Origin: Candidatus Omnitrophota bacterium
GTDB lineage: Bacteria > Omnitrophota > Gorgyraeia > Duberdicusellales > 4484-171
Assembly: GCA_028713415.1 (NCBI GenBank)
Contig: JAQTOI010000001.1
Coordinates: 18,651 to 82,650, forward strand
Direction of reading: 5' to 3'
Length of the DNA: 64,000 bases
Shown here: positions 1 through 64,000 of the stretch, one piece after another
Layout of the letters: every line of letters starts with the position of its first letter
How positions within the stretch are numbered: position 1 is the stretch's first letter
The notes under the pieces: generated by a model
Seen by the model: the letters and a program-made list of their open reading frames with translations, nothing else
Databases searched by the model: none
Told to the model about the DNA's origin: nothing
Position numbers and translations under genes: made by a program

Positions 1-357
1 GCGGAGCGTTTGACGTAATCGCAGGCGCGTCAAAACGCGCGCCTAAATGGGTGCAGGCAACCGGCTTGGAGTGGCTCTATCGCTGTATTCAGGAACCGCA
101 GAGGCTGGCAAAAAGATATTTTTTTGACACTATTGACTTAGCACGTATTTTTTTAATGAGCACATCATTTTTGCAAGTCTCTAAGACGAAGCAAAAATGA
201 TAGTGTAAATTATCCTTCGGAGCGCCCTTATATCGTAAAAATTTTAACAGAAAATTTTTACGAAACACTTCCGAAGCCTCCCCAAAAATCTTCCTTGAAT
301 ATTTTTGGGGTATCTAGTGGCGAGGGGGGAGTAATATTCATATTATTTTAATTCACA

Positions 358-1770
358 ATGACAAGATCATTTAAAATCTACCCTTTTTATATCATTGCCG
401 ACATGATACTGGCAGCTATTATTTTCTGCTTTAGCTATTTGTTGCGATACAATCTTGTAAGCTTTGCGCCGTTTGTTTATAAAAAACCTTATCTTGAGCA
501 ATACGTTTTAATTTTCGCCTTATGGCTTCTTTTGATTATTTTTTTCTTCAGGAAAAACAGGCTTTATACGACAAATAGGGGTTTAAGCATCCCCAAAGAA
601 ATCGGCAAGGTAATTCTCAGCTTGACGTATACCGTGATTTTAATCAGCGCCGCGGTATTTCTCCTGCAATATAAGTTTTTTTCCCGTAAAATTATCGCAG
701 AAAGCTTTTTTGCGCTCTGCGTTTCTTTAAGCGCCTGGAGAGCGGTTAAAAGGACCATGCTTAGAAGAATGATCGCAAGAGGCTTGCGCAATATCAATAT
801 ACTTATAGTCGGCGCAAATGAAACGGGAAGAATTATCGCAGAGGAGACAAAACTGATACCTTGGCTTGGGTTTAAAGCCATCGGCTATCTGGATAATCAT
901 AAAGAAGGATATGTCGACGGCATACCAGTGCTTGGAAAAATTAAAGATTTTTTCGGCGTCGCCAAAAATAATTTTGTCGATGAAGTGATTATCGCTGTTA
1001 CTAGCGAAAGCAAGGAGATTGTTGAATTGATAGAGCAAGCTAAAAATCTGCATCTAGGGATAAGAAAAGTTGTCTCTAGCGACCCGGAGGCCTCATTAGT
1101 GTCCGGACGCTTAAGTTATTTCGGCACCACACCGCTTTTTACCTATAGCGCGAAACAATATAATTTAAACGGTATAATCTTCAAAAGAATTTTTGATATC
1201 ACCACAGCTTTAATATTTATTATTCTGCTTTTGCCGCTATTTGTCATTATCGCGGTATTGATTAAGCTTGATTCTCCCGGACCGGCCATTTATACTCAAG
1301 AGCGGATAGGGGTTAAGGGAGGAATCTTTAAGTTATACAAGTTCCGTTCTATGATAAAGGGAGCCGATACGCTTCAAGAAGCGTTGTTAACAAAAAACGA
1401 AGCCAAAGACGGCATCATTTTTAAAATACGCAATGACCCCCGTATAACAACTGTGGGGTATTTTATAAGAAAATACAGTTTAGATGAACTTCCGCAGTTA
1501 TTTAACGTTTTGTGCGGAGAGATGAGTATAGTCGGGCCACGGCCCCCCCTGCCTAATGAGGTAAAAAAATATAAATATTATCATTTAGACAGACTTCAGG
1601 TAAAACCGGGCATGACCGGACTTTCCCAGATAAGAGGCAGGAGCGAACTTACCTTTAGAAAGTTGGTCAAATGGGATTTGTGGTATATAAACAACTGGTC
1701 TTTGCGTCTTGACCTGAATATTTTATTCTGGACTCTTCCGGCGATACTAAAAGGGCGGGGAGCCTATTAA
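358..1770 (+). CDS. Polyprenyl-phosphate glycosyl-1-phosphate transferase (WbaP/EpsB-like bacterial sugar transferase; initiating enzyme)
   Basis: 470 aa. N-terminal multi-TM region. C-terminal Bac_transf-type domain with the motifs KRIFDI...LLLPLFVIIAVLIKLDSPGP...ERIGVKG..F.YKFRSM...DELPQL.NVL.GEMS.VGPRP. ATG start at 358. Confidence 0.8.
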   Translation: MTRSFKIYPFYIIADMILAAIIFCFSYLLRYNLVSFAPFVYKKPYLEQYVLIFALWLLLIIFFFRKNRLYTTNRGLSIPKEIGKVILSLTYTVILISAAVFLLQYKFFSRKIIAESFFALCVSLSAWRAVKRTMLRRMIARGLRNINILIVGANETGRIIAEETKLIPWLGFKAIGYLDNHKEGYVDGIPVLGKIKDFFGVAKNNFVDEVIIAVTSESKEIVELIEQAKNLHLGIRKVVSSDPEASLVSGRLSYFGTTPLFTYSAKQYNLNGIIFKRIFDITTALIFIILLLPLFVIIAVLIKLDSPGPAIYTQERIGVKGGIFKLYKFRSMIKGADTLQEALLTKNEAKDGIIFKIRNDPRITTVGYFIRKYSLDELPQLFNVLCGEMSIVGPRPPLPNEVKKYKYYHLDRLQVKPGMTGLSQIRGRSELTFRKLVKWDLWYINNWSLRLDLNILFWTLPAILKGRGAY

Positions 1771-1774
1771 ACGC

Positions 1775-2965
1775 ATGAGAAAAGAACGATACGCAAAAAT
1801 TTTCGATTATATTTGTGAATATAGCTTATACGGACTTATATTCTTCATTCCGATATCAAGTGCGGCTGTTGAGTCGTTTTTTGGCTTTGCATTTTTAGGT
1901 TTCATTCTCAAAAAAATTAGCAAACCGGATTTTAAATTCTTGGGCACTTCGTATAATTTTTTTCTTTGGTTGTTTGTTATTTTTATGTGCCTTTCATTGT
2001 TTAATAGCGGAATATATATAGAAAAAAGCCTAAAAACATTATTTTTCAAATGGCTCGAATATATTACTATTTTTATAATAGCACAGGATATCATCAATAC
2101 TAAAATACGCCTGCGTAACGCCTTAGGTATTATGCTTTTTGTGGCTGTTCTGGTGGGCATAGACGGAGTCATCCAGAAATTATGGGGCATTGAGTATTTC
2201 AGGCACAGGCCGCTGGTCCAGGCAAGCAGCGGTTTATACTTTATCAGTGGGCCATTTAATCACTATAACGCTTTCGGCACGTATTTGATGGTTACTTCCT
2301 TGATATTTACAGCTTTGTTGCTGGAGCGCAGTTTCGCAAAAAAAATTAAATTTTTTTTAGCGCTTTTTTCGATGCTATTGGTGGCATGTTTGCTATTAAC
2401 CTCTTCTCGCGGGGCCTGGATAGCTTATTTGAGCGCTTTAGGTTTAATGTTTGTAATTTCTAAAAGATTCAAAGCGGCATCCGTAATCCTTGGCCTATTT
2501 TTGATAGTGTTGTTATTTGTTCCGGGCATAAAAGAAAGGTTTAATTTCACTCTTAGCGCGCAGGGAGACGCGCGCCGGTTTGCCATATGGAGGAGCGCGT
2601 TATTGATGATTAAGGAAAACCCCTATTTAGGAAAAGGTCTGGGCACCTTTATGGATTATTTTCCGCATTACTACAAACATACAAGGAGGTTCTTCGCCCA
2701 ATACGCGCATAATTGTTTTCTGCAAATTTGGGCAGAGACGGGTATTTTTAGCTTAATCAGTTTTCTTCTCACGGTATCAGTCATATTCAAGAAGAGCCTT
2801 AAAAAAATTTTTAAAGCGCCTGACTGTTTATTAATTGCATTTACCTGCGCAATTTTCGGATTTCTTGTAAACAGCTTTTTTGACACCCAGCTTTATTCGC
2901 TGCAGCTTGCGGTATTATTCTGGATTTTATTGGGGTTAGCGGCTGCGAAAATCAATCTTGCCTAA
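1775..2965 (+). CDS. O-antigen ligase / polymerase family membrane protein (Wzy_C domain; WaaL or Wzy-like)
   Basis: 396 aa, about 10 TM segments. Characteristic Wzy_C block LLTSSRGAWIAYL and ...YAHNCFLQIWAETGIFSL. Tightly linked (4-bp gap) to the upstream priming transferase. Confidence 0.7.
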   Translation: MRKERYAKIFDYICEYSLYGLIFFIPISSAAVESFFGFAFLGFILKKISKPDFKFLGTSYNFFLWLFVIFMCLSLFNSGIYIEKSLKTLFFKWLEYITIFIIAQDIINTKIRLRNALGIMLFVAVLVGIDGVIQKLWGIEYFRHRPLVQASSGLYFISGPFNHYNAFGTYLMVTSLIFTALLLERSFAKKIKFFLALFSMLLVACLLLTSSRGAWIAYLSALGLMFVISKRFKAASVILGLFLIVLLFVPGIKERFNFTLSAQGDARRFAIWRSALLMIKENPYLGKGLGTFMDYFPHYYKHTRRFFAQYAHNCFLQIWAETGIFSLISFLLTVSVIFKKSLKKIFKAPDCLLIAFTCAIFGFLVNSFFDTQLYSLQLAVLFWILLGLAAAKINLA

Positions 2966-2991
2966 TAACATTATTTGATCCCTAAATTATT

Positions 2992-4122
2992 ATGGAGAAA
3001 GTCGACATCGTTGTAATCGGAGCAGGGGTGGTGGGGCTTGCGATAGCCGAGCGCTTGAGCAGAAAAAAGAAATCCATTTATCTCCTTGAACGCCATAGTT
3101 CATTTGGCAGAGAAACCAGCTCGCGCAATAGCGAAGTAATCCATGCGGGGATTTATTACCCTTCGGGGTCGCTTAAGGCTAAGCTTTGCGTAGAGGGCAA
3201 TAGCCTACTTTATGAAATCTGCGCTAAAGGAAATATTCCCCATAAAAGGATAGAAAAATTAATCGTGGCGACTAATCCAAGCGAAGAAGAAGAACTCATA
3301 CAGCTTCTAAATCGCGGCAAACGCAATGGTGCAAAGGGACTGGAGATTATCTCAAAAGAAGAAGTAAAAAAGCTTGAGCCGGATATAAAGGCGCGAGCAG
3401 CGCTTTATTCGCCCTCTACCGGTATAATTGACAGCCACAGCTTGATGAAATATTTCGAGGCTGCCTTTAAAGGAAAGGGCGGAGAAGTTGTTTATAACTG
3501 CCAAGTTAAGGGGCTATCTAAATCGCAAAGCGGCTATGAAGTTACCGTGGATGAGAGTACTGGCGAGACATTTAAATTCAGCGCAGCCACGGTAATTAAT
3601 AGTGCGGGTTTAGAGTCGGACACGGTCGCTTCTCTGCTTGGAATTGATATCGCCAAACAAAGTTATTCTTTAAAATACTGTAAAGGGCAATATTTTAGAG
3701 TGCAAAATCCTAAGAAATACGTACGAGTTTCAAGGCTGATCTACCCTGTGCCGCATGAGCGCGCATCAGGCCTGGGAGTCCATGCTACAAAAGATTTATC
3801 CGGAGGCTTACGTTTAGGCCCGGATGCCCGTTACGTAGAGAGAAGCGATTTTAATTATGATGTTGATGCGTCATGCCGCGGTGCTTTTCTTCAATCAGCA
3901 TTGCAACTTCTTCCTTTTTTAGAAGAAGATGATTTGGTGCCGGATACTTCCGGCATAAGGCCGAAATTGCAGGGAGAAGGCGAAGATTTCAGGGATTTTA
4001 TAATTCAGGAAGAAAGCGCTTTGGGTTTTAACGGTTTTATAAACCTTATCGGCATAGAGTCTCCGGGTTTAACCTGCGCACAGTCAATAGCGGAATATGT
4101 AGCGGACTTATTGCAAATTTAA
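2992..4122 (+). CDS. FAD-dependent oxidoreductase (LhgO / L-2-hydroxyglutarate oxidase-like DAO family)
   Basis: 376 aa. N-terminal Rossmann dinucleotide motif DIVVIGAGVVGLAIAERL. Followed by ...RNSEVIHAGIYYPSGSLKAKLCVEGN, typical of the LhgO/YgaF subfamily. Confidence 0.6.
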   Translation: MEKVDIVVIGAGVVGLAIAERLSRKKKSIYLLERHSSFGRETSSRNSEVIHAGIYYPSGSLKAKLCVEGNSLLYEICAKGNIPHKRIEKLIVATNPSEEEELIQLLNRGKRNGAKGLEIISKEEVKKLEPDIKARAALYSPSTGIIDSHSLMKYFEAAFKGKGGEVVYNCQVKGLSKSQSGYEVTVDESTGETFKFSAATVINSAGLESDTVASLLGIDIAKQSYSLKYCKGQYFRVQNPKKYVRVSRLIYPVPHERASGLGVHATKDLSGGLRLGPDARYVERSDFNYDVDASCRGAFLQSALQLLPFLEEDDLVPDTSGIRPKLQGEGEDFRDFIIQEESALGFNGFINLIGIESPGLTCAQSIAEYVADLLQI

Positions 4123-4859
4123 ATATCCTTTCGTTGATATCTCGTAAATCTTATTTTAAACAAACTACAAAGAGATTTTATCCCATCCCGCAGGGGTCTT
4201 ACTTTTGAGGTTTTCTTTTTATCGTGCCAGCGCACCGGCACTTCTTTTATTTTTAAGCCATGCTTAAAAATAAGGTAGATAAGTTCGCTGTCAAAACTCC
4301 AGTCATCACGCACAAGTTTAGAGAATAATAATTTCGCCGCCGCTTTCTTATACAATTTAAAGCCGCAATTATAGTCATTTACGGCTGTGCCTAAAATCAG
4401 CCTGGAAAGAAGAATATAGATATTCCCCAGAATAATTCTATAAAAGGGCTGGCGGGTTTCGATTATCGCTCCCGGGAGACGTCGCGAAGCAATAGCTATA
4501 TCGTAACCTTCTATGATTGCCGACATCAAGCCTTCTATCTGGTTTATGCGCGTTGAGTTATCCGCATCCATAAAAAGTATAAGCTCACCTTTCGCAGCCG
4601 ATACGCCTTCTTTTACAGAGTAACCCTTGCCGCGGTTGGGAGAATGTTCAAGCAAAGTAAAATGGGCGAATAACTTGCTTTCAAGAGCGGCAAGCGTGGC
4701 CGTTTCATCAAGTGAGCCGTCATTAACCACGATGATTTCGTAAGCATAGTTTTTATTTTTAAGGTATTGGGCAACATCCTGGAGCGTGAAAGCTATGTTG
4801 GCTCCTTCATTATAGGCAGGTATCACTATCGACAGATAAATATTATTTTCTCTCACCAT
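4119..4859 (-). CDS. GT2 polyprenyl-phosphate glycosyltransferase (dolichyl-phosphate mannose/glucose synthase-like)
   Basis: 246 aa, the only convincing minus-strand gene in the window. LSIVIPAYNEGANI...IIVVNDGSLDET...FMDADNS (DxD) are GT2 hallmarks. Convergent with the upstream + gene (4-bp overlap of stops) and divergent from 4946+. Confidence 0.75.
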   Translation of the reverse strand: MVRENNIYLSIVIPAYNEGANIAFTLQDVAQYLKNKNYAYEIIVVNDGSLDETATLAALESKLFAHFTLLEHSPNRGKGYSVKEGVSAAKGELILFMDADNSTRINQIEGLMSAIIEGYDIAIASRRLPGAIIETRQPFYRIILGNIYILLSRLILGTAVNDYNCGFKLYKKAAAKLLFSKLVRDDWSFDSELIYLIFKHGLKIKEVPVRWHDKKKTSKVRPLRDGIKSLCSLFKIRFTRYQRKDI

Positions 4860-4909
4860 AGAACAATTATTATAGCAAAAATATTAAGATTATTATATAT
4901 TTTCTTCAT

Positions 4910-4938
4910 TTGGCAATGACTGGCAAATAAAGTATAAT
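4910..4938 (+). promoter_or_regulatory. Near-consensus sigma70-type promoter. -35 TTGGCA (4910-4915), 17-bp spacer, -10 TATAAT (4933-4938). Predicted TSS about 4945, immediately before the ATG at 4946 (leaderless or near-leaderless).
   Basis: Read directly: ttTTGGCAatgactggcaaataaagTATAATataaaatATG. No Shine-Dalgarno between the -10 and the start codon. Confidence 0.5.
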
Positions 4939-4945
4939 ATAAAAT

Positions 4946-5677
4946 ATGTTTCTATCAATAGTTATCCCGGCATACAACGAAGAAAATAGGCTCCTGCCTA
5001 CCTTAGAGAAGATATATTCCTATCTGGGCAGCAACAACTTTGATTGTGAGGTTATCGTTGTGGATGACGGTTCTTTGGATAACACAAAAGATACAGCCCT
5101 CAGGAGCCAGCTCAATAATGCAGGTAAGCTCACTGTATTGCAAAATGGACGTAACAGGGGAAAAGGATTCTCCGTAAAAAGGGGTATATTAGCTTCGCAA
5201 GGGGATTATATTTTATTCAGCGACGCCGACCTCTCAACGCCCATTGAAGAGTTTGAAAAATTATTTAAGGGCGTGAAGGAGGGGTTTGACATAGTTATCG
5301 GCTCTCGTGGCGTCTTTGAGTCGGACATCAGAGTTCATCAGCCTTGGCATAGAGAGAAAATGGGTAAGATTTTTAATTTCTTTATCAAGGCGTTTATTTT
5401 TAATAATTTTAGCGATACGCAGTGCGGTTTTAAGCTTTTTAAGGGTTCTATAGCGCGGGATATCGCATCTAGTACCGTAATAGAGGGGTTTTGTTTTGAC
5501 GTTGAGATGATCTATATTGCTAAAATGCGCCGCTATAAAATTAAAGAGATTGGAGTTATATGGAATAATTCTCCGCAAAGCAGGGTTAAGATATTCGGAA
5601 GCTCAATAGGTATGTTTTATGATTTATTAAGGATAAAGGCGTTACATAAAAACTATAGTGACAGCAAACCAGCATAG
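4946..5677 (+). CDS. GT2 polyprenyl-phosphate sugar synthase (CsbB/GtrB/DPM1-like)
   Basis: 243 aa. LSIVIPAYNEENRL...VIVVDDGSLDNT...FSDADLS (DxD). Immediately followed (stop/start TAGATG) by a YfhO-like GT-C protein. Confidence 0.75.
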   Translation: MFLSIVIPAYNEENRLLPTLEKIYSYLGSNNFDCEVIVVDDGSLDNTKDTALRSQLNNAGKLTVLQNGRNRGKGFSVKRGILASQGDYILFSDADLSTPIEEFEKLFKGVKEGFDIVIGSRGVFESDIRVHQPWHREKMGKIFNFFIKAFIFNNFSDTQCGFKLFKGSIARDIASSTVIEGFCFDVEMIYIAKMRRYKIKEIGVIWNNSPQSRVKIFGSSIGMFYDLLRIKALHKNYSDSKPA

Positions 5678-7873
5678 ATGCATTTTCTAAAAAAGTATCA
5701 CCCCATATTACTTATCTTCATTATCCTGATTTTTCTTTTTCCTCTTGTGACGCTTGAAAAAAGCTTCTTAGGCGGAGATAATTTTGTTCAATTCTACCCT
5801 TGGTTTAGCGCTTATTCGGAATCGATAAAAAATCTACAGTTTCCTTTCTGGACTCCTTATATACAAAGCGGCTTTCCTTTGATGGCAGAAGGCCAGGTAG
5901 GGGGATTTTATCCGTTAAATATCGTTTTATTTTTCCTTTTACCTTTCCAAATAGCCTATAATTATTCAATAATCATACATTTTTCACTCGCAGCATTGTT
6001 CATGTATTTTTATATGCGCCGCTTGCGCATTGGAGCTAACGGGGCGCTATTCGGTAGCCTCATATTCTGCTGCGGGAGCGCTTTTGCGGGATGTTTCTAT
6101 AATATGATTACGCTAAGGACATTAGCCTGGTTTCCTTTAGTATTATTGCTGTTAGAAAAATATGCCGAAAGCAACCGCAAAAAATATTTAATCGGCGGCT
6201 CTTTAATTTTTGGTATGCAATTATTAGCCGGCTTTGTCCAGATGGCTTTATATAGCGGCTTATTCTATGGCCTCTATCATATTGTTAGATCGCGCCAAGA
6301 TAAAAAATCCTGGGCAAAAATAGGCTTAAATCTTTTTGTTCTGGCCTTTCTCGCCCTTATTCTTTATATTCCGCAATTTATTTTGAGTTGGGATTTCGTG
6401 CGTCAGTCAGTAAGAGCCCACAATGTTTCTTTGGGATTTGCTCTCTGGGGTTCATTTTCTCCGCTTGGATTTTTCGGAATGGTTTTTCCTTCAGCGACCC
6501 GGCTTATAAGAGGAGAGTTTTATGTCGGTATTATTGGGTTTATTTTTGCTGTATTCGCCATTTTTTATATAAAAGATACAAAGGAAAAAAGATTTACGCC
6601 TCTTTTTGCAATGTTAATCGCAGCGCTATTGCTGGCGCTGGGTAAATACAACCCTTTTTATACGCTTTTGGTCAAAATCTTCAAATTATATAGTTTTAGA
6701 AACCCTGCAAAATTTTTATTTTTTGGATTATTTTCTCTGTCGGTTTTTTCCGGACTGGGGTATTCTTTTCTGAATGATCCTTTAAGGTATTTCACAAAAA
6801 AAACCGCGGATTTTTTATTGAAATTATTTGCGTCAGCCGTCTTCTTATTTTTCATATTTAAATTAATTCTTCATGTTTTTAAAGCCCCGCTGCTTAAATC
6901 AGGGTATTGGTACGTTGAGAGATTCATTGCCAGCCAGCCTTATCACCGCTACAGCTTAGAATTCTACATGCATAAGGTACAAGCCATATATACTGCTTTT
7001 TCTTTATCATTGTCTATCTCAAGTAAAGGGATAATTTTTTCTTTTTTATTAATCCTTGCGGGAATGTTATTCTGTCACTGGTGTATTGTTAAACCAGGAA
7101 GAATCCGCAAATTAAAAGCAATTTGGTTTACGATTGCAATTTGCGATCTTTTCTTATATGGCTATTACATAAGCGGATTTGGGAAAAATATCATTTCATT
7201 CAATGTATTAGAGCCGCAATATAGAAATATTTACAGTATTATCAAAAGCGACAGAGATAGCTTCAGGATTTATCCTTTCAATCTTTATTCGCGCCAGCTG
7301 CCTAATTGGTGCCTGCCAAACGCAAATATGCTTTATAAGCTGGAAAGCATCGCCTCCTATACCCCGTTAATAGATTATAACTACTGGTTAAAAACAAAAG
7401 GTCTGGGCGTAATCGATGATTCGTTAGGCTTCTTACCCGCGAAAAAAGATGTTTTTACATCAGGCGCCGGTTTACTTAAAGCATTAAACGTCAAATATGT
7501 GATTACGAGCGATAAATTAGACAATGATAAATTAGAGTTAGTTGCAGAGGAAGGAATAATGCGCCTTTATAAGCTCAAAAATTATTATCCACGTTTCTTT
7601 TTTTCCGAAAATTTTGAAAATCCTACGCCCAGCGTAAGAATAACCAGTAAACTGGTTCGTTCGGGGGTTACGTCTTCTGAATTTGAAATTAACAGCGATA
7701 TCGCCGGTTACTTTATATGGTCTCAGAGTTACTCCGAACAATGGGCTGTTTATGTGGATGAGAAAAAATCCAGGGTATTTAAGCCCTATGGCATTCTGCA
7801 GGCGGTTTTTTTACCTCCGGGTGAACACCGTATTAAATTTGTGTTTTATCCGTTGACATCTGTATGTAAATAG
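5678..7873 (+). CDS. YfhO-family membrane protein (GT-C fold, polyprenyl-P-sugar dependent glycosyltransferase-like)
   Basis: 731 aa, more than 12 TM. N-terminal FLGGDNFVQFYPWF...SGFPLMAEGQ block typical of YfhO. Large C-terminal soluble domain. Paired with the upstream GT2, as in CsbB/YfhO and GtcA-type systems. Confidence 0.6.
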   Translation: MHFLKKYHPILLIFIILIFLFPLVTLEKSFLGGDNFVQFYPWFSAYSESIKNLQFPFWTPYIQSGFPLMAEGQVGGFYPLNIVLFFLLPFQIAYNYSIIIHFSLAALFMYFYMRRLRIGANGALFGSLIFCCGSAFAGCFYNMITLRTLAWFPLVLLLLEKYAESNRKKYLIGGSLIFGMQLLAGFVQMALYSGLFYGLYHIVRSRQDKKSWAKIGLNLFVLAFLALILYIPQFILSWDFVRQSVRAHNVSLGFALWGSFSPLGFFGMVFPSATRLIRGEFYVGIIGFIFAVFAIFYIKDTKEKRFTPLFAMLIAALLLALGKYNPFYTLLVKIFKLYSFRNPAKFLFFGLFSLSVFSGLGYSFLNDPLRYFTKKTADFLLKLFASAVFLFFIFKLILHVFKAPLLKSGYWYVERFIASQPYHRYSLEFYMHKVQAIYTAFSLSLSISSKGIIFSFLLILAGMLFCHWCIVKPGRIRKLKAIWFTIAICDLFLYGYYISGFGKNIISFNVLEPQYRNIYSIIKSDRDSFRIYPFNLYSRQLPNWCLPNANMLYKLESIASYTPLIDYNYWLKTKGLGVIDDSLGFLPAKKDVFTSGAGLLKALNVKYVITSDKLDNDKLELVAEEGIMRLYKLKNYYPRFFFSENFENPTPSVRITSKLVRSGVTSSEFEINSDIAGYFIWSQSYSEQWAVYVDEKKSRVFKPYGILQAVFLPPGEHRIKFVFYPLTSVCK

Positions 7874-7935
7874 ATTATTCTTGTATAATATTATTGTCAT
7901 TTTCGGCATATTAATAATAGAGAATGGAGGAATAA

Positions 7936-10116
7936 ATGAAGAAAGTTTTGGTGACCGGCGGAGCCGGATATTTAGGCAGTGTTTTGTGTGAAAAACTATT
8001 AGAAAAATCATATAGCGTAAGATGTTTTGACAGGCTTTATTTCGGCCAAGAGCCCGTCAGGCATCTCATGAAAAACAAGAATTTTGAGCTTATCTGCGGA
8101 AATATCATCGACCTCGATAGCTATCCGTCCCTTCTTGAAGATATTGACGCAGTTGTGCATTTAGCGGGTATCGCAAATGATCCTACCGCGGAACTCGATC
8201 CTCAATTAACCTATAGGGTTAACTGCGACGCAAGCGTCAAACTTGCCGCATTGGCGAAGAGTAAAAATATACAACGTTTTATTTTTGCTTCAAGCTGCAG
8301 CGTTTACGGTAAAGGCCTGGCTGACGTGGTTAACGAAGATTCACCCATTAACCCTGTTTCGGTATACGCTGAGTCAAAGGCAAAAGCCGAAAAGGAAATA
8401 TTGTCATTGGCTGACCGTTCTTTTTCCCCTACGTCGTTGCGCCAGGCGACGCTTTACGGGATGTCGCCTCGCATGCGTTTTGATCTTGCCATTAATTTGA
8501 TGGTGCTACACGCGGCGACAAAAGGGAAAATTTTTATATGGGGCGGAGGGGACCAGTGGAGGCCTTTTCTCCATGTAGCCGATTCCGCGGAAGCGATGCT
8601 TCATTGCTTGATCGTTAATCCCGATAAGGTACGCGGTAAAATTTACAATGTAGGTTCCACCAAAGATAATTTTAAGATCATTGATTTAGCCAATCTAATT
8701 AAGGATATGATTAAGGGGACAACTTTGGATGTGATACCGGAAAATCCCGATAAACGCAGCTATTGCGTGAATTGCGACGCCATAGAAAAAGATTTAAAAT
8801 GGAAGCCCTCAATGAACATAAAAGATGCGGTTAAAGCTATAGGGGCTTTTTGTGCCTCGAAAAAAGCCCAGGAATTAGCAAGTGATACTTTCTATAATAT
8901 ACGAACAGTGCAAAAATTTGTTCGAACGCCGGCCATACGCGGCGGAGACCCCATGTGCCCCCAATTTCTTCCCTTTTCTGTTCCCAGTATTGGTAAAGAA
9001 GAGGAAGATGAAGTAATTGCAACGTTACGCTCTGGCTGGCTTACCACCGGCCCACGCGTAAAGAAACTCGAGGGAATGTTTGAAGAATATATTGGATGCA
9101 AGCATGCCGTATGCGTTAATTCATGTACCGCCGCCTTACATTTAAGCCTGGTTACTCTTGGTATTGAAGCGGGAGATGAGGTGATTACTTCTCCCATTAC
9201 TTGGCCGGCAACCGCTAATGTTATCGTGCATACCGGGGCAACGCCTGTTTTTGCAGACGTAGAGAAAGAAACCTTGAATATCGATCCTGAAAAGATAGAA
9301 GAAAAAATAACCAAAAAAACAAAAGCCATAATCCCCGTGCATATGGCAGGACAACCCTGCCGCATGGATGAGATAAGGAGAGTTGCTAGCAAACATAACC
9401 TTTATGTCATCGAAGATGCCGCGCACGCGATTGGCGCGCAATTTAAAGGAAAAAATATTGGAACTTTAAGTGATTTTACTTGTTTCAGCTTTTATCCCAT
9501 AAAGAATATGACTACTATTGAAGGGGGCCTGGTGGCTACCTCAAGCGAAAAATGGGCAGACTTGGTAAAAGTTTACAGCCTTCATGGCGTCAGTAAGGAT
9601 GCATGGAAGAGATACGATAGAAGCTTTAGGGGCAGTGCCGAAGTAATGTATCCGGGTTTTAAATACAACATGTCTGATGTGCAGGCGGCCTTAGGTTTGC
9701 ATCAATTACCGCGTTTGGATGGATTTATCAAGACACGGGAATTGATATCGCGCCAGTATGATGAAGCCTTTAAGGATATGGAAGACTTGATAGCTTTGCC
9801 CGCGCATATAAAAAATATAAAACACGCGCATCACCTCTATATAATCATGCTTGCAATAGAAAAGTTAAATATTTCGCGGGATGGATTTATCGAAGCGCTT
9901 AAATGCGAGAACGTGGGCGTAGGCATACATTTTAATTCTCTGCACCTGCAGCATTATTATCAAAAAAGATTTAAATTTAAAAAAGAAGATTTTCCGCAAT
10001 CCGCTTATCTTTCCGAAAGGATACTTTCCCTGCCGCTATATCCATCGATGACACAATATGACATAGAAACAGTGATTAAGGCAGTGAAGAAGCTAATTAG
10101 GTATTATAAAAAATGA
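7936..10116 (+). CDS. Bifunctional fusion: N-terminal NAD-dependent epimerase/dehydratase (extended SDR) + C-terminal DegT/DnrJ/EryC1/StrS PLP-dependent sugar aminotransferase
   Basis: 726 aa. Residues 1-~310: VLVTGGAGYLGSVLCEKLL (GxxGxxG) and YAESK catalytic motif. Residues ~340-726: FLPFSVPSIGKEEEDEVIATLRSGWLTTGP...AVCVNSCTAALHL...FSFYPIKNMTTIEGG (PLP-lysine block as in PseC/ArnB). RBS GGAGG upstream of the ATG. Confidence 0.75.
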   Translation: MKKVLVTGGAGYLGSVLCEKLLEKSYSVRCFDRLYFGQEPVRHLMKNKNFELICGNIIDLDSYPSLLEDIDAVVHLAGIANDPTAELDPQLTYRVNCDASVKLAALAKSKNIQRFIFASSCSVYGKGLADVVNEDSPINPVSVYAESKAKAEKEILSLADRSFSPTSLRQATLYGMSPRMRFDLAINLMVLHAATKGKIFIWGGGDQWRPFLHVADSAEAMLHCLIVNPDKVRGKIYNVGSTKDNFKIIDLANLIKDMIKGTTLDVIPENPDKRSYCVNCDAIEKDLKWKPSMNIKDAVKAIGAFCASKKAQELASDTFYNIRTVQKFVRTPAIRGGDPMCPQFLPFSVPSIGKEEEDEVIATLRSGWLTTGPRVKKLEGMFEEYIGCKHAVCVNSCTAALHLSLVTLGIEAGDEVITSPITWPATANVIVHTGATPVFADVEKETLNIDPEKIEEKITKKTKAIIPVHMAGQPCRMDEIRRVASKHNLYVIEDAAHAIGAQFKGKNIGTLSDFTCFSFYPIKNMTTIEGGLVATSSEKWADLVKVYSLHGVSKDAWKRYDRSFRGSAEVMYPGFKYNMSDVQAALGLHQLPRLDGFIKTRELISRQYDEAFKDMEDLIALPAHIKNIKHAHHLYIIMLAIEKLNISRDGFIEALKCENVGVGIHFNSLHLQHYYQKRFKFKKEDFPQSAYLSERILSLPLYPSMTQYDIETVIKAVKKLIRYYKK

Positions 10117-11828
10117 CGGATAAAAAAATTATTTTTTTGATTTTCGCCATCGGCTTTGTACTAAGGATTGTCGGCATTAATTTCGGCCTTCCATTTGCTT
10201 ATCACGATGACGAGCCGATTATAGTTAATTATGCGCTGGCTTATGCGAGCGGAGATTTCAATCCGCACGTTTTCAACATTAGCCCCTTTCTTTCATATAT
10301 CCTTTTTTTTATTTATGGAGCATTTTTTGTCATTGGCAGGCTGTTCGGAGCTTTTCATCAGATAAAGGATTTTGCCTACCTTTATCTTAATGATCCGACT
10401 TTTTTTTATCTTATCGGCCGAGTTGCGTATGGATTACTTTGCGGCTCGGCTTCTATTGTTGCGCTTTATGTTCTAGGTAAAAAATGTTTTGATAAATCTA
10501 CCGGGCTGCTTGCGGCATTTTTTCTTGCTGTCAATTTCCTTCATGTCCGAGATTCACATTATATTTATTTTGATATTCCACTCACTCTTTGCGTGATCAT
10601 TTTTTTTATCAAGGCTATTGATTTTTTTAAGCCAGTCCGTCTCAAGAATTATATTGCGTTGAGCCTATTACTTGGGCTAGCGATTTCAGTCAAGAATACA
10701 GGGTCTTTTCTGGTTTTTCCTTTTATGGCGGTAGTCATCTATAATTTTTTTATTTCTCGAGAGGTATCCTTAAGGATAAAATTTACGCGAATTTTAGTTT
10801 GCCCTGTTGTCGTGGGGAGCGCATTTTTCGCGGGAAATCCTTTCGCGTTCCTTGATTTTAAGGCTTTCTTCAGAAGCGGTTTGCATTTACCGGTAGAGGT
10901 CCCGCCCCCGTTCCATCATCTGCTTGTTTCACTCTTTGGAGGTTGCGGTATGGCTATGGTTTTGTTGGGCCTTGTGAGCATGGCAGTGATACTCGTTACG
11001 CGTAAAAATAAGCGCGCGTTGATTATTATCCTCTTTACGATTATTTATTACAGTGCACTCCATAGGTCAAGTCAGCCTGGCGAACGGCTTGTCATGCCTT
11101 TGGTTCCTTTTATCCTTCTGTTTGCTGCTTGGCTTTTTGTTCTGCTTGCACGTTCCTTGCGCAAGTATAAAATTATTTATGTTGTTATTCCAGCGCTGTT
11201 GGCCGTCCTTATTTTTCCTTCGCTGATACGAATCTATTACGCCAATAAGCTTTTTTTACGCCAAGATACACGGACGCAAGCTTATCATTGGATTAAAGCC
11301 AATATAGTTAAGAATTCGCGTATTGCTCTCGACGCTACGCAATCTTGTTTTCCGCGCTTGGAAAAGAATAAGGAACAGTTTAAAGAACGCGAAAAATATA
11401 TTTCTGTCACTTCTTTCCGAAAGCCACAGGGCGCCGATCAAATGAAAGCCCGGTTTATGCGGGATAACCCCTACTATCCCGCGATAACTTATTATCTTTT
11501 TTATTTAAGAGATGAGGCAACGGTCGGCAAGAAAGGATTTCTTACGATATATCCGGATATCCCTATTGCGTTTAATTCTCTGGGTTTACGAGATATCCAG
11601 TATGTCGTGCTTTCTCAGATTATATTTAAACCTAAATATGCGAATTTTATGGAGGAGTTAAAGCGTTCATATCGGCTTATCAAAGTATTCTCGCCTTATC
11701 GCCGCAGTATTCAGAGGAAAAAGCCAATCGAATTTGCCCCTATTCCGGCCGCAGCTTTTACTTTAGAAGAATTACGTGATAGAATTTCATACGGGCCGTA
11801 TATTGAAATATATGAGCGAATACAATAA
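10113..11828 (+). CDS. GT-C membrane glycosyltransferase, ArnT/PMT (GT39/GT83)-like
   Basis: 571 aa, multi-TM. First periplasmic loop carries the DE motif (AYHDDEPIIVNYALAYASGDF) typical of ArnT/PMT_2 family enzymes. 4-bp overlap with the upstream gene. Confidence 0.65.
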   Translation: MTDKKIIFLIFAIGFVLRIVGINFGLPFAYHDDEPIIVNYALAYASGDFNPHVFNISPFLSYILFFIYGAFFVIGRLFGAFHQIKDFAYLYLNDPTFFYLIGRVAYGLLCGSASIVALYVLGKKCFDKSTGLLAAFFLAVNFLHVRDSHYIYFDIPLTLCVIIFFIKAIDFFKPVRLKNYIALSLLLGLAISVKNTGSFLVFPFMAVVIYNFFISREVSLRIKFTRILVCPVVVGSAFFAGNPFAFLDFKAFFRSGLHLPVEVPPPFHHLLVSLFGGCGMAMVLLGLVSMAVILVTRKNKRALIIILFTIIYYSALHRSSQPGERLVMPLVPFILLFAAWLFVLLARSLRKYKIIYVVIPALLAVLIFPSLIRIYYANKLFLRQDTRTQAYHWIKANIVKNSRIALDATQSCFPRLEKNKEQFKEREKYISVTSFRKPQGADQMKARFMRDNPYYPAITYYLFYLRDEATVGKKGFLTIYPDIPIAFNSLGLRDIQYVVLSQIIFKPKYANFMEELKRSYRLIKVFSPYRRSIQRKKPIEFAPIPAAAFTLEELRDRISYGPYIEIYERIQ

Positions 11829-11830
11829 TC

Positions 11831-12613
11831 ATGGAAAAATTATCTCCGGTTTATTCTGTTGTCGTTCCTGTTTTTAATGAACAAGAAGTCCTCCCTGCGT
11901 TCTATGAGCGTCTGAAAAATACTTTGGATAATCTCGGACTATCGTATGAGATCGTTTTTGTCGATGATGGAAGCACCGATGGCTCATACTCAATACTTAA
12001 GAATTTTGCTCTCAATAATTCCGCGATACATGTGGTTAGTTTTAAAATGAATTTTGGACAACATCGGGCAGTAACTGCAGGATTGCGCGCCGCGCGCGGC
12101 GATTACGTTATTGCGCTTGACGCAGACCTTCAAAATCCTCCGGAAGAAATACCAAAGCTTATCATGAAAATGAAAGAAGGTTTCGATATGGTGGCGGGGG
12201 TACGGAAACTGCGCAAAGACACATTTGGTCGACGTTTCTCGTCACTGATAACGAATGCAGTGATTCGCCTGGTAACTGGTCTATCGATGAGCGACTATGG
12301 TTCAATGCTACGGATATTTAAGCGGGAAACTGCCTCTAAGCTTGCTCGTGTCTTCGAAAAAAACCAAGGCTATATTACGATGCTTGTTGCCAAAGTAACG
12401 CATCATGTAGGAGAGGTAGAGGTGGACCATGATCAGCGTTATGCCGGAACGTCAAAGTATACATTTAGAAAGCTTTTTGTGCTTTTTTTTAAAATTTTCT
12501 GCTACTATGATTGGTTTTCAAGATTTTTTATAGCGCGCGGGAACGAACCTCTCTACGTGATTGATAAGGAGATTGAATATGGAAAGGAAATTATCAAAAT
12601 TGCTCGTCCTTGA
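11831..12613 (+). CDS. GT2, ArnC-like undecaprenyl-phosphate aminosugar transferase
   Basis: 260 aa. YSVVVPVFNEQEVLPAFYERL...YEIVFVDDGSTDGS...ALDADLQNPPEEIPKL closely follows the ArnC/GtrB pattern. Confidence 0.7.
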   Translation: MEKLSPVYSVVVPVFNEQEVLPAFYERLKNTLDNLGLSYEIVFVDDGSTDGSYSILKNFALNNSAIHVVSFKMNFGQHRAVTAGLRAARGDYVIALDADLQNPPEEIPKLIMKMKEGFDMVAGVRKLRKDTFGRRFSSLITNAVIRLVTGLSMSDYGSMLRIFKRETASKLARVFEKNQGYITMLVAKVTHHVGEVEVDHDQRYAGTSKYTFRKLFVLFFKIFCYYDWFSRFFIARGNEPLYVIDKEIEYGKEIIKIARP

Positions 12614-13334
12614 TGAATGGGATTCACGTTTCTTCAAAAAACGCATAGGGAAGCTTAAAGTAACGCATACGCAGAAGCATCTTGTTTCTTTTTCTGAACT
12701 TTTAGCGGTACGCGCGCGCGCAAAGCTTGAAAATATGAATTTTGTTACTGTGCGTTTTGACAAACCAGATGCCCGTCTTGAAAAAATAGCCAGGCGTGGC
12801 GGATTGCGTAAGTGCGGCGGAGGAGTAAATTTTATCTATAAAATTCCGGTAAATTTTAAAAATGCACCCAGTGTTGACTTTAAAATAAAAGAGTGCACCA
12901 GCCAACAGATTTCTTCCGCGTGCCTGCTCGCAAAAGACGCTTTTCGGTTAAGTTTCCTTTACTCTTGCGGTTTTGCTCCTCAGAATGTCATCGATAGGTA
13001 TCACCAAGTATGGGTTCGTAACTTGTACGCTAACAAAAACAGTTGCCTATTAGTTGCCAGCCGCCAGGGTAATGTTTTAGGTTTTCTCGTCTCATCTGCC
13101 GACATTCAGGGCCACCGCGGCAAAATGATGCTTATGGCGGTTAATAAACGATATCGAGGCATGGGCATTGGGAAAAGGCTAGTGGAGGGATTTATTGCTT
13201 GGGCAGCTGCGCATAAAATATCACGCATTGCGGTACGCACACAGGAAGATAATTACGCCGCGATTGCGGTGTATAATAAATTGAAATTTCGTTTACTCTA
13301 TAGCGACAGCGATTACTATATGAGATTGAAGTGA
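12579..13334 (+). CDS. GNAT family N-acetyltransferase
   Basis: ORF track starts at a TTG (12561). ATG at 12579 preceded by AAGGAG (12566-12571) is the more likely start. C-terminal GNAT core RYRGMGIGKRLVEGFIAWA...IAVRTQEDNYAAIAVYNKLKF. Overlaps the upstream GT2 by about 35 bp. Confidence 0.6.
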   Translation: MERKLSKLLVLDEWDSRFFKKRIGKLKVTHTQKHLVSFSELLAVRARAKLENMNFVTVRFDKPDARLEKIARRGGLRKCGGGVNFIYKIPVNFKNAPSVDFKIKECTSQQISSACLLAKDAFRLSFLYSCGFAPQNVIDRYHQVWVRNLYANKNSCLLVASRQGNVLGFLVSSADIQGHRGKMMLMAVNKRYRGMGIGKRLVEGFIAWAAAHKISRIAVRTQEDNYAAIAVYNKLKFRLLYSDSDYYMRLK

Positions 13335-15004
13335 AAAAAAATTTACCAGTAGTTTTTTTGCTGGCTACTTTTGTTATTATTGTTTTTACCTCCGTTAACA
13401 CAAAATCTCCGATTTGTGATGAAGCCGGGCACCATATCGCTGCCGGATATTCTTTTTTAAAAACCGGAGATTTTCGTATGAATCCGGCCACTCCGCCTTT
13501 AACTCGGATGCTTATGGCTGCTCCGCTTCTTCCCCTGAATCTAAAGCTGCCTCTTAATCATCCTTCCTGGCAGAATATCGATAGCACTGTTTTTAACTAT
13601 CAATTTCTTTATGTGCTTAACCAAAACCCGCAGCGTATTATTTTTTTAAGCAGGCTCCCAATGATAGCGCTTTCTGCACTCCTGGGCATTCTGATATTTA
13701 TTTGGGCACAAAAGATATATGGTTACAAGGCAGGTTTGTTTGCCCTGTTTCTATATGTATTTTCACCTACTGTATTGGCAAATGCCGGCTTAGGAATGGC
13801 AGATATGGGTTCTGCTTTCTTCATGTCTCTTGCAATATATCAATATTGGAAATTTAATTCTGCCACACGCAGAAGGACCATGTATCTGTTATTGACGGGG
13901 ATATGCTCTGGATTAGCTTTTTCTGCTAAAATAAATGCTTTTTTGCTGCTGCCGTTGTTTTTTATATGGGCGCTATACCGAGTTTTTCTTGCGCAAAACC
14001 GAAAACAAGAACTTCACCGTCAAACCATTTTATTGCTGATTATCTTTGCTATAAGTTTTATAACGCTTTGGGCTACCTATGGTTTTGAATTCAAACCCTT
14101 GCTGAAAAATGCGCCGGATATTCCTGAAAAAATAGCGTATATCAATAAGCTCTCAAAAATGCTTCCGTTTGTTAATCAGGAAGAAACTGCGCACCGGCTT
14201 GTTGATTTCGCTCAAAATACCCCCATACCTCTAAGCGCTTATATTATTTCTTGTCTCGGTATCATTAATCAAGTAGTTAGAGGGGAGCAGGCAGTTTTCT
14301 TTTTTGGCAACAGTTATCTGCAGGGCTCTAAAATATACTACTTTATCGTATTTCTCATCAAAACTCCGTTGCCTTTTCTGGTGCTGATAGCAATTTCTCT
14401 GCTTTTGCTGATTTTAAAAAAACGCACGCCAGTCGATAAACTAACAAATTCGTTTATTAGCCTCCCTATTATTTTTTTCTTTTTAAGCGCTTCGTTTTCT
14501 AAACTGCAGGGCGGACTGCGTTATCTTTTGCCGATGTATCCGTTCCTATTGATTTGGCTTTCGGATATCGTAAATGTCCGGTTAAAAAATAAAAAAATCT
14601 ATGCGCCTGCCTTTTTTACGGCTATTTCTATATGGTATGCGGCTTGTGCATTTCTTACCTACCCAAACTATTTAGCCTACTTTAATGAACTCGTCGGCGG
14701 GATGAACGGCTTTGGCTATAAAATTACCCACGATCTCGATTGGGGCCAAGATCTTCCCGCTTTATCCGAATATCTGCGCAAGGAAAAAATTGAAACCGTA
14801 AGGCTTCTATACTTTGGTACTGCAGAACCGGCAGCCTACGGCATAACGTACACTGCGTTAAGTTCTCAGGATTACCTTATGCCAGGCAAAAATGTTTACG
14901 CAATTAGTGCCCGCTATTTGCGTGTTCTGCCATGGACCGCTAACGCCACGCCAACTGCTAAGCCGGGATATTCAATATTTGTCTACGATTTTCGCAATAG
15001 CTAG
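13331..15004 (+). CDS. GT-C membrane glycosyltransferase, ArnT/PMT (GT39/GT83)-like (second copy)
   Basis: 557 aa, multi-TM. DE motif in the first loop (SPICDEAGHHIAAGYSFLKTGDF). GTG start overlapping the upstream stop (GTGA). Confidence 0.65.
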   Translation: MKKNLPVVFLLATFVIIVFTSVNTKSPICDEAGHHIAAGYSFLKTGDFRMNPATPPLTRMLMAAPLLPLNLKLPLNHPSWQNIDSTVFNYQFLYVLNQNPQRIIFLSRLPMIALSALLGILIFIWAQKIYGYKAGLFALFLYVFSPTVLANAGLGMADMGSAFFMSLAIYQYWKFNSATRRRTMYLLLTGICSGLAFSAKINAFLLLPLFFIWALYRVFLAQNRKQELHRQTILLLIIFAISFITLWATYGFEFKPLLKNAPDIPEKIAYINKLSKMLPFVNQEETAHRLVDFAQNTPIPLSAYIISCLGIINQVVRGEQAVFFFGNSYLQGSKIYYFIVFLIKTPLPFLVLIAISLLLLILKKRTPVDKLTNSFISLPIIFFFLSASFSKLQGGLRYLLPMYPFLLIWLSDIVNVRLKNKKIYAPAFFTAISIWYAACAFLTYPNYLAYFNELVGGMNGFGYKITHDLDWGQDLPALSEYLRKEKIETVRLLYFGTAEPAAYGITYTALSSQDYLMPGKNVYAISARYLRVLPWTANATPTAKPGYSIFVYDFRNS

Positions 15005-15053
15005 CCATCGCTCTTGACTACCAATGACTATTATTGACTAATTAAGATAATTG

Positions 15054-15081
15054 TTGACAAGCGTATGCCCGCCGCTATAAT
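15054..15081 (+). promoter_or_regulatory. Sigma70-type promoter for the small HTH gene. -35 TTGACA (15054-15059), 16-bp spacer, -10 TATAAT (15076-15081). Followed by RBS GAGGAG (15092-15097) and ATG at 15101.
   Basis: Read directly. The -10 box lies inside the ORF-track start (15065). This argues that the real start is the downstream ATG at 15101, which has a strong SD. Confidence 0.5.
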
Positions 15082-15100
15082 AAGCAAAAAAGAGGAGATA

Positions 15101-15340
15101 ATGGAAATTAAGCCAAACGAAGTCTATACTACCGAAGAAACCCAAGCATTACTTAAGATAAGCCCTTCTACGACCATGCGCCTTATTAAAAAAGGTGTTA
15201 TTCGTACCGCCAAAGTAGGAAAACAATATCGTATATTGGGAAAAGAGTTGCTTCGTCTTCTTTCGCCGACTCTGGAAGATAAGGTAGGGAAAGTCTACAA
15301 TAAAGGTAGGCATTGGTTACACAAAGATGTAGATGGATGA
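15101..15340 (+). CDS. Small helix-turn-helix DNA-binding protein, excisionase/MerR-like (HTH_17) family
   Basis: 80 aa from 15101 (the ORF track gives 15065, 91 aa). ...VYTTEETQALLKISPSTTMRLIKKGVIRTAKVGKQYRI... matches the excisionase-family DNA-binding domain pattern (T.EEAA.LLGVS..T.YRLI..G.LPA.KVGR.WRI). Confidence 0.55.
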   Translation: MEIKPNEVYTTEETQALLKISPSTTMRLIKKGVIRTAKVGKQYRILGKELLRLLSPTLEDKVGKVYNKGRHWLHKDVDG

Positions 15341-15364
15341 CGCAAGGATATTAAAAAGGAGCTA

Positions 15365-16351
15365 ATGCACATGAAGGATATATTTAAAAACAAGGTGGTG
15401 CTCATTACAGGCGGGACAGGATCCTTTGGCCAGAAATTTACCGAGATAGTTATAAAAAACTACAAACCCAGAAAACTTATTATTTTCAGCCGTGACGAGA
15501 TGAAACAGTATGAGATGCAAAAACGGTTTAATCAGGAAAACCTGCGTTATTTTGTGGGCGATGTGCGCGATCCCGATCGATTACATAGAGCTTTTGAGGG
15601 CGTGGATATTGTCGTGCATGCCGCCGCGTTAAAAATAGTCCCAACCGCAGAATATAATCCTTTTGAAGCCATTAGGACAAATATCCTTGGAGGAGAAAAC
15701 ATAATCAATGCCGCGATAGACCATAATGTCGCAAAAGTGCTGGCGATAAGCTCAGATAAGGCTGTCAATCCGGTCAACCTTTATGGCGCTACAAAAATGT
15801 GCATGGAAAAATTATTCGTTGCTGCCAATGCCTATGCCGGCAAGCACGTAACGAGAATGGCATGCGCCCGATACGGAAATGTGGTAGGTTCGCGGGGCAG
15901 CATAGTGCCATTGTTCAAAAAGCAGGCGAAAGCTGGGACAATAACCATAACTGATGAACGGATGACCAGGTTCTGGATCACGCTTGAGCAGGGAGTGAAA
16001 TTTGTCATTTCATGCATCGAAAACATGTATGGAGGCGAAATATTTGTACCGAAGATTCCAACCATGAAGATAATCGATCTTGCAAAAGCAGTCGCGCCCA
16101 AATGCAAAATAAAGAAGATAGGCATTCGCCCGGGAGAAAAGATCCATGAATGCATGTTGACCGAGGATGAGACGCGCCATGCCATGGAGTTTAAGGATTT
16201 CTTTGTGATAGAGCCCGAACATTACTGGTGGAAAAAGCAAGGGCATCTTAAGAACGGCAAAAGAATGCCGGAGGGATTTCGCTATTCGAGCGATACCAAT
16301 GAACAGTGGCTTACGAGCAAAGACATCCTTACGATGATCGGCGAGGATTAA
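15365..16351 (+). CDS. pseB: UDP-N-acetylglucosamine 4,6-dehydratase (inverting), PseB/FlaA1
   Basis: 328 aa. KVVLITGGTGSFGQKF...IFSRDEMKQYEMQ..F..GDVRD and the YGATK catalytic block match the PseB/CapD short-chain family. Confidence 0.85.
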   Translation: MHMKDIFKNKVVLITGGTGSFGQKFTEIVIKNYKPRKLIIFSRDEMKQYEMQKRFNQENLRYFVGDVRDPDRLHRAFEGVDIVVHAAALKIVPTAEYNPFEAIRTNILGGENIINAAIDHNVAKVLAISSDKAVNPVNLYGATKMCMEKLFVAANAYAGKHVTRMACARYGNVVGSRGSIVPLFKKQAKAGTITITDERMTRFWITLEQGVKFVISCIENMYGGEIFVPKIPTMKIIDLAKAVAPKCKIKKIGIRPGEKIHECMLTEDETRHAMEFKDFFVIEPEHYWWKKQGHLKNGKRMPEGFRYSSDTNEQWLTSKDILTMIGED

Positions 16352-17502
16352 TGATGAAAATCATTCCATACGGTCATCAATCCATTGACAGGCACGACAT
16401 AAAGCAGGTAATTGCCGTTTTAAAATCTGATTGGATTACCCAGGGACCGAAAATAAAAGAATTTGAAGATGATCTTTGCAGATATACCGGCGCACGTTTT
16501 TGCTTGGCGGTTTCAAGCGGGACAGCTGCGTTGCATGTCGCGTGCCTGGCAGCGGGAGTGCAAAGAGGAGATGAGGTCATCACAACACCTATTACTTTTG
16601 CTGCCTCAGCGAATTGCGCTTTGTATTGTGGAGGCAAGCCGGTTTTTGCCGATGTACAAAAAGATACCATAAACATCGATCCTTTTGCGATATCGAAAAA
16701 AATAAACACAAAAACAAAAGTATTGATCCCGGTCCATTTTGCAGGGTACCCCTGTGATTTAAAAGAGATCAATCGCATTGCAAAAAAAAATAATCTTATA
16801 GTTATCGAGGATGCCGCGCATGCCCTGGGTGCAACCTACCAGAATAAAAAAATCGGCTCATGTACTTACTCTGACATGACGGTCCTTAGCTTTCACCCCG
16901 TTAAAACCATCACTACCGGTGAAGGCGGTGCTGTCTTGACAAATAGTAAGAGCCTGTATGAAAAGCTTGTCATGTTCAGAAATCACGGCATAACCAAGAG
17001 TAACTTTAAGCGTGCACCCGAGGGGGAATGGTACCATGAGATGCGATGCTTAGGATATAACTACCGGATAACTGATTTTCAAGCTGCACTGGGTATCTCA
17101 CAGCTGCGGAAAGTAGATAGCTTTATAAAAGCAAGACAAAGTATAGCGGATATATACAAAAAGGCATTTAGCGGTAATCCTTATTTTGATCTTTTATCAG
17201 AACCCCGCGGTGCGCAGTCTTCGCATCATTTGTTTGCGATACTGTTAAAGGATCATTACAAAAGAGAAAGAAAACAAATATTTGCCAACCTAAGAAAGAA
17301 TGGGCTTGGCGTGCAGGTGCATTATATTCCAGTATATTTTCATCCTTATTATCAGCAGTTAGGCTTTAAGAGAGGCATTTGCCCGGTTGCAGAGGATTTC
17401 TATCAAAGAGAAATAAGCATACCTATATACCAGTCTATGAGTAAAGCAGCAATGCAAAGTGTTATTAAGAAAGTTTTAAAAGTATTTACGGGATACCGAT
17501 GA
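16351..17502 (+). CDS. pseC: UDP-4-amino-4,6-dideoxy-N-acetyl-beta-L-altrosamine transaminase, PseC (DegT family)
   Basis: ORF track begins at 16306, inside pseB. The ATG at 16351 overlaps the pseB stop (TAATG) and gives MMKIIPYGHQSIDRHDIKQVIAVLKSDWITQGPKI.EFE..L, the canonical PseC N-terminus. PLP-lysine block SFHPVKTITTGEGG. An A9 tract lies inside the gene (16782-16790). Confidence 0.8.
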   Translation: MMKIIPYGHQSIDRHDIKQVIAVLKSDWITQGPKIKEFEDDLCRYTGARFCLAVSSGTAALHVACLAAGVQRGDEVITTPITFAASANCALYCGGKPVFADVQKDTINIDPFAISKKINTKTKVLIPVHFAGYPCDLKEINRIAKKNNLIVIEDAAHALGATYQNKKIGSCTYSDMTVLSFHPVKTITTGEGGAVLTNSKSLYEKLVMFRNHGITKSNFKRAPEGEWYHEMRCLGYNYRITDFQAALGISQLRKVDSFIKARQSIADIYKKAFSGNPYFDLLSEPRGAQSSHHLFAILLKDHYKRERKQIFANLRKNGLGVQVHYIPVYFHPYYQQLGFKRGICPVAEDFYQREISIPIYQSMSKAAMQSVIKKVLKVFTGYR

Positions 17503-18362
17503 ATAAAATTGCTCTTGGATCAGCGCAGTTTGGAGCACATTACGGAATCAATAATCGCAGAGGAAAGATACCGGCAAACGAGGTCTTTGAAATCCTTGAT
17601 TTCGCTTCAGCCTCACAGATAGATTTACTCGACACTGCTTTTGAATACGGCGAGAGCGAAAACGTTATCGGCTATTACGAGAGAGCGCACGGTTGCCCTT
17701 TTAAAATAGTATCTAAGCTGCCGCAGTGTGCGGGCAGAGAAGTTAAAGACCTCTTCGATGCATCGCTTACGAGGCTACATGCAAAAAGTCTTTACGGGTA
17801 TCTCATACATAATTTTAAATATTTCAATGAGCATCCTGATATCTGGCGCATTTTGGAGATATTAAAGGCAGAGGGAAAAATTGAAAAGATAGGTTTCTCG
17901 ATATATTATCCAACGGAACTTGAGACACTTTTTAAGCGGAACATCAGATTCGATATGATACAGTTCCCTTACAGCATTTTAGACCAAAGGTTTACAGCGT
18001 ACTTTTCTGAACTTAAAAAGAGGGGAATTGAAATACACGTCCGCTCGGTCTTTCTTCAGGGATTGATATTTAAAGAAGCAGCTTTCTTAAATGAGAAGTT
18101 CTCAAAAATAAAGGATACAATAACGCAGATCAGATCTTTGGCCAAGGATAAGGGTATTTCGCTTGTTGCGCTCTGTGTCAATTTTGCCGCACTTAATGAA
18201 TTTATAGATAAGATTATAATCGGGGTAGATAGCCTTGGGAACCTAAAAGAAATAGTTTCATCGCGCAATTATACCAGTAACGTTGAAGAGGTCTTAAGCC
18301 AGCTTGCTACTTTGCGTGAGGATGACGAAACAATGATAGTGCCTGCAAAATGGAGGATTTAA
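17499..18362 (+). CDS. Aldo/keto reductase family oxidoreductase
   Basis: 287 aa. IALGSAQFG...LDTAFEYGESENVIG is the AKR signature. Confidence 0.6.
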   Translation: MNKIALGSAQFGAHYGINNRRGKIPANEVFEILDFASASQIDLLDTAFEYGESENVIGYYERAHGCPFKIVSKLPQCAGREVKDLFDASLTRLHAKSLYGYLIHNFKYFNEHPDIWRILEILKAEGKIEKIGFSIYYPTELETLFKRNIRFDMIQFPYSILDQRFTAYFSELKKRGIEIHVRSVFLQGLIFKEAAFLNEKFSKIKDTITQIRSLAKDKGISLVALCVNFAALNEFIDKIIIGVDSLGNLKEIVSSRNYTSNVEEVLSQLATLREDDETMIVPAKWRI

Positions 18363-19144
18363 AAGTGGATATAACTGCTATCATACAGGCAAGGCTTACC
18401 TCAACAAGGCTCCCGGGTAAGGTGTTGTTGCCTTTGGGTGATAAGCCGTTGATCTGGTATGTGTATAAGCGTACCTGCATGGCAGGCAAGATTAAAAAGG
18501 TCGTAGTTGCTACTTCAAGCGAAAAATCCGATGAGCCTTTGGTAAATTATTGTTTAAAGGAAAATATCCCCGTATTGAGAGGAAGTATGGACGACGTATT
18601 GGACAGATATTATCAGGTAGCTAAACAAATAAACGCACGCCACATAGCCAGGATTACGGCGGATTGCCCATTGATAGATCATACAATTTTAGATGCCATG
18701 GCTAATGAGTATAGTAGAGTTAGTAACGATATAGATTATCTTTCCAATACTCACCCTCCGACATTCCCCGATGGAATGGATTGCGAAATTTTTTCTTTTA
18801 ATACTTTAGAGAAAGCGTGGAAAAGCGCAACACTGCAATCAGAGAGAGAACACGTAACGCCCTATATGTATAATAATCCCGATAAATTCAACATACAAAA
18901 CTTTGAAAATGATGAGGATTATTCTCATATACGTTTAACCGTGGATGAAAAAGAAGATTACGAACTCGTCAAAAGAGTATACAGCCATTTTGATTACAGA
19001 TTGGATTTTGATACACACGATATAATCGCGTTCCTGTCAAAAGAAAAAGAATTTGCAAAAATAAATAATAAGTTTGCAAGGAATGAAGGGTATCTAAAAT
19101 CTGTCCGCCAGGATAAAAAACAGCAACAAAAGAAGAGAGAATAA
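18350..19144 (+). CDS. pseF: Acylneuraminate cytidylyltransferase-family protein (CMP-nonulosonate synthetase, PseF-like / SpsF-like)
   Basis: 264 aa. ITAIIQARLTSTRLPGKVLLPLGDKPLIWYV is the CTP_transf_3 N-terminal motif. Located inside the Pse cluster. Confidence 0.6.
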   Translation: MEDLKVDITAIIQARLTSTRLPGKVLLPLGDKPLIWYVYKRTCMAGKIKKVVVATSSEKSDEPLVNYCLKENIPVLRGSMDDVLDRYYQVAKQINARHIARITADCPLIDHTILDAMANEYSRVSNDIDYLSNTHPPTFPDGMDCEIFSFNTLEKAWKSATLQSEREHVTPYMYNNPDKFNIQNFENDEDYSHIRLTVDEKEDYELVKRVYSHFDYRLDFDTHDIIAFLSKEKEFAKINNKFARNEGYLKSVRQDKKQQQKKRE

Positions 19145-19153
19145 CGGTCCATC

Positions 19154-20581
19154 ATGAAGCCAAAAAAAGTGTTATTTATCTACCCGAACATTAATACGGA
19201 GCTAAGGATTCCGTTAGCGATTTCTATCCTTATAGCGTGTATCCGAAAAGCAGGGCATCAGGTTAAACTATTCGACACTACTTTTATGGTAGAAGATTTC
19301 GCGACTGATAATGAAGCAATGACGAATTTAGGCACTCATATGCCCACCAACCTGGTAGACATGGTCGGCCGCTTGCGCAAGGTTAATATAAAGGAAGAAT
19401 TCCATAAGGCCATAAAAGAATATTCGCCGGATCTGATTGCAGCCAGCCTCGTTGAAAGGAACTTTCCTACGGCAAAACAGCTTTTTTCATCGGTTAAGAA
19501 AGAGTTCCCGGACCTGCCGGTGCTTATCGGAGGTATTATGTCTACCATAGCCCCGGAACTTGTCATCAGAGAAGACTGGGTGGATATACTCTGTGTTGGC
19601 GAAGGTGAACACACTATCGTAGAACTGTTAAATAAGCTGGATGATCGAAATGCCCTGCGCAGCATAAAGAATATTTGGACTAAAGATGTCAATGGAAAAG
19701 TTTTTTCTAACCAGTTAAGAGATTTGATTGCTATGGACGATGTGCCTGATCAGGATTGGAGTGATTTTGATTTACGTCATCTTTTAAAACCCTTTATGGG
19801 TAAAGTTTACAGAGGAGGCGCATTTGAGTTTAGCAGGGGTTGCAGTAAGGTGTGTACCTTTTGCGTGGCCCCTCAGCTGAGGAATACACAAAAAGGCCTT
19901 GGAAAGTACCACCGGACAAAAACCCCGAATGTGGCGATAGGGGAAATAGAGCATAAAGTTAAGGATTATAATCTTAATATGATTTCTTTTGGAGACACTG
20001 ATTTTTTGAGCGAAGTGCCCAAGGACGTTATGAAAGAGTTTCTTTCTTTATATATCGAGCGTATTCAATTGCCTTTTACTATTCAATCCGGGATTGAGAC
20101 GCTCGCGGACGAAGAGATATTATCGCTTTTAAGGAAGGCCCGTTGCTGCGCAGTCAGCGTCGGTGTGGAGAGCGGCTCTGACACGATAAGAAAGAATATA
20201 ATCAAGAAATTCGTTTCCAAAGAATTTATTAAAAAGGCATTTGCGTTGTGCCGCGCACATGAACTAAGAATAACCGCAAATTATATGATAGGATTACCAT
20301 TCGAAACTGAAGATGATGTATTTGAAACGATAAGGTTCAACAAAGAGATCAATCCGCCCTCCATCGCCGTAACTTTTTTTACGCCCTTTGTCGGCACTGA
20401 ACTGTATGACATCAGTGTGAAAGAAGGTTTTTACAACCCTTTTAATATAGGGTCAAACAATTATAAGGGTTCTCCTCTGGAGATGCCCAATCTTTCTTCA
20501 GAGCGGATCTATGTGCTCGTGAAGGAATTCGTTAACGAATTTAAATCGTATCAGAAGGATTTTAATATAATAAATTCATGA
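19154..20581 (+). CDS. B12-binding domain-containing radical SAM protein (class B radical SAM, probable methyltransferase)
   Basis: 475 aa. N-terminal cobalamin-binding-like region (LIGGIMSTIAPELV...DILCVGEGEHTIVELL). CxxxCxxC radical SAM cluster motif in FEFSRGCSKVCTFCV. Confidence 0.75.
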   Translation: MKPKKVLFIYPNINTELRIPLAISILIACIRKAGHQVKLFDTTFMVEDFATDNEAMTNLGTHMPTNLVDMVGRLRKVNIKEEFHKAIKEYSPDLIAASLVERNFPTAKQLFSSVKKEFPDLPVLIGGIMSTIAPELVIREDWVDILCVGEGEHTIVELLNKLDDRNALRSIKNIWTKDVNGKVFSNQLRDLIAMDDVPDQDWSDFDLRHLLKPFMGKVYRGGAFEFSRGCSKVCTFCVAPQLRNTQKGLGKYHRTKTPNVAIGEIEHKVKDYNLNMISFGDTDFLSEVPKDVMKEFLSLYIERIQLPFTIQSGIETLADEEILSLLRKARCCAVSVGVESGSDTIRKNIIKKFVSKEFIKKAFALCRAHELRITANYMIGLPFETEDDVFETIRFNKEINPPSIAVTFFTPFVGTELYDISVKEGFYNPFNIGSNNYKGSPLEMPNLSSERIYVLVKEFVNEFKSYQKDFNIINS

Positions 20582-21531
20582 AGAAATCATACAGCGAATT
20601 GTTGGATAAGGAATTGTTAAGTTTCGTAGATCCGAACACCGGAATGCTTTCGGTAGCTCATTCTTCAATGATAGATTGCCCTATATGTGAAACAAGTTCC
20701 CTGCGGCAAAGAGAGTTATTTATTAAGCGGGGATACAGATTCGTTCTCTGCGCAGGGTGTGGGCTTATTTTTTCCAACCCGTCTATTCATAACGAGGCTA
20801 ACCGTGCATTGTATGACCAGGCCCCATCTATTAAATGCTGGTCAGAAATCCTGCAAACGCAAGACCAGAGGGGCAAAGATCTCTGTCTGTATAGTTCTTT
20901 AATTGCTTTAACAAGTAAGCTTGTTAAGCATAATGCGCCCAGGTGTCTTGATATATCCATGAGAGCGGGGCTTGCAGCCGGGTTATTTAAAAAGCGAGGA
21001 TGGAAGAGCGATTTTTATGATTTTTCTAAATACACAAGAGAGTTAGGAAAGCGAAAATTGCCCCGTGTTAGATTCTACGATTCTTTTGACTCTATTGTGA
21101 AAGCGAAAAATACCTATGATGTTGTCGTTAGCATGGAGGCAATGGAGCATTTTGCTAACCCAAGTTTTTTTATGGAGAATGTTTCGAAAATTCTTGCAAA
21201 GGGAGGTATTTTTTGTGGTTTTGTTTCAAACGTAGAAAGCATGCTTGTGCGTGTTATGGGTTCTGAGGCACCGCTCTTTGACGGTTTGTATCAAAAATTC
21301 TTTTTCCACACAGGATCTCTGAAGGCGTTATTTAAAGAGTTCAACTTTATTCCTAAAAATTTTAAGACGTTCATACCGGCTCTTGAAAAAACAGAGAAAT
21401 TTTTTAATCGAATGTTACCGGAAAGACTCTCGGCTTTCTCGCGCGCGGACATGGCGAAGATATTTAGAGTTATAAAAGAGAGCGATACCCTGGGATATAA
21501 ATTATTATTCGTTGCCAAAAAACTTAAGTAG
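20578..21531 (+). CDS. Putative SAM-dependent methyltransferase with N-terminal Cys4 zinc-ribbon (divergent motif I)
   Basis: 317 aa. CPICE...CAGCG zinc ribbon. Class I MTase-like core (CLDISMRAGLAAG...VVVSMEAMEHF) with a degenerate glycine-rich motif. Confidence 0.4.
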   Translation: MKKSYSELLDKELLSFVDPNTGMLSVAHSSMIDCPICETSSLRQRELFIKRGYRFVLCAGCGLIFSNPSIHNEANRALYDQAPSIKCWSEILQTQDQRGKDLCLYSSLIALTSKLVKHNAPRCLDISMRAGLAAGLFKKRGWKSDFYDFSKYTRELGKRKLPRVRFYDSFDSIVKAKNTYDVVVSMEAMEHFANPSFFMENVSKILAKGGIFCGFVSNVESMLVRVMGSEAPLFDGLYQKFFFHTGSLKALFKEFNFIPKNFKTFIPALEKTEKFFNRMLPERLSAFSRADMAKIFRVIKESDTLGYKLLFVAKKLK

Positions 21532-21558
21532 CGCGAAGTTAGAAGATAAGTAATCATT

Positions 21559-22869
21559 ATGGGTAAGTCGCAGAATTTATACAGGAAAGCTAAGAATATA
21601 ATACCGGGAGGTACCCAGCTTCTATCAAAAAGACCCGAGATGTTTTTGCCTGATTTTTGGCCGGCATATTACAAGGAAGCCAAAGGATGCTACGTTGTTG
21701 ATCTCGATGGGAAAAGTTACACAGATATGAGCTATATGGGTATCGGCTCATGCATATTGGGGTACGCTGACAGTGACGTAAATAAAGCCGTAAAAAGAGC
21801 AATTGACAGCGGTTCAATGTCTACGCTTAATGCTCCGGAGGAGTTTGAGCTAGCCAAAGTTCTTATCGCCTTACACCCCTGGGCGGATATGGTGCGCTAT
21901 GCGCGCACTGGTGGTGAAGCAATGGCTATGGCGGTAAGGATTGCGCGAGCCGCGAGCAGGAAAGATGCGGTGTTGTTTTGCGGTTACCATGGTTGGCATG
22001 ACTGGTATCTAGCGGCAAATTTAGCGAGCGATAGCGCATTAGACGGCCATCTCTTACCCGGTCTTAACCCTTTAGGTGTGCCGCGAACATTACAGGGTAC
22101 AGCATTTCCGTTTAGATACAACGATATTGAAAATTTCTTAAAACTTATAAAAATACACAAAAATAACATTGGGGTTGTGGTGATGGAATCTATCCGCGAC
22201 CAGAAGCCTATAAGGGAATTCCTCGCAACGATACGGGAAGTTACGAAAAAACTTAAAATAGTTCTCATTGTAGATGAAATTACCGCCGGTTTCCGGCTCA
22301 ATACCGGCGGAGCGCATTTATTGTTTGGACTTAAGCCCGATATGGCTGTTTTTGCCAAGGGTATGAGTAATGGATTTCCCATGGCTGCCGTAATCGGTAA
22401 AGAAGAGATTATGCAACGTGCCCAAGATACCTTTATAAGCAGTACCTACTGGACGGATAAAATTGGACCTACGGCAGCCCTGGCTACCATAAAAAAGTTT
22501 AGGACCTGCAATGTTTCGAAGCATCTTGCCTATGTTGGCAGGCTAGTTCAGGAGGGTTGGCGTACCTTGGCCGCCAAACACGCCCTTAAAACAGAAATCT
22601 CAGGGATGTTGCCGCTTGGGCATTTTTCATTCCAGTACGATAAACCCCTGGAATTAAAAACGCTGTTTACTCAATTGATGCTTGCAAAGGGATTCCTTGC
22701 TACGAATGCTTTCTATGCTTCATATGCGCATAAAGAGGAGCACGTGCAAAAATATTTAAGCGCCGTCGGTGAGGCGTTTGCTTTTATAGCAAAGGCAATA
22801 AAAAAAGGCAATCCCGCTAAATTCTTGAAAGGCCCGGTGTGCCATAGCGGATTTAAGAGATTAACGTAA
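21559..22869 (+). CDS. Class III aminotransferase (glutamate-1-semialdehyde 2,1-aminomutase-like)
   Basis: 436 aa. ...KAKNIIPGGTQLLSKRPE......GCYVVDLDGKSYTD and LIVDEITAGFRLNTGGA are hallmarks of the GSA-AT / AT-III fold. Confidence 0.75.
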   Translation: MGKSQNLYRKAKNIIPGGTQLLSKRPEMFLPDFWPAYYKEAKGCYVVDLDGKSYTDMSYMGIGSCILGYADSDVNKAVKRAIDSGSMSTLNAPEEFELAKVLIALHPWADMVRYARTGGEAMAMAVRIARAASRKDAVLFCGYHGWHDWYLAANLASDSALDGHLLPGLNPLGVPRTLQGTAFPFRYNDIENFLKLIKIHKNNIGVVVMESIRDQKPIREFLATIREVTKKLKIVLIVDEITAGFRLNTGGAHLLFGLKPDMAVFAKGMSNGFPMAAVIGKEEIMQRAQDTFISSTYWTDKIGPTAALATIKKFRTCNVSKHLAYVGRLVQEGWRTLAAKHALKTEISGMLPLGHFSFQYDKPLELKTLFTQLMLAKGFLATNAFYASYAHKEEHVQKYLSAVGEAFAFIAKAIKKGNPAKFLKGPVCHSGFKRLT

Positions 22870-22876
22870 ACTATTC

Positions 22877-23860
22877 ATGAAAGTTTTGATATTGACTGAA
22901 GGCGGCTGCGGCATCGGGTTCGGGCATATGGCACGATGCCAATCCCTCTATCAGGCTTTTAAGATACGGAAGACAACTACACAATTTATCATCAATGCAG
23001 ATACAGCAGCACGCAATTTTTTCAAAAACAAAGATGCTATTTTTCTTAATTGGATTAAAGAAAGAGCACAGCTTTTCAAATATATAGAGAAAGCCGATAT
23101 GGTAATCATCGATTCGTATCTGGCTGACCTGGCTCTCTATAAAAAAATATCCAGTAGGGTAAAAAAACTCGTTTGTATTGACGATACTGTGCGCCTGGAT
23201 TACCCTTGCAAAGTGATTGTCAACGGTGCCGTTTTCGCTCAAAATTTAAACTATCGTCAGAAAAAAGGCATTACCTTTTTGCTCGGCAGTAAATACACTC
23301 CGCTGCGAAAAGAATTCTGGAAGGTGTCGAATAAAAAAATCCGTGCGAGAATAAAGAATATTTTAATAATGCTCGGCGGTACTGACATAGCGAATTTACT
23401 CAAAGGTGCTATGGGGATGTTGAATAAAAAGTATCCTTTGTATCAGAAAAAGATTATCGTCGGGTGCGGATTTAAAAATACCAGATTTCTTGATCAACTA
23501 TCCGATATGCATTGCAGGGTTATTTACAACCCCGATGCAAAAGCAATAAAAAGAGAAATGCTTGCCTCTGATGTGGCTATTTCTGCAGGCGGACAGACGC
23601 TCTATGAGCTTGCCAGAGTCGGCGTACCCACGGTAGCAATCCGTGTTGCCGCAAATCAATCGAATAATTTAAAAGGCTTACGCAAAGCAGGATTTATCGA
23701 ATATGCCGCAAGCGCTACGAACAGCAAACTTTTCAATACCATAGGGAAATGTCTCGATACGATAAAGGACCAGCGCATCAGGGAAACCATGTCACGTAAG
23801 GGTAGAGCCCTTGTGGATGGTGCCGGCGCACTACGGATTGTCGATTATTTACTAAACTGA
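22877..23860 (+). CDS. pseG: UDP-2,4-diacetamido-2,4,6-trideoxy-beta-L-altropyranose hydrolase, PseG (GT28-like)
   Basis: 327 aa. MKVLILTEGGCGIGFGHMARCQSL matches the PseG N-terminal G.GH..R motif. Similar size and MurG-like C-terminal half. Confidence 0.7.
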   Translation: MKVLILTEGGCGIGFGHMARCQSLYQAFKIRKTTTQFIINADTAARNFFKNKDAIFLNWIKERAQLFKYIEKADMVIIDSYLADLALYKKISSRVKKLVCIDDTVRLDYPCKVIVNGAVFAQNLNYRQKKGITFLLGSKYTPLRKEFWKVSNKKIRARIKNILIMLGGTDIANLLKGAMGMLNKKYPLYQKKIIVGCGFKNTRFLDQLSDMHCRVIYNPDAKAIKREMLASDVAISAGGQTLYELARVGVPTVAIRVAANQSNNLKGLRKAGFIEYAASATNSKLFNTIGKCLDTIKDQRIRETMSRKGRALVDGAGALRIVDYLLN

Positions 23861-23862
23861 TT

Positions 23863-24570
23863 ATGAAGAAGAAAAAAAAGATAATCATAGCAACCATCAA
23901 ACCCTGGAACATCGCAATAGCAAAAAAATTCCACGACACATTTAGAGGTAAATATCAGGTCATTATCATCAGTTCAAAGAGTAATTTCACCTATCAGCGC
24001 ATTCGTACTATCAACCCTGAATACATATTTTTTCCGCATTGGTCCTGGAAAATTGCTGCGGAAATCTATGAAAATTTTAATTGTGTCGTGTTCCATATGA
24101 CCGATTTACCTTTTGGCAGGGGAGGCAGCCCTTTGCAGAATCTTATAGTGAGGGGAAAAACCAAAACGAAAATATCAGCCATCAAAGTAGTAAAAGATAT
24201 TGATGCGGGATCCATCTATTTAAAGAAAGATTTATCCCTTAAGGGCCCTGCCCAGAGCATATATGAAAAAGCTTCAAAGATAATTTTTAATGAGATGATT
24301 CCCCGTATCGTTGGCAACCGGCATCTTCCTAAGCCTCAGCGCGGCAGAGTTGTCTTTTTTAAGAGAAGAGAACCTAGGGAAAGCCGGATACCTGCTGGTT
24401 CCAGCATTAAGGGCATCTATGATCATATCCGTATGCTCGACGCTTACGATTATCCTCATGCATTCATCGAAACAAAAGATTTTCGTATCGAATTCACTAA
24501 AGCATATAAAGATGGTAACAGTGTTGTGGCGCAAGCGCGTATTAAAAAAAGGAGCGACGATGAAGCGTAA
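23863..24570 (+). CDS. Formyltransferase-family protein (Fmt/ArnA N-domain-like)
   Basis: 235 aa. NCVVFHMTDLPFGRGGSPLQ contains the conserved Asn, catalytic His and the LP..RG..P folate-binding signature. Confidence 0.7.
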   Translation: MKKKKKIIIATIKPWNIAIAKKFHDTFRGKYQVIIISSKSNFTYQRIRTINPEYIFFPHWSWKIAAEIYENFNCVVFHMTDLPFGRGGSPLQNLIVRGKTKTKISAIKVVKDIDAGSIYLKKDLSLKGPAQSIYEKASKIIFNEMIPRIVGNRHLPKPQRGRVVFFKRREPRESRIPAGSSIKGIYDHIRMLDAYDYPHAFIETKDFRIEFTKAYKDGNSVVAQARIKKRSDDEA

Positions 24571-25240
24571 GATTTTGATAATCGCGGCTCACCCTGACGA
24601 TGAGATCTTAGGGTGCGGCGGTTCTGCTGCCCGGTTCGTTGCAGAAGGAAACGAAGTTTCCACCCTTATCTTAGGAGAAGGAATAACCTCGAGAGACCAA
24701 ACACGGCGCAGAGAATTAAGGAAAAAAGATCTGAAAAAATTAAAAACGGAAGTTTATGATGCGAATAATGCGATAGGCGTAAAAAATATTTTTCTCAATG
24801 ATTTTCCCGACAATCGTTTTGACACGATGGCATTTTTGGATATCGTAAAGGTAATTGAGAAAGTAAAAGATAAAATTTCACCGGATACACTATATACTCA
24901 TTGCCGGCAGGACTTAAATATCGACCATAGAATAACCTACCAGGCAGTTTTAACGGCATGCCGGCCGCTTCAGGGAGAAACTGTTAAGGAGATCTACTCT
25001 TTTGAAGTGCCTTCTTCGACTGAGTGGAATTACCCTTATGCGTTTAGTCCCAATATTTTTATAACAATCGATAAATCTATCCAGAAGAAACTCGATGCTT
25101 TACGGTGTTATTCAAGTGAAATAAGAGATTTTCCTCATCCGAGGTCTCTAGAGGCAGTTAAAGTAAATGCGCGCCGCTGGGGCAGCGTAGCCGGAGTTAG
25201 TTACGCCGAAGCCTTTGAGCTTATACGAAGTATCCAATGA
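24560..25240 (+). CDS. LmbE/PIG-L family N-acetylsugar deacetylase
   Basis: ORF track 24311 start is inside the upstream gene. ATG at 24560 with AAAGGAG upstream gives MKRKILIIAAHPDDEILGCGG, the AHPDDE zinc-binding motif of PIG-L deacetylases. Confidence 0.7.
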   Translation: MKRKILIIAAHPDDEILGCGGSAARFVAEGNEVSTLILGEGITSRDQTRRRELRKKDLKKLKTEVYDANNAIGVKNIFLNDFPDNRFDTMAFLDIVKVIEKVKDKISPDTLYTHCRQDLNIDHRITYQAVLTACRPLQGETVKEIYSFEVPSSTEWNYPYAFSPNIFITIDKSIQKKLDALRCYSSEIRDFPHPRSLEAVKVNARRWGSVAGVSYAEAFELIRSIQ

Positions 25241-25707
25241 AAAGGCACGATGATCTTATCTTAAGCCCGGCATCAGGCGATGACTGCAAAGACCTTTGGG
25301 TCTGGAGGAATAATCCGCTTATAAGAATAAATTTTTTTGATACGGAATGCGTTGGCTGGGAAGAGCATAAGAAATGGTTCAATTCAAATATTGCAAACCC
25401 CAATACGAGGATTTATATCGCCAAACAAGGAACAAAAAAAACTGGCGTTATTAGATTTGAAATAAAGGATAACTGCACGCAAGTTAGTGTGAATCTTAAT
25501 CCTGATTATTTAGGCAAGGGTTTAGGCGCAAAAATCATAGAACAGGGGTCAGAGAGATTTATAAGCGAAACAAAGAACGTAAAACCCATTATTGCCGAAA
25601 TTAAAAAAAATAATATAGCATCACAAAAGGCTTTCGCAAAAGCGGGTTTTGCGTTTATTAAGGAAGACGATACGCGAGTGATTTATCAAAAAATAAGAGG
25701 CAAATAA
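25237..25707 (+). CDS. pseH: GNAT N-acetyltransferase, PseH-like (UDP-4-amino-4,6-dideoxy-AltNAc N-acetyltransferase)
   Basis: 156 aa, the PseH size class. GNAT core GKGLGAKIIEQG...IAEIKKNNIASQKAFAKAGF. Located between the LmbE gene and pseI. Confidence 0.6.
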   Translation: MKRHDDLILSPASGDDCKDLWVWRNNPLIRINFFDTECVGWEEHKKWFNSNIANPNTRIYIAKQGTKKTGVIRFEIKDNCTQVSVNLNPDYLGKGLGAKIIEQGSERFISETKNVKPIIAEIKKNNIASQKAFAKAGFAFIKEDDTRVIYQKIRGK

Positions 25708-25711
25708 TTCA

Positions 25712-26740
25712 ATGAGAAATTTTTTTAAACGAGATGATAGCGTGTTTGTGATTGCGGAAATTTCTGCAAACCACGGAAAGAATTTTAAAAGAGCAGTATC
25801 GTTAATTAAGAAAGCCAAGGAATGCGGAGTAGATGCCGTGAAATTTCAAACGTATACTCCTGATACAATGACCCTCGATGTTAAAAACAGACATTTTATG
25901 ATAAAGCATCCAAGATGGGGCGGACAGACTTTATATCAATTATACAAGGAGGCATATACTCCCTGGAAATGGTTTAAAGAGTTAAAGCGTGTTGCAGGAG
26001 ATGCGGGATTAACGTTTTTCTCTACCGCATTTGATAAAACTTCCGTTGATTTTTTAGAGAATCTTGGCGTACCCCTTCATAAGATCGCCTCATTCGAGCT
26101 GGTAGATTTACCTCTGATCGAATATATAGCCAAAACAAAAAAACCCCTCATTATATCGACAGGAATGGCAACGCGCTCAGAAATTAAGGATGCCGTCAAT
26201 ACGGCAAAGAGGCACGGGACAAGCAATTTAATGTTGCTAAAATGCGTAAGCAGCTACCCCGCTAAACCGCAAGATTTGAATTTAAGGACAATTCCCGACT
26301 TAAAGAAGCTTTTTAAATGTCCCGTAGGGCTTTCAGACCACAGCCTGACTACTGTTACATCAGTTGCCGCGGTTGCGCAGGGAGCAACAATAATTGAAAA
26401 GCATTTTACTCTGTCGCGAAACATAAAAACACCGGATAGTTTTTTTTCTTTAGAGCCCCGGGAATTAAAAGAGTTGGTGGAGAGCATACGAATCGTTGAA
26501 AAAGCCCTAGGGAGAGTGAGTTATGGCCTGGGAGAGGAAGAGAAAAAAAACAGAGTTTTTAGACGCTCGTTGTTCTTTGTCAAGGATACTAAGAAAGGGG
26601 AAGTTTTGACAGAAGAAAACATTAGGGCCATAAGGCCGGCATCCGGTCTTAAACCAAAATATTTGCGGTCAGTCCTGAATCGCAAAGCAAAAAAAAATAT
26701 TGAAAAAGGGACACCTTTAACTAAGGAATTGATTTCCTAA
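25712..26740 (+). CDS. pseI: Pseudaminic acid synthase PseI (NeuB family)
   Basis: 342 aa. VIAEISANHGKNFKRAVSLIKKAKECGVDAVKFQTY is the NeuB/PseI TIM-barrel N-terminus. C-terminal SAF/antifreeze-like domain. Confidence 0.85.
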   Translation: MRNFFKRDDSVFVIAEISANHGKNFKRAVSLIKKAKECGVDAVKFQTYTPDTMTLDVKNRHFMIKHPRWGGQTLYQLYKEAYTPWKWFKELKRVAGDAGLTFFSTAFDKTSVDFLENLGVPLHKIASFELVDLPLIEYIAKTKKPLIISTGMATRSEIKDAVNTAKRHGTSNLMLLKCVSSYPAKPQDLNLRTIPDLKKLFKCPVGLSDHSLTTVTSVAAVAQGATIIEKHFTLSRNIKTPDSFFSLEPRELKELVESIRIVEKALGRVSYGLGEEEKKNRVFRRSLFFVKDTKKGEVLTEENIRAIRPASGLKPKYLRSVLNRKAKKNIEKGTPLTKELIS

Positions 26741-26748
26741 ATCAGCAA

Positions 26749-28479
26749 ATGAAAATAGCACTGGTAGAAAGAGAAGACAGTTTCAACGCGGATGGTTTCG
26801 ATAAAATTATCCCTTTCTGCAGACATAACTACACAAATCAGGATAATTTGATTGAATTGTCTGAAATTTTTAAGATTTCTGACGATATCCATTCTGGTTT
26901 ACAGGGCTGGATGGATCAAAACAAAACGGAAGTAAATTTCGTCTATTTAGGAGCCGATATCTTACAGGCTTACGGCGCAAACATTTTTGAATATCTTTTC
27001 AATTTTTATCCAAAGGTGTACGCTCTTAAAAAAGTACTAAAGAAAGAATCCCCCGCGCAATTATGGATATCAAGCCCCGAAGCTGAACCCAGCTTAGAAA
27101 ACCCTTACCTTAATCAATTTATAGCTGATTTTCTTCCCGATAGCGTTGCGCTCAAGTATTTTGAATATCATAAGAAACCTGCTTCAGGAGCCCGTAAGCC
27201 GAAAAATCATACCTTGCGATCTATCAGGTTTATGTTAGATCTGATACGCAAACTCTCAAACGCAATCAGCCAGAACAAAAAAAACGATATTTTGATATGC
27301 TCTGACATGAGCAGGGTTAAAACTTTGTTAAAGCATCTTAAGCGTTCGGGCGTAATTTTCATACGAGAAGATTTTCCCGAAAGGCTTATCTTTCCTCTTT
27401 GTCTTGAGTCCATTAACCTTAAATTATTTTCAGATTTTAAAATATCAGGGTTTCAAGAAAAAGAAATTTCCGCAAAACGTATTGCTTTTATAGAGAAACT
27501 ATCACAAACAACAAGTAAATGCATTGTAGGAGGGTTAGACCTTACGCCATATGTTAAGAAATATCTTACCACGCTTTGGCAAAGGGAGCTGCTGCGTACG
27601 TTAGAGAGAGTTTGTCAAATGCATTCTCTGTTTAAGATTTTTCAAATAAAATCTTTACTGGTTGATGAGGACATAACAGTTCAAAAAAACTTGTTGGTCC
27701 AAGTTTCTAAGAACTATCACTGCAAATCTTATGTTAGCTGTCACGGCGACCCGTTTTACAAAATAGGAACAGTGCCCTTAACTGCCGACTATATATTGGC
27801 ATGGGGCGCTTATCAGAAAAATTTATTTATTAAATGGGGCCTAAGCGAAAACAAAATTCTTATTACCGGCAGCCTAAAGTATGACCAATATAAAAATATG
27901 CCCGCTCAAGAGGCAAAGAGGAGAATATGCAAAGATTTAAAATTGATATATTCAAAACAGGTGCTGCTGATTATCCCTTACCCCCTTAACTATAAAAGTA
28001 TAGTTTGGGAAAATTATTTTTGGCTTGAAAATAAGCGGATAGCAAGCGTTGCGAGCGCTTTTAAAGACCTGCAGATCGTCATAAAAGTTCATCCTTGTGA
28101 TATAAATGTATCTGAATGGTGTGCTCTGGCAGAAAGCCTGGGTATAAAACAAACAAATGTTTTAAAGAATTATGACCCATTGCTGTTGGCCAAGGGCGTT
28201 GATTTGTTGGCGGTGAGCCTATCTACGTTTGCGATCGATGGTATGGCTTATAAAAAACCAGTGATTTTGACAGATGGGTATAGTATGGAAAAGTATCAAA
28301 CATTAAATATATTCTATGACGGTACCACCGGGGAAAAACTTAAGAATTCCATCAGCGGCATTTTGAATGGCTCATATAAGAACCATATTGTTAATTGGCA
28401 GGCGGCAGCGGATTATATGCTTAATGGTATGGGAGATAGAATTTCTCAGACAATAATGGAGATATTAGAGCAACGATAG
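26749..28479 (+). CDS. GT-B-like TagF/KpsS-family protein, candidate nonulosonic-acid (pseudaminyl) or polyol-phosphate transferase
   Basis: 576 aa. C-terminal region has TagF-like blocks (VLLIIPYP...IVIKVHP...DPLLLAKGVDLLAVSLSTFAIDGMAYKKPVILTD), resembling the KxHP and D..L...D.LITDYSS motifs. Sits directly after pseI. Confidence 0.35.
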   Translation: MKIALVEREDSFNADGFDKIIPFCRHNYTNQDNLIELSEIFKISDDIHSGLQGWMDQNKTEVNFVYLGADILQAYGANIFEYLFNFYPKVYALKKVLKKESPAQLWISSPEAEPSLENPYLNQFIADFLPDSVALKYFEYHKKPASGARKPKNHTLRSIRFMLDLIRKLSNAISQNKKNDILICSDMSRVKTLLKHLKRSGVIFIREDFPERLIFPLCLESINLKLFSDFKISGFQEKEISAKRIAFIEKLSQTTSKCIVGGLDLTPYVKKYLTTLWQRELLRTLERVCQMHSLFKIFQIKSLLVDEDITVQKNLLVQVSKNYHCKSYVSCHGDPFYKIGTVPLTADYILAWGAYQKNLFIKWGLSENKILITGSLKYDQYKNMPAQEAKRRICKDLKLIYSKQVLLIIPYPLNYKSIVWENYFWLENKRIASVASAFKDLQIVIKVHPCDINVSEWCALAESLGIKQTNVLKNYDPLLLAKGVDLLAVSLSTFAIDGMAYKKPVILTDGYSMEKYQTLNIFYDGTTGEKLKNSISGILNGSYKNHIVNWQAAADYMLNGMGDRISQTIMEILEQR

Positions 28480-28577
28480 AAATGCAGCGTTGCGTTGTGA
28501 ATCATAATAATCTTTTGAAAATCTATTCTATATAAATAAAGTTAAAGCCAATAAAAAAAGGTAAGCGCGGATGCATC

Positions 28578-30062
28578 GTGATTTCTATGGATTATCTAAG
28601 TAAAGAAAAAATAGTAAAAGATACCACGAAGTATTCTCTCGCTACGATTGCCTCGCAGGCCATAGGGGTAATTACGAGCGTATTGTTAAGAAAATTGCTC
28701 GATCCCTCCCTGATGGGAATTTGGACTGGCCTTATGATTGTTCTAAATTACGGCCTTTATGCGGATTTTGGACTATTTTCGGCGGCTACAGTAAAAATTC
28801 CTTATTATAAAGGGAAAAAAGAAAAGCATAAAATCGAAAAAATAATGAATCTATCGTTCACCGTTAGCATTGTCGCGGTAATTTTATTAGCGGCTATGCT
28901 CATTATTGTTTCATTTTTTCTCGGAAAGACTTTTTCCCTACCCGTTATTACCGGGATAAGAATAGTTTCTTTTATTATGATTGCGACCATCCTGTATAAT
29001 TTCAATATCGTTATGTTGCGTGCGAACAAACAATTCACAATGTTAAGTAAAGTTGAAATTTTTAATTCTGCCGTTACCCTTGTTACAGTAATTTTGCTTG
29101 TCACCTTTTTTAAATTGTATGGATTATATTACGGGACTTTGCTGGCAGTGATAGCGAGTTTTTTATATAGTAAATCAATATCACATTACGATTTAAAATT
29201 ATATTTTGATATAAAGGAACTATCCCAACTCATAAAAGTCGGCTTACCTCTTGCGGCATATGGATTCTCATTCACCATATTGATCAGCTTGGACAAAATA
29301 GTAATTGCAAAAGCAATTGGAGCCAAGGATCTCGGATTTTATTCCATAGCGGTATTAGCATTTACTTACGCCCTGACATTTTCTAAACTGTTTGGTATTG
29401 TCACTTTACCGAGCATACAGGAAAGCTATGGAGAGACCGGTTCTATCAAACATATAATGCGTTATGTTAAAAAGCCTACCTTAATATTAGCGTATCTTTT
29501 ACCTTTACTTTTGGCTTTTGCGTATTTTATGATTCCTTTTTTAGTGCATTATTTTCTACCTAAGTATAGAGAAGGTATTACCAGTATGAAGATTATTTTA
29601 GGGGGATGTTTTTTTATCTCCCTGACATATTTAGCGCAGAATTTTTTAACCGCGTTGGATAAACAGATCCAAATGATACCTTTTGCATGTATTGCTGCCG
29701 CAGCAGGGTTGGTACTCGATTACATTTTTATAAAAATGAATATGGGCATAACAGGAGTTGCCCTGGGGACTTCAATATCATTTTTTATTTTCTTTTTTAT
29801 TATCATGGTCCACACACTGAAGCATTGCGATACTTCTATTGAAATTTCAGGATTTTTTGTGAATATTATTCTTATTTTTATATATTCATTCGGCTTGCTG
29901 TTTTTGGTTGAAAAGTATGTTCTAATAGACCGGTTTTTTTTAAAAACATTAGTTCATATGGTCTTGTTTTATCTCTGTTATCTGCCTGCTGTATTATTCA
30001 TTATCAGAGATAAGCCGACGAAAGAATTTTTGTTTCGTTTAAAAGCAAGCTTGGCATGTTAA
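28578..30062 (+). CDS. Wzx-type polysaccharide flippase (MOP/oligosaccharide flippase family)
   Basis: 494 aa, about 12-14 TM. Polysacc_synt-like N-terminal TM1-2 pattern. GTG at 28578 or ATG at 28587. Confidence 0.65.
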   Translation: MISMDYLSKEKIVKDTTKYSLATIASQAIGVITSVLLRKLLDPSLMGIWTGLMIVLNYGLYADFGLFSAATVKIPYYKGKKEKHKIEKIMNLSFTVSIVAVILLAAMLIIVSFFLGKTFSLPVITGIRIVSFIMIATILYNFNIVMLRANKQFTMLSKVEIFNSAVTLVTVILLVTFFKLYGLYYGTLLAVIASFLYSKSISHYDLKLYFDIKELSQLIKVGLPLAAYGFSFTILISLDKIVIAKAIGAKDLGFYSIAVLAFTYALTFSKLFGIVTLPSIQESYGETGSIKHIMRYVKKPTLILAYLLPLLLAFAYFMIPFLVHYFLPKYREGITSMKIILGGCFFISLTYLAQNFLTALDKQIQMIPFACIAAAAGLVLDYIFIKMNMGITGVALGTSISFFIFFFIIMVHTLKHCDTSIEISGFFVNIILIFIYSFGLLFLVEKYVLIDRFFLKTLVHMVLFYLCYLPAVLFIIRDKPTKEFLFRLKASLAC

Positions 30063-30126
30063 GATATAGCAAAAAAGCGCGTTGCCGTGCGTTTTTGAGG
30101 CAATAAGATAAACAGGTATTGATGAT

Positions 30127-30783
30127 ATGGGTATTTATACTTTAGAGAAAGAAAAAGTATATTATAGTTCTGATAGGAGAGAGATCGCCGCCATATTTAC
30201 GAATAGCGTCTCAAGCGTTCTGGACGTCGGCTGCGGTCAGGGTTTCTTAGGAAAAGTGCTTAAAGCCAAGGGTATAAAAAAAGTTACGGGAATAGAGGTT
30301 AATTGCGAAGCGGCAGAGATTGCCAAAAGAAACATCGATGAGGTGATTGTCGCTGACATTGAAAACACTGTTTTTAAATTCCCGGCTGGTTCCTTTGACG
30401 CCATTATCTTTGCTGATGTTCTTGAACATTTAATAAATCCATGGCAGGTTCTTGAGAAATTTAAAATATTCCTTAAGGAAGACGGTTTTTTTCTAATAAG
30501 CATCCCTAATATAAGATATTATAGGGTATTGCTTAATCTAATCTTAAAGGGAAAATTTCAATATGAGGACCAGGGCATACTTGATATAACGCACCTTCGT
30601 TTTTTTACCTTTAAAATGCTTAAAAAATACATGAAAGATATTGATTTCGAAATTATAAGAGTTAAGCGAAATTTTTCAGGATATATCAGCTGGTTATTTA
30701 ATATGGTTTTATTCAATGCACTTGCAGATTTTTTCACTCGGCAGTATATCGTTTTAGCAAAGCACAAAAAACATGACAGATAA
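30127..30783 (+). CDS. Class I SAM-dependent methyltransferase
   Basis: 218 aa. Motif I VLDVGCGQGFLGKVL. Post-I acidic residue and FADVLEHL. Confidence 0.7.
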   Translation: MGIYTLEKEKVYYSSDRREIAAIFTNSVSSVLDVGCGQGFLGKVLKAKGIKKVTGIEVNCEAAEIAKRNIDEVIVADIENTVFKFPAGSFDAIIFADVLEHLINPWQVLEKFKIFLKEDGFFLISIPNIRYYRVLLNLILKGKFQYEDQGILDITHLRFFTFKMLKKYMKDIDFEIIRVKRNFSGYISWLFNMVLFNALADFFTRQYIVLAKHKKHDR

Positions 30784-31567
30784 CTATCAAAATATTACTT
30801 CAGAAACCAAAAAAGCCTGGGAACTAAACTGGAGTAATATAGAACAGCGGGAAATTACTGAAATATTTAATTACCCCAGGGTAAAAAAGCAAATTGAGAT
30901 TTATCTGACGTATTTGCCAAAAAATGGCCTGGTGCTGGAAGCCGGATGCGGCCTTGGCCAATGGGCGCGTTATCTTAGCGATAGAGGATATAAGATGATA
31001 GGAATAGATTACAATTACAAAACAATAGAAAAAGCTAAAAATTTTAATCAGGATTTACCGTTAGGGGTTGCGGATGTGAGCAAGCTGCCGTTTCTCGATA
31101 AGAGTATTACTGCTTACCTTTCTTTTGGCGTGATTGAGCATTTCATAGAGGGTCCAGATGCCTCTTTACAGGAGGCTTATAGAGTTCTTGAAGAAAAAGG
31201 CATTGCCATTATAACTGTCCCTCATAAAAGTATTTTTATTATTCTTAAAAGCCCTCTTGTTGCAATAAAAAGATCGGCTGTTCTGCGCAGAATATTTTTC
31301 AAAAAAAATAAAGCGTATTATTATCAGCGATATTTTACGAGAAAAGAATTAACGGATAAATTTAATTCGCTCGGTTTTAGAATCGTTTCCTATAAGCCTA
31401 TAGACCATATATTCTCGCTTGTAGAATTTTCGGGAATTTTCAGGGATAAAAAAACTTACGACGGGGAGAACGCATTGGCCGTAAAGATAGGAAATTTTTT
31501 AGAGAGAGCGTTTCCTTTATTGTGTGCGGGCAGTAACTTATTTGTATTGCAAAAGAATGATAATTAA
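30773..31567 (+). CDS. Class I SAM-dependent methyltransferase
   Basis: 264 aa. VLEAGCGLGQWARYL...GIDYNY...FGVIEHF. Confidence 0.7.
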   Translation: MTDNYQNITSETKKAWELNWSNIEQREITEIFNYPRVKKQIEIYLTYLPKNGLVLEAGCGLGQWARYLSDRGYKMIGIDYNYKTIEKAKNFNQDLPLGVADVSKLPFLDKSITAYLSFGVIEHFIEGPDASLQEAYRVLEEKGIAIITVPHKSIFIILKSPLVAIKRSAVLRRIFFKKNKAYYYQRYFTRKELTDKFNSLGFRIVSYKPIDHIFSLVEFSGIFRDKKTYDGENALAVKIGNFLERAFPLLCAGSNLFVLQKNDN

Positions 31568-31582
31568 AAAGTGGGGTGAAAA

Positions 31583-32524
31583 ATGAAGCTTATAATTCAA
31601 ATTCCCTGTTATAACGAAGAAGAAACACTTCCTTTAGTATTGCGGGATTTACCAAAAAAGATTGATGGTGTAGATAAAATTGAAATACTCGTTATTAATG
31701 ATGGTAGCACGGATAAAACCGTAGAAGTTGCTCGTTCTTTAGGTGTGCACCATATTTTTATCCTTCCAAAACAAAGAGGCCTTGCGTATGTATTTAAGAC
31801 AGGATTGGAAAAGGCGCTTGAGCTTGGCGCTGACATAATTGTTAATACTGATGGAGATAACCAGTACAAGGGTGAATGTATAAAAGATCTGATTTACCCC
31901 ATAATTAAGCAAAATGCCCAAATAGTTATTGGCTGTAGGAACATATCTGAAATTAAACATTTTTCCTTTATCAAGAAATGCCTGCAGTATTTAGGAAGCC
32001 ATATCATAAGGAAAATTTCTAATACCGATATACCCGATACTACAAGTGGCTTCCGCGCTTATTCGCGCGAAGCCGCAATGAGAATAAACATATTCTCAGA
32101 TTATACCTATACACTGGAAACGATAATCCAGGCCGGAAGGAATAACCTGCACATTGCATTTGTTAAAATAGCAACTAACCCAAAATTAAGGGAATCGCGG
32201 CTTATAAAAAGCACCTTTAGGTATCTGGTGCGTTCCGCAGCCACAGCGCTTAGAATATACTTAATGTACGAACCGCTTAGGACATTTTTTTTCATAGGCA
32301 TTTTTCCCATTGTCGGCGGAGGCATCTTTATCGTCCGCTTTTTGATAGATCATTTCACTCGGCCCAGCGGCGGGCATATCCAATCTTTAATAATTGCAGC
32401 TATAGCTATTATTATGGGATTTGTGACAATTATGATAGGCCTTTTGGGAGACATTATTTCGGCAAACCGCAAACTGAATGAAGAAATTTTATATAAGTTA
32501 AAAAAAGAAAATTTAAAAATGTAG
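31583..32524 (+). CDS. GT2 polyprenyl-phosphate glycosyltransferase with C-terminal TM anchor (GtrB/ArnC-like)
   Basis: 313 aa. KLIIQIPCYNEEETL...LVINDGSTDKT...NTDGDNQ (DxD). Two C-terminal TM helices, as in GtrB. Confidence 0.7.
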   Translation: MKLIIQIPCYNEEETLPLVLRDLPKKIDGVDKIEILVINDGSTDKTVEVARSLGVHHIFILPKQRGLAYVFKTGLEKALELGADIIVNTDGDNQYKGECIKDLIYPIIKQNAQIVIGCRNISEIKHFSFIKKCLQYLGSHIIRKISNTDIPDTTSGFRAYSREAAMRINIFSDYTYTLETIIQAGRNNLHIAFVKIATNPKLRESRLIKSTFRYLVRSAATALRIYLMYEPLRTFFFIGIFPIVGGGIFIVRFLIDHFTRPSGGHIQSLIIAAIAIIMGFVTIMIGLLGDIISANRKLNEEILYKLKKENLKM

Positions 32525-32539
32525 AAGAAACAAAGAATA

Positions 32540-32570
32540 GGCGTTTTCGGTTTTAAAACCACCGCCTTTT
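32540..32570 (+). terminator. Rho-independent terminator-like hairpin: GGCG-ttttc-GGTTTTAAAACC-ac-CGCC followed by TTTT
   Basis: Read directly, 16 nt after the GT2 stop. Perfect palindrome GGTTTT/AAAACC nested in GGCG/CGCC, then a T4 run. Confidence 0.5.
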
Positions 32571-32651
32571 GGGATAATGACAATTGTAGACCATTTGGCA
32601 TAGATTATAACGAGCAATATTTTTTAAGATGGACTAACCACGGGTTATTTT

Positions 32652-33749
32652 ATGATACATATTTTTATCGGCACAAAAGCCCAGTATATAAAAACAGCAC
32701 CTTTGATACGATTGCTGGATGAAAAGGGGATTGAATATAACCTTATCGATAGCGGTCAACATGCGGCTTTTTCAAAAGAAGTAAGGCCGCATCTTGCCAT
32801 AAGGAATCCCGATATATATTTAAGAAGAAATAATGATATTGATACTATATTGGATGCTATTTTATGGATGGGTAAAACTTTGGCTCAAATAATTTTTAAG
32901 CCGAAATTTATAAAAAAAAATATTTTTAAGGATAAAAAAGGCATATGCATTGTTCACGGCGATACGCCATCAACGCTGCTGGCAGTTTTGATGGCTAAAA
33001 GAGCAGGATTAAAAGTTGCCCATATAGAAGCAGGGTTAAGATCATATAACTATTTTGATCCATTCCCGGAAGAATTGGTACGTGTGATATCAATGAAATT
33101 GTCGGATTATTTGTTTATCCCCAGTGAGGAAGCAGCACATAATGTTGAAAAGATGAAATGCAAGGGAAAAAAAATTAAATTAGGGGTTAATACAAATATA
33201 GAATCCTTGCACTATGCGTTAGCACTGGCAAAGGGTGAGTGCAATCTGAAAAAGCCGTACGCTCTTTTGACATTTCACAGAGTTGAGACACTTACGAATA
33301 GTAAACGGATAAAATTTATAATCAGATTGATTAACCACATAACCACGCTTATGCCCGTGGTTTTTATAACGCATACATGTACTAAAAAAGCATTAATTAG
33401 ATTGCATATGCTCAACGATTTTACGCAGAACGAAAAAATTATAATTAAAGAATTAGTTTCGCATTGCGAATTTCTGCAATATTTGAAAAGCTGCGATTTT
33501 ATACTTACCGACGGAGGCAGCATTCAAGAGGAAGCTTACTATTTAAATAAGCCGTGCCTTATACTAAGGAAGCGAACAGAAAGGCCAGAAGGTTTGGATG
33601 AGAATGCAGTAGTTTCTAATTTTAACTTTGAAGAAAATATTTCTTTTGTTAAAAGGTATAGAGAGTTTAAGAGAAAAAGCGCTGTGGAAAATATTCACCC
33701 ATCTCAGATAATTCTTGAAACTCTAAAAGGATATGCTCAAGTAAATTAA
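32652..33749 (+). CDS. wecB: UDP-N-acetylglucosamine 2-epimerase (non-hydrolysing), WecB/MnaA family
   Basis: 365 aa. MIHIFIGTKAQYIKTAPLIRLL...VHGDTPSTLLAVLMAKRAGLKVAHIEAGLRS is the Epimerase_2 signature. Confidence 0.8.
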   Translation: MIHIFIGTKAQYIKTAPLIRLLDEKGIEYNLIDSGQHAAFSKEVRPHLAIRNPDIYLRRNNDIDTILDAILWMGKTLAQIIFKPKFIKKNIFKDKKGICIVHGDTPSTLLAVLMAKRAGLKVAHIEAGLRSYNYFDPFPEELVRVISMKLSDYLFIPSEEAAHNVEKMKCKGKKIKLGVNTNIESLHYALALAKGECNLKKPYALLTFHRVETLTNSKRIKFIIRLINHITTLMPVVFITHTCTKKALIRLHMLNDFTQNEKIIIKELVSHCEFLQYLKSCDFILTDGGSIQEEAYYLNKPCLILRKRTERPEGLDENAVVSNFNFEENISFVKRYREFKRKSAVENIHPSQIILETLKGYAQVN

Positions 33750-33752
33750 ATA

Positions 33753-34595
33753 ATGAAGATAGAATCGGGAATTCCAATTATCGCTGATTATAATAAATTG
33801 ATAAAATCAGATTTATTCAAAGACATGGAATTGTCTTCGGATAAATTTATTCGGCAACATAGTGCTTATATGAAAAGATACAGATGGCATTGGGTAGCCG
33901 ATCCATTGCACCAATGGGGTAGACAATGGGAGTATCCTTTTGTATATAGTCGCCTCGAGGATTGTCTACGCAATAAAGCAGAAAAAAATGCAACGATATT
34001 GGATGCTGGTTCCGGAGCCACATTCTTTCCTTATTATTGCGCCGGAAAGTTCCCGGATTCCAGTATTTTTTGTTGTGATTATGATAAAACTCTGGAAAAA
34101 ACTTTTGCGAGAATAAATAGAACAGAGAAAAGCACGGTTGATTTTAAACAGGCGGATATACGTCATTTACCGTTTGAAAACAGTTATTTTGATGTTATTT
34201 ATTGCATCTCAGTTTTAGAGCACACATCTGATTATTCGACTGTTTTAAAAGAGTTTAAGCGTGTGCTAAAGCCCGGAGGGCTGTTTGTGATAACCTTTGA
34301 TGTTTCGCTCGATGGCTTTGCTGATATTCCGATAGATATTGCAGACAAATTGCTTTGCGAAATTGTAAAAAATTTTGAAGGCGCGCAGGTACCTGACGTT
34401 CAGAAGATTGCAACGTTGTTACAACGAAAGGAACAGAGGCTTACCACTGAATACATCTACTGTACCGATCGAAAACTTTTACCTTGGAAATATCCTGCTT
34501 TGTCTGCAATAAAAACCAGTTTACTTAAACGAAAATTTCCTACCAAACTATTCAAGAACATTACTTGCTACTGTTTATCGGTTATAAAAAAATAA
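33753..34595 (+). CDS. Class I SAM-dependent methyltransferase
   Basis: 280 aa. ILDAGSGATFFPYY...VLKPGGLFVITFD. Confidence 0.65.
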   Translation: MKIESGIPIIADYNKLIKSDLFKDMELSSDKFIRQHSAYMKRYRWHWVADPLHQWGRQWEYPFVYSRLEDCLRNKAEKNATILDAGSGATFFPYYCAGKFPDSSIFCCDYDKTLEKTFARINRTEKSTVDFKQADIRHLPFENSYFDVIYCISVLEHTSDYSTVLKEFKRVLKPGGLFVITFDVSLDGFADIPIDIADKLLCEIVKNFEGAQVPDVQKIATLLQRKEQRLTTEYIYCTDRKLLPWKYPALSAIKTSLLKRKFPTKLFKNITCYCLSVIKK

Positions 34596-34598
34596 TAT

Positions 34599-35543
34599 AT
34601 GAAGGTTGAGATATTCATACTTAATTATAACGGTCGAGAGTTGCTAAGCGAATGCTTGCCGTCCATCAGGGATGCCTCTTGCAGAAGCAAGTATAAACCA
34701 AGGGTAATAGTTGTGGATAATCAGAGCAATGATGGAAGTTATGAATTTGTAAGTGATAATTTTGCGGACATTGACTTTAAAAAAATGAAGCAGAACAGGG
34801 TCCTGTGCTCCTTTAATGATGTCCTTGCGGAATCCGATGCCGATATTGCATTTCTTTTAAATAATGATATTACTGTAAAACAGGAATTCATAGACCCTAT
34901 TATTGATATATTTGAAAAAGATCCAAAGACTTTTATGGTGGCACCAAAATTTTACAAGCGTGACGAAAAGGAATTAGAATGTATATGGTTTGTACCTCAT
35001 TTCCGGGCGGGTGTATTTAATGCTTTTTCCGCCCATAAGATTGGATTTTCCGATGATAATAATGTCTGCTACACGTTTCAATGCGGCATCGCCGCCTTTG
35101 ACAGGAAAAAATTTCTTCAATTATCGGGATACGATGATATATACTTGCCCGGCAGGCTGGAAGATTCGGATATCTGTTTCAGGGCATGGAAAAAAGGGTA
35201 TAAGTGTTATTACCAGCCTAAAAGCATAGGGTTTCATAAAGAAATGGCTAGTTTTAAGAAAAGATTCAGCATGAAGGAAATATTAACCTTAAGTCACCGC
35301 AACACGTATATTTTTATGTGGAAAAACATCACGGATCCGGCAATTCTTGCAAAACATTTTTTGCTGTTGATTCCAAGGTTTGGATATGCACTCTTGACCT
35401 TTAAAATAGAAATCATAGCCGGATTTTTCCAGGCTCTTGGAAAAATTAGATTAATATTGCAGAAAAGAAAAACAGCAAGAAAGAATTTTCTGCTCAAAGA
35501 TAGGGAAGTATTCGCCCTTTTTACCGGTGAAAGAAAATGGTAG
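34599..35543 (+). CDS. GT2 family glycosyltransferase (rhamnosyltransferase/WbbL-like)
   Basis: 314 aa. VEIFILNYNGRELL...VVDNQSNDGS...LLNNDITV. Confidence 0.65.
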   Translation: MKVEIFILNYNGRELLSECLPSIRDASCRSKYKPRVIVVDNQSNDGSYEFVSDNFADIDFKKMKQNRVLCSFNDVLAESDADIAFLLNNDITVKQEFIDPIIDIFEKDPKTFMVAPKFYKRDEKELECIWFVPHFRAGVFNAFSAHKIGFSDDNNVCYTFQCGIAAFDRKKFLQLSGYDDIYLPGRLEDSDICFRAWKKGYKCYYQPKSIGFHKEMASFKKRFSMKEILTLSHRNTYIFMWKNITDPAILAKHFLLLIPRFGYALLTFKIEIIAGFFQALGKIRLILQKRKTARKNFLLKDREVFALFTGERKW

Positions 35544-36274
35544 AAAATATTTTTTTAAAATTAATAAAAGACCCGTTTGGTTTTATTAAAAGGGGATTGT
35601 ATAAAACCATAATCGCGCCTTTTAAATATGGCAAGGGTAATGATTACGATGCCAAGAGCTATTGGAATGATAGGTTTAGAAAATACGATCATGCCTTACG
35701 AGGAGTGGGCGACGAGGGTTTGTCTGAAGAAGAGAACAAAAAAGCATACGAAGAGGCGGCAGGAGTATTTAGGGGGCTGTGCTTACAGGAAAATATTGAT
35801 TTCAATAATATAAACGTCCTGGAAATAGGCTGTGGCACAGGTTTCTACACGCAGATACTTCATGGCTTGGGCGTACAACACTATACGGGAGTTGATATAA
35901 CGGATGCATTATTCTCCGGGCTCGCTAAAAAATTTTCAAAATATACCTTTATCATGAAAGATATTACCGCGGATACGATAGAAGGCAAATTCGGATTGGT
36001 CGTAATGATAGATGTAATTGAGCACATAGTTATTGAATCTAAATTTTCCGCTGCAATGGAAAATGTAAAAAAGTGTTTATCCGGCGACGGCATTTTTATA
36101 TTAGCGCCTATAATGCACGAGAGCAAACGGCATCTTTTTCATACGCGGTCATACTCATCGGATGACATAAAAAGGGAATTCCCTGGTTATGTTTTTAGCA
36201 AATTAACTCCGTTTCGCGGCAGTTACATAGTATCAATAAGGAAGCAGGGTGGGGATGTAGTGAACGAGAAATAA
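35537..36274 (+). CDS. Class I SAM-dependent methyltransferase
   Basis: 245 aa. VLEIGCGTGFYTQIL...VVMIDVIEHI. Confidence 0.65.
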   Translation: MVENIFLKLIKDPFGFIKRGLYKTIIAPFKYGKGNDYDAKSYWNDRFRKYDHALRGVGDEGLSEEENKKAYEEAAGVFRGLCLQENIDFNNINVLEIGCGTGFYTQILHGLGVQHYTGVDITDALFSGLAKKFSKYTFIMKDITADTIEGKFGLVVMIDVIEHIVIESKFSAAMENVKKCLSGDGIFILAPIMHESKRHLFHTRSYSSDDIKREFPGYVFSKLTPFRGSYIVSIRKQGGDVVNEK

Positions 36275-36384
36275 GAAATTGCGGTAGCAAAGAAAGGCAA
36301 CAACAGTAAGCGCTATTTTTATTCGGAAGTAATGGTATAATCGAAATTGCTTCATAAATAATATGTACAAAAAAATATTTCAAT

Positions 36385-38022
36385 ATGAATTCATCTAAAA
36401 TAACCGTTAAGCCGGCAGAAGAACGGAAACTATGTATATTCTTGTTTTTTTTCGTATCTTCGATCTTTCTGCTATTTTTTAACGGTCATTACGGAGGCGA
36501 CGGCCTTGAGAGTTATTTGACTGCAGAAAGTATAGTACTCGATAAAGATTTGTCTATACACGATAGGCCATTTCAGGTAAGCGAGATGCGTTACGCCGTA
36601 AGAGGGCATAAGGCCGACGACGGAAAAATATATTCAAACCAGGGGTTAGCCATGCCATTAGCGCTTTCACCTTTTTATATGCTTGGCTATCTTATTTCAA
36701 ATCTATTCCATGGCATACCGCGGCCTTATATCTCACAGTTTTGTGTTTCGATGTCCAATCCTTTAATAATGGCATTCGCCAGTGTCATCTTATTTAAACT
36801 TTTGAGAGAACTCCAATTTAACCTGAAAGTGTCGCTTGGCACTGTTTTTTTATATTCTTTCTGCACAATGAATATTATATATGTCCGGTCAGGGTTCGCT
36901 GAGCCACTTGTGTGTTTGTTCCTATTGCTTTCAGTGTTGTACGTGCTGCGTTATGAAAAATATTCCCGATTGCGTAATATGTTATTAGCGTCAGTTTTTT
37001 TGTGTCTTACTATTTTTATAAAAAAGAATTCATTGATATTCTTACCGCCTTATGTGGCATACCTGATCTATCTCAATATAAAATACCGCCAACGTTTTAA
37101 TCACATCTTGTATGTCTTTAAATTTTACTCTGCATTTATAATACCGCTACTTTTTTCTGTGGGGCTTATTATGATGCAGAATATTCTGCTTTATGGGGGC
37201 ATATTTAATACAGAGTTTGGTTCAGCGGCCGATATTTTTACAGTAGCTACGTCAGGATACGGACCTATGCCTAAAACTTTTGACGCTGCCAAATACGGCA
37301 ATCAATTTATAAGAGCGACCTTTTATTTCTTAATAAGCAGCGGCAAAGGCTATTTGATTTATAATATTATTTTTCTGCCCGCGATTTTTGGAATACTGCC
37401 GGCTTTTTTTCGTAAATATAGAGCCATAATGATTTTTATAGCGGCTTTGGTATTGTGCGTTCTTATCTTCTATATTCAGCGTTTCATCAGAGGTTCGCTA
37501 TTTTCCTGGGGGCCGCGATATCTGTTTCCCACTTTACCTTTTATGGCTGTTTTCTTAGCGATTTTTATTGAAGAAAGTAAAACAGCCGCAAGAAGAGGCG
37601 CGCTGTATATTTTAGCGGCAATTGGTTTTTTAATACAATTACCCGCTTTGTTTATCAATTGCTCCGCATTTATTTTCTTTGTTAAAGAAAAACTGCAGCT
37701 TCAAGAATATTTAATGGATTTTTTGCCAGAACTTAGCCCTATACGAGGAACATGGTTTCTTTTTATTTCTTTTATAAAACGTAAATTATCCGGAGAATCC
37801 CTTCATTTTTCTTTCAATCCGGACATAAGAATGGTCGAGCCTAAACTAGAATCGCTCGCGGGGTATGACACACTAGATGTTTGGTGGGCCAATATTCTTA
37901 AAGTTGCCCCCCGCATGTGGCCTTTCGTTTTGATTCTTATCGCCGTGCTCTTAATTACAATAATAGTATGTTCTTATAAGATTAAATCAACTATTTCTAA
38001 GGTATCAACGGCAGAAGGATGA
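36385..38022 (+). CDS. Polytopic membrane protein, possible GT-C-like glycosyltransferase (uncharacterised)
   Basis: 545 aa, more than 12 predicted TM helices. Early loop NGHYGGDGLESYLTAES resembles the acidic first-loop motif of GT-C enzymes but is not canonical. Confidence 0.35.
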   Translation: MNSSKITVKPAEERKLCIFLFFFVSSIFLLFFNGHYGGDGLESYLTAESIVLDKDLSIHDRPFQVSEMRYAVRGHKADDGKIYSNQGLAMPLALSPFYMLGYLISNLFHGIPRPYISQFCVSMSNPLIMAFASVILFKLLRELQFNLKVSLGTVFLYSFCTMNIIYVRSGFAEPLVCLFLLLSVLYVLRYEKYSRLRNMLLASVFLCLTIFIKKNSLIFLPPYVAYLIYLNIKYRQRFNHILYVFKFYSAFIIPLLFSVGLIMMQNILLYGGIFNTEFGSAADIFTVATSGYGPMPKTFDAAKYGNQFIRATFYFLISSGKGYLIYNIIFLPAIFGILPAFFRKYRAIMIFIAALVLCVLIFYIQRFIRGSLFSWGPRYLFPTLPFMAVFLAIFIEESKTAARRGALYILAAIGFLIQLPALFINCSAFIFFVKEKLQLQEYLMDFLPELSPIRGTWFLFISFIKRKLSGESLHFSFNPDIRMVEPKLESLAGYDTLDVWWANILKVAPRMWPFVLILIAVLLITIIVCSYKIKSTISKVSTAEG

Positions 38023-38050
38023 TATTTACGCTAAACATAAAGGAGTAACT

Positions 38051-39025
38051 ATGAAAAAAAGCTATTACAAAAATAAAAGAGTGCTTATAACCGGGGCTGA
38101 CGGTTTTATGGGTTCACATTTAACCGAAAGGCTGCTTTGTGAAGGAGCAAAAGTTTCCGTTTACCTGCGGGGGAACTCCGTATCCGGGACTATTCAATAC
38201 AGTTTAAAAAACATAAAACACCTTGAAGGTGACTTAGAAGATATCCTTACCGGGAATATCTCCGCTTTAGATTCAAAAGACTTAGTTATCAAGAATAAGC
38301 CGGAAATAGTTTTCCATTTGGCTGCGGATGCCTATGTGCCGAATTCTTTCGACCATCCGATTGAAGTAATGGAGACCAACGTTTTAGGCACGCTCAACAT
38401 GCTCCATGCCGTAAAAGAATGCAAAGCCATAAAACGGATTGTCTGCACCTCTTCCAGCGAAATATACGGTATGACCCTGGGCGGCTCTATCGACGAAGAA
38501 CACCCTTTATACCCTTCATCGCCCTATGCCGCAAGCAAGGTAGCGGCCGATAGGTACGCCTATTCCTATTGCAACACTTATCACTTGCCCATTGCCATAA
38601 TTCGCCCCTTTAATACTTACGGCCCGCGGCATACCTATGATGTGATACCAAAGTTTATAGAGCTGGCGCTGTCTGGAAAAACATTATGCGTGCATGGCAC
38701 TGGAAAGCAATCGCGCGATTTCACCTATGTCGATGATATGATTGAGGCTTTTATGCTGATGGGCAGCCATAAGGAAGCTTTAGGGCGGGCGATAAATTTT
38801 GGAACCGGCAAAGCAATTACCATTAATTACATCGCCAGCAAGATAAAAGAAATCTCCGCGAGCCCCTCGCCAATTGTGCATACCAAAGAGCGCAAAGCGC
38901 AGGTGCCAAAATTACTTTGTAATTATTCGCTGGCCAAGAAACTTTTCGGTTGGTCTCCTAAAATTTTTATAGATGAAGGTTTAAGGAGGAATATCAAATG
39001 GGCAAAAGAATTTCTGGCGTTTTAA
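38051..39025 (+). CDS. NAD-dependent epimerase/dehydratase (extended SDR; UDP-sugar 4-epimerase or 4,6-dehydratase-like)
   Basis: 324 aa. [19 protein letters not shown] (GxxGxxG). YAASK catalytic YxxxK. Confidence 0.75.
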
Positions 39026-39534
39026 AAAAAACCTACATAGATAAACGCGCTGTTGTGGCGAAAAGTGCCAGAATCGGAGAAGGCACAAAAGTTTGGGCTT
39101 TTGCGCAAGTCGGAGATAACGCGAAAATTGGCAAGAATTGCGTTATAGGTAACGGCGCTTACATTGATAGGAATGTAATTGTAGGTAACAACGTTAAAAT
39201 CCACAACAAAGCATTGCTTTATAACGGCCTTATTGTCGAAGACAATTGTTTTATCGGACCCGGAGCGTGTTTCGCTAACGATAAACGCCCGTGTTTTAAT
39301 AAAACCCGCAACTTAAAAGGAGTATCCTGGAGGCTTAAAAAAGGCTCATCTGTAGGGGCGAATGCTACAATATTGCCGGATGTTACTATCGGAGAAAATT
39401 CGATTGTCGGCGCAGGCTCGGTAGTGACCAAAGATATTCCTTCAAATGTTACGGCCTGCGGCAATCCCGCACGAATATTGCGCCGCGAAAACGCAAAAAA
39501 ATCCGCAAAACCGCAAAAATTACCAAAATTATAA
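38998..39534 (+). CDS. Hexapeptide-repeat (left-handed beta-helix) sugar N-acetyltransferase (WbbJ/PglD-like)
   Basis: 178 aa. Repeated [LIV]G..x..x hexapeptides ([28 protein letters not shown]...). The C-terminus is encoded by the CGCAAAA repeats. Confidence 0.7.
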
Positions 39535-39540
39535 GATAAA

Positions 39541-40662
39541 ATGCCGAAAACGTCAGTTAAGGAACAGTTTTCGCAAGCTGCCGGCTGGATAAAAAATTCG
39601 GGAATTCAATCTTCTGAAGGAGGATTTTACTCCTGGTTCGATAATGATAACAAATCCTACTCTTATCTGTATTCGGAAATAACCGGCTACGGCATCACCA
39701 CGCTTCTTTTCCTCTACGATATCGAAAAAGACGCTGTGTGTTTGGACAAAGCGCAAGCCGCGGCAGCCTGGTTAAAAAAAATTGCCATGCATCCCTGCTG
39801 TGGCATGCGCACGCGCTTTTACAGCAATGATACTTTAGCGGATAAAACATACTCGTTTGCGCAAGAAAATATTTTTTCCTTTGATACAGGCATGGTATTG
39901 TATGGAATAGCTAACCTTTATCGTGTCACAGCTGTTCCGGAGTATATAGCTATGGCAACCAAAATTGCAGATTTTCTTATCGGAGTTATGCAGCAGGACG
40001 ACGGTTCGCTTGCCCCGATATATAATCCTAAACGTAAAGAATTATCGCTGCCTTTAGAAAATAAATGGTCTAATCAGCCGGCCGGATTTCACGCTAAAGT
40101 AGCGCTTGGATTTGCTGATCTTTTTGATATAACAGCTGATAAAAAATACTACGATGCAGCTTTGCGCCTCTGCGAATATGCGATTAGCACTCAGGAAGCT
40201 AGTGGCCGATTTATCACTGACAAAAAGACAAACACCACGCATCTGCATCCGCATTGCTACAGCGCCGAAGGGCTTTGGTACGTAGGCAGCCGTTTCAATA
40301 TACCGGAATTTGTCTTGGCTGCTAGAAACGCAACTATATGGGCGCTGGAACACGTAAATTCAAGCGGTATCAATGAGCTTTATAGCCCCGAAAAAGGGTT
40401 CAATGCTTTTGTGAGAAGCGATATTCTGGCGCAGCTTTTACGTTTGAGCTTGATATTTTCTAAAAACAGCGGGCAAAAAGAGCTCCTTTCGGCCTTACTT
40501 AGCCATCAATTGCGCGATGCTTCCTCGCAGAGCGGCGGATTCCTGTTTAACAAAAATTGCGGGCACATTAATTCCTGGTGCAGCATGTTCGCGCTTCAAG
40601 CGCTATATTTACATGAAAACAAAAAAAGCACTTTTTTTGAGCAACCAAGGTTATTGATATAA
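39541..40662 (+). CDS. Hypothetical protein (soluble, possibly alpha/alpha-barrel-like), function unknown
   Basis: 373 aa. No motif I can name with confidence. Conserved-looking SEITGYGITTLLFLY and W..G.RF blocks. Embedded between an acetyltransferase and a WecB paralog. Confidence 0.3.
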   Translation: MPKTSVKEQFSQAAGWIKNSGIQSSEGGFYSWFDNDNKSYSYLYSEITGYGITTLLFLYDIEKDAVCLDKAQAAAAWLKKIAMHPCCGMRTRFYSNDTLADKTYSFAQENIFSFDTGMVLYGIANLYRVTAVPEYIAMATKIADFLIGVMQQDDGSLAPIYNPKRKELSLPLENKWSNQPAGFHAKVALGFADLFDITADKKYYDAALRLCEYAISTQEASGRFITDKKTNTTHLHPHCYSAEGLWYVGSRFNIPEFVLAARNATIWALEHVNSSGINELYSPEKGFNAFVRSDILAQLLRLSLIFSKNSGQKELLSALLSHQLRDASSQSGGFLFNKNCGHINSWCSMFALQALYLHENKKSTFFEQPRLLI

Positions 40663-40831
40663 GGTAAAGACCGCAGAAGCGCAAAAATCGTAATGCGGTC
40701 ATCGGTTGCGTAGCTAGAAACGCCAGGCGTCAAACGTCAATCGTATTTTTACGAAAGACGATAGCCGATGAACGATTCGAGCTACGCGATCCTTCAACAT
40801 TAGACGCGTCTTTGCGGCGTAAAAATTTGCT

Positions 40832-41950
40832 ATGAAAAACAAAAAACTAGCATTTATATTCGGGACAAGGCCGGAGATTATAAAATTAAGCCCCATAATC
40901 AGAGAATGCCAAAGAAAAAAGGTTTCCTTTTTCTGTATCCATACCGGCCAGCACTATTCTTATGCTTTAGATACGATATTTTTTAAGGAATTACGCTTAC
41001 CTAAGCCTGAATACAGGTTGCAGATAAAATCCAAAGCACCTTTTCGGCAAGGCGAGCATACCGGAACTATGCTTATCGAAATCGAAAAGATACTTCTGCG
41101 GGAAATGCCATATTGCGTAGTGGTGCAGGGCGATACAAATACAGTGCTTGCCGCCGCACTCACAGCAGAAAAAATATCGACCACTTCTCATTATACAGGT
41201 TTCTATATCAAAGTAGCCCATGTGGAAGCGGGACTGCGAAGTTTTGATAGAAGCATGCCTGAAGAGGTGAATCGTTTTATAGCGGACCATCTTTCCGATT
41301 TCCTTTTTGTCCCTACAAAAAATGAGCAGAAACTTTTATTGCGCGAAGGAGTCCCTTCTTCCTGGATACACGTGACAGGTAATACTATCGTTGATGCGCT
41401 ACAGCAGTCGCTGGCATTGGCGCGAAGAGTGAACGGGATATTAGGAAAATTAGCAATCTCAAAAAATGCGTATATGCTTTTGACCCTTCATAGGCAGGAA
41501 AATGTGGACTCAAAAATAGTTTTCAAAAATATTCTTAAAGGACTTGAGAGCGTTTATGAGAAATTTAGATTACCGGTTATTTTTCCAATGCATCCACGCA
41601 CACAAAAGAGGCTTAAAGTTTTTAATCTAAAGATACCATTCGGCATAAAAGTTATTGAGCCTGTGGGATTTCTTGATTTTTTATCCCTGGAAGCAGACTC
41701 AAGGCTTACTCTTACGGATTCAGGAGGGGTCCAGGAAGAATCCTGCATATTAAAGGTGCCTTGCGTTACCTTGCGCAATAATACCGAACGCCCCCAAACG
41801 GTTCTGGTCGACGCAAATGTGGTCGCGGGAACAAATCCGGAAAATATCTTAAAGGCCGCAATTAAAATGTACGGAACTTCTCGGCGATGGAGGAATCCTT
41901 TAGGCGATGGAACTGCGGCTAAACAAATATTAAATATCTTATTGAAATAA
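40832..41950 (+). CDS. wecB: UDP-N-acetylglucosamine 2-epimerase (non-hydrolysing), second paralog
   Basis: 372 aa. KLAFIFGTRPEIIKLSPII...VVVQGDTNTVLAAAL...HVEAGLRSFD. Confidence 0.8.
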   Translation: MKNKKLAFIFGTRPEIIKLSPIIRECQRKKVSFFCIHTGQHYSYALDTIFFKELRLPKPEYRLQIKSKAPFRQGEHTGTMLIEIEKILLREMPYCVVVQGDTNTVLAAALTAEKISTTSHYTGFYIKVAHVEAGLRSFDRSMPEEVNRFIADHLSDFLFVPTKNEQKLLLREGVPSSWIHVTGNTIVDALQQSLALARRVNGILGKLAISKNAYMLLTLHRQENVDSKIVFKNILKGLESVYEKFRLPVIFPMHPRTQKRLKVFNLKIPFGIKVIEPVGFLDFLSLEADSRLTLTDSGGVQEESCILKVPCVTLRNNTERPQTVLVDANVVAGTNPENILKAAIKMYGTSRRWRNPLGDGTAAKQILNILLK

Positions 41951-41966
41951 AAACGAGGTAACTTAG

Positions 41967-43004
41967 GTGAAAGTAGCATTTTTCGTTTATCCTGCAGCGT
42001 TTCAGACTCCCGGCGGAGGAGAGGTGCTGTTGCTTAAAACAAAAGAATCTCTCCAGACAAAAGGCGTATCAGTAAAGCTGTTTAATCAATGGGAAGATAA
42101 GCTAAAAGATTTTGATATTTTGCACGTATTCAGCAGCGTAAAGGATTGCCTTGGCCTGATGGAAGCCGCAAAAAACGTTGGCGTCAAAGTAGCCCTTTCC
42201 CCGATATACTGGTCAACACTTAAACGGTCAGTACACGAATATGGGACACGCCCCAAGAAACTAAGAATGATTTTGCAGCATATGGCGAAAGTAATAGCGC
42301 CAGTCCTGCCTTCTAGCCGGCGCAAAATCTTTCAGGTAGTGGATGTTATACTCCCTAATTCAGAAGCAGAAGCGGAGCAGGTTTCCCGTTTATTCGCTAT
42401 CGATAAGAAGAAAATGCGCGTGGTTTTTTTGGGCGCCGATGAAAGATTCCGCAAGGCCGACAAAAAAGAATTTATAGATAAATATAAAGTGGAAGATTTT
42501 ATTCTCTCGGTCGGCCGGATTGAACCTCGCAAAAATCAGCTTAATTTAATAAAGGCGGCTAGAGGATTGAATAAGCGGATAGTTTTTGTGGGAAACCCCG
42601 CCATTGGATACGAAGGATATTATAATGCATGTAAAAAAATAGCCCCGGAAAATACTCTTTTTATCGAGCGTTTGGAACATTCGAGCACCTTGCTCGCTTC
42701 CGCGTATGCGGCCTGTTCTGTTTTTGTATTGCAAGGCTGGTTTGAAACGCCAGGCTTGGTCGCTCTTGAAGCAGCGCTGGCAGGCGCGAGGCTCGCGGTA
42801 ACGTCTGGAGGCTCAACGCGTGAATATTTTAAGGAATATGTCGAATATTTTAACCCGGCAAGCCCTCTTAGCATATGCCGCGCTATAGAAAAATCCCTTT
42901 TGAGAGAAAAGACCGATGATTTGCGCGAATATATAGCAAAAAATTTCCTTTGGGAAAATGTAGCGCAACAAAATATCAGAGTCTATGAGGAGCTGTTAAG
43001 ATAG
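41967..43004 (+). CDS. GT4 family glycosyltransferase (GT-B, retaining)
   Basis: 345 aa. GTG start. C-terminal E..G...LEA.A.G block (ETPGLVALEAALAGARLAVT). Confidence 0.65.
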   Translation: MKVAFFVYPAAFQTPGGGEVLLLKTKESLQTKGVSVKLFNQWEDKLKDFDILHVFSSVKDCLGLMEAAKNVGVKVALSPIYWSTLKRSVHEYGTRPKKLRMILQHMAKVIAPVLPSSRRKIFQVVDVILPNSEAEAEQVSRLFAIDKKKMRVVFLGADERFRKADKKEFIDKYKVEDFILSVGRIEPRKNQLNLIKAARGLNKRIVFVGNPAIGYEGYYNACKKIAPENTLFIERLEHSSTLLASAYAACSVFVLQGWFETPGLVALEAALAGARLAVTSGGSTREYFKEYVEYFNPASPLSICRAIEKSLLREKTDDLREYIAKNFLWENVAQQNIRVYEELLR

Positions 43005-43023
43005 CTACCCTTAAAATAAATGC

Positions 43024-44160
43024 ATGAGAATAGGCATAGATATTTACCCCTTATCAAAAAAATTCCAGGGCATCAGTATCTATCTTTTTAACCTTCTTAA
43101 ATATACATATTTTCTTGATAAGGAAAATGATTATTTTTTATATACCTACCCATTTCAATCGCTACAATTGCCTTTTGCACCTAACGAAAAATGGCATCTG
43201 CAAATGCGCAAGGGGTATTTTAGACGCAGCGCTACCTCATGGATGCAGTTTGCCGCCAATGCTGATTTACAAAACGATAATATAGATATTTTTTTGGGGC
43301 CCCAGGCAATTTTACCTTTGAATTTACCACCCTCAATTAAAACTGCATTGATTGTAAATGACTTAACGTTCTATTTCTATCCTTCCACTTTGAAGTGGAA
43401 AAATCGCATAATATTTCCTTTATTTTTTAAAAAATCTCTTCTTAAAGCTTCCAGAGTTATCACGATTTCCGCGACGGTTGCTTCCGAGATAAAAAAAATA
43501 TTCCCGGTAGTTTCTGATAAGATTACAAGCCTGCATTCCGGAATAGAACACCGGGATTTTACTGTAGAGGATAAAGAGCAAGCAAAAAAACATATATCTG
43601 AAAAGTTTGAAACTTCTCAAAAATATATTTTAACCGTATCTACTATAGAGCCGAGGAAAAATATAGAAAACTTGCTAAAAGCATATCAGGTTTTCAGAAA
43701 AAAATATCCTTCTCTTAATTATCAGCTCTTAATTGCCGGCGCAGCAGGCTGGAATAGTTCGCCTCTCTATAAGCTTTATAAGAGCTTGGGATTTAGTGAA
43801 AAGGAGGTTAAATTTCTCGGTTATGTCCCGCAGTCTGAGCTGGCGAAGTTATATGCTGGAGCACAAATTTTTGTTTTTCCTTCTCTTTATGAAGGCTTAG
43901 GTTTTCCTCCCCTGGAGGCTCTTGCAGCCGGAGTGCCTGTTGTTGCCTCTAACATCCCCGTTCTTAAGGAGACCTTGGCCGATTGTGCTTATTTCTTTGA
44001 TCCGAATAATCCGGAAGATATTGCTGATTCTTTGAATGCTATTTTAACTGATGAAAATATCAGGAACCGTTTGGCTATAAGCGGCTCTGAACGCATAAAA
44101 TCATTCTCATGGGAGAGGACAGCAGCGGAGTTGTTGGATTTGTTTCGGCAATTAAAATAG
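43024..44160 (+). CDS. GT4 family glycosyltransferase
   Basis: 378 aa. EPRKNIENLLKAYQVF...LYEGLGFPPLEALAAGVPVVASN. Confidence 0.75.
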   Translation: MRIGIDIYPLSKKFQGISIYLFNLLKYTYFLDKENDYFLYTYPFQSLQLPFAPNEKWHLQMRKGYFRRSATSWMQFAANADLQNDNIDIFLGPQAILPLNLPPSIKTALIVNDLTFYFYPSTLKWKNRIIFPLFFKKSLLKASRVITISATVASEIKKIFPVVSDKITSLHSGIEHRDFTVEDKEQAKKHISEKFETSQKYILTVSTIEPRKNIENLLKAYQVFRKKYPSLNYQLLIAGAAGWNSSPLYKLYKSLGFSEKEVKFLGYVPQSELAKLYAGAQIFVFPSLYEGLGFPPLEALAAGVPVVASNIPVLKETLADCAYFFDPNNPEDIADSLNAILTDENIRNRLAISGSERIKSFSWERTAAELLDLFRQLK

Positions 44161-44164
44161 TATT

Positions 44165-45883
44165 ATGATTTTAAGGAAAGAAATCATTATTGTCGTTGCG
44201 CTATTGGCATTTTTTCTAATGAGCGGATTATATTACGCTTTTACTAATTCTATCACTTCAGATGAAAAAACGCATATAGCCACAGGGTACTTAAATATCC
44301 GTTTTAACGATTACCGTTTTAACGTAGAGCACCCCCCGTTGATTAAACAACTGGCGGCTATACCTCTTTTATTTATGAATCTTAATTTTCCGCAGGAGAT
44401 TTATAAAAATTCAACTACACCCATGGATATTGTTAATATTCAGGAAGCGTTTCTTTTTAAGATGGGTAATGACTTAGATGCGATGCTTTTTTTTGCGCGG
44501 CTGCCGAATATATTATTTGGAATATTGCTGGGGTTTGCGATATACCTTTTCTCAAGGGAATTAAACGGCAAATTAGCCGGTCTTATTTCATTGGGGGTTT
44601 TTGTTTTTTCTCCGACATTTTTAGGGCACTCTCCGCTTGTAACCATGGATGTTGCGGTAAGTTGTTTCTATTTTTTTACCGTTTATTCTTTAATGAATTA
44701 TTTCTCTACCAAAAAAAGTATTTTTTTATATATCGCCGGTATAGGATTAGGTGTAAGTTTAGCCGCAAAATTTAGCGCGTTAGTTCTGATACCGGCGCTC
44801 TATGCATTGATTATTGCTATGATTTTCACTAAGCATTTTGAAAAACAAAGTTTTATTCTTAAAATGCCTCCATGGAAAATTATCCTGCTTATCCCGGTTT
44901 TTATCTTCGCGGTTTCTTACAAGGGTTCAGTGCGTTTCATGATTCCGGCTTTCGCTATTTTTTTTATTTCAGTAGTATTCTGTAAAATTGATTTTTTTGC
45001 GAAAAATGTGCGTTTTGCGGCAAAAATTTCGCTTCTACTTTTAATTCTTGGTTTTGCCGTGGTAATACTCGATTACACGCAATATGACTGGTTTCCAAAT
45101 CACAGCGCTACCAAAGCTTATTTCAAAGGATTTGAAAATTTTAAAGGCCACGCTTCTGGCGGGCATCCCTCTTATCTTTTGGGGCATTACTCCAATACGG
45201 GTTGGTGGTATTATTTTCCTTTAACTATCCTTTTTAAAGAACCAATAACGACGCTCGGGCTCGTAACTTTGGGATTTATCGGCATATTGGCGAAAAAACA
45301 AAATGATTGGCGTCTTTTATTTGTCTTCATTCCTATGTGCGCATATCTTTTTGTAGCCTGCTTCCTTAATAAGGCTAATATGGGTATACGCCACATAATG
45401 CCGGCATTACCATTTCTCTACGTTATTGCCGGCTATAGCGTAACGCTCTTTAAAAAATATTTAAACATGAGACTTTTGAAATTAATTTTACCCGGAGTAA
45501 TTTTAACATTGTGCCTGGAGGTTGTGACTGCTTACCCTGCGCACTTGTCTTATTTTAACGTGGCAAGTGGAGGAATAAGCAACGGCTATAAACTGTTAAG
45601 CGATTCCAATATTGCCTGGGGGCAGGATTTCAAACGCTTAAAACAATACCTCGAGCGAAATGGAATCAACCATGTAATAATCGACACCAGTTTTGGCGGA
45701 ATAAACGCATACGATTATTATAAGATTCCATACCGGCTATTGGGCCCGGAAGAAAAAATAAATCCCGTAAAAGGATTTTATGTTATTGATACCTTAAGGC
45801 TGCAGGCAAGTGATATACAATGGCTTGATAAATATAAGCCGATCTCGCGTATCGGTGGCTCACTGCTCATTTATCAAATATAA
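44165..45883 (+). CDS. GT-C membrane glycosyltransferase, ArnT/PMT-like (third copy)
   Basis: 572 aa. DE motif in the first loop (NSITSDEKTHIATGYLNIRFNDY...EHPPL). Multi-TM. Confidence 0.65.
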   Translation: MILRKEIIIVVALLAFFLMSGLYYAFTNSITSDEKTHIATGYLNIRFNDYRFNVEHPPLIKQLAAIPLLFMNLNFPQEIYKNSTTPMDIVNIQEAFLFKMGNDLDAMLFFARLPNILFGILLGFAIYLFSRELNGKLAGLISLGVFVFSPTFLGHSPLVTMDVAVSCFYFFTVYSLMNYFSTKKSIFLYIAGIGLGVSLAAKFSALVLIPALYALIIAMIFTKHFEKQSFILKMPPWKIILLIPVFIFAVSYKGSVRFMIPAFAIFFISVVFCKIDFFAKNVRFAAKISLLLLILGFAVVILDYTQYDWFPNHSATKAYFKGFENFKGHASGGHPSYLLGHYSNTGWWYYFPLTILFKEPITTLGLVTLGFIGILAKKQNDWRLLFVFIPMCAYLFVACFLNKANMGIRHIMPALPFLYVIAGYSVTLFKKYLNMRLLKLILPGVILTLCLEVVTAYPAHLSYFNVASGGISNGYKLLSDSNIAWGQDFKRLKQYLERNGINHVIIDTSFGGINAYDYYKIPYRLLGPEEKINPVKGFYVIDTLRLQASDIQWLDKYKPISRIGGSLLIYQI

Positions 45884-45889
45884 AAACTT

Positions 45890-46969
45890 ATGAAAGTTTT
45901 TTTTGATGCACGGATGATTACACATCCCGGAATAGGCAGGTATATAAAAAGCATAATACCGGCCCTCATGCGCCAAAATCGCGGCTTAGAATTAGTTCTT
46001 TTGGGCGATAAGGCAGTAATCGAGAAATTGCTGGGATTCGAGACTGATGTAATTGATTTTAATTACCCTATCTATTCAATACAGGAGCAAATAGGCTTTT
46101 TGCGTATAAAAAAAATTATTGGCGCAAACCTTTTTCATGTGCCGCATTACAATGTTCCTTTCCTTGCGCGTTTTAACCTAATCGTTACCATTCACGATAT
46201 CATTCACATAACGTACCCTCAAGGCGCCAGCAATAGATTGGCTTCTTTTTATATGCACTTAGCCCTAAGGCGCGCGATAGCTTGTGCAAAAAAAATAATA
46301 TGCGTATCCGCAGCAACCGAAAAAAGTATCCAACAATTTTTTAGGACTAAAGTTTATCAATTAGAGGTAATCGGCGAGGGGGTAAGCGATTTTTTTTCGC
46401 TAACGCCTGATATTACCCAGCTTCAATATATAAAAAATAAATACAACCTTCCTGATAAATTTATCCTGTATGTAGGAAGTATCCGCAAGCATAAAAATAT
46501 CACTTCGCTCGTTAGCGCTTTTTTGGAGCTTAAGAAAACAATTCCCGCGCTAACGCTTGTGCTCGTAGGCAGGTCATCCCAGGGTTTACGCATTAAGGAA
46601 GAGAGCGTAATTTACCTGGGAGAAATTTCAGATGAGGACCTGGCCTGCGTCTACAATTTAGCTAGTGTTTTATGCAATGTCTCTTTATATGAAGGTTTTA
46701 ACCTCACCATCTTAGAGGCGCAGAAGTGCAAACTCCCTGTTGTTTGCAGCGATATACCCACACATCGAGAAACCGCAGGTTTATCCGCTACTTTCGTGCC
46801 GGCGACCGGTGTTGACCAAATAAAAGAAGCCCTATATAATGTAATAACAAAAAACGATTTAAAAACATCTTTGGTCAATGCGGGGCTTGCGAATGTTGCC
46901 AGGTTCGATTGGAATCTCGCCGCTTCAAAAACCTTTGAAGTCTATAAAAACGCAAATTTTGTTGATTAA
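45890..46969 (+). CDS. GT4 family glycosyltransferase
   Basis: 359 aa. ...LYEGFNLTILEAQKCKLPVVCSDIPTHRE. Confidence 0.7.
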   Translation: MKVFFDARMITHPGIGRYIKSIIPALMRQNRGLELVLLGDKAVIEKLLGFETDVIDFNYPIYSIQEQIGFLRIKKIIGANLFHVPHYNVPFLARFNLIVTIHDIIHITYPQGASNRLASFYMHLALRRAIACAKKIICVSAATEKSIQQFFRTKVYQLEVIGEGVSDFFSLTPDITQLQYIKNKYNLPDKFILYVGSIRKHKNITSLVSAFLELKKTIPALTLVLVGRSSQGLRIKEESVIYLGEISDEDLACVYNLASVLCNVSLYEGFNLTILEAQKCKLPVVCSDIPTHRETAGLSATFVPATGVDQIKEALYNVITKNDLKTSLVNAGLANVARFDWNLAASKTFEVYKNANFVD

Positions 46970-47076
46970 TTGCCACCGGCCGCAGGCTACAAGCTACAGG
47001 CCTCAAAATTACAAAGCCATATTTTATTTAGCCGGAAGCTTGCAGCCCGGAGCTTGTAGCGAAAAGTAACATATTT

Positions 47077-48204
47077 ATGAAAGTTGCCTTAGTCCACGAT
47101 TGGCTCACCGGAATGCGGGGCGGGGAGAAGGTCCTTGAAGTTCTCTGTGAACTTTTTCCCCAATCTCAAATCTTTACTCTATTGCATAAAAAGGGTACAC
47201 TTTCATCCACCATAGAGGGCATGCCCATAAAAACTTCATTTCTTCAGTTTTTTCCTTCAATAGAACAGAATTATAGAAATTATCTCCCGTTCTTCCCTTT
47301 GGCGATTGAAAGTTTCGATTTTAAAGGTTTCGATTTAATTATCAGTTCTTCCCATTGCGTGGCAAAAGCTGCCAAAGCGCCAAAAGGAGCAAAACATTTT
47401 TGTTATTGTCATGCGCCGATGCGTTACGTATGGAACTTTTTTGACCAATACTTCGGAGCTTATCCGGCTTGGAAAAAGGGATTTATCAAATTTATCTCAA
47501 AAGACCTTAGGCGTTGGGACAGGCGGACCGTAGCCCGGGTTGATGAATTTATCGCTAATTCAGAAACCGTTAGAAAGCGCATACGTGATATTTATAACCG
47601 CAAGGCTTCGGTTATCTACCCGCCGGTTGATGTCGAGCAGTTCACTATTGATACGAATGTTAAGCGCGGTGATTTTTATTTGTGCGTATCGGCCCTGGTG
47701 CCGTATAAACGTATTGGTATCGTAATTGACGCTTTTAACGAAATGCGAGATAAAAGACTGATCATTGTTGGGGACGGTAATTCGCGAAGTGAATTGGAAA
47801 AAAGAAAAATATCTGATAATATATCTTTTAAAGGCTGGGTCAAGCCCGAAGACTTGTTAAGCTTATACAGAAAAGCAAGAGCTTTCGTTTACGCGGCAGA
47901 AGAAGATTTTGGTATAGCTCCAGTGGAGGCGCAGGCTGCGGGTTTACCTGTTATTGCTTATGGAGCAGGCGGAGTATCTGAGACGGTAATTCCGCTAAAC
48001 GGAACTTATCGTCGAGATGCGCCCACGGGAGTGTTCTTCTTTGAACAAAAGCCAGAAGCCCTGATAGCTGCGATTGAAGAATTTGAACGAAGAGAGAAGG
48101 AGCTTTCTCCAATTCTTATGCGCCAGAATGCATTGCGGTTCTCAAGAGAAAGTTTCAAAAATAATATACGCGAATTTTTAGAAAAACGCGTTGGGAAAAT
48201 TTAA
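47077..48204 (+). CDS. GT4 family glycosyltransferase
   Basis: 375 aa. MKVALVHDWLTGMRGGEKVLEVL N-terminus. ...EDFGIAPVEAQAAGLPVIAYGAGG. Confidence 0.7.
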   Translation: MKVALVHDWLTGMRGGEKVLEVLCELFPQSQIFTLLHKKGTLSSTIEGMPIKTSFLQFFPSIEQNYRNYLPFFPLAIESFDFKGFDLIISSSHCVAKAAKAPKGAKHFCYCHAPMRYVWNFFDQYFGAYPAWKKGFIKFISKDLRRWDRRTVARVDEFIANSETVRKRIRDIYNRKASVIYPPVDVEQFTIDTNVKRGDFYLCVSALVPYKRIGIVIDAFNEMRDKRLIIVGDGNSRSELEKRKISDNISFKGWVKPEDLLSLYRKARAFVYAAEEDFGIAPVEAQAAGLPVIAYGAGGVSETVIPLNGTYRRDAPTGVFFFEQKPEALIAAIEEFERREKELSPILMRQNALRFSRESFKNNIREFLEKRVGKI

Positions 48205-49607
48205 TGATTAATAAATTGCGCAAAAAAAAGCTTAGCATACTATTTTCCGGCTTAACTATTACCAGCGATTTTGTTTGTGTCTTATGCGCGTTTATTCTCT
48301 CCTACTGGTTGCGTTTCTACTCTTCTCTCTTTGCTAATCCTATGGGCATACCATCGTATCGCCAATACACTTTTCCCATGTTGTTCGCTGCAGTGTTGTT
48401 AGTTATCATTTTTAATGCCGATGGTTTATATATATATACGCCTGCAAAAAAATTCATCGATTATTTCTTTAGGATTTTTAAAAATATCTGCATCGTCATG
48501 CTTTTTATTTTCGCAGGAACTTTCTTTTACCGCGAATTTACGTTTTCGCGCTTGCTCGTTATTATACTCTGGGCAACCATGGTAACTTTGTTGTCCTTTT
48601 CCCGCTATATCCTGCGCAAAATTTATATACAATATATTTTACCAAAGGTAAAGAAAAAGATACTGGTTATAGGCAACCCTCAGAATTTTGAAATGTTTAA
48701 TCAACACAAAATATATTTTCAATTCTACGGAACTATAGCCGGATTTATTTCTCATCGCAAAGCTCATTGCGCCGCTATAGACCAACAGCAGTATTTAGGT
48801 TCTCTTGATGATTTTGAGGGGATTTTGGATAAAATTAAACCCGACGAAGTGATACTTTCTACGCTTGAAATTCCCCGTAAAAAAATAATTGAACTGATTT
48901 TAGAGTCGGAGAAGCGCCTGATAAACTTTAAAATAGTGGCAGATCTCCTGGAGATTATGATACAACAGTTTGAACTTGAGAATATCGGTGGTTTAAATTT
49001 GCTTAAAATAAAAGAATCGCCCCTTAATTTCGCCTATAACCGGTTCCTAAAGCGTTTCGTGGATATTCTTGGTTCGTCGCTCGGCCTAATTATACTCTCG
49101 CCTTTTTTATTGATAATTTCACTGCTGGTAAAACTTTCCTCTTCCGGCGGAGTTTTTTTTGTGCAAGAACGAGTGAGCGAAGAGGGGAAGATTTTTAAAA
49201 TTTATAAGTTCAGGACTATGGTGCAGGACGCAGAAAGTGCAACCGGACCGGTTTTTGCCGCACGCGGCGATGAGCGCTGCACGAGGATTGGCTTGATTAT
49301 GCGCCGCTATAATATAGATGAACTGCCGCAGCTTATTAACGTGTTGCGCGGCGAGATGAGCCTGGTGGGGCCGCGGCCGGAGAGGCCGCATTTTGTCGAA
49401 CAGTTTAAGGATGATATCCCGCGTTACATGAGCCGCCATCACGTAAAATCAGGTATTACCGGCTGGGCGCAGGTAAACGGATTGCGCCAGGGTACGGCAA
49501 TCGGAGAAAGAATAAAATACGACCTTTATTATCTGGAGAATTGGTCTATATGGCTTGATATAAAAATTATCATTCTTTCTTTTGCGGCGTTAAAGAACGC
49601 TTATTGA
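48204..49607 (+). CDS. Polyprenyl-phosphate glycosyl-1-phosphate transferase (second WbaP/EpsB-like priming enzyme)
   Basis: 467 aa. Same architecture as 358-1770. ...LGLIILSPFLLIISLLVKLSSSGGVFFVQERVS..GK.FKIYKFRTM...DELPQLINVLRGEMSLVGPRPERP. Confidence 0.8.
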   Translation: MINKLRKKKLSILFSGLTITSDFVCVLCAFILSYWLRFYSSLFANPMGIPSYRQYTFPMLFAAVLLVIIFNADGLYIYTPAKKFIDYFFRIFKNICIVMLFIFAGTFFYREFTFSRLLVIILWATMVTLLSFSRYILRKIYIQYILPKVKKKILVIGNPQNFEMFNQHKIYFQFYGTIAGFISHRKAHCAAIDQQQYLGSLDDFEGILDKIKPDEVILSTLEIPRKKIIELILESEKRLINFKIVADLLEIMIQQFELENIGGLNLLKIKESPLNFAYNRFLKRFVDILGSSLGLIILSPFLLIISLLVKLSSSGGVFFVQERVSEEGKIFKIYKFRTMVQDAESATGPVFAARGDERCTRIGLIMRRYNIDELPQLINVLRGEMSLVGPRPERPHFVEQFKDDIPRYMSRHHVKSGITGWAQVNGLRQGTAIGERIKYDLYYLENWSIWLDIKIIILSFAALKNAY

Positions 49608-49680
49608 AACCGCGAAGCCGCAAAAGCACCGCAAAAGCGCAAAAGGATATAAGGGGCGACCTCGCAGAAGGCGCAAAAAA

Positions 49681-50370
49681 ATGAAGCTTTCAGTATTAAT
49701 ACCTATCTATAATGAGATAGCTACATTAACTGCAATTATTGAGAAAATTTCATCAGTTGACCTAGAGAAGGAACTTATTATTGTTGATGATTGTTCAACT
49801 GATGGCTCACGCGAGCTTCTCCTTAAGACCTATGCTAATCGCAAGGATGTAAGAATTATTTGCCATCAGCAGAATTTGGGCAAAGGCGCGGCCGTAAGAG
49901 AAGCTCTTCAGTATGCACAAGGTGAATATACGATTATTCAGGATGCCGATTTAGAGTATGACCCTAAAGATTACCTATTGCTTCTTGAAGCAGCCCAAAA
50001 TTATAATACGGGAGTAATTTACGGGTCGCGGTTTAAATCAACCTGGCGCGCTACTTCGCTGTGGCATTTTATAGTTAATAAGCTTTTGACAGAAGCAACT
50101 AATTTACTCTTTGGCTCCAGGCTTACAGATATGGAGACATGTTACAAAATAATACGCACTGATATTTTTAAAAGCTTACAGCTTGAATCCCGGCATTTTG
50201 AAATTGAGCCGGAGATAACAGCTAAACTTCTCAAAAAAGGCCATACGATTATTGAAATCCCGATTTCTTATAAAGGCAGATCATACCATGAGGGTAAAAA
50301 AATCTCATGGGTTGATGGGCTTATTACGCTTTGGGTTTTGCTTAAATCTAAATTTTCCGTGAATAATTAA
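49681..50370 (+). CDS. GT2 polyprenyl-phosphate sugar synthase (DPM1-like)
   Basis: 229 aa. LSVLIPIYNEIATL...LIIVDDCSTDGS...IIQDADLEYDP. Confidence 0.7.
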   Translation: MKLSVLIPIYNEIATLTAIIEKISSVDLEKELIIVDDCSTDGSRELLLKTYANRKDVRIICHQQNLGKGAAVREALQYAQGEYTIIQDADLEYDPKDYLLLLEAAQNYNTGVIYGSRFKSTWRATSLWHFIVNKLLTEATNLLFGSRLTDMETCYKIIRTDIFKSLQLESRHFEIEPEITAKLLKKGHTIIEIPISYKGRSYHEGKKISWVDGLITLWVLLKSKFSVNN

Positions 50371-50378
50371 TTTTTAAA

Positions 50379-51689
50379 ATGTTAACAAGAAAAGATCCTT
50401 CGGCCTTACCCCCTCAGGATGACCCTTCACTAATCGGAAAGGCTCTGCGAGTGGTCAATTACCTAACCGAATTTTTTTTATATCTCTTGGCTTTTGGCGT
50501 TACCTTTGCCAATTCAGTGGTTGAGGTTGGTGCCGGTTTCATTATCTTTTGCTTCATATTAAAGCGCATTATATTGAAAGATTTCAAATTTAAAGCGCGA
50601 CCTACTGTTTTTGCGTTGTTTCTTTATTTTGCGTGGCTTTTATGCTCGCTTTTCTACAGTGATTACCGCCAGGATAGCTTTGAGCGAATCTTGCGTTGGC
50701 TGCGTTACATATTTGTTTTTTTAGCGCTAGTTGATTATTTTGTTGAGGATGAAAAAAGAATCAAACGTTTTTTCTGGGCCTTCATTTCCATCGCAGTTTT
50801 TACGTTTATTAACGGTATTTTTCAGGAATTAACTGGTTTTTCAATATTGCGCCACGACCGTACGGTAAATCCCTTGGATATTATGCATAGAATCAGCGCT
50901 TCATTTGTCCATCCCAATGATTTCGGGGCTTACATAATTACAGCTCTTCCTTTGACATTTGTATTTATGTTGCGTTCTTTAAAAAATTGGCAAAGAGCGC
51001 TATTGATTGCGGCTTGCATCCTTGGGTTTTACTGCCTCCTTAAAACATCATCGCGTGGCGCCTGGGTGGGTTTCTTTGTGGGTATAGTTATATTTGCTTC
51101 CTTCTATAACAAAAAAATTACGATCGCTATACCGATTGCACTTATTTTGGTTCTTTTGTTTGTTCCTGGTGTACGCAGCCGCGCAATGAGCTTATTTTCC
51201 CCTGAACACAATACTGTTTGGGAAAGAACTCAACTTTGGCAGGGGACTATAGCCATGATAAAAGAACATCCCATAAAAGGTTTCGGCCTTAATACTTATT
51301 CTAAATACTTCCCAATTTACAAACCGGCTGATTATCCTGATCTGCGCTATGCGCATAATTGCTTCTTGCAAATGTGGGCTGAAATAGGCTTGGTGGGTTT
51401 GCTTATTTTTATTGGTATTATCGGGACAGTTTTCATTACGGTCATAAGGGGCTTGAACAAAAAGAAAAATAAAGGCTTTGAAGGTTTACTTATAACCGCT
51501 TCTCTGGCCGGTTATACCGCGTATCTTGTGCAAAGCGCTTTAGACACCAATCTTTACTCGCTTGCGCTTACGTTTCATTTCTGGGTCCTGACCGCCTATC
51601 TTATTTCCGTGAATAAAATTCTTGAGGAAGATTTTTCGGATGAGCCCTCGCTAATCAAGAAATCTCAAGGAGGTCGATTACATGCCTAA
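50379..51689 (+). CDS. O-antigen ligase / polymerase family membrane protein (Wzy_C), second copy
   Basis: 436 aa. LLKTSSRGAWVGF and ...YAHNCFLQMWAEIGLVGL, the same signature blocks as 1775-2965. Confidence 0.7.
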   Translation: MLTRKDPSALPPQDDPSLIGKALRVVNYLTEFFLYLLAFGVTFANSVVEVGAGFIIFCFILKRIILKDFKFKARPTVFALFLYFAWLLCSLFYSDYRQDSFERILRWLRYIFVFLALVDYFVEDEKRIKRFFWAFISIAVFTFINGIFQELTGFSILRHDRTVNPLDIMHRISASFVHPNDFGAYIITALPLTFVFMLRSLKNWQRALLIAACILGFYCLLKTSSRGAWVGFFVGIVIFASFYNKKITIAIPIALILVLLFVPGVRSRAMSLFSPEHNTVWERTQLWQGTIAMIKEHPIKGFGLNTYSKYFPIYKPADYPDLRYAHNCFLQMWAEIGLVGLLIFIGIIGTVFITVIRGLNKKKNKGFEGLLITASLAGYTAYLVQSALDTNLYSLALTFHFWVLTAYLISVNKILEEDFSDEPSLIKKSQGGRLHA

Positions 51690-52473
51690 AGGCTACACTA
51701 TATCAGCGGTCATCTTGAGCCTGAACTCTGAGAAGAAGATTCCAGCTTGCCTTGAGTCTCTTGTGGGTTGGGCCGATGAGATTATTGTGGTTGACGGAGA
51801 AAGTAAGGATAGAACTGGCGCGATTGCATCAAAATACGGGGCAAAATTTTATTCGCATGAATTTCTGGGAGAATTTTCCAAGGAGAGAAATTTCGGTATA
51901 GAGCGCGCCACTAAAGAGTGGGTTTTGCAATTGGACAGCGATGAAGTGGTAAGTGCAGGTTTTAAAGAAGCCTGTAACCGGATTTTACCTTCGACTGACT
52001 GCGCCGCTTTTAAATTTTTGCGCAAGAACTGCTTCCTGGGGCATTTTTTCACTTATGGAGGCTGGTATCACCATTCTCAGCACCTGCTCAAAAAAGGGTT
52101 GGCTCATTATGAGGGTAGGGTCCATGAGCGCATGATTGTTAACGGTAAGGTTGGCCAGTTGCCGGCCGATATTTTGCATTTCCCTTTTGATAGCATAAGC
52201 GAATTTATTGAGCGCCAAAACCGCTACACTGATTTGCAAGCGCAGGATATTATTGACGAAGAAGTCACGCTCGATATAAAGAAAATTAAATACAACATTA
52301 CCTGGAAACCCTTAAAACTGTTCAAAAAAATGTATTGGAGCAAGAAAGGTTACAAAGAAGGGATGCATGGCTTAATATTTTCTATTCTTTTTAGCTATGT
52401 TCATTTTTTAAAGTGGGCCAAGGTTTGGGAAAGGATTGGAGGTAAGAAAGGTGACACTGAGTCTAAAACATAA
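51682..52473 (+). CDS. GT2 family glycosyltransferase (LPS-core-type GT2)
   Basis: 263 aa. ISAVILSLNSEKKI...IIVVDGESKDRT...LDSDEVV. Confidence 0.65.
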   Translation: MPKGYTISAVILSLNSEKKIPACLESLVGWADEIIVVDGESKDRTGAIASKYGAKFYSHEFLGEFSKERNFGIERATKEWVLQLDSDEVVSAGFKEACNRILPSTDCAAFKFLRKNCFLGHFFTYGGWYHHSQHLLKKGLAHYEGRVHERMIVNGKVGQLPADILHFPFDSISEFIERQNRYTDLQAQDIIDEEVTLDIKKIKYNITWKPLKLFKKMYWSKKGYKEGMHGLIFSILFSYVHFLKWAKVWERIGGKKGDTESKT

Positions 52474-53203
52474 CGAGATAGAAGATTTTTATTTTAACGG
52501 GCAGCTTCCTTACGCCAACAGGTTATTCTTTATTCAGCATCTGGCGCCCTATGTATTTTTTAATCCTACATGCCGCAACAAAAAAATTTTAGAGATAGGT
52601 ATAGGAGATGGGTTCGGCACGTATTATCTATCAAAAGGCGCTGATTCAATGGTTGGCTTAGACATGGACATAGAGAGTTGCCGTTCGCTTAGTAAATATG
52701 CCCTAAGGCGCGGCGCAACCGCCTTAAGAAGCGTCAACGCTAACGCTTTGGCGCTACCCTTTAAAGACCGTTCGTTCGATCACGCGATAACATGTCAGGT
52801 TATAGAGCATATCCAAGAGGACAATCTTTCTTTATTCTTAAAAGAGATATATAGGGTTCTTGTGCCTGGCGGGAGCTGCCTTATTGTTACCTTAAACGTA
52901 GAAAACAATATAAAAAATCCAAAAACATACGAAAAATTTTATCAGCACCATAAAGAGTTCAATAAGAAAGAGCTTGGCGCTTTGCTGCGCACAGTGTTTT
53001 CTAATACAGAAATATTCGGATTAGAAGTGACTATTAAGCATAGATTTTTTCGAAGGCTGAAAAAATGGGGACTGAATAATTATCGTCTGGGTGGCCTTAA
53101 TCCGGTAGCGGGTTTTTATCGCAATATATTGCCTCGTGATTTTTTTATTTCACGCAGAGTAACGAAGCATTCGCTTGATTTAATCGGATTATGCCGGAAG
53201 TAG
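52436..53203 (+). CDS. Class I SAM-dependent methyltransferase
   Basis: ORF-track start is a TTG. GTG at 52450 preceded by GGAGG is the more plausible start. ILEIGIGDGFGTYYL...VIEHI. Confidence 0.65.
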   Translation: MEVRKVTLSLKHNEIEDFYFNGQLPYANRLFFIQHLAPYVFFNPTCRNKKILEIGIGDGFGTYYLSKGADSMVGLDMDIESCRSLSKYALRRGATALRSVNANALALPFKDRSFDHAITCQVIEHIQEDNLSLFLKEIYRVLVPGGSCLIVTLNVENNIKNPKTYEKFYQHHKEFNKKELGALLRTVFSNTEIFGLEVTIKHRFFRRLKKWGLNNYRLGGLNPVAGFYRNILPRDFFISRRVTKHSLDLIGLCRK

Positions 53204-53274
53204 AGCCCCGGCATTAAATACTTATCGCGCGAATCTTCAGCGTAACATAAAATATAATAGTAAGTTAAACCTGC

Positions 53275-54237
53275 ATGCACAAAATGATGCGTAATATTGT
53301 TTTTATCCGTTCTGATAGATTGGGGGAATTTTTGCTTAGCCTTTATGCCCTTAAGCTGGTACGGATTAATCAGCCGCAGGCGCGAGTTCATCTTATTGCG
53401 CAGAAAGAAAATCTTGAGTTAATCCGCGGCATTGATTGTGTGGATAATTACGTTGAATACAATGAGCGTATTTTTAGCGGCTTTTCAGGCGCATTTCGGC
53501 TGGCCGCAATGATAAGGAAAACTGCATGTGATTGCGTTATTGTTCTTAACCCTAAAAAAGAGTTTCATCTGGCAGCATGGCTTTCGGGTTCACCAATACG
53601 CGCAGGCTACAGGAGAAAATGGGGTTTTTGTTTAAACAAAAAGATAGAAGACCTTAAATTCCAGGGAGTAAAACATGAGATAGAATATAATCTTGACTTG
53701 ATAAAACCTATCTGCGAGAAATTTTTTATCCCTGAAGTTAACTTAAGCGTCGATTCTCAAGGCTCGCTTGAATTTTTAAAGCCCACTTTTAACCTTGATA
53801 AAAAATATGTAGTTATCCATCCTTTTACTTCGCATGGCCAGAAAAAAATAGTAAATGATTTTTGGCTAAAGCTTATAAATGCGCTTACTGCCTGTGGCAT
53901 AACCGACATAGCGCTGGTAGGAGGAGCTAATGAGGTGCAGGAAAGCAGGGAATTTGAAGGCATCACGAAAGTAAAAAACTTTGTAGGAAAACTTTCCTTA
54001 CGTAATCTGGCGGCCTTTTTAAAATATAACTGTTTTGCTTTTATCGGCCTTGATTCAGGCCCCATGCACCTGGCGAGCATCTTAGAAATTCCAACAGTAG
54101 GGTTATTCAGGGCGTCTTCTTCCAGACGCTGGGGGCCTTATCAAAAAGGCTCCTTGGTAATCGAAGGCGCAGATATAAATACTTTTATCGCAAAAATAGA
54201 AAATATTGTTTCTTTTGTGAAGAAAAATAAAAAATAA
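53275..54237 (+). CDS. Glycosyltransferase family 9 (ADP-heptose:LPS heptosyltransferase-like)
   Basis: 320 aa. NIVFIRSDRLGEFLLSLYALKLVR N-terminus and ...GLDSGPMHLASIL are typical of GT9 (RfaF/WaaC/WaaQ family). Confidence 0.7.
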   Translation: MHKMMRNIVFIRSDRLGEFLLSLYALKLVRINQPQARVHLIAQKENLELIRGIDCVDNYVEYNERIFSGFSGAFRLAAMIRKTACDCVIVLNPKKEFHLAAWLSGSPIRAGYRRKWGFCLNKKIEDLKFQGVKHEIEYNLDLIKPICEKFFIPEVNLSVDSQGSLEFLKPTFNLDKKYVVIHPFTSHGQKKIVNDFWLKLINALTACGITDIALVGGANEVQESREFEGITKVKNFVGKLSLRNLAAFLKYNCFAFIGLDSGPMHLASILEIPTVGLFRASSSRRWGPYQKGSLVIEGADINTFIAKIENIVSFVKKNKK

Positions 54238-54242
54238 ATCTC

Positions 54243-55469
54243 ATGAAATTAAAAAAGAGGCATTTCATAGCCCTTATTTTCATTCCTATGTTTTTCGGGT
54301 TATTTTTCAGCTACCTTCATAGGGCGCCAAAAAGGAATTATTCCGATTTCAGAGTATATTACGCGACCGCGCAGCGCTTCGTAGCTCATGAGGATATCTA
54401 CAGCCGGCCAGATGAAGCGATTACCCCCTTTAAATATTCTCCCACCTTTGCCATGCTTATGGCGCCATTGGCGTTAGTCCCGCAAAAAAACGCAAGCCTT
54501 ATTTTCTTTACCTTTAATTTTGTTGCCATGCTTTGCGTTTTTGCCTTCTGCAAAAAAATTATTGTGCAGGATAAAACTTCTTATGGTGAGAATATTTTGC
54601 TCTATGGTGCCTGCGGTCTTTTTAGCTCCAGGTTTCTTCTACAAGTGTTAAACTCCGGACAGGTGACAATCTTTATGTTCGCCTTAATCGTTGCAGGGCT
54701 TTATCTGTTTGAGAAGAGAAAAGAGGCGCTCTCAGGCGCCATGCTTGCCTTATCTGTCATGATTAAATATACTTCAGCACTTTTTTTACCGTATTTTATT
54801 TTCAGGAAAAAAAGACAAGTTGCGTTTCTAATCATGATATTCGTAGCATTCTATTGCCTGCTCCCGGCTCTTTACGTAGGCCTAGAAAAAGAAGCGAATT
54901 ACCTTAAAAAATGGCTCCCTTTTATCAGTGACACTTCGCTGGATTCGGGCTCTTTGTATGACTATAAGAATCAATCTTTTTTTTCGCTTATTTTGCGCTA
55001 TTTTACCAAGGATTCTCCATATCAGGTTTCAATTCTTCATTTAAGTTTTAACCAGGGGCTAGCTTTTGCATTTGTTTTGGGTTTGGCCATATATGTCATG
55101 ATACTTTATCGTAAAGGCGAAAGCAAATTTTACCGCTCCCTGGATTATTCGCTGCTCTTTATAGCCATGGCGTTTTTTAACCCCAACGCCTGGATGACTA
55201 ATTTTATTTTTTTGATCCCGGCCTACATGTTTTTACTTTATTATTTAATACGAGTACGCTTCAAAGATATACTTACAATTATTCTTGTGGCGCTTTCCTT
55301 TGCGCTGGCTAGCTGGGGGAGCGAGTCAATTGTCGGAAATGATATAGAGAATCTGCTGGAAGTGCTATCTTGCGTAACTATATCAGGGCTACTTTTGATG
55401 GCAGCATTGTTTAGATTAAAATTTGATAAAAAATTGCGCGGATTTAATAACGATTACGCTGATTTTTAG
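54243..55469 (+). CDS. Polytopic membrane protein, possible GT87/DUF2029-like mannosyltransferase-type GT-C
   Basis: 408 aa, about 10-12 TM helices. Assignment by overall architecture and context only. Confidence 0.3.
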   Translation: MKLKKRHFIALIFIPMFFGLFFSYLHRAPKRNYSDFRVYYATAQRFVAHEDIYSRPDEAITPFKYSPTFAMLMAPLALVPQKNASLIFFTFNFVAMLCVFAFCKKIIVQDKTSYGENILLYGACGLFSSRFLLQVLNSGQVTIFMFALIVAGLYLFEKRKEALSGAMLALSVMIKYTSALFLPYFIFRKKRQVAFLIMIFVAFYCLLPALYVGLEKEANYLKKWLPFISDTSLDSGSLYDYKNQSFFSLILRYFTKDSPYQVSILHLSFNQGLAFAFVLGLAIYVMILYRKGESKFYRSLDYSLLFIAMAFFNPNAWMTNFIFLIPAYMFLLYYLIRVRFKDILTIILVALSFALASWGSESIVGNDIENLLEVLSCVTISGLLLMAALFRLKFDKKLRGFNNDYADF

Positions 55470-55499
55470 TATTTAATAGCTTGAATCCGCCAATGCGTT

Positions 55500-55597
55500 A
55501 CGGATGCAAACAGATGCTTGCGGATGCCGCGGATACATTAATCCGTCTGGATTCGTAATAATCCCTGCCTTGCCGGTAGGCAGGCGTATGCATCCGT
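55500..55597. repeat. Highly structured intergenic element (nested inverted repeats), candidate ncRNA, REP-like element or terminator
   Basis: Outer inverted repeat ACGGATGCA (55500-55508) / TGCATCCGT (55589-55597). Inner hairpin CCTGCC-ttgccggta-GGCAGG (55564-55584). Additional CGGAT/ATCCG dyads. Confidence 0.4.
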
Positions 55598-55642
55598 TGA
55601 TAATGTTACTCAATCGGCTAAGTATTTACAATTTTTAAAACA

Positions 55643-56980
55643 ATGGATAATATTTTTGGGTTAAAAACGGAAAAAGTATATACGATTTTAGAGCTCAATA
55701 ATACTGTGCGCCAGCTGATACGGCAGGAATTTCCAAACTATGTTTGGGTCTGCGGAGAAATTCAGGATTTACGCGACAGAGGCGCAATCAACCTAAACCT
55801 GGTGCAGAAACACCATGAGTTTGATGAAATCGTTGCGCAGGTTAAGGCGGTTATTTTTGAGAACGTAAAACCACAGATTACAAAACGCATCAGGGAATCA
55901 GATTCGGCGTTTGATTTAAAAAAAGACATCGAGGTTAAGCTTTTGTGCAAAGTTGACCTCTACTCAAAAACCGGAAGTTTCAGCTTAACTGTAGTTGATA
56001 TAGATCCTATATATACCCTTGGTAAAATGGCGCAAAGCCGGCAAAGAATAATCGAAGAGTTGCGCGCTAAGGGCTACCTTGAGCGCAACAAATTATTGCC
56101 TATGCCACGGTTACCCTTACGTATCGGCCTTATTACTGCAGTTGATTCCGCGGCATATCACGATTTTATGGATGAGCTCAAAAAAAGCAGTTATGGTTTT
56201 TGTGTTTTAGTTTATGAGAGCTTCATGCAGGGAAAATTTACGCAAGCAAGCGTCCTTTCTGCGCTTAACTTTTTTAACTCCAAATGCGCGCAAGAAGTGG
56301 ATGCTATTGTCATCAGCCGAGGAGGAGGCTCCAGCGCGGATTTAAGTTATTTTGACGATAAAAAAATTGCGCAGGCGGTTGCACTCTCGAATTTGCCGGT
56401 TATATCAGCCTTAGGGCATCAGATAAACATCACTATTACCGATTTGGTGGCGCACACAACAGTAAAAACCCCCACCAAAGCTGCCCAGTTGCTTATTGAG
56501 AGGGTCAAGGATTTTCTCGATGAGTTAAATAGGCTGGGCACCGGAATATTTCAAACAGCGCAAAATTATCTAAGCAGCGAAAAAAGAGCCCTTGAAACTA
56601 ACGCAATTAAAATGGATTCCGCAGTACAGCGCTTTTTTAGGGTGCATAAAGATGAGTTGCTTACTAAAGAACGCGATGCTATGAATAATGTCAGGAGTTT
56701 TATAAATTCCAAGAGCAAGGACTTAATTAATAGCGCGCATCTCTTGCGGCACAGTGATAAACTTTTAAAAAGCTGCCGCACCGCGGTGAATACTATAGAA
56801 GAAAAAATCAGCCTACTTGACCCCAAGAATGTCCTTAAAAGGGGCTACTCTGTAACCTTCAAAGAAGGGCGCGCTCTAAAGTCTATTGACAATATAGAGG
56901 AGGGTGATATTATTAAAACCCTTCTTTATTATGGGAATATTGATTCTAAAGTGCTGGACAAAAAGAGGGAAGATCTATGA
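55643..56980 (+). CDS. xseA: Exodeoxyribonuclease VII large subunit
   Basis: 445 aa. ...ILELNNTVRQLIRQEFPNYVWVCGEIQDLRDRGA (OB-fold N-terminus). ...ISRGGGSSADLSYFDDKKIAQAV...PVISALGHQ. Confidence 0.8.
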   Translation: MDNIFGLKTEKVYTILELNNTVRQLIRQEFPNYVWVCGEIQDLRDRGAINLNLVQKHHEFDEIVAQVKAVIFENVKPQITKRIRESDSAFDLKKDIEVKLLCKVDLYSKTGSFSLTVVDIDPIYTLGKMAQSRQRIIEELRAKGYLERNKLLPMPRLPLRIGLITAVDSAAYHDFMDELKKSSYGFCVLVYESFMQGKFTQASVLSALNFFNSKCAQEVDAIVISRGGGSSADLSYFDDKKIAQAVALSNLPVISALGHQINITITDLVAHTTVKTPTKAAQLLIERVKDFLDELNRLGTGIFQTAQNYLSSEKRALETNAIKMDSAVQRFFRVHKDELLTKERDAMNNVRSFINSKSKDLINSAHLLRHSDKLLKSCRTAVNTIEEKISLLDPKNVLKRGYSVTFKEGRALKSIDNIEEGDIIKTLLYYGNIDSKVLDKKREDL

Positions 56981-57096
56981 TCACGAATTACCACTAATTT
57001 GGGACGAATTTACACGAATAAATTCGTGGCAATTTGTCTTTAATTCGTGGGCATTCGCGTAAAGAGTTTTAACGGTATTAATTAAATAATTAACGC

Positions 57097-57330
57097 ATGA
57101 TTAAAAAGTCTTTAAAATACAACGAGGCGATAGAGGAGTTAAATGCTATTCTGGCAGATTTGGAATCAGAACGTATTGACGTTGATGAGATTTCTATCAA
57201 AGTCAAACGCGCCATAGAGCTTATTAAAGTCTGCCGGGGAAAAATAGAGAATACGGAGCTGGAAGTGCGTAAAATTGTCAAAGAATTCGATAAAGATTTA
57301 GAAAAAGGTGAAGCTCGACAAGAAGGGTGA
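57097..57330 (+). CDS. xseB: Exodeoxyribonuclease VII small subunit
   Basis: 77 aa. YNEAIEELNAILADLESERIDVDEISIKVKRAIELIKVCRGKIENTELEV matches the XseB helical-hairpin pattern. Confidence 0.8.
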   Translation: MIKKSLKYNEAIEELNAILADLESERIDVDEISIKVKRAIELIKVCRGKIENTELEVRKIVKEFDKDLEKGEARQEG

Positions 57331-58304
57331 GTAATATGGTATCTTTAAAGTTGAGAATGTGGTTATTGACGACAATCCTTTTTGGAATTATCTATGTGAT
57401 TGTATTTTTCGTCCTGCGCTCGATAGGCGTGGGTAACCTCTATACCTATCTTATTTTCGCAAGCGTTATAACAATCTTTCAGTATTTTGTTGGGCCAAAA
57501 ATCGTGGAAATGTCCATGCGGGTCCAGTATCTTAAGCGGGAAGAAGCCCCTTGGCTTTTTGAGATGGTTGAAAATCTGGCCAGGGGCGCAAATATCCCTG
57601 TGCCTAGAATAGGCGTATCGCGTATTAACGTGCCCAATGCTTTTGCTTTCGGCAGGAGCATACGGGACGGTAGGATTTGTGTTACCCAAGGTATTCTTGA
57701 TTTACTAAGCCGTGATGAGTTGCGCGCTGTCTTGGGCCATGAAATGACGCATTTAAAAAGCAGGGACGTCCTCTTTATCACCTTTCTCTCGGTAATTCCC
57801 TTGATTCTTTATCAGTTGTTTTATAGCCTTACCTTTTACGGTGGATACTCCCGCAGACGAGATGGGGGTGCCAATACTGCATTACTTGGTTTAGTGGCCT
57901 TCGTATTTTATTTCATTACCAACCTTTTAGTGCTTTATGCTTCGCGTATCCGTGAATACTATGCTGACAGGGGTTCGGTAAAATTAGGAAATGCGCCTTC
58001 TAGCCTTGCCTCAGCCTTGTATAAACTCGTATATGGCGCAGCGCGAGCCCCTAGGGAAGAATTGCGGCAAGCTGAAGGAGTAAAAGCGTTTTTTCTTAAT
58101 GATGTGTCGCACGCCAAAACCGAGATAGCGGATTTAGCCAGCCTTGATTTAGACAAAAGTGGCACTATAGACCCTTTCGAATTAAAAGCATTACAACAAA
58201 AAGAGATAAGGCTTACAACAAGTGACAAACTCATGGAAGCCTTAAGTACCCATCCCAATATGCTTAAGCGTATCAAGCAACTTTCTGGTTATAGCAGAAT
58301 TTAA
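57327..58304 (+). CDS. htpX: Zinc metalloprotease HtpX (peptidase M48)
   Basis: 325 aa. HEMTH zinc-binding motif in AVLGHEMTHLKSRD. Four TM helices. ORF-track start is GTG 57327 overlapping the xseB stop; the alternative ATG at 57336 has a better SD. Confidence 0.8.
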   Translation: MSNMVSLKLRMWLLTTILFGIIYVIVFFVLRSIGVGNLYTYLIFASVITIFQYFVGPKIVEMSMRVQYLKREEAPWLFEMVENLARGANIPVPRIGVSRINVPNAFAFGRSIRDGRICVTQGILDLLSRDELRAVLGHEMTHLKSRDVLFITFLSVIPLILYQLFYSLTFYGGYSRRRDGGANTALLGLVAFVFYFITNLLVLYASRIREYYADRGSVKLGNAPSSLASALYKLVYGAARAPREELRQAEGVKAFFLNDVSHAKTEIADLASLDLDKSGTIDPFELKALQQKEIRLTTSDKLMEALSTHPNMLKRIKQLSGYSRI

Positions 58305-58831
58305 TCCCTCCTCACCAGGCGGCCGCATAATTTTGCCCTCTTCTGAAACCGTTTACAAAAAACGCAAATTTACTCTTAAAACCGCTGGCTCCCCTCTACC
58401 TATATATGTTATATTGAATTGTTTACTAATTGTATGGCTAATTGTTGGCCTAATAAGGGCTGCCGGAGGGGACGGCACTTAAACCCGTGCGTTCCTCCTA
58501 AGGGAACAATAGAACAATTGAGCATTAGACCGCAATTGAGCCTTCATTCTTTCTATTGTTCTATTATCTATTGCTCAATTGCTCTGTCTGATTTTGCCAA
58601 GGGCAAAATAAGACTGCCGGGGGTAACGCGGTCGATGAAAACCCATCATCCACCTCCTAAAAAGGCAATATCCCCGGCGGTTTTTATTAAACCACCACAA
58701 TTTAGCGCTTAAGGAATAAACCTCGTTAATCCTATGCTATTTATACCTTTTAGGTTTACCGGAGGAGAAAATCCGCATATTGCTAATAGCAGCTTGCGTT
58801 TTTCCGGTGTAATAAAAAATTAAATTCATAC

Positions 58832-58859
58832 TTTACAAAATAAAAAAAGAGCATATAAT
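58832..58859 (+). promoter_or_regulatory. Candidate sigma70 promoter for rpsO-pnp. -35 TTTACA (58832-58837), 16-bp spacer, -10 TATAAT (58854-58859). About 120-nt leader containing a CTTCGAA/TTCGAA hairpin.
   Basis: Read directly. S15 is known to autoregulate via structures in its own leader in diverse bacteria. Confidence 0.4.
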
Positions 58860-58987
58860 AGCATCTGTTCTTCGATAAGTGTAGTTTTTCGCCTTCAAAA
58901 CTAAGCCCCCAGGGAGCTTCGAAGTTGTTCGAAAGGCCCTTTGAATCAATATTGACAGGCTAAATGAAAGGAGTATGATAGGATATT

Positions 58988-59251
58988 ATGCTTACTAAAG
59001 GACGAAAGAAAAATTTAATCGATAAGTTCAAAGAACACCAACAAGATACAGGCTCGGCTTCTGTGCAGGTAGCGCTGCTTACTGAACGGATTAATTACCT
59101 TACAGATCACCTCAAGAAACATAAGAAGGATTTTCATTCCCGCCGCGGCCTCTTAATGCTCGTAGGAAGGCGCCGCCGTCTGCTAACCTATCTTAAGAGA
59201 AAAGATCCTCCGGGCTACGGAGAGGTGGCAAAGGAATTGGACCTTAAATAA
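58988..59251 (+). CDS. rpsO: 30S ribosomal protein S15
   Basis: 87 aa. ...DTGSASVQVALLTERINYLTDHLKKHKKDFHSRRGLLMLVGRRRRLLTYLKRKD is near-universal S15 sequence. Confidence 0.9.
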   Translation: MLTKGRKKNLIDKFKEHQQDTGSASVQVALLTERINYLTDHLKKHKKDFHSRRGLLMLVGRRRRLLTYLKRKDPPGYGEVAKELDLK

Positions 59252-59252
59252 A

Positions 59253-61334
59253 ATGGGTGTTTCTCTGTCTATCTCTAATTTAGGAAGGAGTTCTTTTAAT
59301 TTTTCTACCGGTGATTGGGCGCGCCAGGCTAACGGCAGCGTTGTGGCTTCTTATGGAGATACTGTATTGCTGGCTACTGCTTGCGTTTCCAAAGAACCTC
59401 AAACAAAAGGTTTTTTCCCACTTACCGTAGAGTATCAAGAGAGAACTTACGCCATGGGTAAAATACCCGGCGGTTTTATAAAAAGGGAAGGCCGCCCGAA
59501 AGATTCTGAAATACTTTCCGCCCGCCTAGTGGATAGGCCACTTCGCCCGCTTTTTCCCGCAGGGCTTACCAACGAAATCCAAATCGTTATTATGGTGCTT
59601 TCAAGCGACGCTAAGAATGACCCCGATACGCTCGCCATTAACGCGGCCAGCGCAGCCTTGCTCATTTCCGATATACCCTTTGATAATCCCGTAGGCGCGG
59701 TAAGAGTTTCAAAAGTAGATGATCAGCTGTTAATTAACCCGACTTATGAAGAGCGTGAAAAGTCAACGATTGATTTTGTTATAGCCGGAACTGCAGAAAA
59801 GATAGTAATGCTGGAAGGTAATTTTGGAGAAATCAACGAAGGAGAGGCGTTAAATGTTATTAAATTCGCGCACCCTGCCATAAAAGAAATAATCAACCTG
59901 CAAAAATCTTTACAACGCAAGACCGGTAAGCAGAAAAAAGTTTTTCCTTTATCAGTGCCGGATGAGAATTTAATCAACGCCTTAAGGCCTTTGGTGCTTG
60001 CTAAATTGGAAAGTATCTACGGCATGTTAAATAAAGAAGAGCGTGAAACCCAGGTGAACGAGCTTATTTCTTCTTTTTATGCGGAGAAGCTTAAAGAAAA
60101 TCCCCAGATTACACAAGAAGCCGTAGCTTGCGCTTTTGAAGTTTTGGAGGATTCTTTTTTACGTAAAAAAATCATGGAAGAAGGAAAGCGTCCGGACGGC
60201 AGGTCTCTAGATGAAATACGGCCTATAGACTGCAAGGTCAGTGTCCTGCCGCGTACTCATGGTTCAAGCGTTTTTACGCGGGGACAAACCCAGTCTTTAG
60301 CCGTGACTACCCTGGGCACCAGTTCTGATGCGCAGCATATCGAGGCCTTGGAGGGTGAGCAATCCAAGCATTTTATGCTGCATTATATTTTCCCGCCCTT
60401 TAGCGTGGGGGAAATTAAACCCATGAGAGGGCCTTCGCGCAGGGACATAGGCCACGGTGCGCTGGCAGAAAAAGCTTTATTGAGAGTGATCCCTTCAAAG
60501 GAAAATTTCCCTTATACCATACGGTTGGTTTCCGAGATTTTAGAATCCAACGGTTCTTCCAGTATGGCTACGGTATGCGCTTCATCATTATCGCTTATGG
60601 ATGCTGGAGTGCCCATAAAGAACCCTGTCGCGGGAATTGCCATGGGCCTTGTTTCGCAAGGGAGCAATTTTAAAATTCTTACCGATATCGCCGGGCTTGA
60701 AGACCACTACGGAGAAATGGATTTTAAGATTGCCGGAACAGAGAACGGCATAAACGCGATTCAACTGGATATAAAGTCAGAAGGGCTTACTTACGAAATC
60801 ATAGAAGCGGCGCTTGCAGCCGCGAAAGAAGCGCGATTGATTATTTTAAAAAAGATGAATGCGGCCATATCCACTCCGCGCGAGGCGGTTGCGCAATACG
60901 CACCGAAAATTAAGACTTTCAAGATAGATTCAGAAAAAATCGGAGCAGTTATAGGGCCTGGAGGAAAAATTATCAGGCGTATTTCCCGCGAAAATAACGC
61001 GACTATAGACATTGACGATGAAGCAGGAACCGTTTCCGTAATGGCATACACCCAGGAGGAGCTCGAAAGAGTTGTCAAAATTGTTATTAATTTAACCAAA
61101 GAGATAGAACCGGGAGAAGTTTTTGAGGGAAAGATTACGCGCATAGCCAATTTTGGAGCCTTCTGTGAAATCCTTCCCGGAAAACAGGGCCTTATCCACG
61201 TTTCTGAAATAGCCAATACTTACGTGAAAGATGTAAGAGATTTCCTTAAAGAAGGGGATATAGTAAAAGTTAAAGTGATAGGCATAGACAACCAGGGCAA
61301 GATCAACTTGAGCATGAAGCAGATAGAGCCTTAA
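59253..61334 (+). CDS. pnp: Polynucleotide phosphorylase (polyribonucleotide nucleotidyltransferase)
   Basis: 693 aa. Two RNase PH-like domains. C-terminal KH (IGAVIGPGGKIIRRI) and S1 (GEVFEGKITRIANFGAFCEILPGKQGLIHVSEIA) domains. Immediately downstream of rpsO. Confidence 0.9.
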   Translation: MGVSLSISNLGRSSFNFSTGDWARQANGSVVASYGDTVLLATACVSKEPQTKGFFPLTVEYQERTYAMGKIPGGFIKREGRPKDSEILSARLVDRPLRPLFPAGLTNEIQIVIMVLSSDAKNDPDTLAINAASAALLISDIPFDNPVGAVRVSKVDDQLLINPTYEEREKSTIDFVIAGTAEKIVMLEGNFGEINEGEALNVIKFAHPAIKEIINLQKSLQRKTGKQKKVFPLSVPDENLINALRPLVLAKLESIYGMLNKEERETQVNELISSFYAEKLKENPQITQEAVACAFEVLEDSFLRKKIMEEGKRPDGRSLDEIRPIDCKVSVLPRTHGSSVFTRGQTQSLAVTTLGTSSDAQHIEALEGEQSKHFMLHYIFPPFSVGEIKPMRGPSRRDIGHGALAEKALLRVIPSKENFPYTIRLVSEILESNGSSSMATVCASSLSLMDAGVPIKNPVAGIAMGLVSQGSNFKILTDIAGLEDHYGEMDFKIAGTENGINAIQLDIKSEGLTYEIIEAALAAAKEARLIILKKMNAAISTPREAVAQYAPKIKTFKIDSEKIGAVIGPGGKIIRRISRENNATIDIDDEAGTVSVMAYTQEELERVVKIVINLTKEIEPGEVFEGKITRIANFGAFCEILPGKQGLIHVSEIANTYVKDVRDFLKEGDIVKVKVIGIDNQGKINLSMKQIEP

Positions 61335-61380
61335 GCGCTAATTGCCGCTAATTCGTTTTGCGGGAGTTAGCGCATTTTTC
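61335..61380 (+). terminator. Terminator-like hairpin after pnp: GCGCTAA...CCGC-loop-GCGG...TTAGCGC followed by A + TTTTT
   Basis: Read directly. It overlaps the TTG-initiated 5' extension of the ftsK ORF in the ORF track, arguing for the later ATG. Confidence 0.4.
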
Positions 61381-61402
61381 ATCCGCGGTAATTCGCGCCT
61401 AT

Positions 61403-63670
61403 ATGAAAAAAATTTCGTCTTTATTAAAGAGCGCAACTCTTTTTTTTGTAGCAAGCATAATATTTTTAAGCCTTCTTTCTTATACCCCGCGCGACATCCC
61501 CTTTTTAACATATCCACCTTCAGGTGTTACCCATAATTTTGTCGGCATATTCGGCGCTTACCTGGCCTTCGGGCTTTTTTTTGTTTTTGGTTATGCCTCT
61601 TACTTTTTTCCTTTTTATTTTTTCTGCCTTGGCCTTGCCTGCTTCCAGATTGTCCGGTTCTGCGGGTTAGGCAAGAGTAAGATTGTCAATATAATTTCAT
61701 TTTGTTTTTTTATTATTTTCCTTTCCGCTTTTGTAGGGTTATTTATAGAAGACCCATCAGGCAACAACTTATTCAAATATGCCGGGATAACGGGGTGGTA
61801 CCTTGCTACTTTTGCCAAAAAATATTTAGGCACGCAGGGTTCGTTTATTACCGTGGGGCTGCTTCTTGTAGTAAATGCACTTTTGTTGTTCGGTTACTTT
61901 TTCTTGGATTTATTTCCTCTAGCCTCGCGCGCCTGTAAAAGTATGTTTAATTATTTGGGCTCAGCCATTGCGCACAGGCGCGAATCAAAATATATAAAAC
62001 TTCCTGCTTCCGGTGAAGCTTTTGAAGATAAAAAGAGAAAAGTTCTCAAAGAGCAGGATTTAAAACCGAAGGAGTTAAATGGAGAGAAGAAATCCGGAAT
62101 AAAACCGGAAATAAAATTTTACAACCCAAAACCAGCCGTAGTAGCTAAGCCCAAGGATGTCCTGCCTAAAGAGACAAGTGGCGATAAGGCTCTCGAGCAG
62201 GCCGCCGCTCAAAAAAAGATAGAAACACTCGAGGGGGAGCTTACGAAAAAGTTCGACCCTAAAACATACAAGCTGCCTTCGTACGAAATCCTGAAAGTCC
62301 CTCCTGCGCTTGATTATCGCGAGGTAAAAGAAGATATTGAAGCAAGTATAGCCAACCTGGAAGATACACTTTCTGACTTTGGCGTCGAGACTAAAGTGGT
62401 TAGCGTGCAAAAAGGCCCCGTGGTGACCATGTATGAGCTGCAGCCCGCGGCAGGCGTTAAAATACAGAAAATTTCTGCCCTCGCAGATGATATCGCTCTT
62501 GCGATGAAATCTTCATCGGCACGGGTAGTAGCGCCTATACCAGGGCGAGGCACCGTGGGCGTTGAGATACCTAATGAGAAAAAACACCTGGTATCTTTCC
62601 GGGAAGTTTTAGAAGAAAAGGCTTTCATTAATTCTTCTTCAAAGTTAACGCTGGCTATCGGAAAAGACGTCTCCGGCAACGCTGTGGTGGCGGATTTAAA
62701 AGACATGCCGCACCTTTTAATAGCGGGAACCACAGGTTCAGGCAAAACTGTTTGTGTTAATTCTCTTGTTTGCTCGATTTTAGTGAAAGCAAAGCCTGAT
62801 GAGGTGAAGTTCATTCTTATTGACCCTAAGATGGTAGAGCTGGCGCATTTTGCCGGTATCCCTCATCTTATTCATCCGATTATTTTTGAAGCAAAAAAAG
62901 CTTTTGTTGCATTAAACTGGGCGGTAGAAGAAATGGAACGCAGGTATCAACTGCTTGCGGGCGAGGGCGCACGCAATATTGATATGTACAATAAAAACGG
63001 CAATAAGATGCCGTACATTATTATTATTGTCGATGAACTGGCTGACCTTATGGTGGTAGCTAAAGAAAATATCGAAACCGCTATCCAGCGCCTGGCTCAA
63101 TTATCAAGAGCCGTAGGAATTCACCTGGTATTGGCGACCCAGAGGCCTTCGGTTGATGTTGTTACCGGAGTTATTAAAGCGAATTTTCCCGCGAGAATCT
63201 CTTTTAAAGTATCTTCGAAAGTGGACTCGCGCACCGTGCTTGATTCGATGGGCGCGGATAAACTTATCGGCAAAGGAGATTTGTTATTTTTGAAGCCCGG
63301 CGCCCCAAAATTGATTCGCGCACAAGGCTGTTACGTTGACGATGAAGATATAGATAATTTCACCTCATTTATGAGAAATCAGGGAGGCCCCATTTACGAA
63401 GAAGGCATTACGCAAGCGGAGAAAAAAGGCACGATGAATGTCGAAGAGGATGAGTTATTCGAGGATGCGATAAAAACTATTCTGCAAGCGCGGCAAGCCT
63501 CCGCGTCTATCTTGCAGCGCAGGATGCGCGTGGGTTATACCCGCGCCGCGAGGCTTCTTGACTTAATGGAGCAGGCCGGGATTGTCGGGCCGTTCTGCGG
63601 CAGTAAGGCTCGCGAAATTTTAGTTGACCCAGAAATTTACCAGAAAGAAAAAGGGTGGATTCCGTCATGA
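61403..63670 (+). CDS. ftsK: DNA translocase FtsK/SpoIIIE
   Basis: N-terminal 4-5 TM helices. Linker region. Motor domain with Walker A LIAGTTGSGKTVCVNSL and ...IVDELADLM. C-terminal gamma winged-helix (SASILQRRMRVGYTRAARLLDLMEQAGIVGP). Start moved from the TTG at 61358 to the ATG at 61403 (MKKISSLLKS). Confidence 0.85.
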   Translation: MKKISSLLKSATLFFVASIIFLSLLSYTPRDIPFLTYPPSGVTHNFVGIFGAYLAFGLFFVFGYASYFFPFYFFCLGLACFQIVRFCGLGKSKIVNIISFCFFIIFLSAFVGLFIEDPSGNNLFKYAGITGWYLATFAKKYLGTQGSFITVGLLLVVNALLLFGYFFLDLFPLASRACKSMFNYLGSAIAHRRESKYIKLPASGEAFEDKKRKVLKEQDLKPKELNGEKKSGIKPEIKFYNPKPAVVAKPKDVLPKETSGDKALEQAAAQKKIETLEGELTKKFDPKTYKLPSYEILKVPPALDYREVKEDIEASIANLEDTLSDFGVETKVVSVQKGPVVTMYELQPAAGVKIQKISALADDIALAMKSSSARVVAPIPGRGTVGVEIPNEKKHLVSFREVLEEKAFINSSSKLTLAIGKDVSGNAVVADLKDMPHLLIAGTTGSGKTVCVNSLVCSILVKAKPDEVKFILIDPKMVELAHFAGIPHLIHPIIFEAKKAFVALNWAVEEMERRYQLLAGEGARNIDMYNKNGNKMPYIIIIVDELADLMVVAKENIETAIQRLAQLSRAVGIHLVLATQRPSVDVVTGVIKANFPARISFKVSSKVDSRTVLDSMGADKLIGKGDLLFLKPGAPKLIRAQGCYVDDEDIDNFTSFMRNQGGPIYEEGITQAEKKGTMNVEEDELFEDAIKTILQARQASASILQRRMRVGYTRAARLLDLMEQAGIVGPFCGSKAREILVDPEIYQKEKGWIPS

Positions 63671-64000
63671 ACGAAGAGATAGGCGCTAAATTAAAAACAC
63701 GCAGGCAGGAATTGGGCTTGAGCATTGAAGAAGTAGTTGAAAAAACTAAATTATACCCATCGGTTATCCGTGACCTTGAGGAAGGAAACTTCTCTAACAT
63801 CAACCACGCTTACTTAAAGGGCTTTATAAAAATTTATGCTTCATTTTTAGGCTTAAACTATTCCGAGCTGTCCAAGGTTGCAGGCGGAGAACAAATTAAA
63901 CCCAAAGATGATAAAAAAAACGCGCCGGCTTTCGTAGTGGATAAGGCGCCCAAAATAAAGTTTACCATAAAAGCTATACCTTTGCGCGTGCGTCAAGTTA
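63667..64000 (+). CDS. HTH (XRE-type) domain protein, RodZ-like; 5' partial (continues beyond window)
   Basis: ATGA overlap with the ftsK stop. MNEEIGAKLKTRRQELGLSIEEVVEKTKLYPSVIRDLEEGNF... is a Cro/C1-type HTH as at the N-terminus of RodZ-like proteins. No stop before the window end. Confidence 0.5.
   Translation, partial: MNEEIGAKLKTRRQELGLSIEEVVEKTKLYPSVIRDLEEGNFSNINHAYLKGFIKIYASFLGLNYSELSKVAGGEQIKPKDDKKNAPAFVVDKAPKIKFTIKAIPLRVRQV

Follow-up and report, generated by a model that had tools for sequence, protein, structure and literature searches.

We found that the 64,000-nucleotide stretch of Omnitrophota DNA analysed here (the window) probably carries the main cell-surface glycan locus of this bacterium, a chromosomal supercluster that, judged from related genomes, is probably vertically inherited and combines conserved arms with an exchangeable centre. 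Systems of this kind are known, but the GT-C-rich form is unusual; it recurs in Omnitrophota, and every part of the locus belongs to a known enzyme class.

Between positions 358 and 55469 there are 50 densely packed genes, 49 of them on the + strand and only the gene at 4119-4859 on the - strand, so the description of about 50 consecutive genes with a single exception in orientation, given by the first-pass annotation, holds. All features described below are on the + strand except this one. Pfam and NCBIfam HMM scans of all 53 main ORFs of the window agree with the family assignments made earlier. The HMM-backed tally for 358-55469 comprises two WbaP/WcaJ-type priming transferases, two Wzy_C proteins, six GT-C, seven GT2, four GT4 and one GT9 enzymes, one Wzx flippase and a complete pseudaminic-acid (Pse) pathway. 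The tight packing noted before, with ATGA and TAATG junctions, is borne out by five same-strand ATGA/GTGA overlaps of 4 nt and one TAATG overlap of 1 nt, besides four overlaps of 7-13 nt and 15 gaps of 10 nt or less.

Contrary to the earlier proposal, 358 is not where the cluster begins. Positions 3-200 encode the C-terminal end of a WecG/TagA (GT26) protein (frame-3 translation GAFDVIAGASKRAPKWVQATGLEWLYRCIQEPQRLAKRYF; PF03808 Glyco_tran_WecG on Logan contig L082); the cluster extends leftwards out of the window. The independent contig L082, which is 100% identical to the window across 1-11770, carries about ten further co-directional genes upstream, in the order B12 radical SAM, GT2, PMT GT-C, GT4, Wzm, Wzt and Epimerase_2 before WecG. 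This left extension supplies the Wzm/Wzt pair, WecG and a seventh GT-C; the full cluster spans at least 66 kb and reaches at least 11 kb beyond the left window edge. On the right it is followed by a conserved housekeeping flank (55643-63670; Pfam and synteny with relatives) consisting of xseA, xseB (57097-57330), an M48 peptidase gene, rpsO (58988-59251), pnp and ftsK. The closest matches of the PNPase are in Omnitrophota genomes (84% and 78% identity).

Conservation of the locus in related genomes

On two long contigs, assembled from metagenomes and belonging to family-level relatives, two segments about 12 kb apart were compared with the window. Both contigs carry, in this order, the left arm, HTH gene, nonulosonic-acid cassette, right arm and xseA, and in both xseA-pnp-ftsK lies downstream of the arms in the same orientation as here. 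The spacing is similar too, since the left arm, HTH gene and cassette are located 32.1 and 32.7 kb upstream of xseA in the relatives, vs. 40.5 kb in the window. The right arm is kept in eight related loci, and the central cassette is of the Leg type in locus L128 and of the Pse type here. Since relatives retain this chromosomal location and differ in its exchangeable middle, we do not consider the locus a foreign island.

The first-pass annotation had suggested two or three pathways fused into one island. Several pathways do stand side by side, but a horizontally acquired island, in which two or three foreign glycan clusters were recently fused or duplicated, is improbable, and as a reading of the whole locus it is largely refuted by the retention of both arms and of the gene order in family-level relatives, at 35-75% protein identity. 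The duplicated priming, ligase and polymerase genes exist, but only as pairs with 30-39% identity, thus they are old paralogs and not products of recent duplication, and neither integrase nor transposase nor tRNA genes were found in the window. It is true that the GC content is 0.34-0.37 at 28-38 kb and 43-46 kb, compared to 0.41-0.45 in the housekeeping flank, that two right-arm genes (g44 and g47) are missing in the relatives, and that preprints report hypervariable Omnitrophota polysaccharide cassettes, sometimes on mobile elements. The exchangeable look is, however, limited to the centre, where it is already part of the supercluster explanation, and an exchange of cassettes would fit the lower GC3 at 26.7-38 kb and in g44. 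The cluster had been called atypical in size and gene content; it is so beside enterobacterial O-antigen clusters, but other Omnitrophota genomes (L124 and L125) have similar GT-C-dense co-directional clusters. An assembly chimera joining glycan clusters of different organisms, an objection named in the earlier annotation, is hardly credible. The source is a metagenome-assembled genome, and in the independent Logan assembly there are breaks close to positions 22.7 kb and 32.75 kb of the window. Against a chimera, three Logan contigs with 100% identity to the window span its left edge, the stretch 22.8-32.75 kb and its right flank, the large-scale order and spacing are repeated on two long contigs from other samples, and no abrupt composition shift occurs at the module borders. 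We regard the region as genuine.

Genes of the two arms

The first complete genes in the window encode a priming polyprenyl-phosphate hexose-1-phosphate transferase of the WbaP/WcaJ type (g01, 358-1770; Bac_transf 225 bits and CoA_binding_3; TIGR03025 409 bits, cutoff 295.55; four TM segments) and a Wzy_C-domain membrane protein (g02, 1775-2965; PF04932 77.9 bits; 11 TM segments; 35% identity to the right-arm protein g45). A DAO-family FAD-dependent oxidoreductase (g03, 2992-4122; PF01266 217 bits; L-2-hydroxyglutarate oxidase model 254 bits, under cutoff; PDB 3dme 1.9e-78) belongs to the left arm and is conserved with 63% identity in L126 and L128. The same two loci contain orthologs (69-71% identity, also on the minus strand) of the sole minus-strand gene (g04, 4119-4859; PF00535), which encodes a small GT2 resembling polyprenyl-phosphate sugar synthases; its top NCBIfam matches, AglJ, PgfS, Dol-P-hexose transferase and PpgS, are all under cutoff. 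A second small GT2 of this kind (g05, 4946-5677; PF00535 105.7 bits; top match ArnC 63.5 bits, under cutoff) has orthologs in L124, L125, L126 and L128 (57-60%). It is followed by a YfhO-family GT-C glycosyltransferase (g06, 5678-7873; PF09586 43.3 bits; nine TM segments; GGD motif after TM1; 40% identity to orthologs in L126 and L128).

An Arn-like branch follows (7936-13334). An SDR dehydratase/epimerase fused to a DegT-type sugar 4-aminotransferase (g07, 7936-10116; Epimerase 163.7 bits, DegT 431.6 bits) is predicted to yield an NDP-amino sugar; its aminotransferase half is nearest to ArnB (411 bits, cutoff 631), then to PseC (374 bits). Downstream lie an ArnT/PMT_2-family GT-C (g08, 10113-11828; PF13231, PF02366; 12 TM segments; HDDE motif after TM1), an ArnC-like polyprenyl-phosphate aminosugar transferase of family GT2 (g09, 11831-12613), for which ArnC NF007986 is the best NCBIfam match (195.8 bits, cutoff 529, covering profile positions 8-222 of 316), a GNAT N-acetyltransferase with an uncertain start codon (g10, 12561-13334; PF00583 62.7 bits, residues 148-243), and, as the final gene of the left arm, a PMT-family GT-C (g11, 13331-15004; PF02366 46.3 bits; CDE motif after TM1). 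A PMT gene stands directly upstream of the HTH gene also in L117, L119, L126 and L128.

The conserved right arm includes a second priming transferase, of the WcaJ type (g43, 48204-49607; TIGR03025 425 bits, cutoff 295.55; Bac_transf and CoA_binding_3), which is 30% identical to g01 and has orthologs with 59-61% identity in the loci of four relatives (L084, L085, L087, L089). The two priming transferases had been placed at opposite ends of the cluster; both are present, but the second falls short of the right end by about 6 kb. The genes at 49681-53203, assigned by Pfam, encode a small GT2 (g44), a Wzy_C protein (g45, 50379-51689), a GT2 (g46) and a methyltransferase (g47). Orthologs of g45 and g46 occur in relatives with 43-50% and 69-75% identity, respectively, and none of g44 (GC3 0.335) and g47 was found in the loci compared. 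The right end (53275-55469) is formed by a GT9 heptosyltransferase-like enzyme (g48; PF01075 84.5 bits) and a GT87 GT-C (g49, 54243-55469; PF09594 102.2 bits), which have orthologs immediately before xseA in L002, L003, L084-L087, L089 and L116.

The exchangeable centre and its probable promoter

The 4910 and 15054 sites are the top two promoter-like sites of the first 20 kb, and both are intergenic. The former (4910-4938), located between the divergent genes g04 and g05, is TTGGCA-17-TATAAT (11/12), and the latter is a perfect sigma-70 consensus (TTGACA-16-TATAAT, 12/12) preceded by three tandem 10-bp boxes, TTGACTACCA ATGACTATTA TTGACTAATT (15014-15081 with the promoter). Of the internal punctuation claimed earlier these two sites hold as promoter-like sequences, but the terminator at 32540 is not supported: the hairpin has only -9.2 kcal/mol (z = -0.35), and the terminator scan made no call there. 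The total counts of promoter-like and terminator-like sites were not in excess of the shuffled expectation. The window's box count was reached in none of 100 shuffles. The boxes are kept upstream of orthologous HTH genes in L117, L119, L126, L128 and L130; in a search of 125 loci, which did not include L126-L130, the box pair was found only at the HTH heads of L117, L118 and L119. The gene following the promoter (15101-15340) encodes a 79-aa HTH_17 DNA-binding protein of the excisionase family, MamR-like (TIGR01764 33 bits, cutoff 28.8; MamR model 43.8 bits, under cutoff). It has more than 1000 homologous clusters, and is 84-88% identical across loci whose enzymes share just 30-65%. It is a candidate regulator of the central cassette, which would be transcribed from the 15054 promoter and which the protein probably controls by binding the adjacent tandem boxes.

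The Pse pathway in the cassette is complete, with PseB, PseC, PseG and PseI exceeding their equivalog cutoffs. PseB (15365-16351; TIGR03589 510.6 bits, cutoff 407.75) and PseC (16306-17502; TIGR03588 520.1 bits, cutoff 423.5) are followed at 17499-22869 by Pse-modifying or -activating genes recognized by Pfam: an aldo-keto reductase, a CMP-sugar cytidylyltransferase (CTP_transf_3), a B12-binding radical SAM protein, a SAM methyltransferase and a class-III aminotransferase. None of these attains an NCBIfam equivalog cutoff, and the cytidylyltransferase had no PseF model match at E <= 1e-5 in the NCBIfam scan; L126 has orthologs of the reductase, the cytidylyltransferase and the class-III aminotransferase. 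The next block (22877-26740; Pfam and TIGRFAMs) encodes PseG (TIGR03590 155.6 bits, cutoff 153.55), a formyltransferase-like protein, a PIG-L deacetylase, a PseH-like GNAT (PseH model 47.9 bits, short of the 93.1 cutoff) and PseI (TIGR03586 464.9 bits, cutoff 340.25).

The subsequent gene, g24 (26749-28479), was the only one of the 53 main ORFs without a Pfam match. We propose it as a candidate CMP-pseudaminic acid transferase on the basis of predicted fold, invariant residues and position. Its AlphaFold2 model has a GT-B fold (pLDDT 78.8), and H448-P449 (HP motif) and D306/D308 (acidic DED) are invariant. In L117, L119 and L126 its homologs come after the nonulosonic-acid genes; in the first two of these loci they also precede Wzx. 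The match of g24 itself to NF046086 (BFO_1060_trans) is weak; all ten distant relatives match this model, one of them fused to a cytidylyltransferase. The family link is to the Tannerella nonulosonic-acid transferases, which have been genetically validated (PMC5420450).

The Wzx (MOP-family) flippase (g25, 28578-30062; Polysacc_synt_3 56.1 bits; 13 TM segments) precedes a low-GC variable block (30127-36274; Pfam) with two methyltransferases, a GT2 (31583-32524; two C-terminal TM segments), a WecB-like epimerase, a methyltransferase, a GT2 and a methyltransferase. GC is 0.34-0.39 and GC3 0.32-0.40 in this block; GC3 is 0.43-0.45 in the flanking housekeeping genes. Pfam matches at 36385-40662 identify a PMT_2 GT-C (36385-38022), a LegB-like 4,6-dehydratase (LegB model 242 bits, under cutoff), a hexapeptide acyltransferase and a cytoplasmic GH76-like alpha/alpha-toroid protein (GH76 28.9 bits; PDB 4c1s, E = 0.0045), and those at 40832-48204 a WecB UDP-GlcNAc 2-epimerase (TIGR00236 365.7 bits, cutoff 210.15), two GT4, a PMT_2 GT-C (44165-45883) and two further GT4, the last two having orthologs with 47-59% identity in L084, L085, L087 and L089.

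Predicted glycan pathways and their acceptor

Two pairs of priming transferase and Wzy_C protein, one Wzx and, just outside the window, a Wzm/Wzt pair lie side by side. The two priming enzymes would start oligosaccharides on undecaprenyl phosphate, which GT4 and GT2 enzymes would extend in the cytoplasm from WecB-made UDP-ManNAc and other modified sugars, and six SAM methyltransferases would methylate. Modified Pse, with predicted N-acyl groups such as N-formyl and perhaps also C-methyl groups, may then be added as a cap by the GT-B protein at 26749-28479. Wzx would flip the product, and the two Wzy_C proteins would polymerise or ligate it; g02 and g45 could each be a ligase, a polymerase or a protein O-oligosaccharyltransferase. 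Neither a Wzz/Wzc chain-length regulator nor a Wza exporter was found. A Wzm/Wzt ABC-transporter pathway adjoins the window on its left. In this scheme we infer which sugars are used, in what order they are linked and whether LPS or protein is the acceptor.

The earlier proposal of a lipid-carrier-dependent periplasmic decoration system is well supported by the family assignments, and at least six GT-C enzymes, as had been stated, are present: besides the YfhO (5678-7873) and GT87 (54243-55469) proteins there are four of the PMT/PMT_2 type (10113-11828, 13331-15004, 36385-38022, 44165-45883), the seventh being upstream. All six in the window are polytopic with an acidic motif right after TM1; compared by sequence with solved structures, they gave no match except GT87 at E = 0.045. 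The best NCBIfam matches of the small GT2 proteins, five in the window and one upstream, are all polyprenyl-phosphate sugar synthases (ArnC, AglJ, PgfS, PpgS). In parallel with oligosaccharide assembly, these five or six enzymes would load single sugars, one of them an amino sugar from the Arn-like branch (7936-13334), onto undecaprenyl phosphate, and the six or seven GT-C would move them on the periplasmic side to the glycan or another acceptor. Such three-component GT-C systems are an established concept (PMC11127046; see also PMC5836110 and PMC7389260). A flippase for lipid-linked monosaccharides (GtrA-, ArnE/F- or MATE-type) was not found in the window.

It is conceivable, but rather unlikely, that the locus mainly glycosylates proteins such as pili, S-layer or giant surface proteins, instead of LPS or capsule, with PglL-like Wzy_C proteins and PMT-family GT-C acting directly on proteins. 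The domain memberships of the locus proteins would suit this reading: PglL-type enzymes share the Wzy_C Pfam domain, and PMT/PMT_2 is the family of the protein O-mannosyltransferases. The GT9 heptosyltransferase-like gene, conserved in the right arm, points instead to LPS core, and is the only hint that one of the units may be an LPS O-antigen; polysaccharide export typically relies on components such as Wzx and a Wzm/Wzt pair, and neither a target protein nor a glycosylation sequon was identified. Among characterised enzymes, those most closely related to g24 cap the S-layer O-glycan of Tannerella (PMC5420450), which speaks for a protein acceptor, although protein use and LPS or capsule use can coexist. 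In the same direction points a 56%-identical ortholog of the 44165-45883 GT-C, which in another Omnitrophota genome (L123) is found outside a glycan cluster, beside pseudopilin/T2SS genes and RHS-like giant proteins.

Extent and gene content of the cluster

The ORF listing and the Pfam annotation of the 53 main ORFs of the window revealed that 358-55469 contains 49 large ORFs and one small ORF, that every gene family in it is glycan-related, and that its only minus-strand gene is 4119-4859, which bears out the description in the first-pass annotation of about 50 co-directional glycan genes with one exception. The HMM annotation also agreed with the two priming transferases and at least six GT-C enzymes (polytopic, lipid-sugar-using glycosyltransferases) named there, and it identified two Wzy_C proteins, all on the + strand. 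The priming WbaP/WcaJ-type transferases (PGTs; 358-1770 and 48204-49607) scored 409 and 425 bits with TIGR03025 (cutoff 295.55), and Pfam identified the Wzy_C proteins (1775-2965 and 50379-51689), a YfhO GT-C (5678-7873), four PMT/PMT_2 GT-Cs (10113-11828, 13331-15004, 36385-38022 and 44165-45883) and a GT87 GT-C (54243-55469). A Wzx flippase (MOP) is encoded by 28578-30062 (+ strand; Polysacc_synt_3 56.1 bits, cutoff 23; 13 TM segments). The other transferases in 358-55469 are, by Pfam, seven GT2, four GT4 and one GT9 enzymes; there are also six SAM methyltransferases, one B12-binding radical SAM enzyme and about 14 sugar-nucleotide enzymes, and the remaining cluster genes encode an FAD oxidoreductase, a GNAT and a GH76-like protein. 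The frequent ATGA/TAATG junctions reported earlier were found again: we counted five 4-nt ATGA/GTGA overlaps, one TAATG overlap and four overlaps of 7-13 nt, and at fifteen junctions the gap is 10 nt or shorter.

From left to right, a conserved left arm (2992-7873; FAD oxidoreductase, two small GT2 genes, one of them on the minus strand, and the YfhO GT-C) is followed by an Arn-like branch, a pseudaminic-acid (Pse) module and a middle block (28578-36274) with Wzx, four methyltransferases, two GT2 and a WecB-like epimerase. The block 36385-40662 encodes a GT-C, a LegB-like dehydratase, an acyltransferase and the cytoplasmic GH76-like protein, and the right arm (40832-55469) consists of WecB (above cutoff), four GT4, a GT-C, a PGT, a small GT2, Wzy_C, a GT2, a methyltransferase, GT9 and GT87. 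The housekeeping genes xseA, xseB, an M48 peptidase gene, rpsO, pnp and ftsK lie downstream of the cluster.

The start of the cluster, which had been placed at 358, must be moved to the left. The C-terminus of a WecG/TagA protein (GT26) is encoded in frame 3 of window 3-200, and L082, a contig of an independent Logan assembly that is 100% identical to window 1-11770, starts 11.3 kb left of the window and carries ten further co-directional genes there (L082 1-9843). Their order is partial ORF, short ORF, B12 radical SAM, GT2, PMT GT-C, GT4, Wzm, Wzt, Epimerase_2 and WecG; the GT2 carries two C-terminal TM segments and the PMT GT-C is 678 aa long. With these genes the cluster is at least 66 kb long, a lower bound, as its left end lies beyond the sequence seen.

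Internal punctuation had been proposed at 4910, 15054 and 32540. The promoter-like sites stood: the intergenic site at 15054 matches the consensus in 12 of 12 positions (TTGACA-16-TATAAT), the one at 4910, also intergenic, in 11 of 12, and they are the best two such sites in the first 20 kb. The totals of promoter-like and terminator-like sites were at chance level compared to shuffled sequence, thus only these two individual sites are worth keeping. The terminator at 32540 was dropped, its hairpin (-9.2 kcal/mol, z = -0.35) being no stabler than shuffled sequence.

The cytoplasmic alpha/alpha-toroid protein encoded by 39541-40662 gave weak matches to GH76 (28.9 bits), GH88, GH47 and GH127, and we found no signal peptide or TM segment in it. 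The upstream partial ORF of L082 had no similarity to this protein; another unassigned ORF is located at the far left of the same contig (98-547). PDB sequence searches with the GH76-like protein, the FAD oxidoreductase and the HTH protein described below returned weak or generic matches only.

Genes of B12-binding radical SAM enzymes are present in the window (19154-20581) and in L082 (732-2183), and they recur in the glycan clusters of five other loci (L117, L119, L121, L124 and L125). Their closest models, HpnJ and BchE, scored far under cutoff. This recurrence suggests a role in radical C-methylation or rearrangement of sugars or acyl groups.

Arms and centre of the locus in related genomes

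The first-pass annotation saw in the duplicated functions two or three pathways fused into one island. The several pathways stand, the fusion and a recent duplication do not. In an all-against-all BLASTP comparison the identity was 30% between the PGTs, 35% between the Wzy_C proteins and 39% between the members of a divergent GT2 pair, and the GT-Cs yielded a single weak pair (27%), most of them having no mutual BLAST match. Recent duplication was rejected on these values; the paralogs are old and serve different pathways.

For PNPase the best matches are in assemblies labelled Candidatus Omnitrophota (84% and 78% identity). Relatives of the right arm were found among xseA-centred loci from JGI metagenomes, retrieved with an xseA alignment; an earlier metagenome scan with the GT87 protein had yielded no relatives. 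In these loci, whose PNPase is about 69% and arm proteins are 43-75% identical to ours, the order is GT4, GT4, PGT, Wzy_C, GT2, a stretch of about 1.1 kb, GT9, an extra GT2 and GT87, followed by xseA, the M48 peptidase gene, pnp and ftsK. Only two right-arm genes are missing from them, the small GT2 gene g44 and the methyltransferase gene g47, both in 49681-53203. Two closer relatives (L002 and L003) keep the GT87-xseA junction, where their contigs stop, and distant relatives with an xseA identity of 55% or less have different genes upstream.

The left arm of the relatives was located, by homologs of the HTH protein, on the same two long contigs as the right arm. Ga0265297_10000360 has the order DAO, GT2 (minus strand), GT2, PMT, YfhO, PMT, HTH and nonulosonic-acid genes, and Ga0172370_10000112 has the same left-arm order. 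The orthologs are 63% (DAO), 69-71% (minus-strand GT2), 59-60% (GT2), 40% (YfhO), 34-40% (PMTs) and 88% (HTH) identical to those in the window. The HTH gene lies upstream of xseA and on the same strand at a distance of 32.1 kb in Ga0265297_10000360 and 32.7 kb in Ga0172370_10000112, compared to 40.5 kb in the window. What differs from genome to genome is the centre: a pseudaminic-acid pathway in the window and one of the legionaminic-acid type in Ga0172370, where it consists of a PglD-like acetyltransferase, NeuB, a second, Epimerase_2-family 2-epimerase, an NTP transferase, a GFO/IDH/MocA oxidoreductase and CTP_transf_3, followed by an LIC12162/Glyphos_transf transferase. GC3 is 0.32-0.40 in the genes of 26.7-38 kb and in the cluster genes g39, g40 and g44, and 0.43-0.45 in the housekeeping genes.

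What this synteny suggests is vertical inheritance of a locus in which the arms are conserved and the centre can be exchanged, similar to O-antigen and capsule loci; the locus as a whole does not appear to be an acquired island. Neither tRNA (tRNA scan of the window) nor recombinase families such as integrase or transposase (Pfam, window ORFs) were found. A chimeric assembly, raised earlier as a possible artefact, is ruled out by the large-scale gene order recurring on contigs from other samples and by the 100% Logan matches. A conserved locus with a swappable centre is usually a sign of phage or host-recognition pressure, and here the feature is chromosomal and the swappable part is the nonulosonic-acid centre. 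The Logan assembly of SRR22315509 breaks at 22683-22812 and at about 32750, both inside the cluster, the latter coinciding with the gap 32525-32651; these breaks may be due to differences between strains in the central cassette.

In the pseudaminic-acid module (15365-26740) PseB, PseC, PseG and PseI scored above their NCBIfam equivalog cutoffs (511, 520, 156 and 465 bits, respectively). They are accompanied by a PseH-like GNAT (25237-25707), which reached 47.9 bits compared to a PseH cutoff of 93.1, and by a CMP-sugar cytidylyltransferase (18350-19144; CTP_transf_3 120 bits), which matched no PseF model of NCBIfam at E <= 1e-5. The module also encodes an aldo-keto reductase, the B12 radical SAM enzyme, a methyltransferase, a class-III aminotransferase, a formyltransferase-like protein and a PIG-L deacetylase. 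With these extra enzymes the product is predicted to be a Pse derivative that differs in its N-acyl groups and is possibly C-methylated.

The module is followed by g24 (26749-28479), which encodes a protein of 576 aa without Pfam match, recorded as hypothetical in a Candidatus Omnitrophica assembly. It has about ten close cluster homologs, and a profile search retrieved 119 representatives at E <= 1e-30. The AlphaFold2 model (pLDDT 78.8) shows a GT-B fold with structural matches to WecB, MshA, TarL and TagF. H448-P449 and D306/D308 are invariant; HP and acidic motifs are listed signatures of bacterial sialyl-type transferases (PMC5420450). The protein weakly matches NF046086 (BFO_1060_trans, NCBIfam; 28 bits, cutoff 200), which places it outside that family by the curated threshold, and all ten sampled distant relatives of g24 also matched this model under cutoff. 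BFO_1060 is an ortholog of the genetically validated Pse/Leg transferases of Tannerella forsythia (PMC5420450). P0213 (856 aa), one of the distant relatives, also contains a cytidylyltransferase of the KdsB/CTP_transf_3 type, a fusion that links the g24 family to CMP-activated sugars. As in the window, the g24 homolog stands after the nonulosonic-acid genes and before Wzx in L117 and L119; in L126 it follows the nonulosonic-acid genes at the end of the fetched segment, and in L121 its flanking genes differ. On the basis of fold, motifs and neighbourhood g24 is most likely a Pse transferase, and the genomic context supports a function shared with the BFO_1060 family. A Pfam-less family thus receives a probable function.

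It is useful to compare this arrangement with the S-layer O-glycan locus of Tannerella forsythia, where a GT-B transferase gene is also situated directly downstream of the biosynthesis genes (PMC5420450). The two transferases share the HP motif and the BFO_1060/TagB-like superfamily, although the Tannerella enzyme has 445 aa, the relation is distant (28 bits), and the extra enzymes of our module predict a different Pse derivative.

The HTH gene and its tandem boxes

The 360-bp gap 15005-15364 contains a real gene (15101-15340, 79 aa) with a GAGGAG ribosome-binding site. Its product has an HTH_17/excisionase-family domain, scores above the TIGR01764 cutoff and is MamR-like. The protein is conserved to an unusual degree: its identity with the counterparts in other loci is 84-88%, against 30-65% for the enzymes of these loci, and in three of the xseA-centred loci (L084, L087 and L089) it reaches 85-88% compared to 68-69% for PNPase. 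It has more than 1000 homologous clusters; the best 120 homologs are 79-95% identical, and all taxon-labelled ones among them are from Omnitrophota.

In six of six contexts the HTH gene comes first in a sugar-nucleotide operon, even in a 1.14-Mb genome whose operon has only three genes. All six loci have, upstream of the gene, a tandem array of two to four 10-bp boxes (consensus WTGAYTAYYA) that adjoins or overlaps the -35 element of a near-consensus promoter, and in the window such an array is present only at the head of the HTH gene. The unit of boxes, promoter and HTH gene occupies 15014-15340 in the window, 3140-3481 in L117, 2250-2597 in L119, 9900-10237 in L126, 9900-10240 in L128 (the left-arm locus of Ga0172370_10000112) and 9900-10237 in L130. 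Since excisionase-family proteins bind tandem direct repeats, the natural reading is that the HTH protein would be an autoregulated, locus-specific regulator. The boxes and the protein are candidates for an operator and its regulator in sugar operons throughout Omnitrophota; a very conserved small regulator can be flagged together with an obvious candidate operator.

GT-C enzymes, lipid-linked sugars and the possible acceptor

The six GT-C candidates are polytopic, with 8-12 hydrophobic or TM segments. An acidic motif right after the first TM helix is a mark of the GT-C fold, and all six proteins have one directly after TM1 (HDDE, CDE, GDGLE, SDE, GGD and SDF), in the first outer loop as in three-component systems. 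In PDB sequence searches with the six only GT87 gave a match (9dm5, E = 0.045); they are too divergent for a subfamily or donor to be assigned. Six GT2 proteins are candidate polyprenyl-phosphate sugar synthases, with best matches to ArnC, AglJ, PgfS and PpgS, all under the equivalog cutoffs, and two of the six have the C-terminal two-TM topology. The GT-C families and the synthase-type small GT2 enzymes support the lipid-carrier-dependent periplasmic decoration that had been suggested earlier.

The logic of three-component periplasmic glycosylation is established (PMC11127046), and such systems are also treated in PMC5836110 and PMC7389260. The GtrA/B/C, ArnC/E/F/T, CsbB/GtcA/YfhO and GT136 pentofuranose systems have in common with our locus a small GT2 of the putative synthase type adjoining a GT-C (YfhO, PMT_2). 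The differences are that many GT2/GT-C pairs are stacked in one locus here, and that no dedicated small flippase gene was found: the window has no GtrA/GtcA-, ArnE/F- or MATE-type flippase, and all membrane ORFs of at least 40 aa in the cluster are assigned, Wzx being the only flippase among them.

The Arn-like branch (7936-15004) encodes a fused SDR-aminotransferase, an ArnT-family GT-C, an ArnC-like GT2, a GNAT and a second GT-C, and it shares ArnB-like, ArnC-like and ArnT-family genes with the Arn pathway. The aminotransferase half is nearest to ArnB (411 bits, cutoff 631), the GT2 scored 196 bits with ArnC (cutoff 529), and the SDR domain is closer to GalE (120 bits) than to ArnA (43 bits). 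ArnA, ArnD and ArnE/F were not found in the branch, and its GT-Cs had no NCBIfam ArnT match. Membership in the Arn (L-Ara4N) pathway was rejected, as a GalE/dehydratase-like SDR and a GNAT replace ArnA and ArnD. The branch would therefore work like Arn, placing an amino sugar on undecaprenyl phosphate for transfer in the periplasm.

In the model that we favour, the PGTs would prime undecaprenyl-phosphate-linked oligosaccharides, which GT4 and GT2 enzymes would build and which would then be methylated and capped with Pse; Wzx would flip the product and the Wzy_C proteins would polymerise or ligate it. In the periplasm the GT-Cs would add decorations by three-component logic, using lipid-linked monosaccharides made by the small GT2 enzymes. 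The PGT and Wzx expected of a Wzx/Wzy pathway are present, and the best NCBIfam matches of the Wzy_C proteins are IctB, PEP_O_lig_1 and RfaL, all under cutoff; they may be Wzy polymerases, WaaL ligases or PglL enzymes. Neither in the 53 ORFs of the window nor in the 10 kb to its left did Pfam detect a chain-length regulator (Wzz/Wzc) or the capsule exporter Wza; they may be encoded elsewhere in the genome. An ABC-transporter pair, Wzm (ABC2_membrane) and Wzt (ABC_tran), is encoded to the left of the window, about 2-3.5 kb from its start (L082 6470-7991).

With enterobacterial rfb/cps loci and the large Leptospira rfb locus the cluster shares PGT, cytoplasmic GTs, Wzx, Wzy_C and sugar-nucleotide genes, a single transcription direction, tight packing, and conserved arms with an exchangeable middle. 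In contrast to them it spans at least 66 kb and has two each of PGTs and Wzy_C proteins, a Wzm/Wzt pair next to it, six or seven GT-Cs, five or six candidate lipid-monosaccharide synthases, no Wzz/Wzc/Wza in view and an internal HTH_17 head. Size and gene mix are atypical compared to rfb/cps loci, as claimed earlier, but other Omnitrophota have similar clusters: L124 (GCA_964433975.1) and L125 have five GT-C genes within 12 kb (PMT_2, MptA_B/GT87, PMT, PMT and YfhO), accompanied by small GT2, DegT and B12 radical SAM genes, all co-directional, which shows that GT-C-dense glycan superclusters recur in the phylum. The mycobacterial arabinogalactan/LM-LAM system (Emb, Aft, PimE/GT87, MptA/B) also combines several GT-Cs, including GT87, with polyprenyl-phosphate sugar synthases; our cluster encodes a GH76-like protein, and relatives carry MptA_B-family genes. 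This similarity consists of family-level HMM matches only, and the building of a backbone outside the cytoplasm would be speculative for our locus.

Omnitrophota is a PVC-related phylum and we assumed that the organism is diderm; a hint of an LPS core comes from the GT9 gene, which is conserved. This gene speaks against the alternative that the locus serves protein glycosylation, which we consider rather unlikely, even though the Wzy_C and PMT families also contain protein O-glycosylation enzymes and the nearest characterised relatives of g24 act on an S-layer O-glycan. In another Omnitrophota genome an ortholog (56%) of the GT-C encoded by 44165-45883 lies beside pseudopilin/T2SS genes and genes of RHS-like giant proteins, a setting that may point to proteins as the substrate of this GT-C type. 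At that locus, L123 (ENA ERZ27247363 k141_1071786), the neighbours of the ortholog (approximately 10001-11722) are a Gly_rich_2 protein, giant proteins of the RHS/Tc-toxin-like kind and T2SS/pseudopilin genes, and not a glycan cluster. Returning to the favoured envelope glycan, one can go further and propose that in Omnitrophota a large part of a major envelope glycan is built by GT-Cs outside the cytoplasm and carries an exchangeable nonulosonic-acid cap switched by HTH_17 at the tandem boxes. The GT-C battery may then be fed by several polyprenyl-phosphate monosaccharide synthases, as in mycobacterial arabinomannan; the cap may be serotype-like; and the Xis-like HTH_17 protein may act phylum-wide by binding boxes that abut the -35 element of the cassette promoter, in a locus-specific control system that may be unrelated to RfaH/ops and UpxY/UpxZ. 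Taken together, this extended proposal is improbable.

The locus provides a list of parts for the surface glycan of the Omnitrophota, uncultured and ultra-small bacteria that probably depend on a host or are predators; this list is concrete and can be tested. The 2023 survey of the phylum does not discuss envelope glycans (PMC10066038). Hypervariable polysaccharide cassettes in complete Omnitrophota genomes are mentioned, without dissection, in two 2026 preprints, and we found no other mention of them in the literature searched. What is new is how the genes are combined and how densely they lie, the architecture of arms plus cassette in this phylum, and the regulator; the enzyme classes are all known, so the gain lies in annotation and comparison, not in concept.

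The Rfam gathering scan of the window returned no match, and the approximately 680 bp between the M48 peptidase gene and rpsO (58305-58987) contain no plausible ORF; compared with L002 and L003, conservation of this DNA is detectable only in the last 44-48 bp before rpsO (from 58940). Consecutive pathway steps are fused in two proteins, the SDR dehydratase/epimerase-DegT aminotransferase of the window (7936-10116, 726 aa) and an aldo-keto reductase joined to CTP_transf_3 in L126 (11348-13003, 551 aa).

What the first reader, a model, noticed from the sequence alone, without database searches (positions are those of the whole stretch)
4946..7873. GT2 + YfhO pair typical of three-component extracytoplasmic glycosylation; six GT-C enzymes in one locus
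The GT2 at 4946 (CsbB/GtrB-like) abuts a YfhO-family GT-C protein (TAGATG junction). This is the pairing used for teichoic-acid and LPS glycosylation by polyprenyl-P-sugar donors. The same GT2 + GT-C logic recurs at 10113/11831/13331, 31583 and 44165/49681, and further polytopic candidates lie at 36385 and 54243. Six GT-C-type proteins in one biosynthetic island is unusual. It points to extensive periplasmic-side decoration, or to protein O-glycosylation (the PMT family mannosylates proteins in actinobacteria).
Basis: partly seen in the sequence, partly recalled or inferred. Interest (0 to 1): 0.55.

Follow-up and report, generated by a model that had tools for sequence, protein, structure and literature searches.

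The report
Lipid-sugar synthase beside membrane glycosyltransferases
An uncultured Omnitrophota bacterium carries a small enzyme predicted to load a sugar onto a membrane lipid, directly followed by a large membrane enzyme predicted to move such sugars onto the cell surface; this belongs to an operon with three such membrane enzymes that is shared across the phylum, so it is a new example of a known kind of system.

Summary

Four corrections are needed.
- The GT2 has no membrane helices, so it does not have the CsbB/GtrB architecture; the GT2 at 31583 does.
- No GtrA-, ArnE/F- or GacJ-like third component is encoded in the window; the only flippase-family gene is a Wzx.
- The GT2-YfhO abutment is specific to this genome. 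In about 15 of 28 related Omnitrophota loci the order is GT2 | PMT-like | YfhO | PMT-like. Here an Arn-like cassette sits between YfhO and the last PMT.
- Many GT-C genes are normal for this phylum: relatives carry 3-6 per 22 kb.

Most likely function: periplasmic glycosylation of a conserved envelope acceptor from polyprenyl-P-sugar donors. The acceptor and the sugars are unknown. This is a new member of a known kind, of moderate interest.

The parts
4910..4938 (+). Promoter-like site (TTGGCA-17-TATAAT, 11 of 12) in the 86-bp divergent spacer, ending 8 nt before the GT2 start codon
   Evidence: This is a consensus match only; function was not tested.
4946..5677 (+). GT2, predicted polyprenyl-phosphate sugar synthase; 243 aa with no membrane helix
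   Evidence: Pfam GT2 105.7 bits. The top 7 PDB sequence hits are DPMS, ArnC and GtrB. The AF2 model has pLDDT 85.9. The top 25 Foldseek hits are all ArnC, DPMS or GtrB, with TMq 0.57-0.78. Homologues are 56-68% identical, and sources name several 'dolichyl-phosphate beta-glucosyltransferase'. D41 and D93-A-D95 are invariant.
5678..7873 (+). Distant YfhO-family GT-C glycosyltransferase; 731 aa, with a C-terminal beta-rich extracytoplasmic domain
7936..10116 (+). Fusion of an SDR sugar-nucleotide C4 oxidoreductase or decarboxylase with an ArnB-like 4-aminotransferase
   Evidence: Pfam Epimerase plus DegT. The C-terminal half matches Salmonella ArnB at 333 bits, and the top 4 PDB hits are all ArnB. 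The N-terminal half matches 6vo6 best at 154 bits, with UXS1 further down the list at about 90 bits.
10113..11828 (+). PMT_2-type GT-C in the ArnT position of the Arn-like cassette
   Evidence: Pfam. D33-E34 are invariant in the family. The family profile hits Pmt1 at 2e-7, ArnT at 5e-4 and AglB at 1e-3. It forms a subclade with L005, L015 and L018.
11831..12613 (+). ArnC-like GT2, a second predicted polyprenyl-P-sugar synthase, with no membrane helix
   Evidence: NCBIfam PRK10714 (ArnC) at 195.8 bits, covering model positions 8-222 of 316. No membrane helix predicted.
12579..13334 (+). WecD/RffC-like GNAT, a predicted NDP-4-amino-sugar N-acetyltransferase
   Evidence: Pfam Acetyltransf_1. NCBIfam PRK10975 at 79.7 bits over the full length. 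The start codon follows the gene call in L001.
13331..15004 (+). PMT-type GT-C, the near-universal neighbour of YfhO in relatives
   Evidence: Pfam PMT 46.3 bits. An orthologue lies next to YfhO or within about 2 kb of it in 20 of the 21 loci that hold sequence on that side. D30 is invariant and E31 is at least 90% conserved. hhalign against the 10113 family gives probability 99%.
4119..4859 (-). Divergently transcribed GT2 paralogue of 4946 (39% identity), DPM1/PpgS/AglJ-like
   Evidence: Orthologues scoring above 200 bits occur in 7 related loci.
28578..30062 (+). MOP/Wzx-family flippase, the only flippase-family gene in the window
   Evidence: Pfam Polysacc_synt_3. NCBIfam MOP flippase. No small multi-helix ORF elsewhere in the window.
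31583..32524 (+). GT2 with two C-terminal membrane helices, the true GtrB/CsbB/ArnC architecture
   Evidence: Membrane helices at residues 237-255 and 269-287. AglJ and PgfS models match over the full length, including the membrane part.
36385..38022 (+). Divergent PMT_2-type GT-C
   Evidence: Pfam 25.7 bits. Homologues carry PF13231 or PF02366. D39 lies after the first membrane helix.
44165..45883 (+). PMT_2-type GT-C, a paralogue of 13331
   Evidence: Pfam. phmmer against 13331 gives 138 bits. D33-E34 lie after the first membrane helix.
49681..50370 (+). AglJ/DPM1-like GT2 with no membrane helix
   Evidence: NCBIfam TIGR04182 at 108 bits. No membrane helix predicted.
54243..55469 (+). GT87 (PimE-like) GT-C
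   Evidence: Pfam GT87 102 bits. NCBIfam PRK13375 at 46.9 bits. D35 lies after the first membrane helix.

Best explanation
Genes 4946-15004 form one co-directional unit of seven genes in an Omnitrophota genome, and the unit most likely carries out glycosylation on the periplasmic side of the membrane.

Proposed mechanism:
1. Two soluble GT2 enzymes each load a sugar from a nucleotide sugar onto polyprenyl phosphate at the cytoplasmic face. One is 4946, which is ALG5/DPMS/ArnC-like. The other is 11831, which is ArnC-like.
2. The donor for 11831 is made on site. The SDR-ArnB fusion (7936) produces a 4-amino sugar, and the WecD-like GNAT (12579) N-acetylates it.
3. The lipid-linked sugars are flipped across the membrane by a protein not encoded next to these genes. 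The Wzx at 28578 is one candidate.
4. Three GT-C enzymes then transfer the sugars to a conserved envelope acceptor: YfhO (5678), the PMT-like protein at 10113 and the PMT-like protein at 13331. The acceptor is most likely lipid A/core or another lipid-linked glycan.

The GT2-YfhO abutment is a local rearrangement of a phylum-wide operon with the order GT2 | PMT | YfhO | PMT.

Shown here: family and fold of each protein, conserved first-loop acidic residues, and synteny. Inferred: catalytic activities, flipping, sugar identities and the acceptor.
For: GT2 at 4946:
- The seven best PDB sequence hits are DPMS, ArnC and GtrB.
- All 25 best Foldseek hits are the same three enzymes over nearly its full length.
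- The DXD motif and other catalytic-core residues are invariant.

YfhO:
- The Pfam score is above the cut-off.
- D34 in the first loop is invariant.

PMT-like proteins:
- Pfam scores are above the cut-off.
- The first-loop DE pair is conserved: D33, E34 and D30 are invariant and E31 is at least 90% conserved.
- The two families are homologous.

Synteny:
- Of 28 related loci, about 15 show a 4946-like GT2 followed by PMT, YfhO and PMT. Genes often overlap by 4 nt.
- Four genomes, including this one, carry the ArnB/ArnC-like cassette with their own PMT subclade. The type of GT2 therefore co-varies with the PMT subclade.

Arn-like cassette: ArnB-like 333 bits, ArnC-like 196 bits, WecD-like 80 bits.

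Envelope context: a GT9 heptosyltransferase at 53275 points to an LPS core.

Operon limits: promoter-like sites at 4910-4938 and 15054-15081 bracket the unit.

Precedent: a soluble GT-A enzyme working with a Wzx-type flippase and a PMT_2-type GT-C is described for S. pyogenes GacI/J/K/L in PMC8035078.
Against: - No activity, donor or acceptor has been tested.
- No dedicated flippase (GtrA/GtcA, ArnE/F) or GacJ-like partner is encoded in the window. Two small ORFs tested in relatives are not GtrA-like either.
- The GT2 enzymes lack the membrane anchor of GtrB, CsbB and ArnC.
- All NCBIfam scores for the GT2 enzymes are far below equivalog cut-offs.
- GT2 and YfhO are never directly adjacent in relatives, so 4946 may serve the PMT-type enzyme rather than YfhO.
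- The PMT families are only remotely related to any solved GT-C by sequence, so ArnT-like acceptor specificity cannot be claimed.
Confidence: 0.7

Rival explanations
1. Protein O-glycosylation. One or more of the GT-C enzymes transfers single sugars from polyprenyl-P-sugar to Ser/Thr of secreted or membrane proteins such as pilins or giant adhesins. This would resemble actinobacterial Pmt or the streptococcal PgfS/PgfM system.
For: - PMT and PMT_2 Pfam matches.
- The family profile's best solved relative is yeast Pmt1, at 2e-7.
- The GT2 at 31583 matches the PgfS model over its full length.
- Omnitrophota encode Tad pili and giant surface ORFs (PMC10066038).
Against: - No PMT_4TMC domain was reported for any of the proteins.
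- Matches to Pmt1, ArnT and AglB are all remote, so they do not discriminate.
- YfhO has no WWD motif.
- The neighbouring cassette is ArnB/ArnC-like, and that pathway is known for lipid A modification.
- No candidate acceptor gene lies in the operon.
Confidence: 0.2
2. The pairing is incidental. 4946 is an ordinary Leloir GT2 that extends an Und-PP-linked repeat unit in the cytoplasm. YfhO and the PMT-like enzymes take their donors from synthases encoded elsewhere.
For: - 4946 has no membrane helix.
- Its NCBIfam hits include non-lipid GT2 enzymes at similar low scores: EpsD 54.8, GpgS 50.1 and PgaC 48.9 bits.
- The island holds two phosphoglycosyl transferases, a Wzx and Wzy_C proteins that need such enzymes.
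- Adjacency to YfhO is unique to this genome.
Against: - The 25 best structural neighbours are exclusively polyprenyl-P glycosyltransferases, ahead of GpgS and other GT2 enzymes.
- The seven best PDB sequence hits are of the same kind, with a gap of five orders of magnitude in E-value to the next group.
- The family sits directly upstream of a GT-C gene in about 15 loci.
- Short enzymes of this class without membrane helices are known, such as GacI (PMC8035078) and PpgS (the NCBIfam model is 226 positions long).
Confidence: 0.12
3. En bloc transfer or polymerisation. YfhO and/or the PMT-like enzymes use Und-PP-linked oligosaccharides, in the manner of an oligosaccharyltransferase or ligase, rather than single polyprenyl-P-sugars.
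For: - Und-PP-glycan machinery (phosphoglycosyl transferases, Wzx) lies in the same island.
Against: - YfhO has no WWDxG-type motif.
- Characterised YfhO enzymes use C55-P-GlcNAc (PMC8035078).
- The operon encodes polyprenyl-P-type synthases next to the GT-C genes.
- Two Wzy_C ligase/polymerase-like proteins already cover the en bloc role.
Confidence: 0.08

Closest known systems
CsbB / GtcA / YfhO glycosylation of teichoic acids with GlcNAc (B. subtilis, S. aureus, L. monocytogenes; PMC5836110, PMC8035078)
   Same: - A GT2 polyprenyl-P-sugar synthase gene lies directly next to a YfhO-family GT-C gene.
- YfhO has a first-loop Asp and a C-terminal extracytoplasmic domain.
- The predicted logic is the same: load a lipid, flip it, transfer the sugar outside.
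   Different: - The GT2 here has no membrane helices, whereas CsbB is membrane-linked.
- No GtcA/GtrA gene is present.
- The YfhO match is distant, at 43 bits.
- The host belongs to a phylum for which an outer-membrane secretin is described, and no teichoic acid genes were seen, so the acceptor must differ.
- In relatives the GT2 abuts a PMT-like gene, not YfhO.
GacI / GacJ / GacK / GacL of S. pyogenes (variant 'b' in PMC8035078)
   Same: A soluble GT-A synthase, a Wzx-type rather than GtrA-type flippase, and a PMT_2-type GT-C.
   Different: - No GacJ-like small membrane partner was found.
- There are three GT-C enzymes instead of one.
- The acceptor there is a Gram-positive rhamnose polysaccharide.
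Arn pathway (ArnA/B/C/D/E/F/T) for adding L-Ara4N to lipid A
   Same: - An ArnB-like aminotransferase at 333 bits.
- An ArnC-like GT2 at 196 bits.
- A PMT_2-type GT-C in the ArnT position.
- An N-acylation step before transfer to the lipid.
   Different: - A GNAT (WecD-like) replaces the formyltransferase.
- The SDR is fused to ArnB and is closest to 6vo6 rather than to ArnA.
- No ArnD or ArnE/F is present.
- The ArnC-like protein lacks the membrane hairpin.
- The GT-C is no closer to ArnT than to Pmt1.
Rhizobium RgtE with RgtA/B/C/D, and the mycobacterial polyprenyl-P-dependent GT-C sets (PpgS/Rv3779, Ppm1/PimE, Emb/Aft cluster). Cited from general knowledge, not tested here.
   Same: One or two lipid-sugar synthases feed several different GT-C enzymes that are clustered in the genome. 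The NCBIfam PpgS and PimE models give weak hits to 4119/4946 and 54243.
   Different: - There is no orthology; scores are far below cut-offs.
- The phylum and envelope differ.
- The sugars are unknown.
GtrA/GtrB/GtrC O-antigen glucosylation, and the GT136 pentofuranose three-component systems (PMC11127046)
   Same: Post-polymerisation periplasmic decoration using a lipid-linked single sugar and a GT-C enzyme. In GT136 systems the flippase can be of the MOP/MATE type.
   Different: - The gene content and the GT-C families differ.
- The only GtrB-architecture protein in the window is 31583, not 4946.

Membership tests
Polyprenyl-phosphate glycosyltransferases (GT2; DPMS/ArnC/GtrB/CsbB group), tested for ORF 4946 | GT-A catalytic domain with a DXD motif, closest to known members rather than to other GT2 enzymes | tested here: met
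   The top 7 PDB sequence hits are DPMS, ArnC and GtrB (6e-16 to 1e-12); the next group begins at 8e-8. The top 25 Foldseek hits are the same three enzymes. D93-A-D95 is invariant.
Polyprenyl-phosphate glycosyltransferases (GT2; DPMS/ArnC/GtrB/CsbB group), tested for ORF 4946 | C-terminal membrane helices that anchor the enzyme (two in GtrB, CsbB and ArnC) | tested here: not met
   A hydropathy scan finds no membrane segment in 4946, 11831 or 49681. Two are present in 31583. Short members without an anchor exist (GacI in PMC8035078; the PpgS model is 226 positions long).
Polyprenyl-phosphate glycosyltransferases (GT2; DPMS/ArnC/GtrB/CsbB group), tested for ORF 4946 | Forms a polyprenyl-P-sugar from a nucleotide sugar | not testable with these tools
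   This needs an enzyme assay. The source names 'dolichyl-phosphate beta-glucosyltransferase' on homologues are annotations, not tests.
YfhO family (PF09586) of GT-C glycosyltransferases, tested for ORF 5678 | Match to the family model above its curated cut-off | tested here: met
   43.3 bits against a cut-off of 28.5, over residues 9-645. No NCBIfam model matched. NCBI names the identical protein 'YfhO family protein'.
YfhO family (PF09586) of GT-C glycosyltransferases, tested for ORF 5678 | GT-C fold with a conserved acidic residue in the first extracytoplasmic loop | tested here: met
YfhO family (PF09586) of GT-C glycosyltransferases, tested for ORF 5678 | Acceptor is a teichoic acid, as in all characterised members | not testable with these tools
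   No teichoic acid genes were seen in the window. A GT9 heptosyltransferase suggests an LPS core. The acceptor is unknown.
Three-component (multi-component) transmembrane glycosylation system | A lipid-sugar synthase gene next to a GT-C gene | tested here: met
   TAGATG junction. In relatives the synthase instead abuts a PMT-like GT-C, not YfhO.
Three-component (multi-component) transmembrane glycosylation system | A dedicated small flippase (GtrA/GtcA type or ArnE/F type) | tested here: not met
   The window holds no ORF of 60-200 aa with at least 3 hydrophobic segments. Two small ORFs in relatives gave no GtrA match. Only a Wzx-family gene is present. The flippase may be encoded elsewhere, as GtcA is in Bacillus.
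Arn (L-Ara4N lipid A modification) pathway, tested for cassette 7936-13334 | ArnB, ArnC and ArnT homologues together | tested here: inconclusive
   The ArnB-like match is strong at 333 bits. The ArnC-like match is 196 bits, below the equivalog cut-off of 529. The GT-C is only remotely ArnT-like, at 5e-4, weaker than its match to Pmt1.
Arn (L-Ara4N lipid A modification) pathway, tested for cassette 7936-13334 | ArnA (decarboxylase plus formyltransferase), ArnD deformylase and ArnE/F | tested here: not met
   The SDR half is closest to 6vo6, with UXS1 further down the list. A GNAT replaces the formyltransferase. No ArnD- or ArnE/F-like gene lies in the cassette.
GT39 protein O-mannosyltransferases (Pmt) | PMT domain plus the C-terminal PMT_4TMC domain, and closer to Pmt than to other GT-C enzymes | tested here: not met
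   Only PF02366 or PF13231 hits over about 130-200 residues, and no PMT_4TMC. Single sequences give no PDB hits. Profile hits to Pmt1, ArnT and AglB are all remote.

The most novel reading that the evidence does not exclude
The phylum-wide operon (one or two soluble polyprenyl-P-sugar synthases plus a PMT-like, a YfhO and a second PMT-like GT-C) may build a glycan rather than decorate an existing one. It could assemble, step by step in the periplasm, an Omnitrophota-specific lipoglycan or surface polymer. That would be a diderm counterpart of mycobacterial LM/LAM or arabinan assembly. Such a polymer might be central to the envelope, or to host attachment, of these ultra-small and possibly predatory or parasitic bacteria.
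Probability: 0.12. Interest if true: 0.65.

Novelty: new member of a known kind. Interest (0 to 1): 0.36.

Why it matters
Omnitrophota are uncultured and mostly ultra-small bacteria, and their cell surface is essentially undescribed. The main phylum survey does not mention glycosylation or LPS. A conserved operon with three different GT-C enzymes and dedicated lipid-sugar synthases is a concrete handle on that surface. It also places a YfhO-family enzyme in a phylum described with an outer-membrane secretin and, here, with no teichoic acid genes in view, so the family must have acceptors beyond those known. The parts are small and could be tested in E. coli. The mechanism predicted is the standard one, however, so the finding extends a known theme and does not overturn anything.

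Tried and rejected
- Single-sequence PDB searches for YfhO, 10113 and 13331 gave nothing. A family profile for 13331 gave only a marginal hit at E 0.84.
- I looked for a third component. No small multi-helix ORF exists in the window. Small ORFs next to the cluster in L026 and L005 are not GtrA-like.
- Rfam found no RNA family in the window.
- I considered that type A loci might also carry an Arn pathway and rejected it. Their upstream genes are a GDP-mannose 4,6-dehydratase (324 bits) and an aminotransferase closest to QdtB and WbpE.
- I considered that the LhgO-like oxidase at 2992 recycles L-2-hydroxyglutarate made by a Cj1427-type SDR. The chemistry is documented in PMC10680097. The link is weak because the oxidase co-occurs with loci that lack the SDR-ArnB fusion (L002, L012) and is absent near loci that have it (L005, L015, L018). 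I could not verify that 6vo6 is Cj1427, because the paper is not held; that identification rests on memory.
- Literature searches found no description of this operon in Omnitrophota.
- I found no sign of an assembly artefact: the same junction occurs on two contigs, of 33.9 kb and 86.5 kb.


Full report
**Source and layout**

The window comes from an uncultured Candidatus Omnitrophota genome. The YfhO protein is identical to an NCBI entry from an 86.5-kb contig of a 'Candidatus Omnitrophica bacterium' MAG. The same gene order is present on a Logan assembly contig. Of the 53 gene-sized, non-nested ORFs, 52 lie on the + strand. From 358 to 55469 nearly every gene is glycan-related. The upstream extension L001 adds a GT4, an ABC-2 exporter pair, an epimerase and a WecG-type transferase.

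**Checking the observation**

- ORF 4946-5677 (243 aa) matches Pfam Glycos_transf_2 at 105.7 bits.
- ORF 5678-7873 (731 aa) matches Pfam YfhO at 43.3 bits, against a cut-off of 28.5.
- The TAG stop is followed at once by ATG.
  - 10113, 13331 and 44165 match PMT_2/PMT above the cut-offs.
  - 54243 matches GT87 at 102 bits.
  - 36385 reaches only 25.7 bits against a cut-off of 26.1. About half of its listed homologues with E below 1e-70 carry PF13231 or PF02366, and several are named GT39-family.

**What the GT2 is**

- By sequence, the seven best solved relatives of 4946 are Pyrococcus dolichyl-phosphate mannose synthase, ArnC and GtrB (6e-16 to 1e-12). Other GT2 enzymes begin at 8e-8.
- An AlphaFold model built on 26 homologues has pLDDT 85.9. 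Its 25 best Foldseek matches are those same three enzymes over nearly the whole chain, with TM-score 0.57-0.78 normalised to the query.
- The DXD motif D93-A-D95 and other core residues are invariant.
- Homologues are 56-68% identical. Every named one is from Omnitrophota, and NCBI and JGI call several of them 'dolichyl-phosphate beta-glucosyltransferase'. That is an annotation, not a test.
- The protein has no membrane helix. It therefore does not share the CsbB/GtrB/ArnC architecture. It resembles the short soluble type, for which the review PMC8035078 describes GacI.
- The GT2 at 31583 does have two C-terminal helices, and it matches the AglJ and PgfS models along their full length.
- In all, five GT2 proteins have a lipid-phosphate glycosyltransferase model as their best NCBIfam hit: 4119 on the minus strand, 4946, 11831, 31583 and 49681. 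All scores are below the equivalog cut-offs.
- 4119 and 4946 are 39% identical paralogues on opposite strands.

**What YfhO is**

- The model built on 27 homologues is confident, with pLDDT 87.6 and pTM 0.89.
- D34, directly after the first helix, and E71 are invariant.
- There is no WWD motif of the oligosaccharyltransferase type.
- The last ~130 residues form a beta-rich domain.

**First-loop acidic motif in all six GT-C proteins**

| ORF | Acidic residues after the first helix | Conservation |
|---|---|---|
| 5678 | D34 | invariant |
| 10113 | D33-E34 | invariant |
| 13331 | D30-E31 | D30 invariant, E31 at least 90% |
| 36385 | D39 | read from this sequence only |
| 44165 | D33-E34 | read from this sequence only |
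| 54243 | D35 | read from this sequence only |

- The 10113 and 13331 families are clearly homologous (hhalign probability 99%).
- YfhO is only remotely related to them (probability 55%).
- 44165 is a paralogue of 13331 (138 bits).

**Synteny, the main new result**

- A scan of one genome per species returned 28 loci. Twenty-six come from MAGs labelled Omnitrophota or 'uncultured Planctomycetia'; the other two are labelled Nitrospinia and Gottesmanbacteria.
- About 15 loci show the order 4946-like GT2 | PMT-like (paralogous subclade of 10113) | YfhO | 13331 orthologue. Genes often overlap by 4 nt. An extra locus found through a GT2 homologue shows the same order.
- Three loci (L005, L015, L018) instead show SDR-ArnB fusion | 10113 orthologue | 11831-like GT2 | GNAT | 13331 orthologue | YfhO.
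- In a neighbour-joining tree, this window groups with those three loci for both PMT families.
- The type of neighbouring GT2 thus co-varies with the PMT subclade.
- In no other locus does a GT2 abut YfhO. This window is a mosaic: it keeps 4946 but has no PMT after it, and the Arn-like cassette sits between YfhO and 13331.
- Retention of 4946 here, where 10113 has its own synthase, hints weakly that 4946 feeds YfhO or 13331.
- L012 (DAO | GT2 on the minus strand | GT2 | PMT | MT | YfhO | PMT) is the nearest match to the upstream part of the window.

**GT-C density**

Related loci of 22 kb or less carry 3-6 GT-C genes each. L008 has six; L005, L007, L009 and L026 have five. Six in about 50 kb is therefore ordinary for this phylum, although it would be high for most bacteria.

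**The Arn-like cassette**

- The C-terminal half of 7936 matches Salmonella ArnB at 333 bits, and the four best hits are all ArnB.
- The N-terminal SDR half is closest to PDB 6vo6 (154 bits), with human UDP-glucuronate decarboxylase further down the list at about 90 bits.
- 11831 matches the ArnC model at 196 bits but lacks its membrane hairpin.
- The GNAT matches WecD/RffC over its full length.
- The predicted route is: a 4-amino sugar is made, N-acetylated, loaded on the lipid and then transferred by 10113. This parallels Arn but is not the Arn pathway.

**Missing component and operon limits**

- No small multi-helix ORF exists in the window. The only flippase-family gene is the Wzx at 28578.
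- Promoter-like sites at 4910-4938 and 15054-15081 bracket 4946-15004. These are consensus matches only.

**Verdict**

- The identities are confirmed and the general mechanism is well supported by homology.
- The specific 'pair', the 'three-component' label and the claim of rarity need correction.
- The acceptor, the sugars and the flippase remain unknown.
- I found no published description of this operon.

Noticed in passing
window 7936-13334: An Arn-like cassette: an SDR fused to an ArnB-like aminotransferase, a PMT-type GT-C, an ArnC-like GT2 without a membrane hairpin, and a WecD-like N-acetyltransferase in place of a formyltransferase. The same cassette is found in L005, L015 and L018.
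   Followed up: partly
window 2992-4122: An FAD oxidoreductase whose best match is L-2-hydroxyglutarate oxidase (254 bits against a cut-off of 299). It could recycle L-2-hydroxyglutarate if the SDR at 7936 works like Cj1427 (chemistry in PMC10680097). Its co-occurrence pattern in relatives does not support the link.
   Followed up: partly
window 15365-26740: A nonulosonic acid (pseudaminic/legionaminic-type) gene set: PseB-like, DegT, cytidylyltransferase, PseG-like, GNAT and NeuB. It also holds unusual extras: a B12-radical SAM enzyme, a methyltransferase, a class III aminotransferase, a formyltransferase-C domain protein, a PIG-L deacetylase and an aldo-keto reductase. Similar genes lie downstream of the GT-C trio in most relatives.
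   Followed up: no
window 26749-28479: A 576-aa ORF with no Pfam match and only a 28-bit hit to a BFO_1060-family glycosyltransferase model. It lies directly after NeuB, so it is a candidate nonulosonic acid transferase.
   Followed up: no
window 358-2965 and 48204-51689: Each end of the island has a Bac_transf phosphoglycosyl transferase close to a Wzy_C (O-antigen ligase / O-glycosylation ligase-like) protein. The two Wzy_C proteins are paralogues (about 180 bits).
   Followed up: partly
window 15054-15340: A perfect 12 of 12 sigma-70 consensus (TTGACA-16-TATAAT) precedes a small HTH_17 gene (15101-15340). The gene sits between the GT-C operon and the nonulosonic acid genes.
   Followed up: no
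window 30127-36274 and 52436-53203: Five separate SAM-dependent methyltransferase genes are interleaved with GT2 genes. This suggests heavily methylated sugars.
   Followed up: no
L003 14651-16414 and counterparts in 12 other loci: A further PMT_2-type GT-C clade lies downstream of the 13331 orthologue in many relatives, directly after it in several. It has no clear orthologue in this window; the best match, to 44165, is only 23-40 bits.
   Followed up: partly
window 58305-58987: About 680 bp upstream of the S15 gene contain no convincing ORF and no Rfam match.
   Followed up: no

What the first reader, a model, noticed from the sequence alone, without database searches (positions are those of the whole stretch)
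7936..15004. Arn-like lipid-linked aminosugar module built around a fused SDR-aminotransferase protein
A single 726-aa ORF fuses an extended-SDR epimerase/dehydratase domain to a DegT/ArnB-type PLP aminotransferase. It is followed immediately by an ArnT/PMT-like GT-C, an ArnC-like GT2 (polyprenyl-P aminosugar synthase), a GNAT acetyltransferase and a second ArnT-like GT-C. The logic parallels the lipid A Ara4N pathway (ArnA-CTD, ArnB, ArnC, ArnT). The domain fusion differs (SDR fused to the aminotransferase rather than to a formyltransferase), and a GNAT takes the place of the formyl group donor. The predicted product is an N-acetylated 4-aminosugar carried on a polyprenyl phosphate and transferred in the periplasm by two GT-C enzymes to lipid A, a glycan or a protein.
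Basis: partly seen in the sequence, partly recalled or inferred. Interest (0 to 1): 0.7.

Follow-up and report, generated by a model that had tools for sequence, protein, structure and literature searches.

The report
Fused sugar oxidase-aminotransferase glycosylation operon
A five-gene operon in an uncultured Omnitrophota bacterium probably makes an N-acetylated 4-amino sugar, loads it on a lipid carrier and attaches it outside the cytoplasmic membrane; it starts with a real, widespread, uncharacterised fusion enzyme that looks like a C4 sugar oxidase joined to the aminotransferase that consumes its product.

Summary
Window 7936-15004 holds five tightly packed + strand genes:
- a 726-aa extended-SDR/DegT aminotransferase fusion
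- a GT-C
- a short ArnC-like GT2
- a WecD-like GNAT
- a second GT-C

The fusion is not an artefact. More than 120 full-length homologues (50-72% identity) occur in Omnitrophota, Patescibacteria, Planctomycetota, Chloroflexota, Thermodesulfobacteriota and DPANN archaea. Split and reverse-order versions also exist.

The Arn analogy holds only in part. The aminotransferase is 44% identical to ArnB and the GT2 is 40% identical to ArnC. The SDR, however, is neither an ArnA/UXS-type decarboxylase nor a 4,6-dehydratase. It lacks their catalytic Glu (motif ASSCSVYG). Its closest characterised relative is Cj1427, a C4 dehydrogenase that releases a 4-keto sugar and re-oxidises bound NADH with alpha-ketoglutarate.

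The two GT-Cs are generic GT-C/PMT_2 enzymes, no closer to ArnT than to OST or PMT. There is no deacylase or flippase gene in the operon.

An L-2-hydroxyglutarate-oxidase-like gene lies nearby here and next to the pair in two other phyla. This hints at a closed cycle linking the aminotransferase's alpha-ketoglutarate to L-2-hydroxyglutarate.

The sugar and the acceptor remain unknown. This is a new variant of a known kind.

The parts
7853..7881 (+). Promoter-like site (TTGACA-17-TATTCT) upstream of the operon. A GGAGG ribosome-binding site lies at 7927-7931.
   Evidence: This is a consensus match only.
7936..8850 (+). Fusion protein, residues 1-305: extended SDR domain of the Cj1427 type, a putative nucleotide-sugar C4 dehydrogenase. 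Motifs: GGAGYLG, ASSCSVYG, YAESK, SPRMRFDL, DKRSY.
   Evidence: Pfam Epimerase 6e-48. PDB 6vo6 (Cj1427) 4e-44, next hit 6e-29. 35% identity to Cj1427. Motif alignment.
8851..8961 (+). Fusion protein, residues 306-342: conserved, partly helical linker (YNIRT...PA..GGDP).
   Evidence: Alignments. AlphaFold2 block-mean pLDDT 83-91 across this stretch; whole-model pTM 0.87.
8962..10116 (+). Fusion protein, residues 343-726: DegT/ArnB-like PLP aminotransferase domain. The PLP lysine is K523.
   Evidence: Pfam 3e-129. ArnB 44% identity with K523 aligned to K188. Foldseek TM 0.96 to ArnB. NCBIfam ArnB 411 bits, below the cut-off of 631.
10113..11828 (+). GT-C glycosyltransferase 1 (PMT_2/GT39-like, 571 aa). 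The D33-E34 motif in the first external loop is invariant. A C-terminal alpha/beta domain follows the membrane part.
11831..12613 (+). ArnC-like GT2 (260 aa), a putative polyprenyl-phosphate aminosugar synthase. It lacks the C-terminal transmembrane helices of ArnC.
   Evidence: 40% identity to E. coli ArnC over 225 aa, with DADLQNPPEEIP conserved. PDB ArnC 5e-49. NCBIfam 196 bits, below the cut-off of 529, covering profile positions 8-222 of 316.
12579..13334 (+). WecD-like two-domain GNAT N-acetyltransferase (251 aa from the ATG at 12579; an alternative TTG start lies at 12561).
   Evidence: Pfam Acetyltransf_1 5e-17. NCBIfam PRK10975 2.8e-22 over profile positions 7-220 of 232, below cut-off. 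The gene call from the ATG appears.
13331..15004 (+). GT-C glycosyltransferase 2 (PMT/PMT_2, 557 aa). It has a D-E pair in the first loop (SPICDEAGHH).
   Evidence: Pfam PMT 5e-12. Sequence. Conserved in synteny in L034, L081 and L173.
2992..4122 (+). Possible accessory gene: an FAD oxidoreductase of the DAO family, related to L-2-hydroxyglutarate oxidase (376 aa).
   Evidence: NCBIfam PRK11728 253.6 bits (cut-off 299; profile positions 2-268 of 389). PDB 3dme 2e-78 and Drosophila L2HGDH 3e-44. Homologues lie next to the SDR/aminotransferase pair in L004 and L069 and in the same island in L173.
4946..7873 (+). Neighbouring second donor/transferase pair: GT2 (4946-5677) abutting a YfhO-type GT-C (5678-7873).
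   Evidence: Pfam. Syntenic in L034 and L081.
4119..4859 (-). Third small GT2 (DPM-synthase/AglJ-like), convergent with the DAO gene.
   Evidence: The DAO/GT2(-) pair also occurs in L173 and L174.

Best explanation
The operon makes and uses a lipid-linked 4-acetamido-4-deoxy sugar.

Proposed steps:
1. The N-terminal SDR domain of the fusion oxidises C4 of a nucleotide sugar to the 4-keto sugar, without 4,6-dehydration or decarboxylation, as its relative Cj1427 does. The sugar is probably UDP-linked; its identity is unknown.
2. The fused ArnB-like PLP domain transaminates the 4-keto sugar with glutamate. This gives the 4-amino sugar and alpha-ketoglutarate.
3. The WecD-like GNAT N-acetylates the amine.
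4. The ArnC-like GT2 transfers the sugar to polyprenyl phosphate.
5. After flipping, one or both GT-C enzymes transfer it to an unknown periplasmic acceptor (LPS, another glycan, or protein).

Inferred refinement: as in Cj1427 and P. aeruginosa WbpB, the SDR keeps its NAD(H) bound and is re-oxidised by alpha-ketoglutarate. The net reaction of the fusion is then sugar-OH + Glu -> sugar-NH2 + L-2-hydroxyglutarate. The nearby LhgO-like flavoprotein would return L-2-hydroxyglutarate to alpha-ketoglutarate.

Shown: domain identities, catalytic residues, and conservation of the fusion and the operon.
Inferred: every chemical step, the sugar, the flipping and the acceptor.
For: - Domains and motifs.
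- The SDR groups with Cj1427. It is the best PDB hit by 15 orders of magnitude and is 35% identical. It shares the short G-x-SPRMR-x-DL loop and the DKR-x-Y motif only with Cj1427. It has Ser, not Glu, where RmlB, ArnA and a UXS-like SDR have Glu. C121 and S122 are invariant in 56 homologues.
- Cj1427 is a C4 oxidase that needs alpha-ketoglutarate (PMC10680097, PMC9978623).
- WbpB uses alpha-ketoglutarate as NADH oxidant upstream of the aminotransferase WbpE (PMC10622841).
- Functional coupling of SDR and aminotransferase is supported by several arrangements: more than 120 SDR-AT fusions, a reverse AT-SDR fusion P0257, and adjacent separate genes in at least 13 loci and in Haloterrigena turkmenica.
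- An N-acyltransferase sits next to the fusion in several phyla. A GNAT was found in 6 of 12 long fused loci. L004's weaker GNAT fell below that threshold but is a WecD-like hit, which makes 7. A formyltransferase takes its place in Woesearchaeota.
- An ArnC-like GT2 and/or a PMT_2 GT-C lies next to the fusion in Omnitrophota, a MAG labelled Patescibacteria, FCPU426, Planctomycetota and Woesearchaeota.
- GT2-PMT_2 fusion proteins exist among the GT-C homologues.
- A bona fide LhgO (535 bits, cut-off 299) sits directly upstream of the ArnC-like GT2, GNAT and fusion in L004. A near-cut-off one (280.5 bits) lies beside the split pair in L069.
- Such a gene is near the coupled pair in 3 of 23 loci of at least 8 kb, against 0 of 83 aminotransferase-only loci (counts plus the window). 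By my own arithmetic the one-sided Fisher p is about 0.009, or 0.04 without the window.
Against: - No member of the fusion family has been characterised, and I found none in the paper library.
- 35% identity to Cj1427 does not prove product release or use of alpha-ketoglutarate. GalE-type epimerases have a similar Ser/Thr at the +2 position.
- The window's DAO protein scores below the LhgO cut-off. It also resembles type-2 glycerol-3-phosphate oxidase.
- In Omnitrophota the same DAO gene occurs in a GT-C island without the fusion (L174). It is absent within 10 kb of the fusion in the fully syntenic L081 and L034.
- In Chloroflexota and in the PGT-linked split loci, the fusion or pair feeds a Wzx/GT4 or PglC-like context with no GT2 or GT-C. 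The link from fusion to GT2/GT-C is therefore not universal.
- No flippase gene is in the operon.
- The GT2 lacks the transmembrane helices of ArnC.
Confidence: 0.5

Rival explanations
1. A true Arn-type pathway. The SDR oxidatively decarboxylates UDP-GlcA to the UDP-4-keto-pentose. The ArnB-like domain then makes UDP-Ara4N, which is N-acetylated, loaded on polyprenyl phosphate by the ArnC-like GT2 and transferred by the GT-Cs. A variant reaches the same 4-keto-pentose by C4 oxidation of UDP-xylose or UDP-arabinose.
For: - ArnB is clearly the closest solved relative of the aminotransferase: 333 bits against 230 for the next family, and TM 0.96.
- ArnC is the closest solved relative of the GT2.
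- A formyltransferase accompanies the fusion in Woesearchaeota.
- A 4-keto-glucuronate is a beta-keto acid that decarboxylates easily (general chemistry).
Against: - The SDR is 23% identical to the ArnA C-terminal domain and lacks Glu434, with S433 replaced by Cys.
- UXS scores 1e-24 against 4e-44 for Cj1427.
- A real UXS/ArnA-type SDR (ASTSEVYG) does occur next to a related aminotransferase in L040. Nature uses that type when decarboxylation is wanted.
- No Ugd or UXS gene was found among the window ORFs that were scanned. Not every ORF was scanned.
- All Arn scores are below equivalog cut-offs.
- Related stand-alone aminotransferases of about 50% identity sit beside PglF-type dehydratases. 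The aminotransferase clade therefore does not fix the substrate.
Confidence: 0.18
2. The SDR is a non-canonical 4,6-dehydratase. The product would then be a 4-acetamido-4,6-dideoxy hexose (Fuc4NAc, viosamine or bacillosamine type), carried on polyprenyl phosphate.
For: - The GNAT resembles WecD, which acts on a 4-amino-4,6-dideoxy sugar.
- Split versions sit with PglC-like phosphoglycosyltransferases and a GNAT, like the bacillosamine genes.
- An invariant Cys121 could in principle act as an acid/base (inference).
Against: - There is no Asp/Glu pair after the catalytic Ser/Thr. RmlB has TDE and the window's LegB-like SDR has SSE.
- dTDP-glucose dehydratase models score only 102 bits against a cut-off of 365.
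- The closest characterised relative does not dehydrate.
Confidence: 0.08
3. The genes are neighbours but not one pathway. The fusion and the GNAT would supply a nucleotide sugar to cytoplasmic glycosyltransferases of the surrounding Wzx/Wzy-type island. The GT2/GT-C genes would carry a different, ordinary sugar (Glc, GlcNAc or Man), as in Gtr or CsbB/YfhO systems.
For: - In Chloroflexota the GNAT and fusion sit with Wzx and GT4 genes, with no GT-C nearby.
- Split pairs sit with PglC-like transferases.
- The window holds three GT2/GT-C sets, two phosphoglycosyltransferases and two Wzy-like genes.
- L174 has the GT-C block without the fusion.
Against: - Overlapping stop and start codons tie the fusion to GT-C 1, and the GNAT to GT-C 2.
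- The order fusion, GT-C, GT2, GNAT, GT-C is kept in L034, L081 and L173.
- An ArnC-like GT2 lies next to the GNAT and fusion in the unrelated FCPU426 locus and near the fusion in Planctomycetota.
- The GT2 is much closer to the aminosugar enzyme ArnC than to GtrB or DPMS.
Confidence: 0.2

Closest known systems
E. coli/Salmonella Arn (Pmr) pathway: ArnA, ArnB, ArnC, ArnD, ArnT, ArnE/F
   Same: - Same order of logic: make a 4-keto nucleotide sugar, transaminate with glutamate, N-acylate, transfer to undecaprenyl phosphate with a GT2, then transfer outside the cytoplasm with a GT-C.
- Aminotransferase 44% identical to ArnB, with the PLP lysine aligned.
- GT2 40% identical to ArnC.
   Different: - The SDR is not of the ArnA/UXS type and has no catalytic Glu.
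- The SDR is fused to the aminotransferase, not to a formyltransferase.
- The acyl group is acetyl from a GNAT.
- There is no ArnD-like deacylase, so the amine would stay blocked and uncharged.
- There is no ArnE/F.
- The GT2 lacks the transmembrane helices.
- The GT-Cs are PMT_2/GT39-like with a D-E motif and show no sequence similarity to ArnT.
[quoted passage not shown]
   Same: - Closest characterised relative of the SDR domain (4e-44; 35% identity).
- Shared subfamily loop and motifs.
- It releases a 4-keto sugar without dehydration and uses alpha-ketoglutarate as oxidant.
   Different: - Cj1427 is a stand-alone enzyme that feeds epimerases and reductases, not an aminotransferase.
- Its motif is TNS rather than S-C-S.
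- Its substrate is a GDP-heptose. Here the partners (ArnB-, ArnC- and WecD-like) suggest a UDP or dTDP sugar, and the scanned window ORFs include no heptose-activation gene.
- A true Cj1427 orthologue (367 bits) exists separately in the related island L173.
WbpB/WbpE (and GnnA/GnnB-type) oxidase-aminotransferase pairs
   Same: A dehydrogenase and a DegT-family aminotransferase act in sequence. [quoted passage not shown] Alpha-ketoglutarate is the aminotransferase's own by-product.
   Different: - WbpB belongs to a different oxidoreductase family (my own knowledge, not tested here) and acts at C3 of UDP-GlcNAcA.
- The two proteins are separate.
- The product enters O-antigen through cytoplasmic steps, not through a GT2/GT-C route.
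Three-component periplasmic glycosylation systems (GtrA/GtrB/Gtr-specific GT-C; CsbB/YfhO)
   Same: A small GT2 makes a polyprenyl-phosphate monosaccharide, and a GT-C transfers it outside the cytoplasm. The window holds such a GT2/YfhO pair directly upstream.
   Different: Those systems use common sugars (Glc, GlcNAc) taken from the general pool, and they carry a GtrA-type flippase. Here a dedicated sugar-modifying module is built into the operon and no flippase gene is seen.

Membership tests
Arn lipid A Ara4N pathway | ArnA C-terminal-type UDP-GlcA oxidative decarboxylase (Thr-Tyr-Lys plus Ser433/Glu434) | tested here: not met
   23% identity. T432/S433/E434 align with S120/C121/S122. The NCBIfam ArnA model scores 43 bits against a cut-off of 777.
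Arn lipid A Ara4N pathway | ArnB equivalog aminotransferase | tested here: inconclusive
   It is the best match of all families and 44% identical, with K188 aligned. It scores 411 bits, below the cut-off of 631.
Arn lipid A Ara4N pathway | ArnC equivalog with C-terminal transmembrane helices | tested here: not met
   196 bits, below the cut-off of 529. The alignment stops at profile position 222 of 316 and the protein is 260 aa. The catalytic domain is 40% identical.
Arn lipid A Ara4N pathway | ArnT (GT83) transferase | tested here: not met
Arn lipid A Ara4N pathway | ArnD deformylase and ArnE/F flippase genes | tested here: not met
   The operon 7936-15004 is fully occupied by the five genes, and no other ORF of 80 aa or more fits between them. 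None of the flanking genes that were scanned matches a deacylase or a small flippase.
Cj1427-type nucleotide-sugar C4 dehydrogenases (extended SDR) | Extended-SDR fold with GxxGxxG and a Ser/Thr-Tyr-Lys triad | tested here: met
Cj1427-type nucleotide-sugar C4 dehydrogenases (extended SDR) | Closer to Cj1427 than to epimerases, dehydratases or decarboxylases, with shared subfamily indels and motifs | tested here: met
   4e-44, against 6e-29 or weaker for all other solved SDRs. The shared short SPRMR-x-DL loop and the DKR-x-Y motif appear.
Cj1427-type nucleotide-sugar C4 dehydrogenases (extended SDR) | Tightly bound NAD(H) re-oxidised by alpha-ketoglutarate, giving L-2-hydroxyglutarate (ping-pong mechanism) | not testable with these tools
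   Only indirect evidence: a fused aminotransferase that produces alpha-ketoglutarate, and LhgO-like genes nearby in the window, L004, L069 and L173.
DegT/DnrJ/EryC1 sugar aminotransferases | Fold-type I PLP enzyme with the Schiff-base lysine | tested here: met
   Pfam 3e-129. K523 is invariant. TM 0.96 to ArnB.
GT-C glycosyltransferases using polyprenyl-phosphate sugars (PMT_2/GT39-like) | Multi-span GT-C fold with an acidic motif in the first external loop | tested here: met
WecD-type nucleotide-sugar 4-amine N-acetyltransferases | Two-domain GNAT matching WecD over its whole length | tested here: inconclusive
   PRK10975 scores 2.8e-22 and covers profile positions 7-220 of 232, but 79.7 bits is below the cut-off of 219. 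The L004 neighbour gives the same result.

The most novel reading that the evidence does not exclude
The fusion is a self-contained 'hydroxyl-for-amine swap' enzyme. A Cj1427-type SDR with permanently bound NAD(H) oxidises C4 of a common, non-deoxy nucleotide sugar. The fused aminotransferase aminates the ketone. The alpha-ketoglutarate just released is reduced in the SDR site to L-2-hydroxyglutarate. No free cofactor turns over, and the product is a 4-amino-4-deoxy (not 6-deoxy, not pentose) sugar not yet described in lipid-linked form. An LhgO-like oxidase salvages the L-2-hydroxyglutarate. This would define a widespread route to new surface sugars in Omnitrophota, CPR bacteria, Planctomycetota, Chloroflexota and DPANN archaea.
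Probability: 0.33. Interest if true: 0.7.

Novelty: new variant of a known kind. Interest (0 to 1): 0.55.

Why it matters
- The fusion family is large. More than 120 full-length clusters at 90% identity were listed. The SDR subfamily has 2,289 clusters at 50% identity with E of 1e-30 or better. It spans many poorly known phyla, yet I found no characterised member.
- If the SDR works like Cj1427, this is a second, independent case of an oxidase whose NADH is recycled by the alpha-ketoglutarate that its partner aminotransferase produces. Here the coupling is fixed by gene fusion in both orders. It would also give a metabolic reason for L-2-hydroxyglutarate oxidase genes inside glycan clusters.
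- It predicts a new lipid-linked N-acyl 4-aminosugar on the envelopes of uncultured bacteria and archaea.
- It corrects automatic 'ArnT-like' and 'dTDP-4-amino-4,6-dideoxygalactose transaminase/epimerase' labels.
- A cultured organism carries the split pair: Haloterrigena turkmenica DSM 5511, plasmid pHTUR04. The idea can therefore be tested directly.

Tried and rejected
- An iterative HMM for GT-C proteins, seeded with the window GT-Cs, YfhO and ArnT, drifted. It hit 66 of 83 control loci, so its counts were discarded. GT-C neighbours were taken from precomputed Pfam calls instead.
- My hydrophobicity count suggested that the 130-190-aa N-terminal extension of the split SDRs was transmembrane. 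Pfam on representatives showed CBS domains instead, and a CoA_binding_3 domain in one. The 'PglF-like membrane anchor' idea was dropped.
- The two primary Cj1427 papers (PMC7509852, PMC7500870) are not held. Cj1427 properties are therefore cited from PMC10680097 and PMC9978623.
- Literature searches for a characterised SDR-aminotransferase fusion, or for a C4-dehydrogenase/2-hydroxyglutarate link, found nothing.
- The afdb50 fold library was unavailable.
- I tested whether the DAO gene is specifically tied to Cj1427-type SDRs:
  - L175 (WOR-1) has SDRs next to the DAO gene, but they are HldD-like or of another type, not Cj1427-like.
  - L174 has the DAO gene without the fusion.
  - The link is therefore suggestive only.
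- The Bacillus mycoides plasmid hits are ordinary PseB/dehydratase/PseC clusters, not this pair.
- I looked among the scanned window ORFs for Ugd/UXS genes that would support a UDP-GlcA route and found none.
- The sugar's identity (hexose, HexNAc or pentose; UDP or GDP) could not be resolved from sequence.

Full report
**Observation**

The region 7936-15004 contains five + strand ORFs exactly as described. Pfam assigns them as follows:

| ORF | Assignment |
|---|---|
| 7936-10116 (726 aa) | Epimerase (extended SDR) on residues 4-240, 6e-48; DegT_DnrJ_EryC1 on residues 351-717, 3e-129 |
| 10113-11828 | PMT_2/PMT |
| 11831-12613 | Glycos_transf_2 |
| 12561/12579-13334 | GNAT |
| 13331-15004 | PMT/PMT_2 |

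Stop and start codons overlap or abut. A GGAGG ribosome-binding site and a promoter-like site precede the first gene. A perfect sigma-70 consensus follows the last gene. The five genes therefore read as one operon. The organism is a Candidatus Omnitrophota MAG. The fusion is NCBI protein MDD5194066.1, named 'bifunctional SDR family oxidoreductase/aminotransferase'.

**Is the fusion real?**

Yes.
- A search of 5.8 billion proteins listed 120 hits, nearly all at 100% coverage and about 725 aa. Identities were 50-72% for all but the identical protein itself. They come from Omnitrophota, Patescibacteria, Planctomycetota, Thermodesulfobacteriota, Chloroflexota, Pacearchaeota and Woesearchaeota.
- An identical protein is on record from a Logan assembly of run SRR22315509. 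I could not establish whether that assembly is independent of the NCBI MAG.
- In a 56-sequence alignment the SDR Tyr144, the PLP Lys523 and the linker motif are conserved, and K148 is at least 90% conserved.
- K523 aligns with ArnB K188.
- AlphaFold2 gives pLDDT 92 and pTM 0.87 for the whole chain.
- No solved structure covers both domains.
- The two activities are also linked in other ways. There is a reverse AT-SDR fusion (P0257). There are adjacent separate genes in at least 13 loci and on plasmid pHTUR04 of the cultured archaeon Haloterrigena turkmenica.

**What kind of SDR is it?**

It carries the signature of neither.
- Against solved structures, the SDR domain's best hit is 6VO6 at 4e-44. 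The next hit is 6e-29, human UXS is 1e-24 and GalE about 1e-16.
- 6VO6 is Cj1427 of Campylobacter jejuni (my identification of the entry from memory; the sequence is labelled only 'putative sugar-nucleotide epimerase/dehydratase'). Identity to it is 35%.
- An alignment with references shows the residues after the catalytic Ser/Thr:

| Protein | Motif |
|---|---|
| Fusion family | S-C-S (ASSCSVYG) |
| Cj1427 | T-N-S |
| GalE | S-A-T |
| RmlB | T-D-E |
| ArnA | T-S-E |
| UXS-like SDR from L040 | T-S-E |

- The Glu used by dehydratases and decarboxylases is absent. C121 and S122 are invariant in the family.
- The fusion family and Cj1427 alone share a short G-x-SPRMR-x-DL loop and a DKR-x-Y motif.
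- Identity to the ArnA C-terminal domain is 23%.
[quoted passage not shown] The titles of its primary papers call it a 'unique ping-pong dehydrogenase'.
- P. aeruginosa WbpB likewise uses alpha-ketoglutarate as its NADH oxidant, upstream of the aminotransferase WbpE (PMC10622841).

**The other proteins**

- *Aminotransferase domain.* It is closest to ArnB: 1mdo 3e-98, 44% identity, Foldseek TM 0.96. It scores below the ArnB equivalog cut-off (411 against 631 bits). Stand-alone relatives of about 50% identity sit next to PglF-type dehydratases, next to a UXS-type SDR, or next to this SDR type. The clade therefore does not fix the substrate.
- *GT2.* It is 40% identical to E. coli ArnC over the catalytic domain. 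It matches solved ArnC structures far better than GtrB or DPMS (5e-49, 9e-29 and 4e-19). It is only 260 aa and lacks ArnC's C-terminal membrane helices. Relatives in L004 and L082 are full length.
- *GNAT.* It matches the WecD model over its whole length, below cut-off.
- *GT-Cs.* Both pass Pfam PMT/PMT_2 cut-offs. They have no BLASTP similarity to ArnT or to each other and no PDB sequence hit.
  - It has an invariant D33-E34 pair in the first loop.
  - 'ArnT-like' is thus true only at the level of fold class.

**Context elsewhere**

| Locus | Lineage | Arrangement |
|---|---|---|
| L081, L173, L034 | Omnitrophota-like metagenome contigs; a MAG labelled Patescibacteria | Full order kept: fusion, GT-C, GT2, GNAT, GT-C |
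| L004 | Candidate division FCPU426 | LhgO, ArnC-like GT2, WecD-like GNAT, fusion, back to back |
| L082 | Planctomycetota | Fusion next to a PMT_2 GT-C and an ArnC-like GT2 |
| L083 | Woesearchaeota | PMT_2 GT-C, a formyltransferase, then the fusion |
| L086 | Chloroflexota | Wzx, GNAT, fusion; no GT-C |
| Several split-pair loci | Various | PglC-like transferase and/or a GNAT beside the pair |

The constant core is therefore oxidase plus aminotransferase, usually with an N-acyltransferase. The GT2/GT-C route is one of several outlets, and it is the one used here. GT2-PMT_2 fusion proteins among the GT-C 1 homologues support the GT2/GT-C partnership.

**The 2-hydroxyglutarate lead**

- Window ORF 2992-4122 is a DAO-family flavoprotein. 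Its best curated match is L-2-hydroxyglutarate oxidase: 253.6 bits against a cut-off of 299, covering about two thirds of the profile. Drosophila L2HGDH scores 3e-44.
- In L004 the gene directly upstream of the ArnC-like GT2, GNAT and fusion is a clear LhgO (535 bits). In L069 a near-cut-off LhgO (280.5 bits) lies beside the split pair.
- In L173 the same DAO type shares a 21-kb stretch with the fusion module and with a true Cj1427 orthologue flanked by HddA/HddC-like genes.
- Among loci of at least 8 kb, such a gene was near 2 of 22 coupled loci, or 3 of 23 with the window. It was near 0 of 83 aminotransferase-only loci. My arithmetic gives a one-sided Fisher p of about 0.04, or 0.009 with the window.
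- Against this:
  - L081 and L034 lack the gene within 10 kb.
  - L174 has the DAO gene with GT-Cs but no fusion.
  - In L175 its SDR neighbours are not Cj1427-like.
  - The protein family is very common in Omnitrophota.
- The lead is real but not proven.

**Most likely mechanism**

1. C4 oxidation of a nucleotide sugar. The sugar is probably UDP-linked, judging by the ArnB-, ArnC- and WecD-like partners.
2. Transamination with glutamate.
3. N-acetylation.
4. Transfer to polyprenyl phosphate.
5. Flipping by an unidentified flippase.
6. Transfer by one or both GT-Cs to an unknown acceptor.

If the SDR behaves like Cj1427, the fusion's net reaction is sugar-OH + Glu -> sugar-NH2 + L-2-hydroxyglutarate. 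This is redox-neutral and needs no free cofactor.

The operon has no deacylase, so the sugar would stay N-acetylated. The role would then be glycan decoration rather than the charge change that Arn gives lipid A.

The window is one large glycan island. It holds:
- two phosphoglycosyltransferases
- two Wzy-like genes
- a pseudaminic-acid-type cluster
- a third PMT_2 GT-C
- a GT87
- a GT9 heptosyltransferase-family gene, a family that includes LPS-core enzymes (my own knowledge)

The acceptor could be LPS, another glycan or a protein.

**Verdict**

- The system works like Arn in outline, but it is not a member of the Arn family. Its first enzyme is of a different, Cj1427-like kind.
- It is a new variant of a known kind. 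The fusion family is large and uncharacterised, and the mechanistic hypothesis is testable.

Noticed in passing
window 15365-26740: A pseudaminic-acid-type cluster. PseB and PseC score above NCBIfam cut-offs. There are also NeuB, CMP-sugar synthetase, PIG-L and GNAT genes. Unusual extras are a B12-binding radical SAM enzyme (19154-20581), a methyltransferase-like ORF (20578-21531), an aminotransferase-like ORF (21559-22869), an aldo/keto reductase and a formyltransferase-like gene. These suggest a modified nonulosonic acid. The two ORFs at 20578-22869 were named by eye from their sequence, not by a family search.
   Followed up: partly
window 15054-15340: A small HTH_17 gene is preceded by a 12/12 sigma-70 consensus promoter. 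It sits between the GT-C module and the Pse cluster. The same small gene follows the GT-C block in L081 and L174, and lies about 4 kb downstream of it in L034.
   Followed up: partly
L173:658-1635 (Logan ERR15087771 contig, Omnitrophota-like): A true Cj1427 orthologue (367 bits to the 6VO6 sequence) sits a few kb from HddA/HddC-like GDP-heptose genes. It lies in the same island as the LhgO-like DAO gene and the fusion module.
   Followed up: partly
L176:7010-11191 (Haloterrigena turkmenica DSM 5511 plasmid pHTUR04, NC_013747.1): A cultured haloarchaeon carries the split pair: the aminotransferase, then an SDR with an N-terminal extension and the family motifs FIFASTCSVYG and SPRMRFDL. A dicarboxylate/amino-acid:cation symporter follows directly. 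This is a possible experimental system.
   Followed up: partly
L083:12185-13552 and L088:7483-8922: A PRK07208-type FAD protein, with N-terminal similarity to UDP-galactopyranose mutase, lies next to or near the fusion in a Woesearchaeota locus and in another lineage. It may be a pyranose/furanose mutase acting on the product.
   Followed up: no
L040:9983-12098 (Methanotrichaceae MAG): A UXS/ArnA-type SDR (ASTSEVYG) lies directly upstream of a related aminotransferase. This is a candidate genuine archaeal ArnA-C-terminal-domain/ArnB-like pair, and a useful contrast to the fusion.
   Followed up: partly
proteins P0252, P0253, P0259, P0306, P0332, P0287 (SDR subfamily representatives): The Cj1427-like SDR subfamily occurs with many partners: GNAT-CBS-SDR, CBS-SDR (apparently the commonest form, judged from protein lengths), CBS-SDR-methyltransferase, CBS-SDR-cytidylyltransferase, SDR-HD and CoA_binding_3-SDR.
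   Followed up: partly
window 44165-45883, 53275-54237, 54243-55469: A third PMT_2 GT-C with a D-E loop motif, a GT9 (heptosyltransferase-family) gene and a GT87 gene lie in the same island. The island also has a second phosphoglycosyltransferase (48204-49607) and a second Wzy-like gene (50379-51689).
   Followed up: no
window 26749-28479 and 36385-38022: Two long ORFs (576 and 545 aa) inside the glycan island have no family match. The first has no Pfam hit on record. The second has no Pfam or NCBIfam match.
   Followed up: no
L069:11171-11854 (Gemmatimonadetes MAG): A PIG-L/BshB1-like N-acetyl-sugar deacetylase sits between the aminotransferase and the split SDR, next to the LhgO-like gene. 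It hints at an N-acetylhexosamine substrate in that lineage.
   Followed up: no
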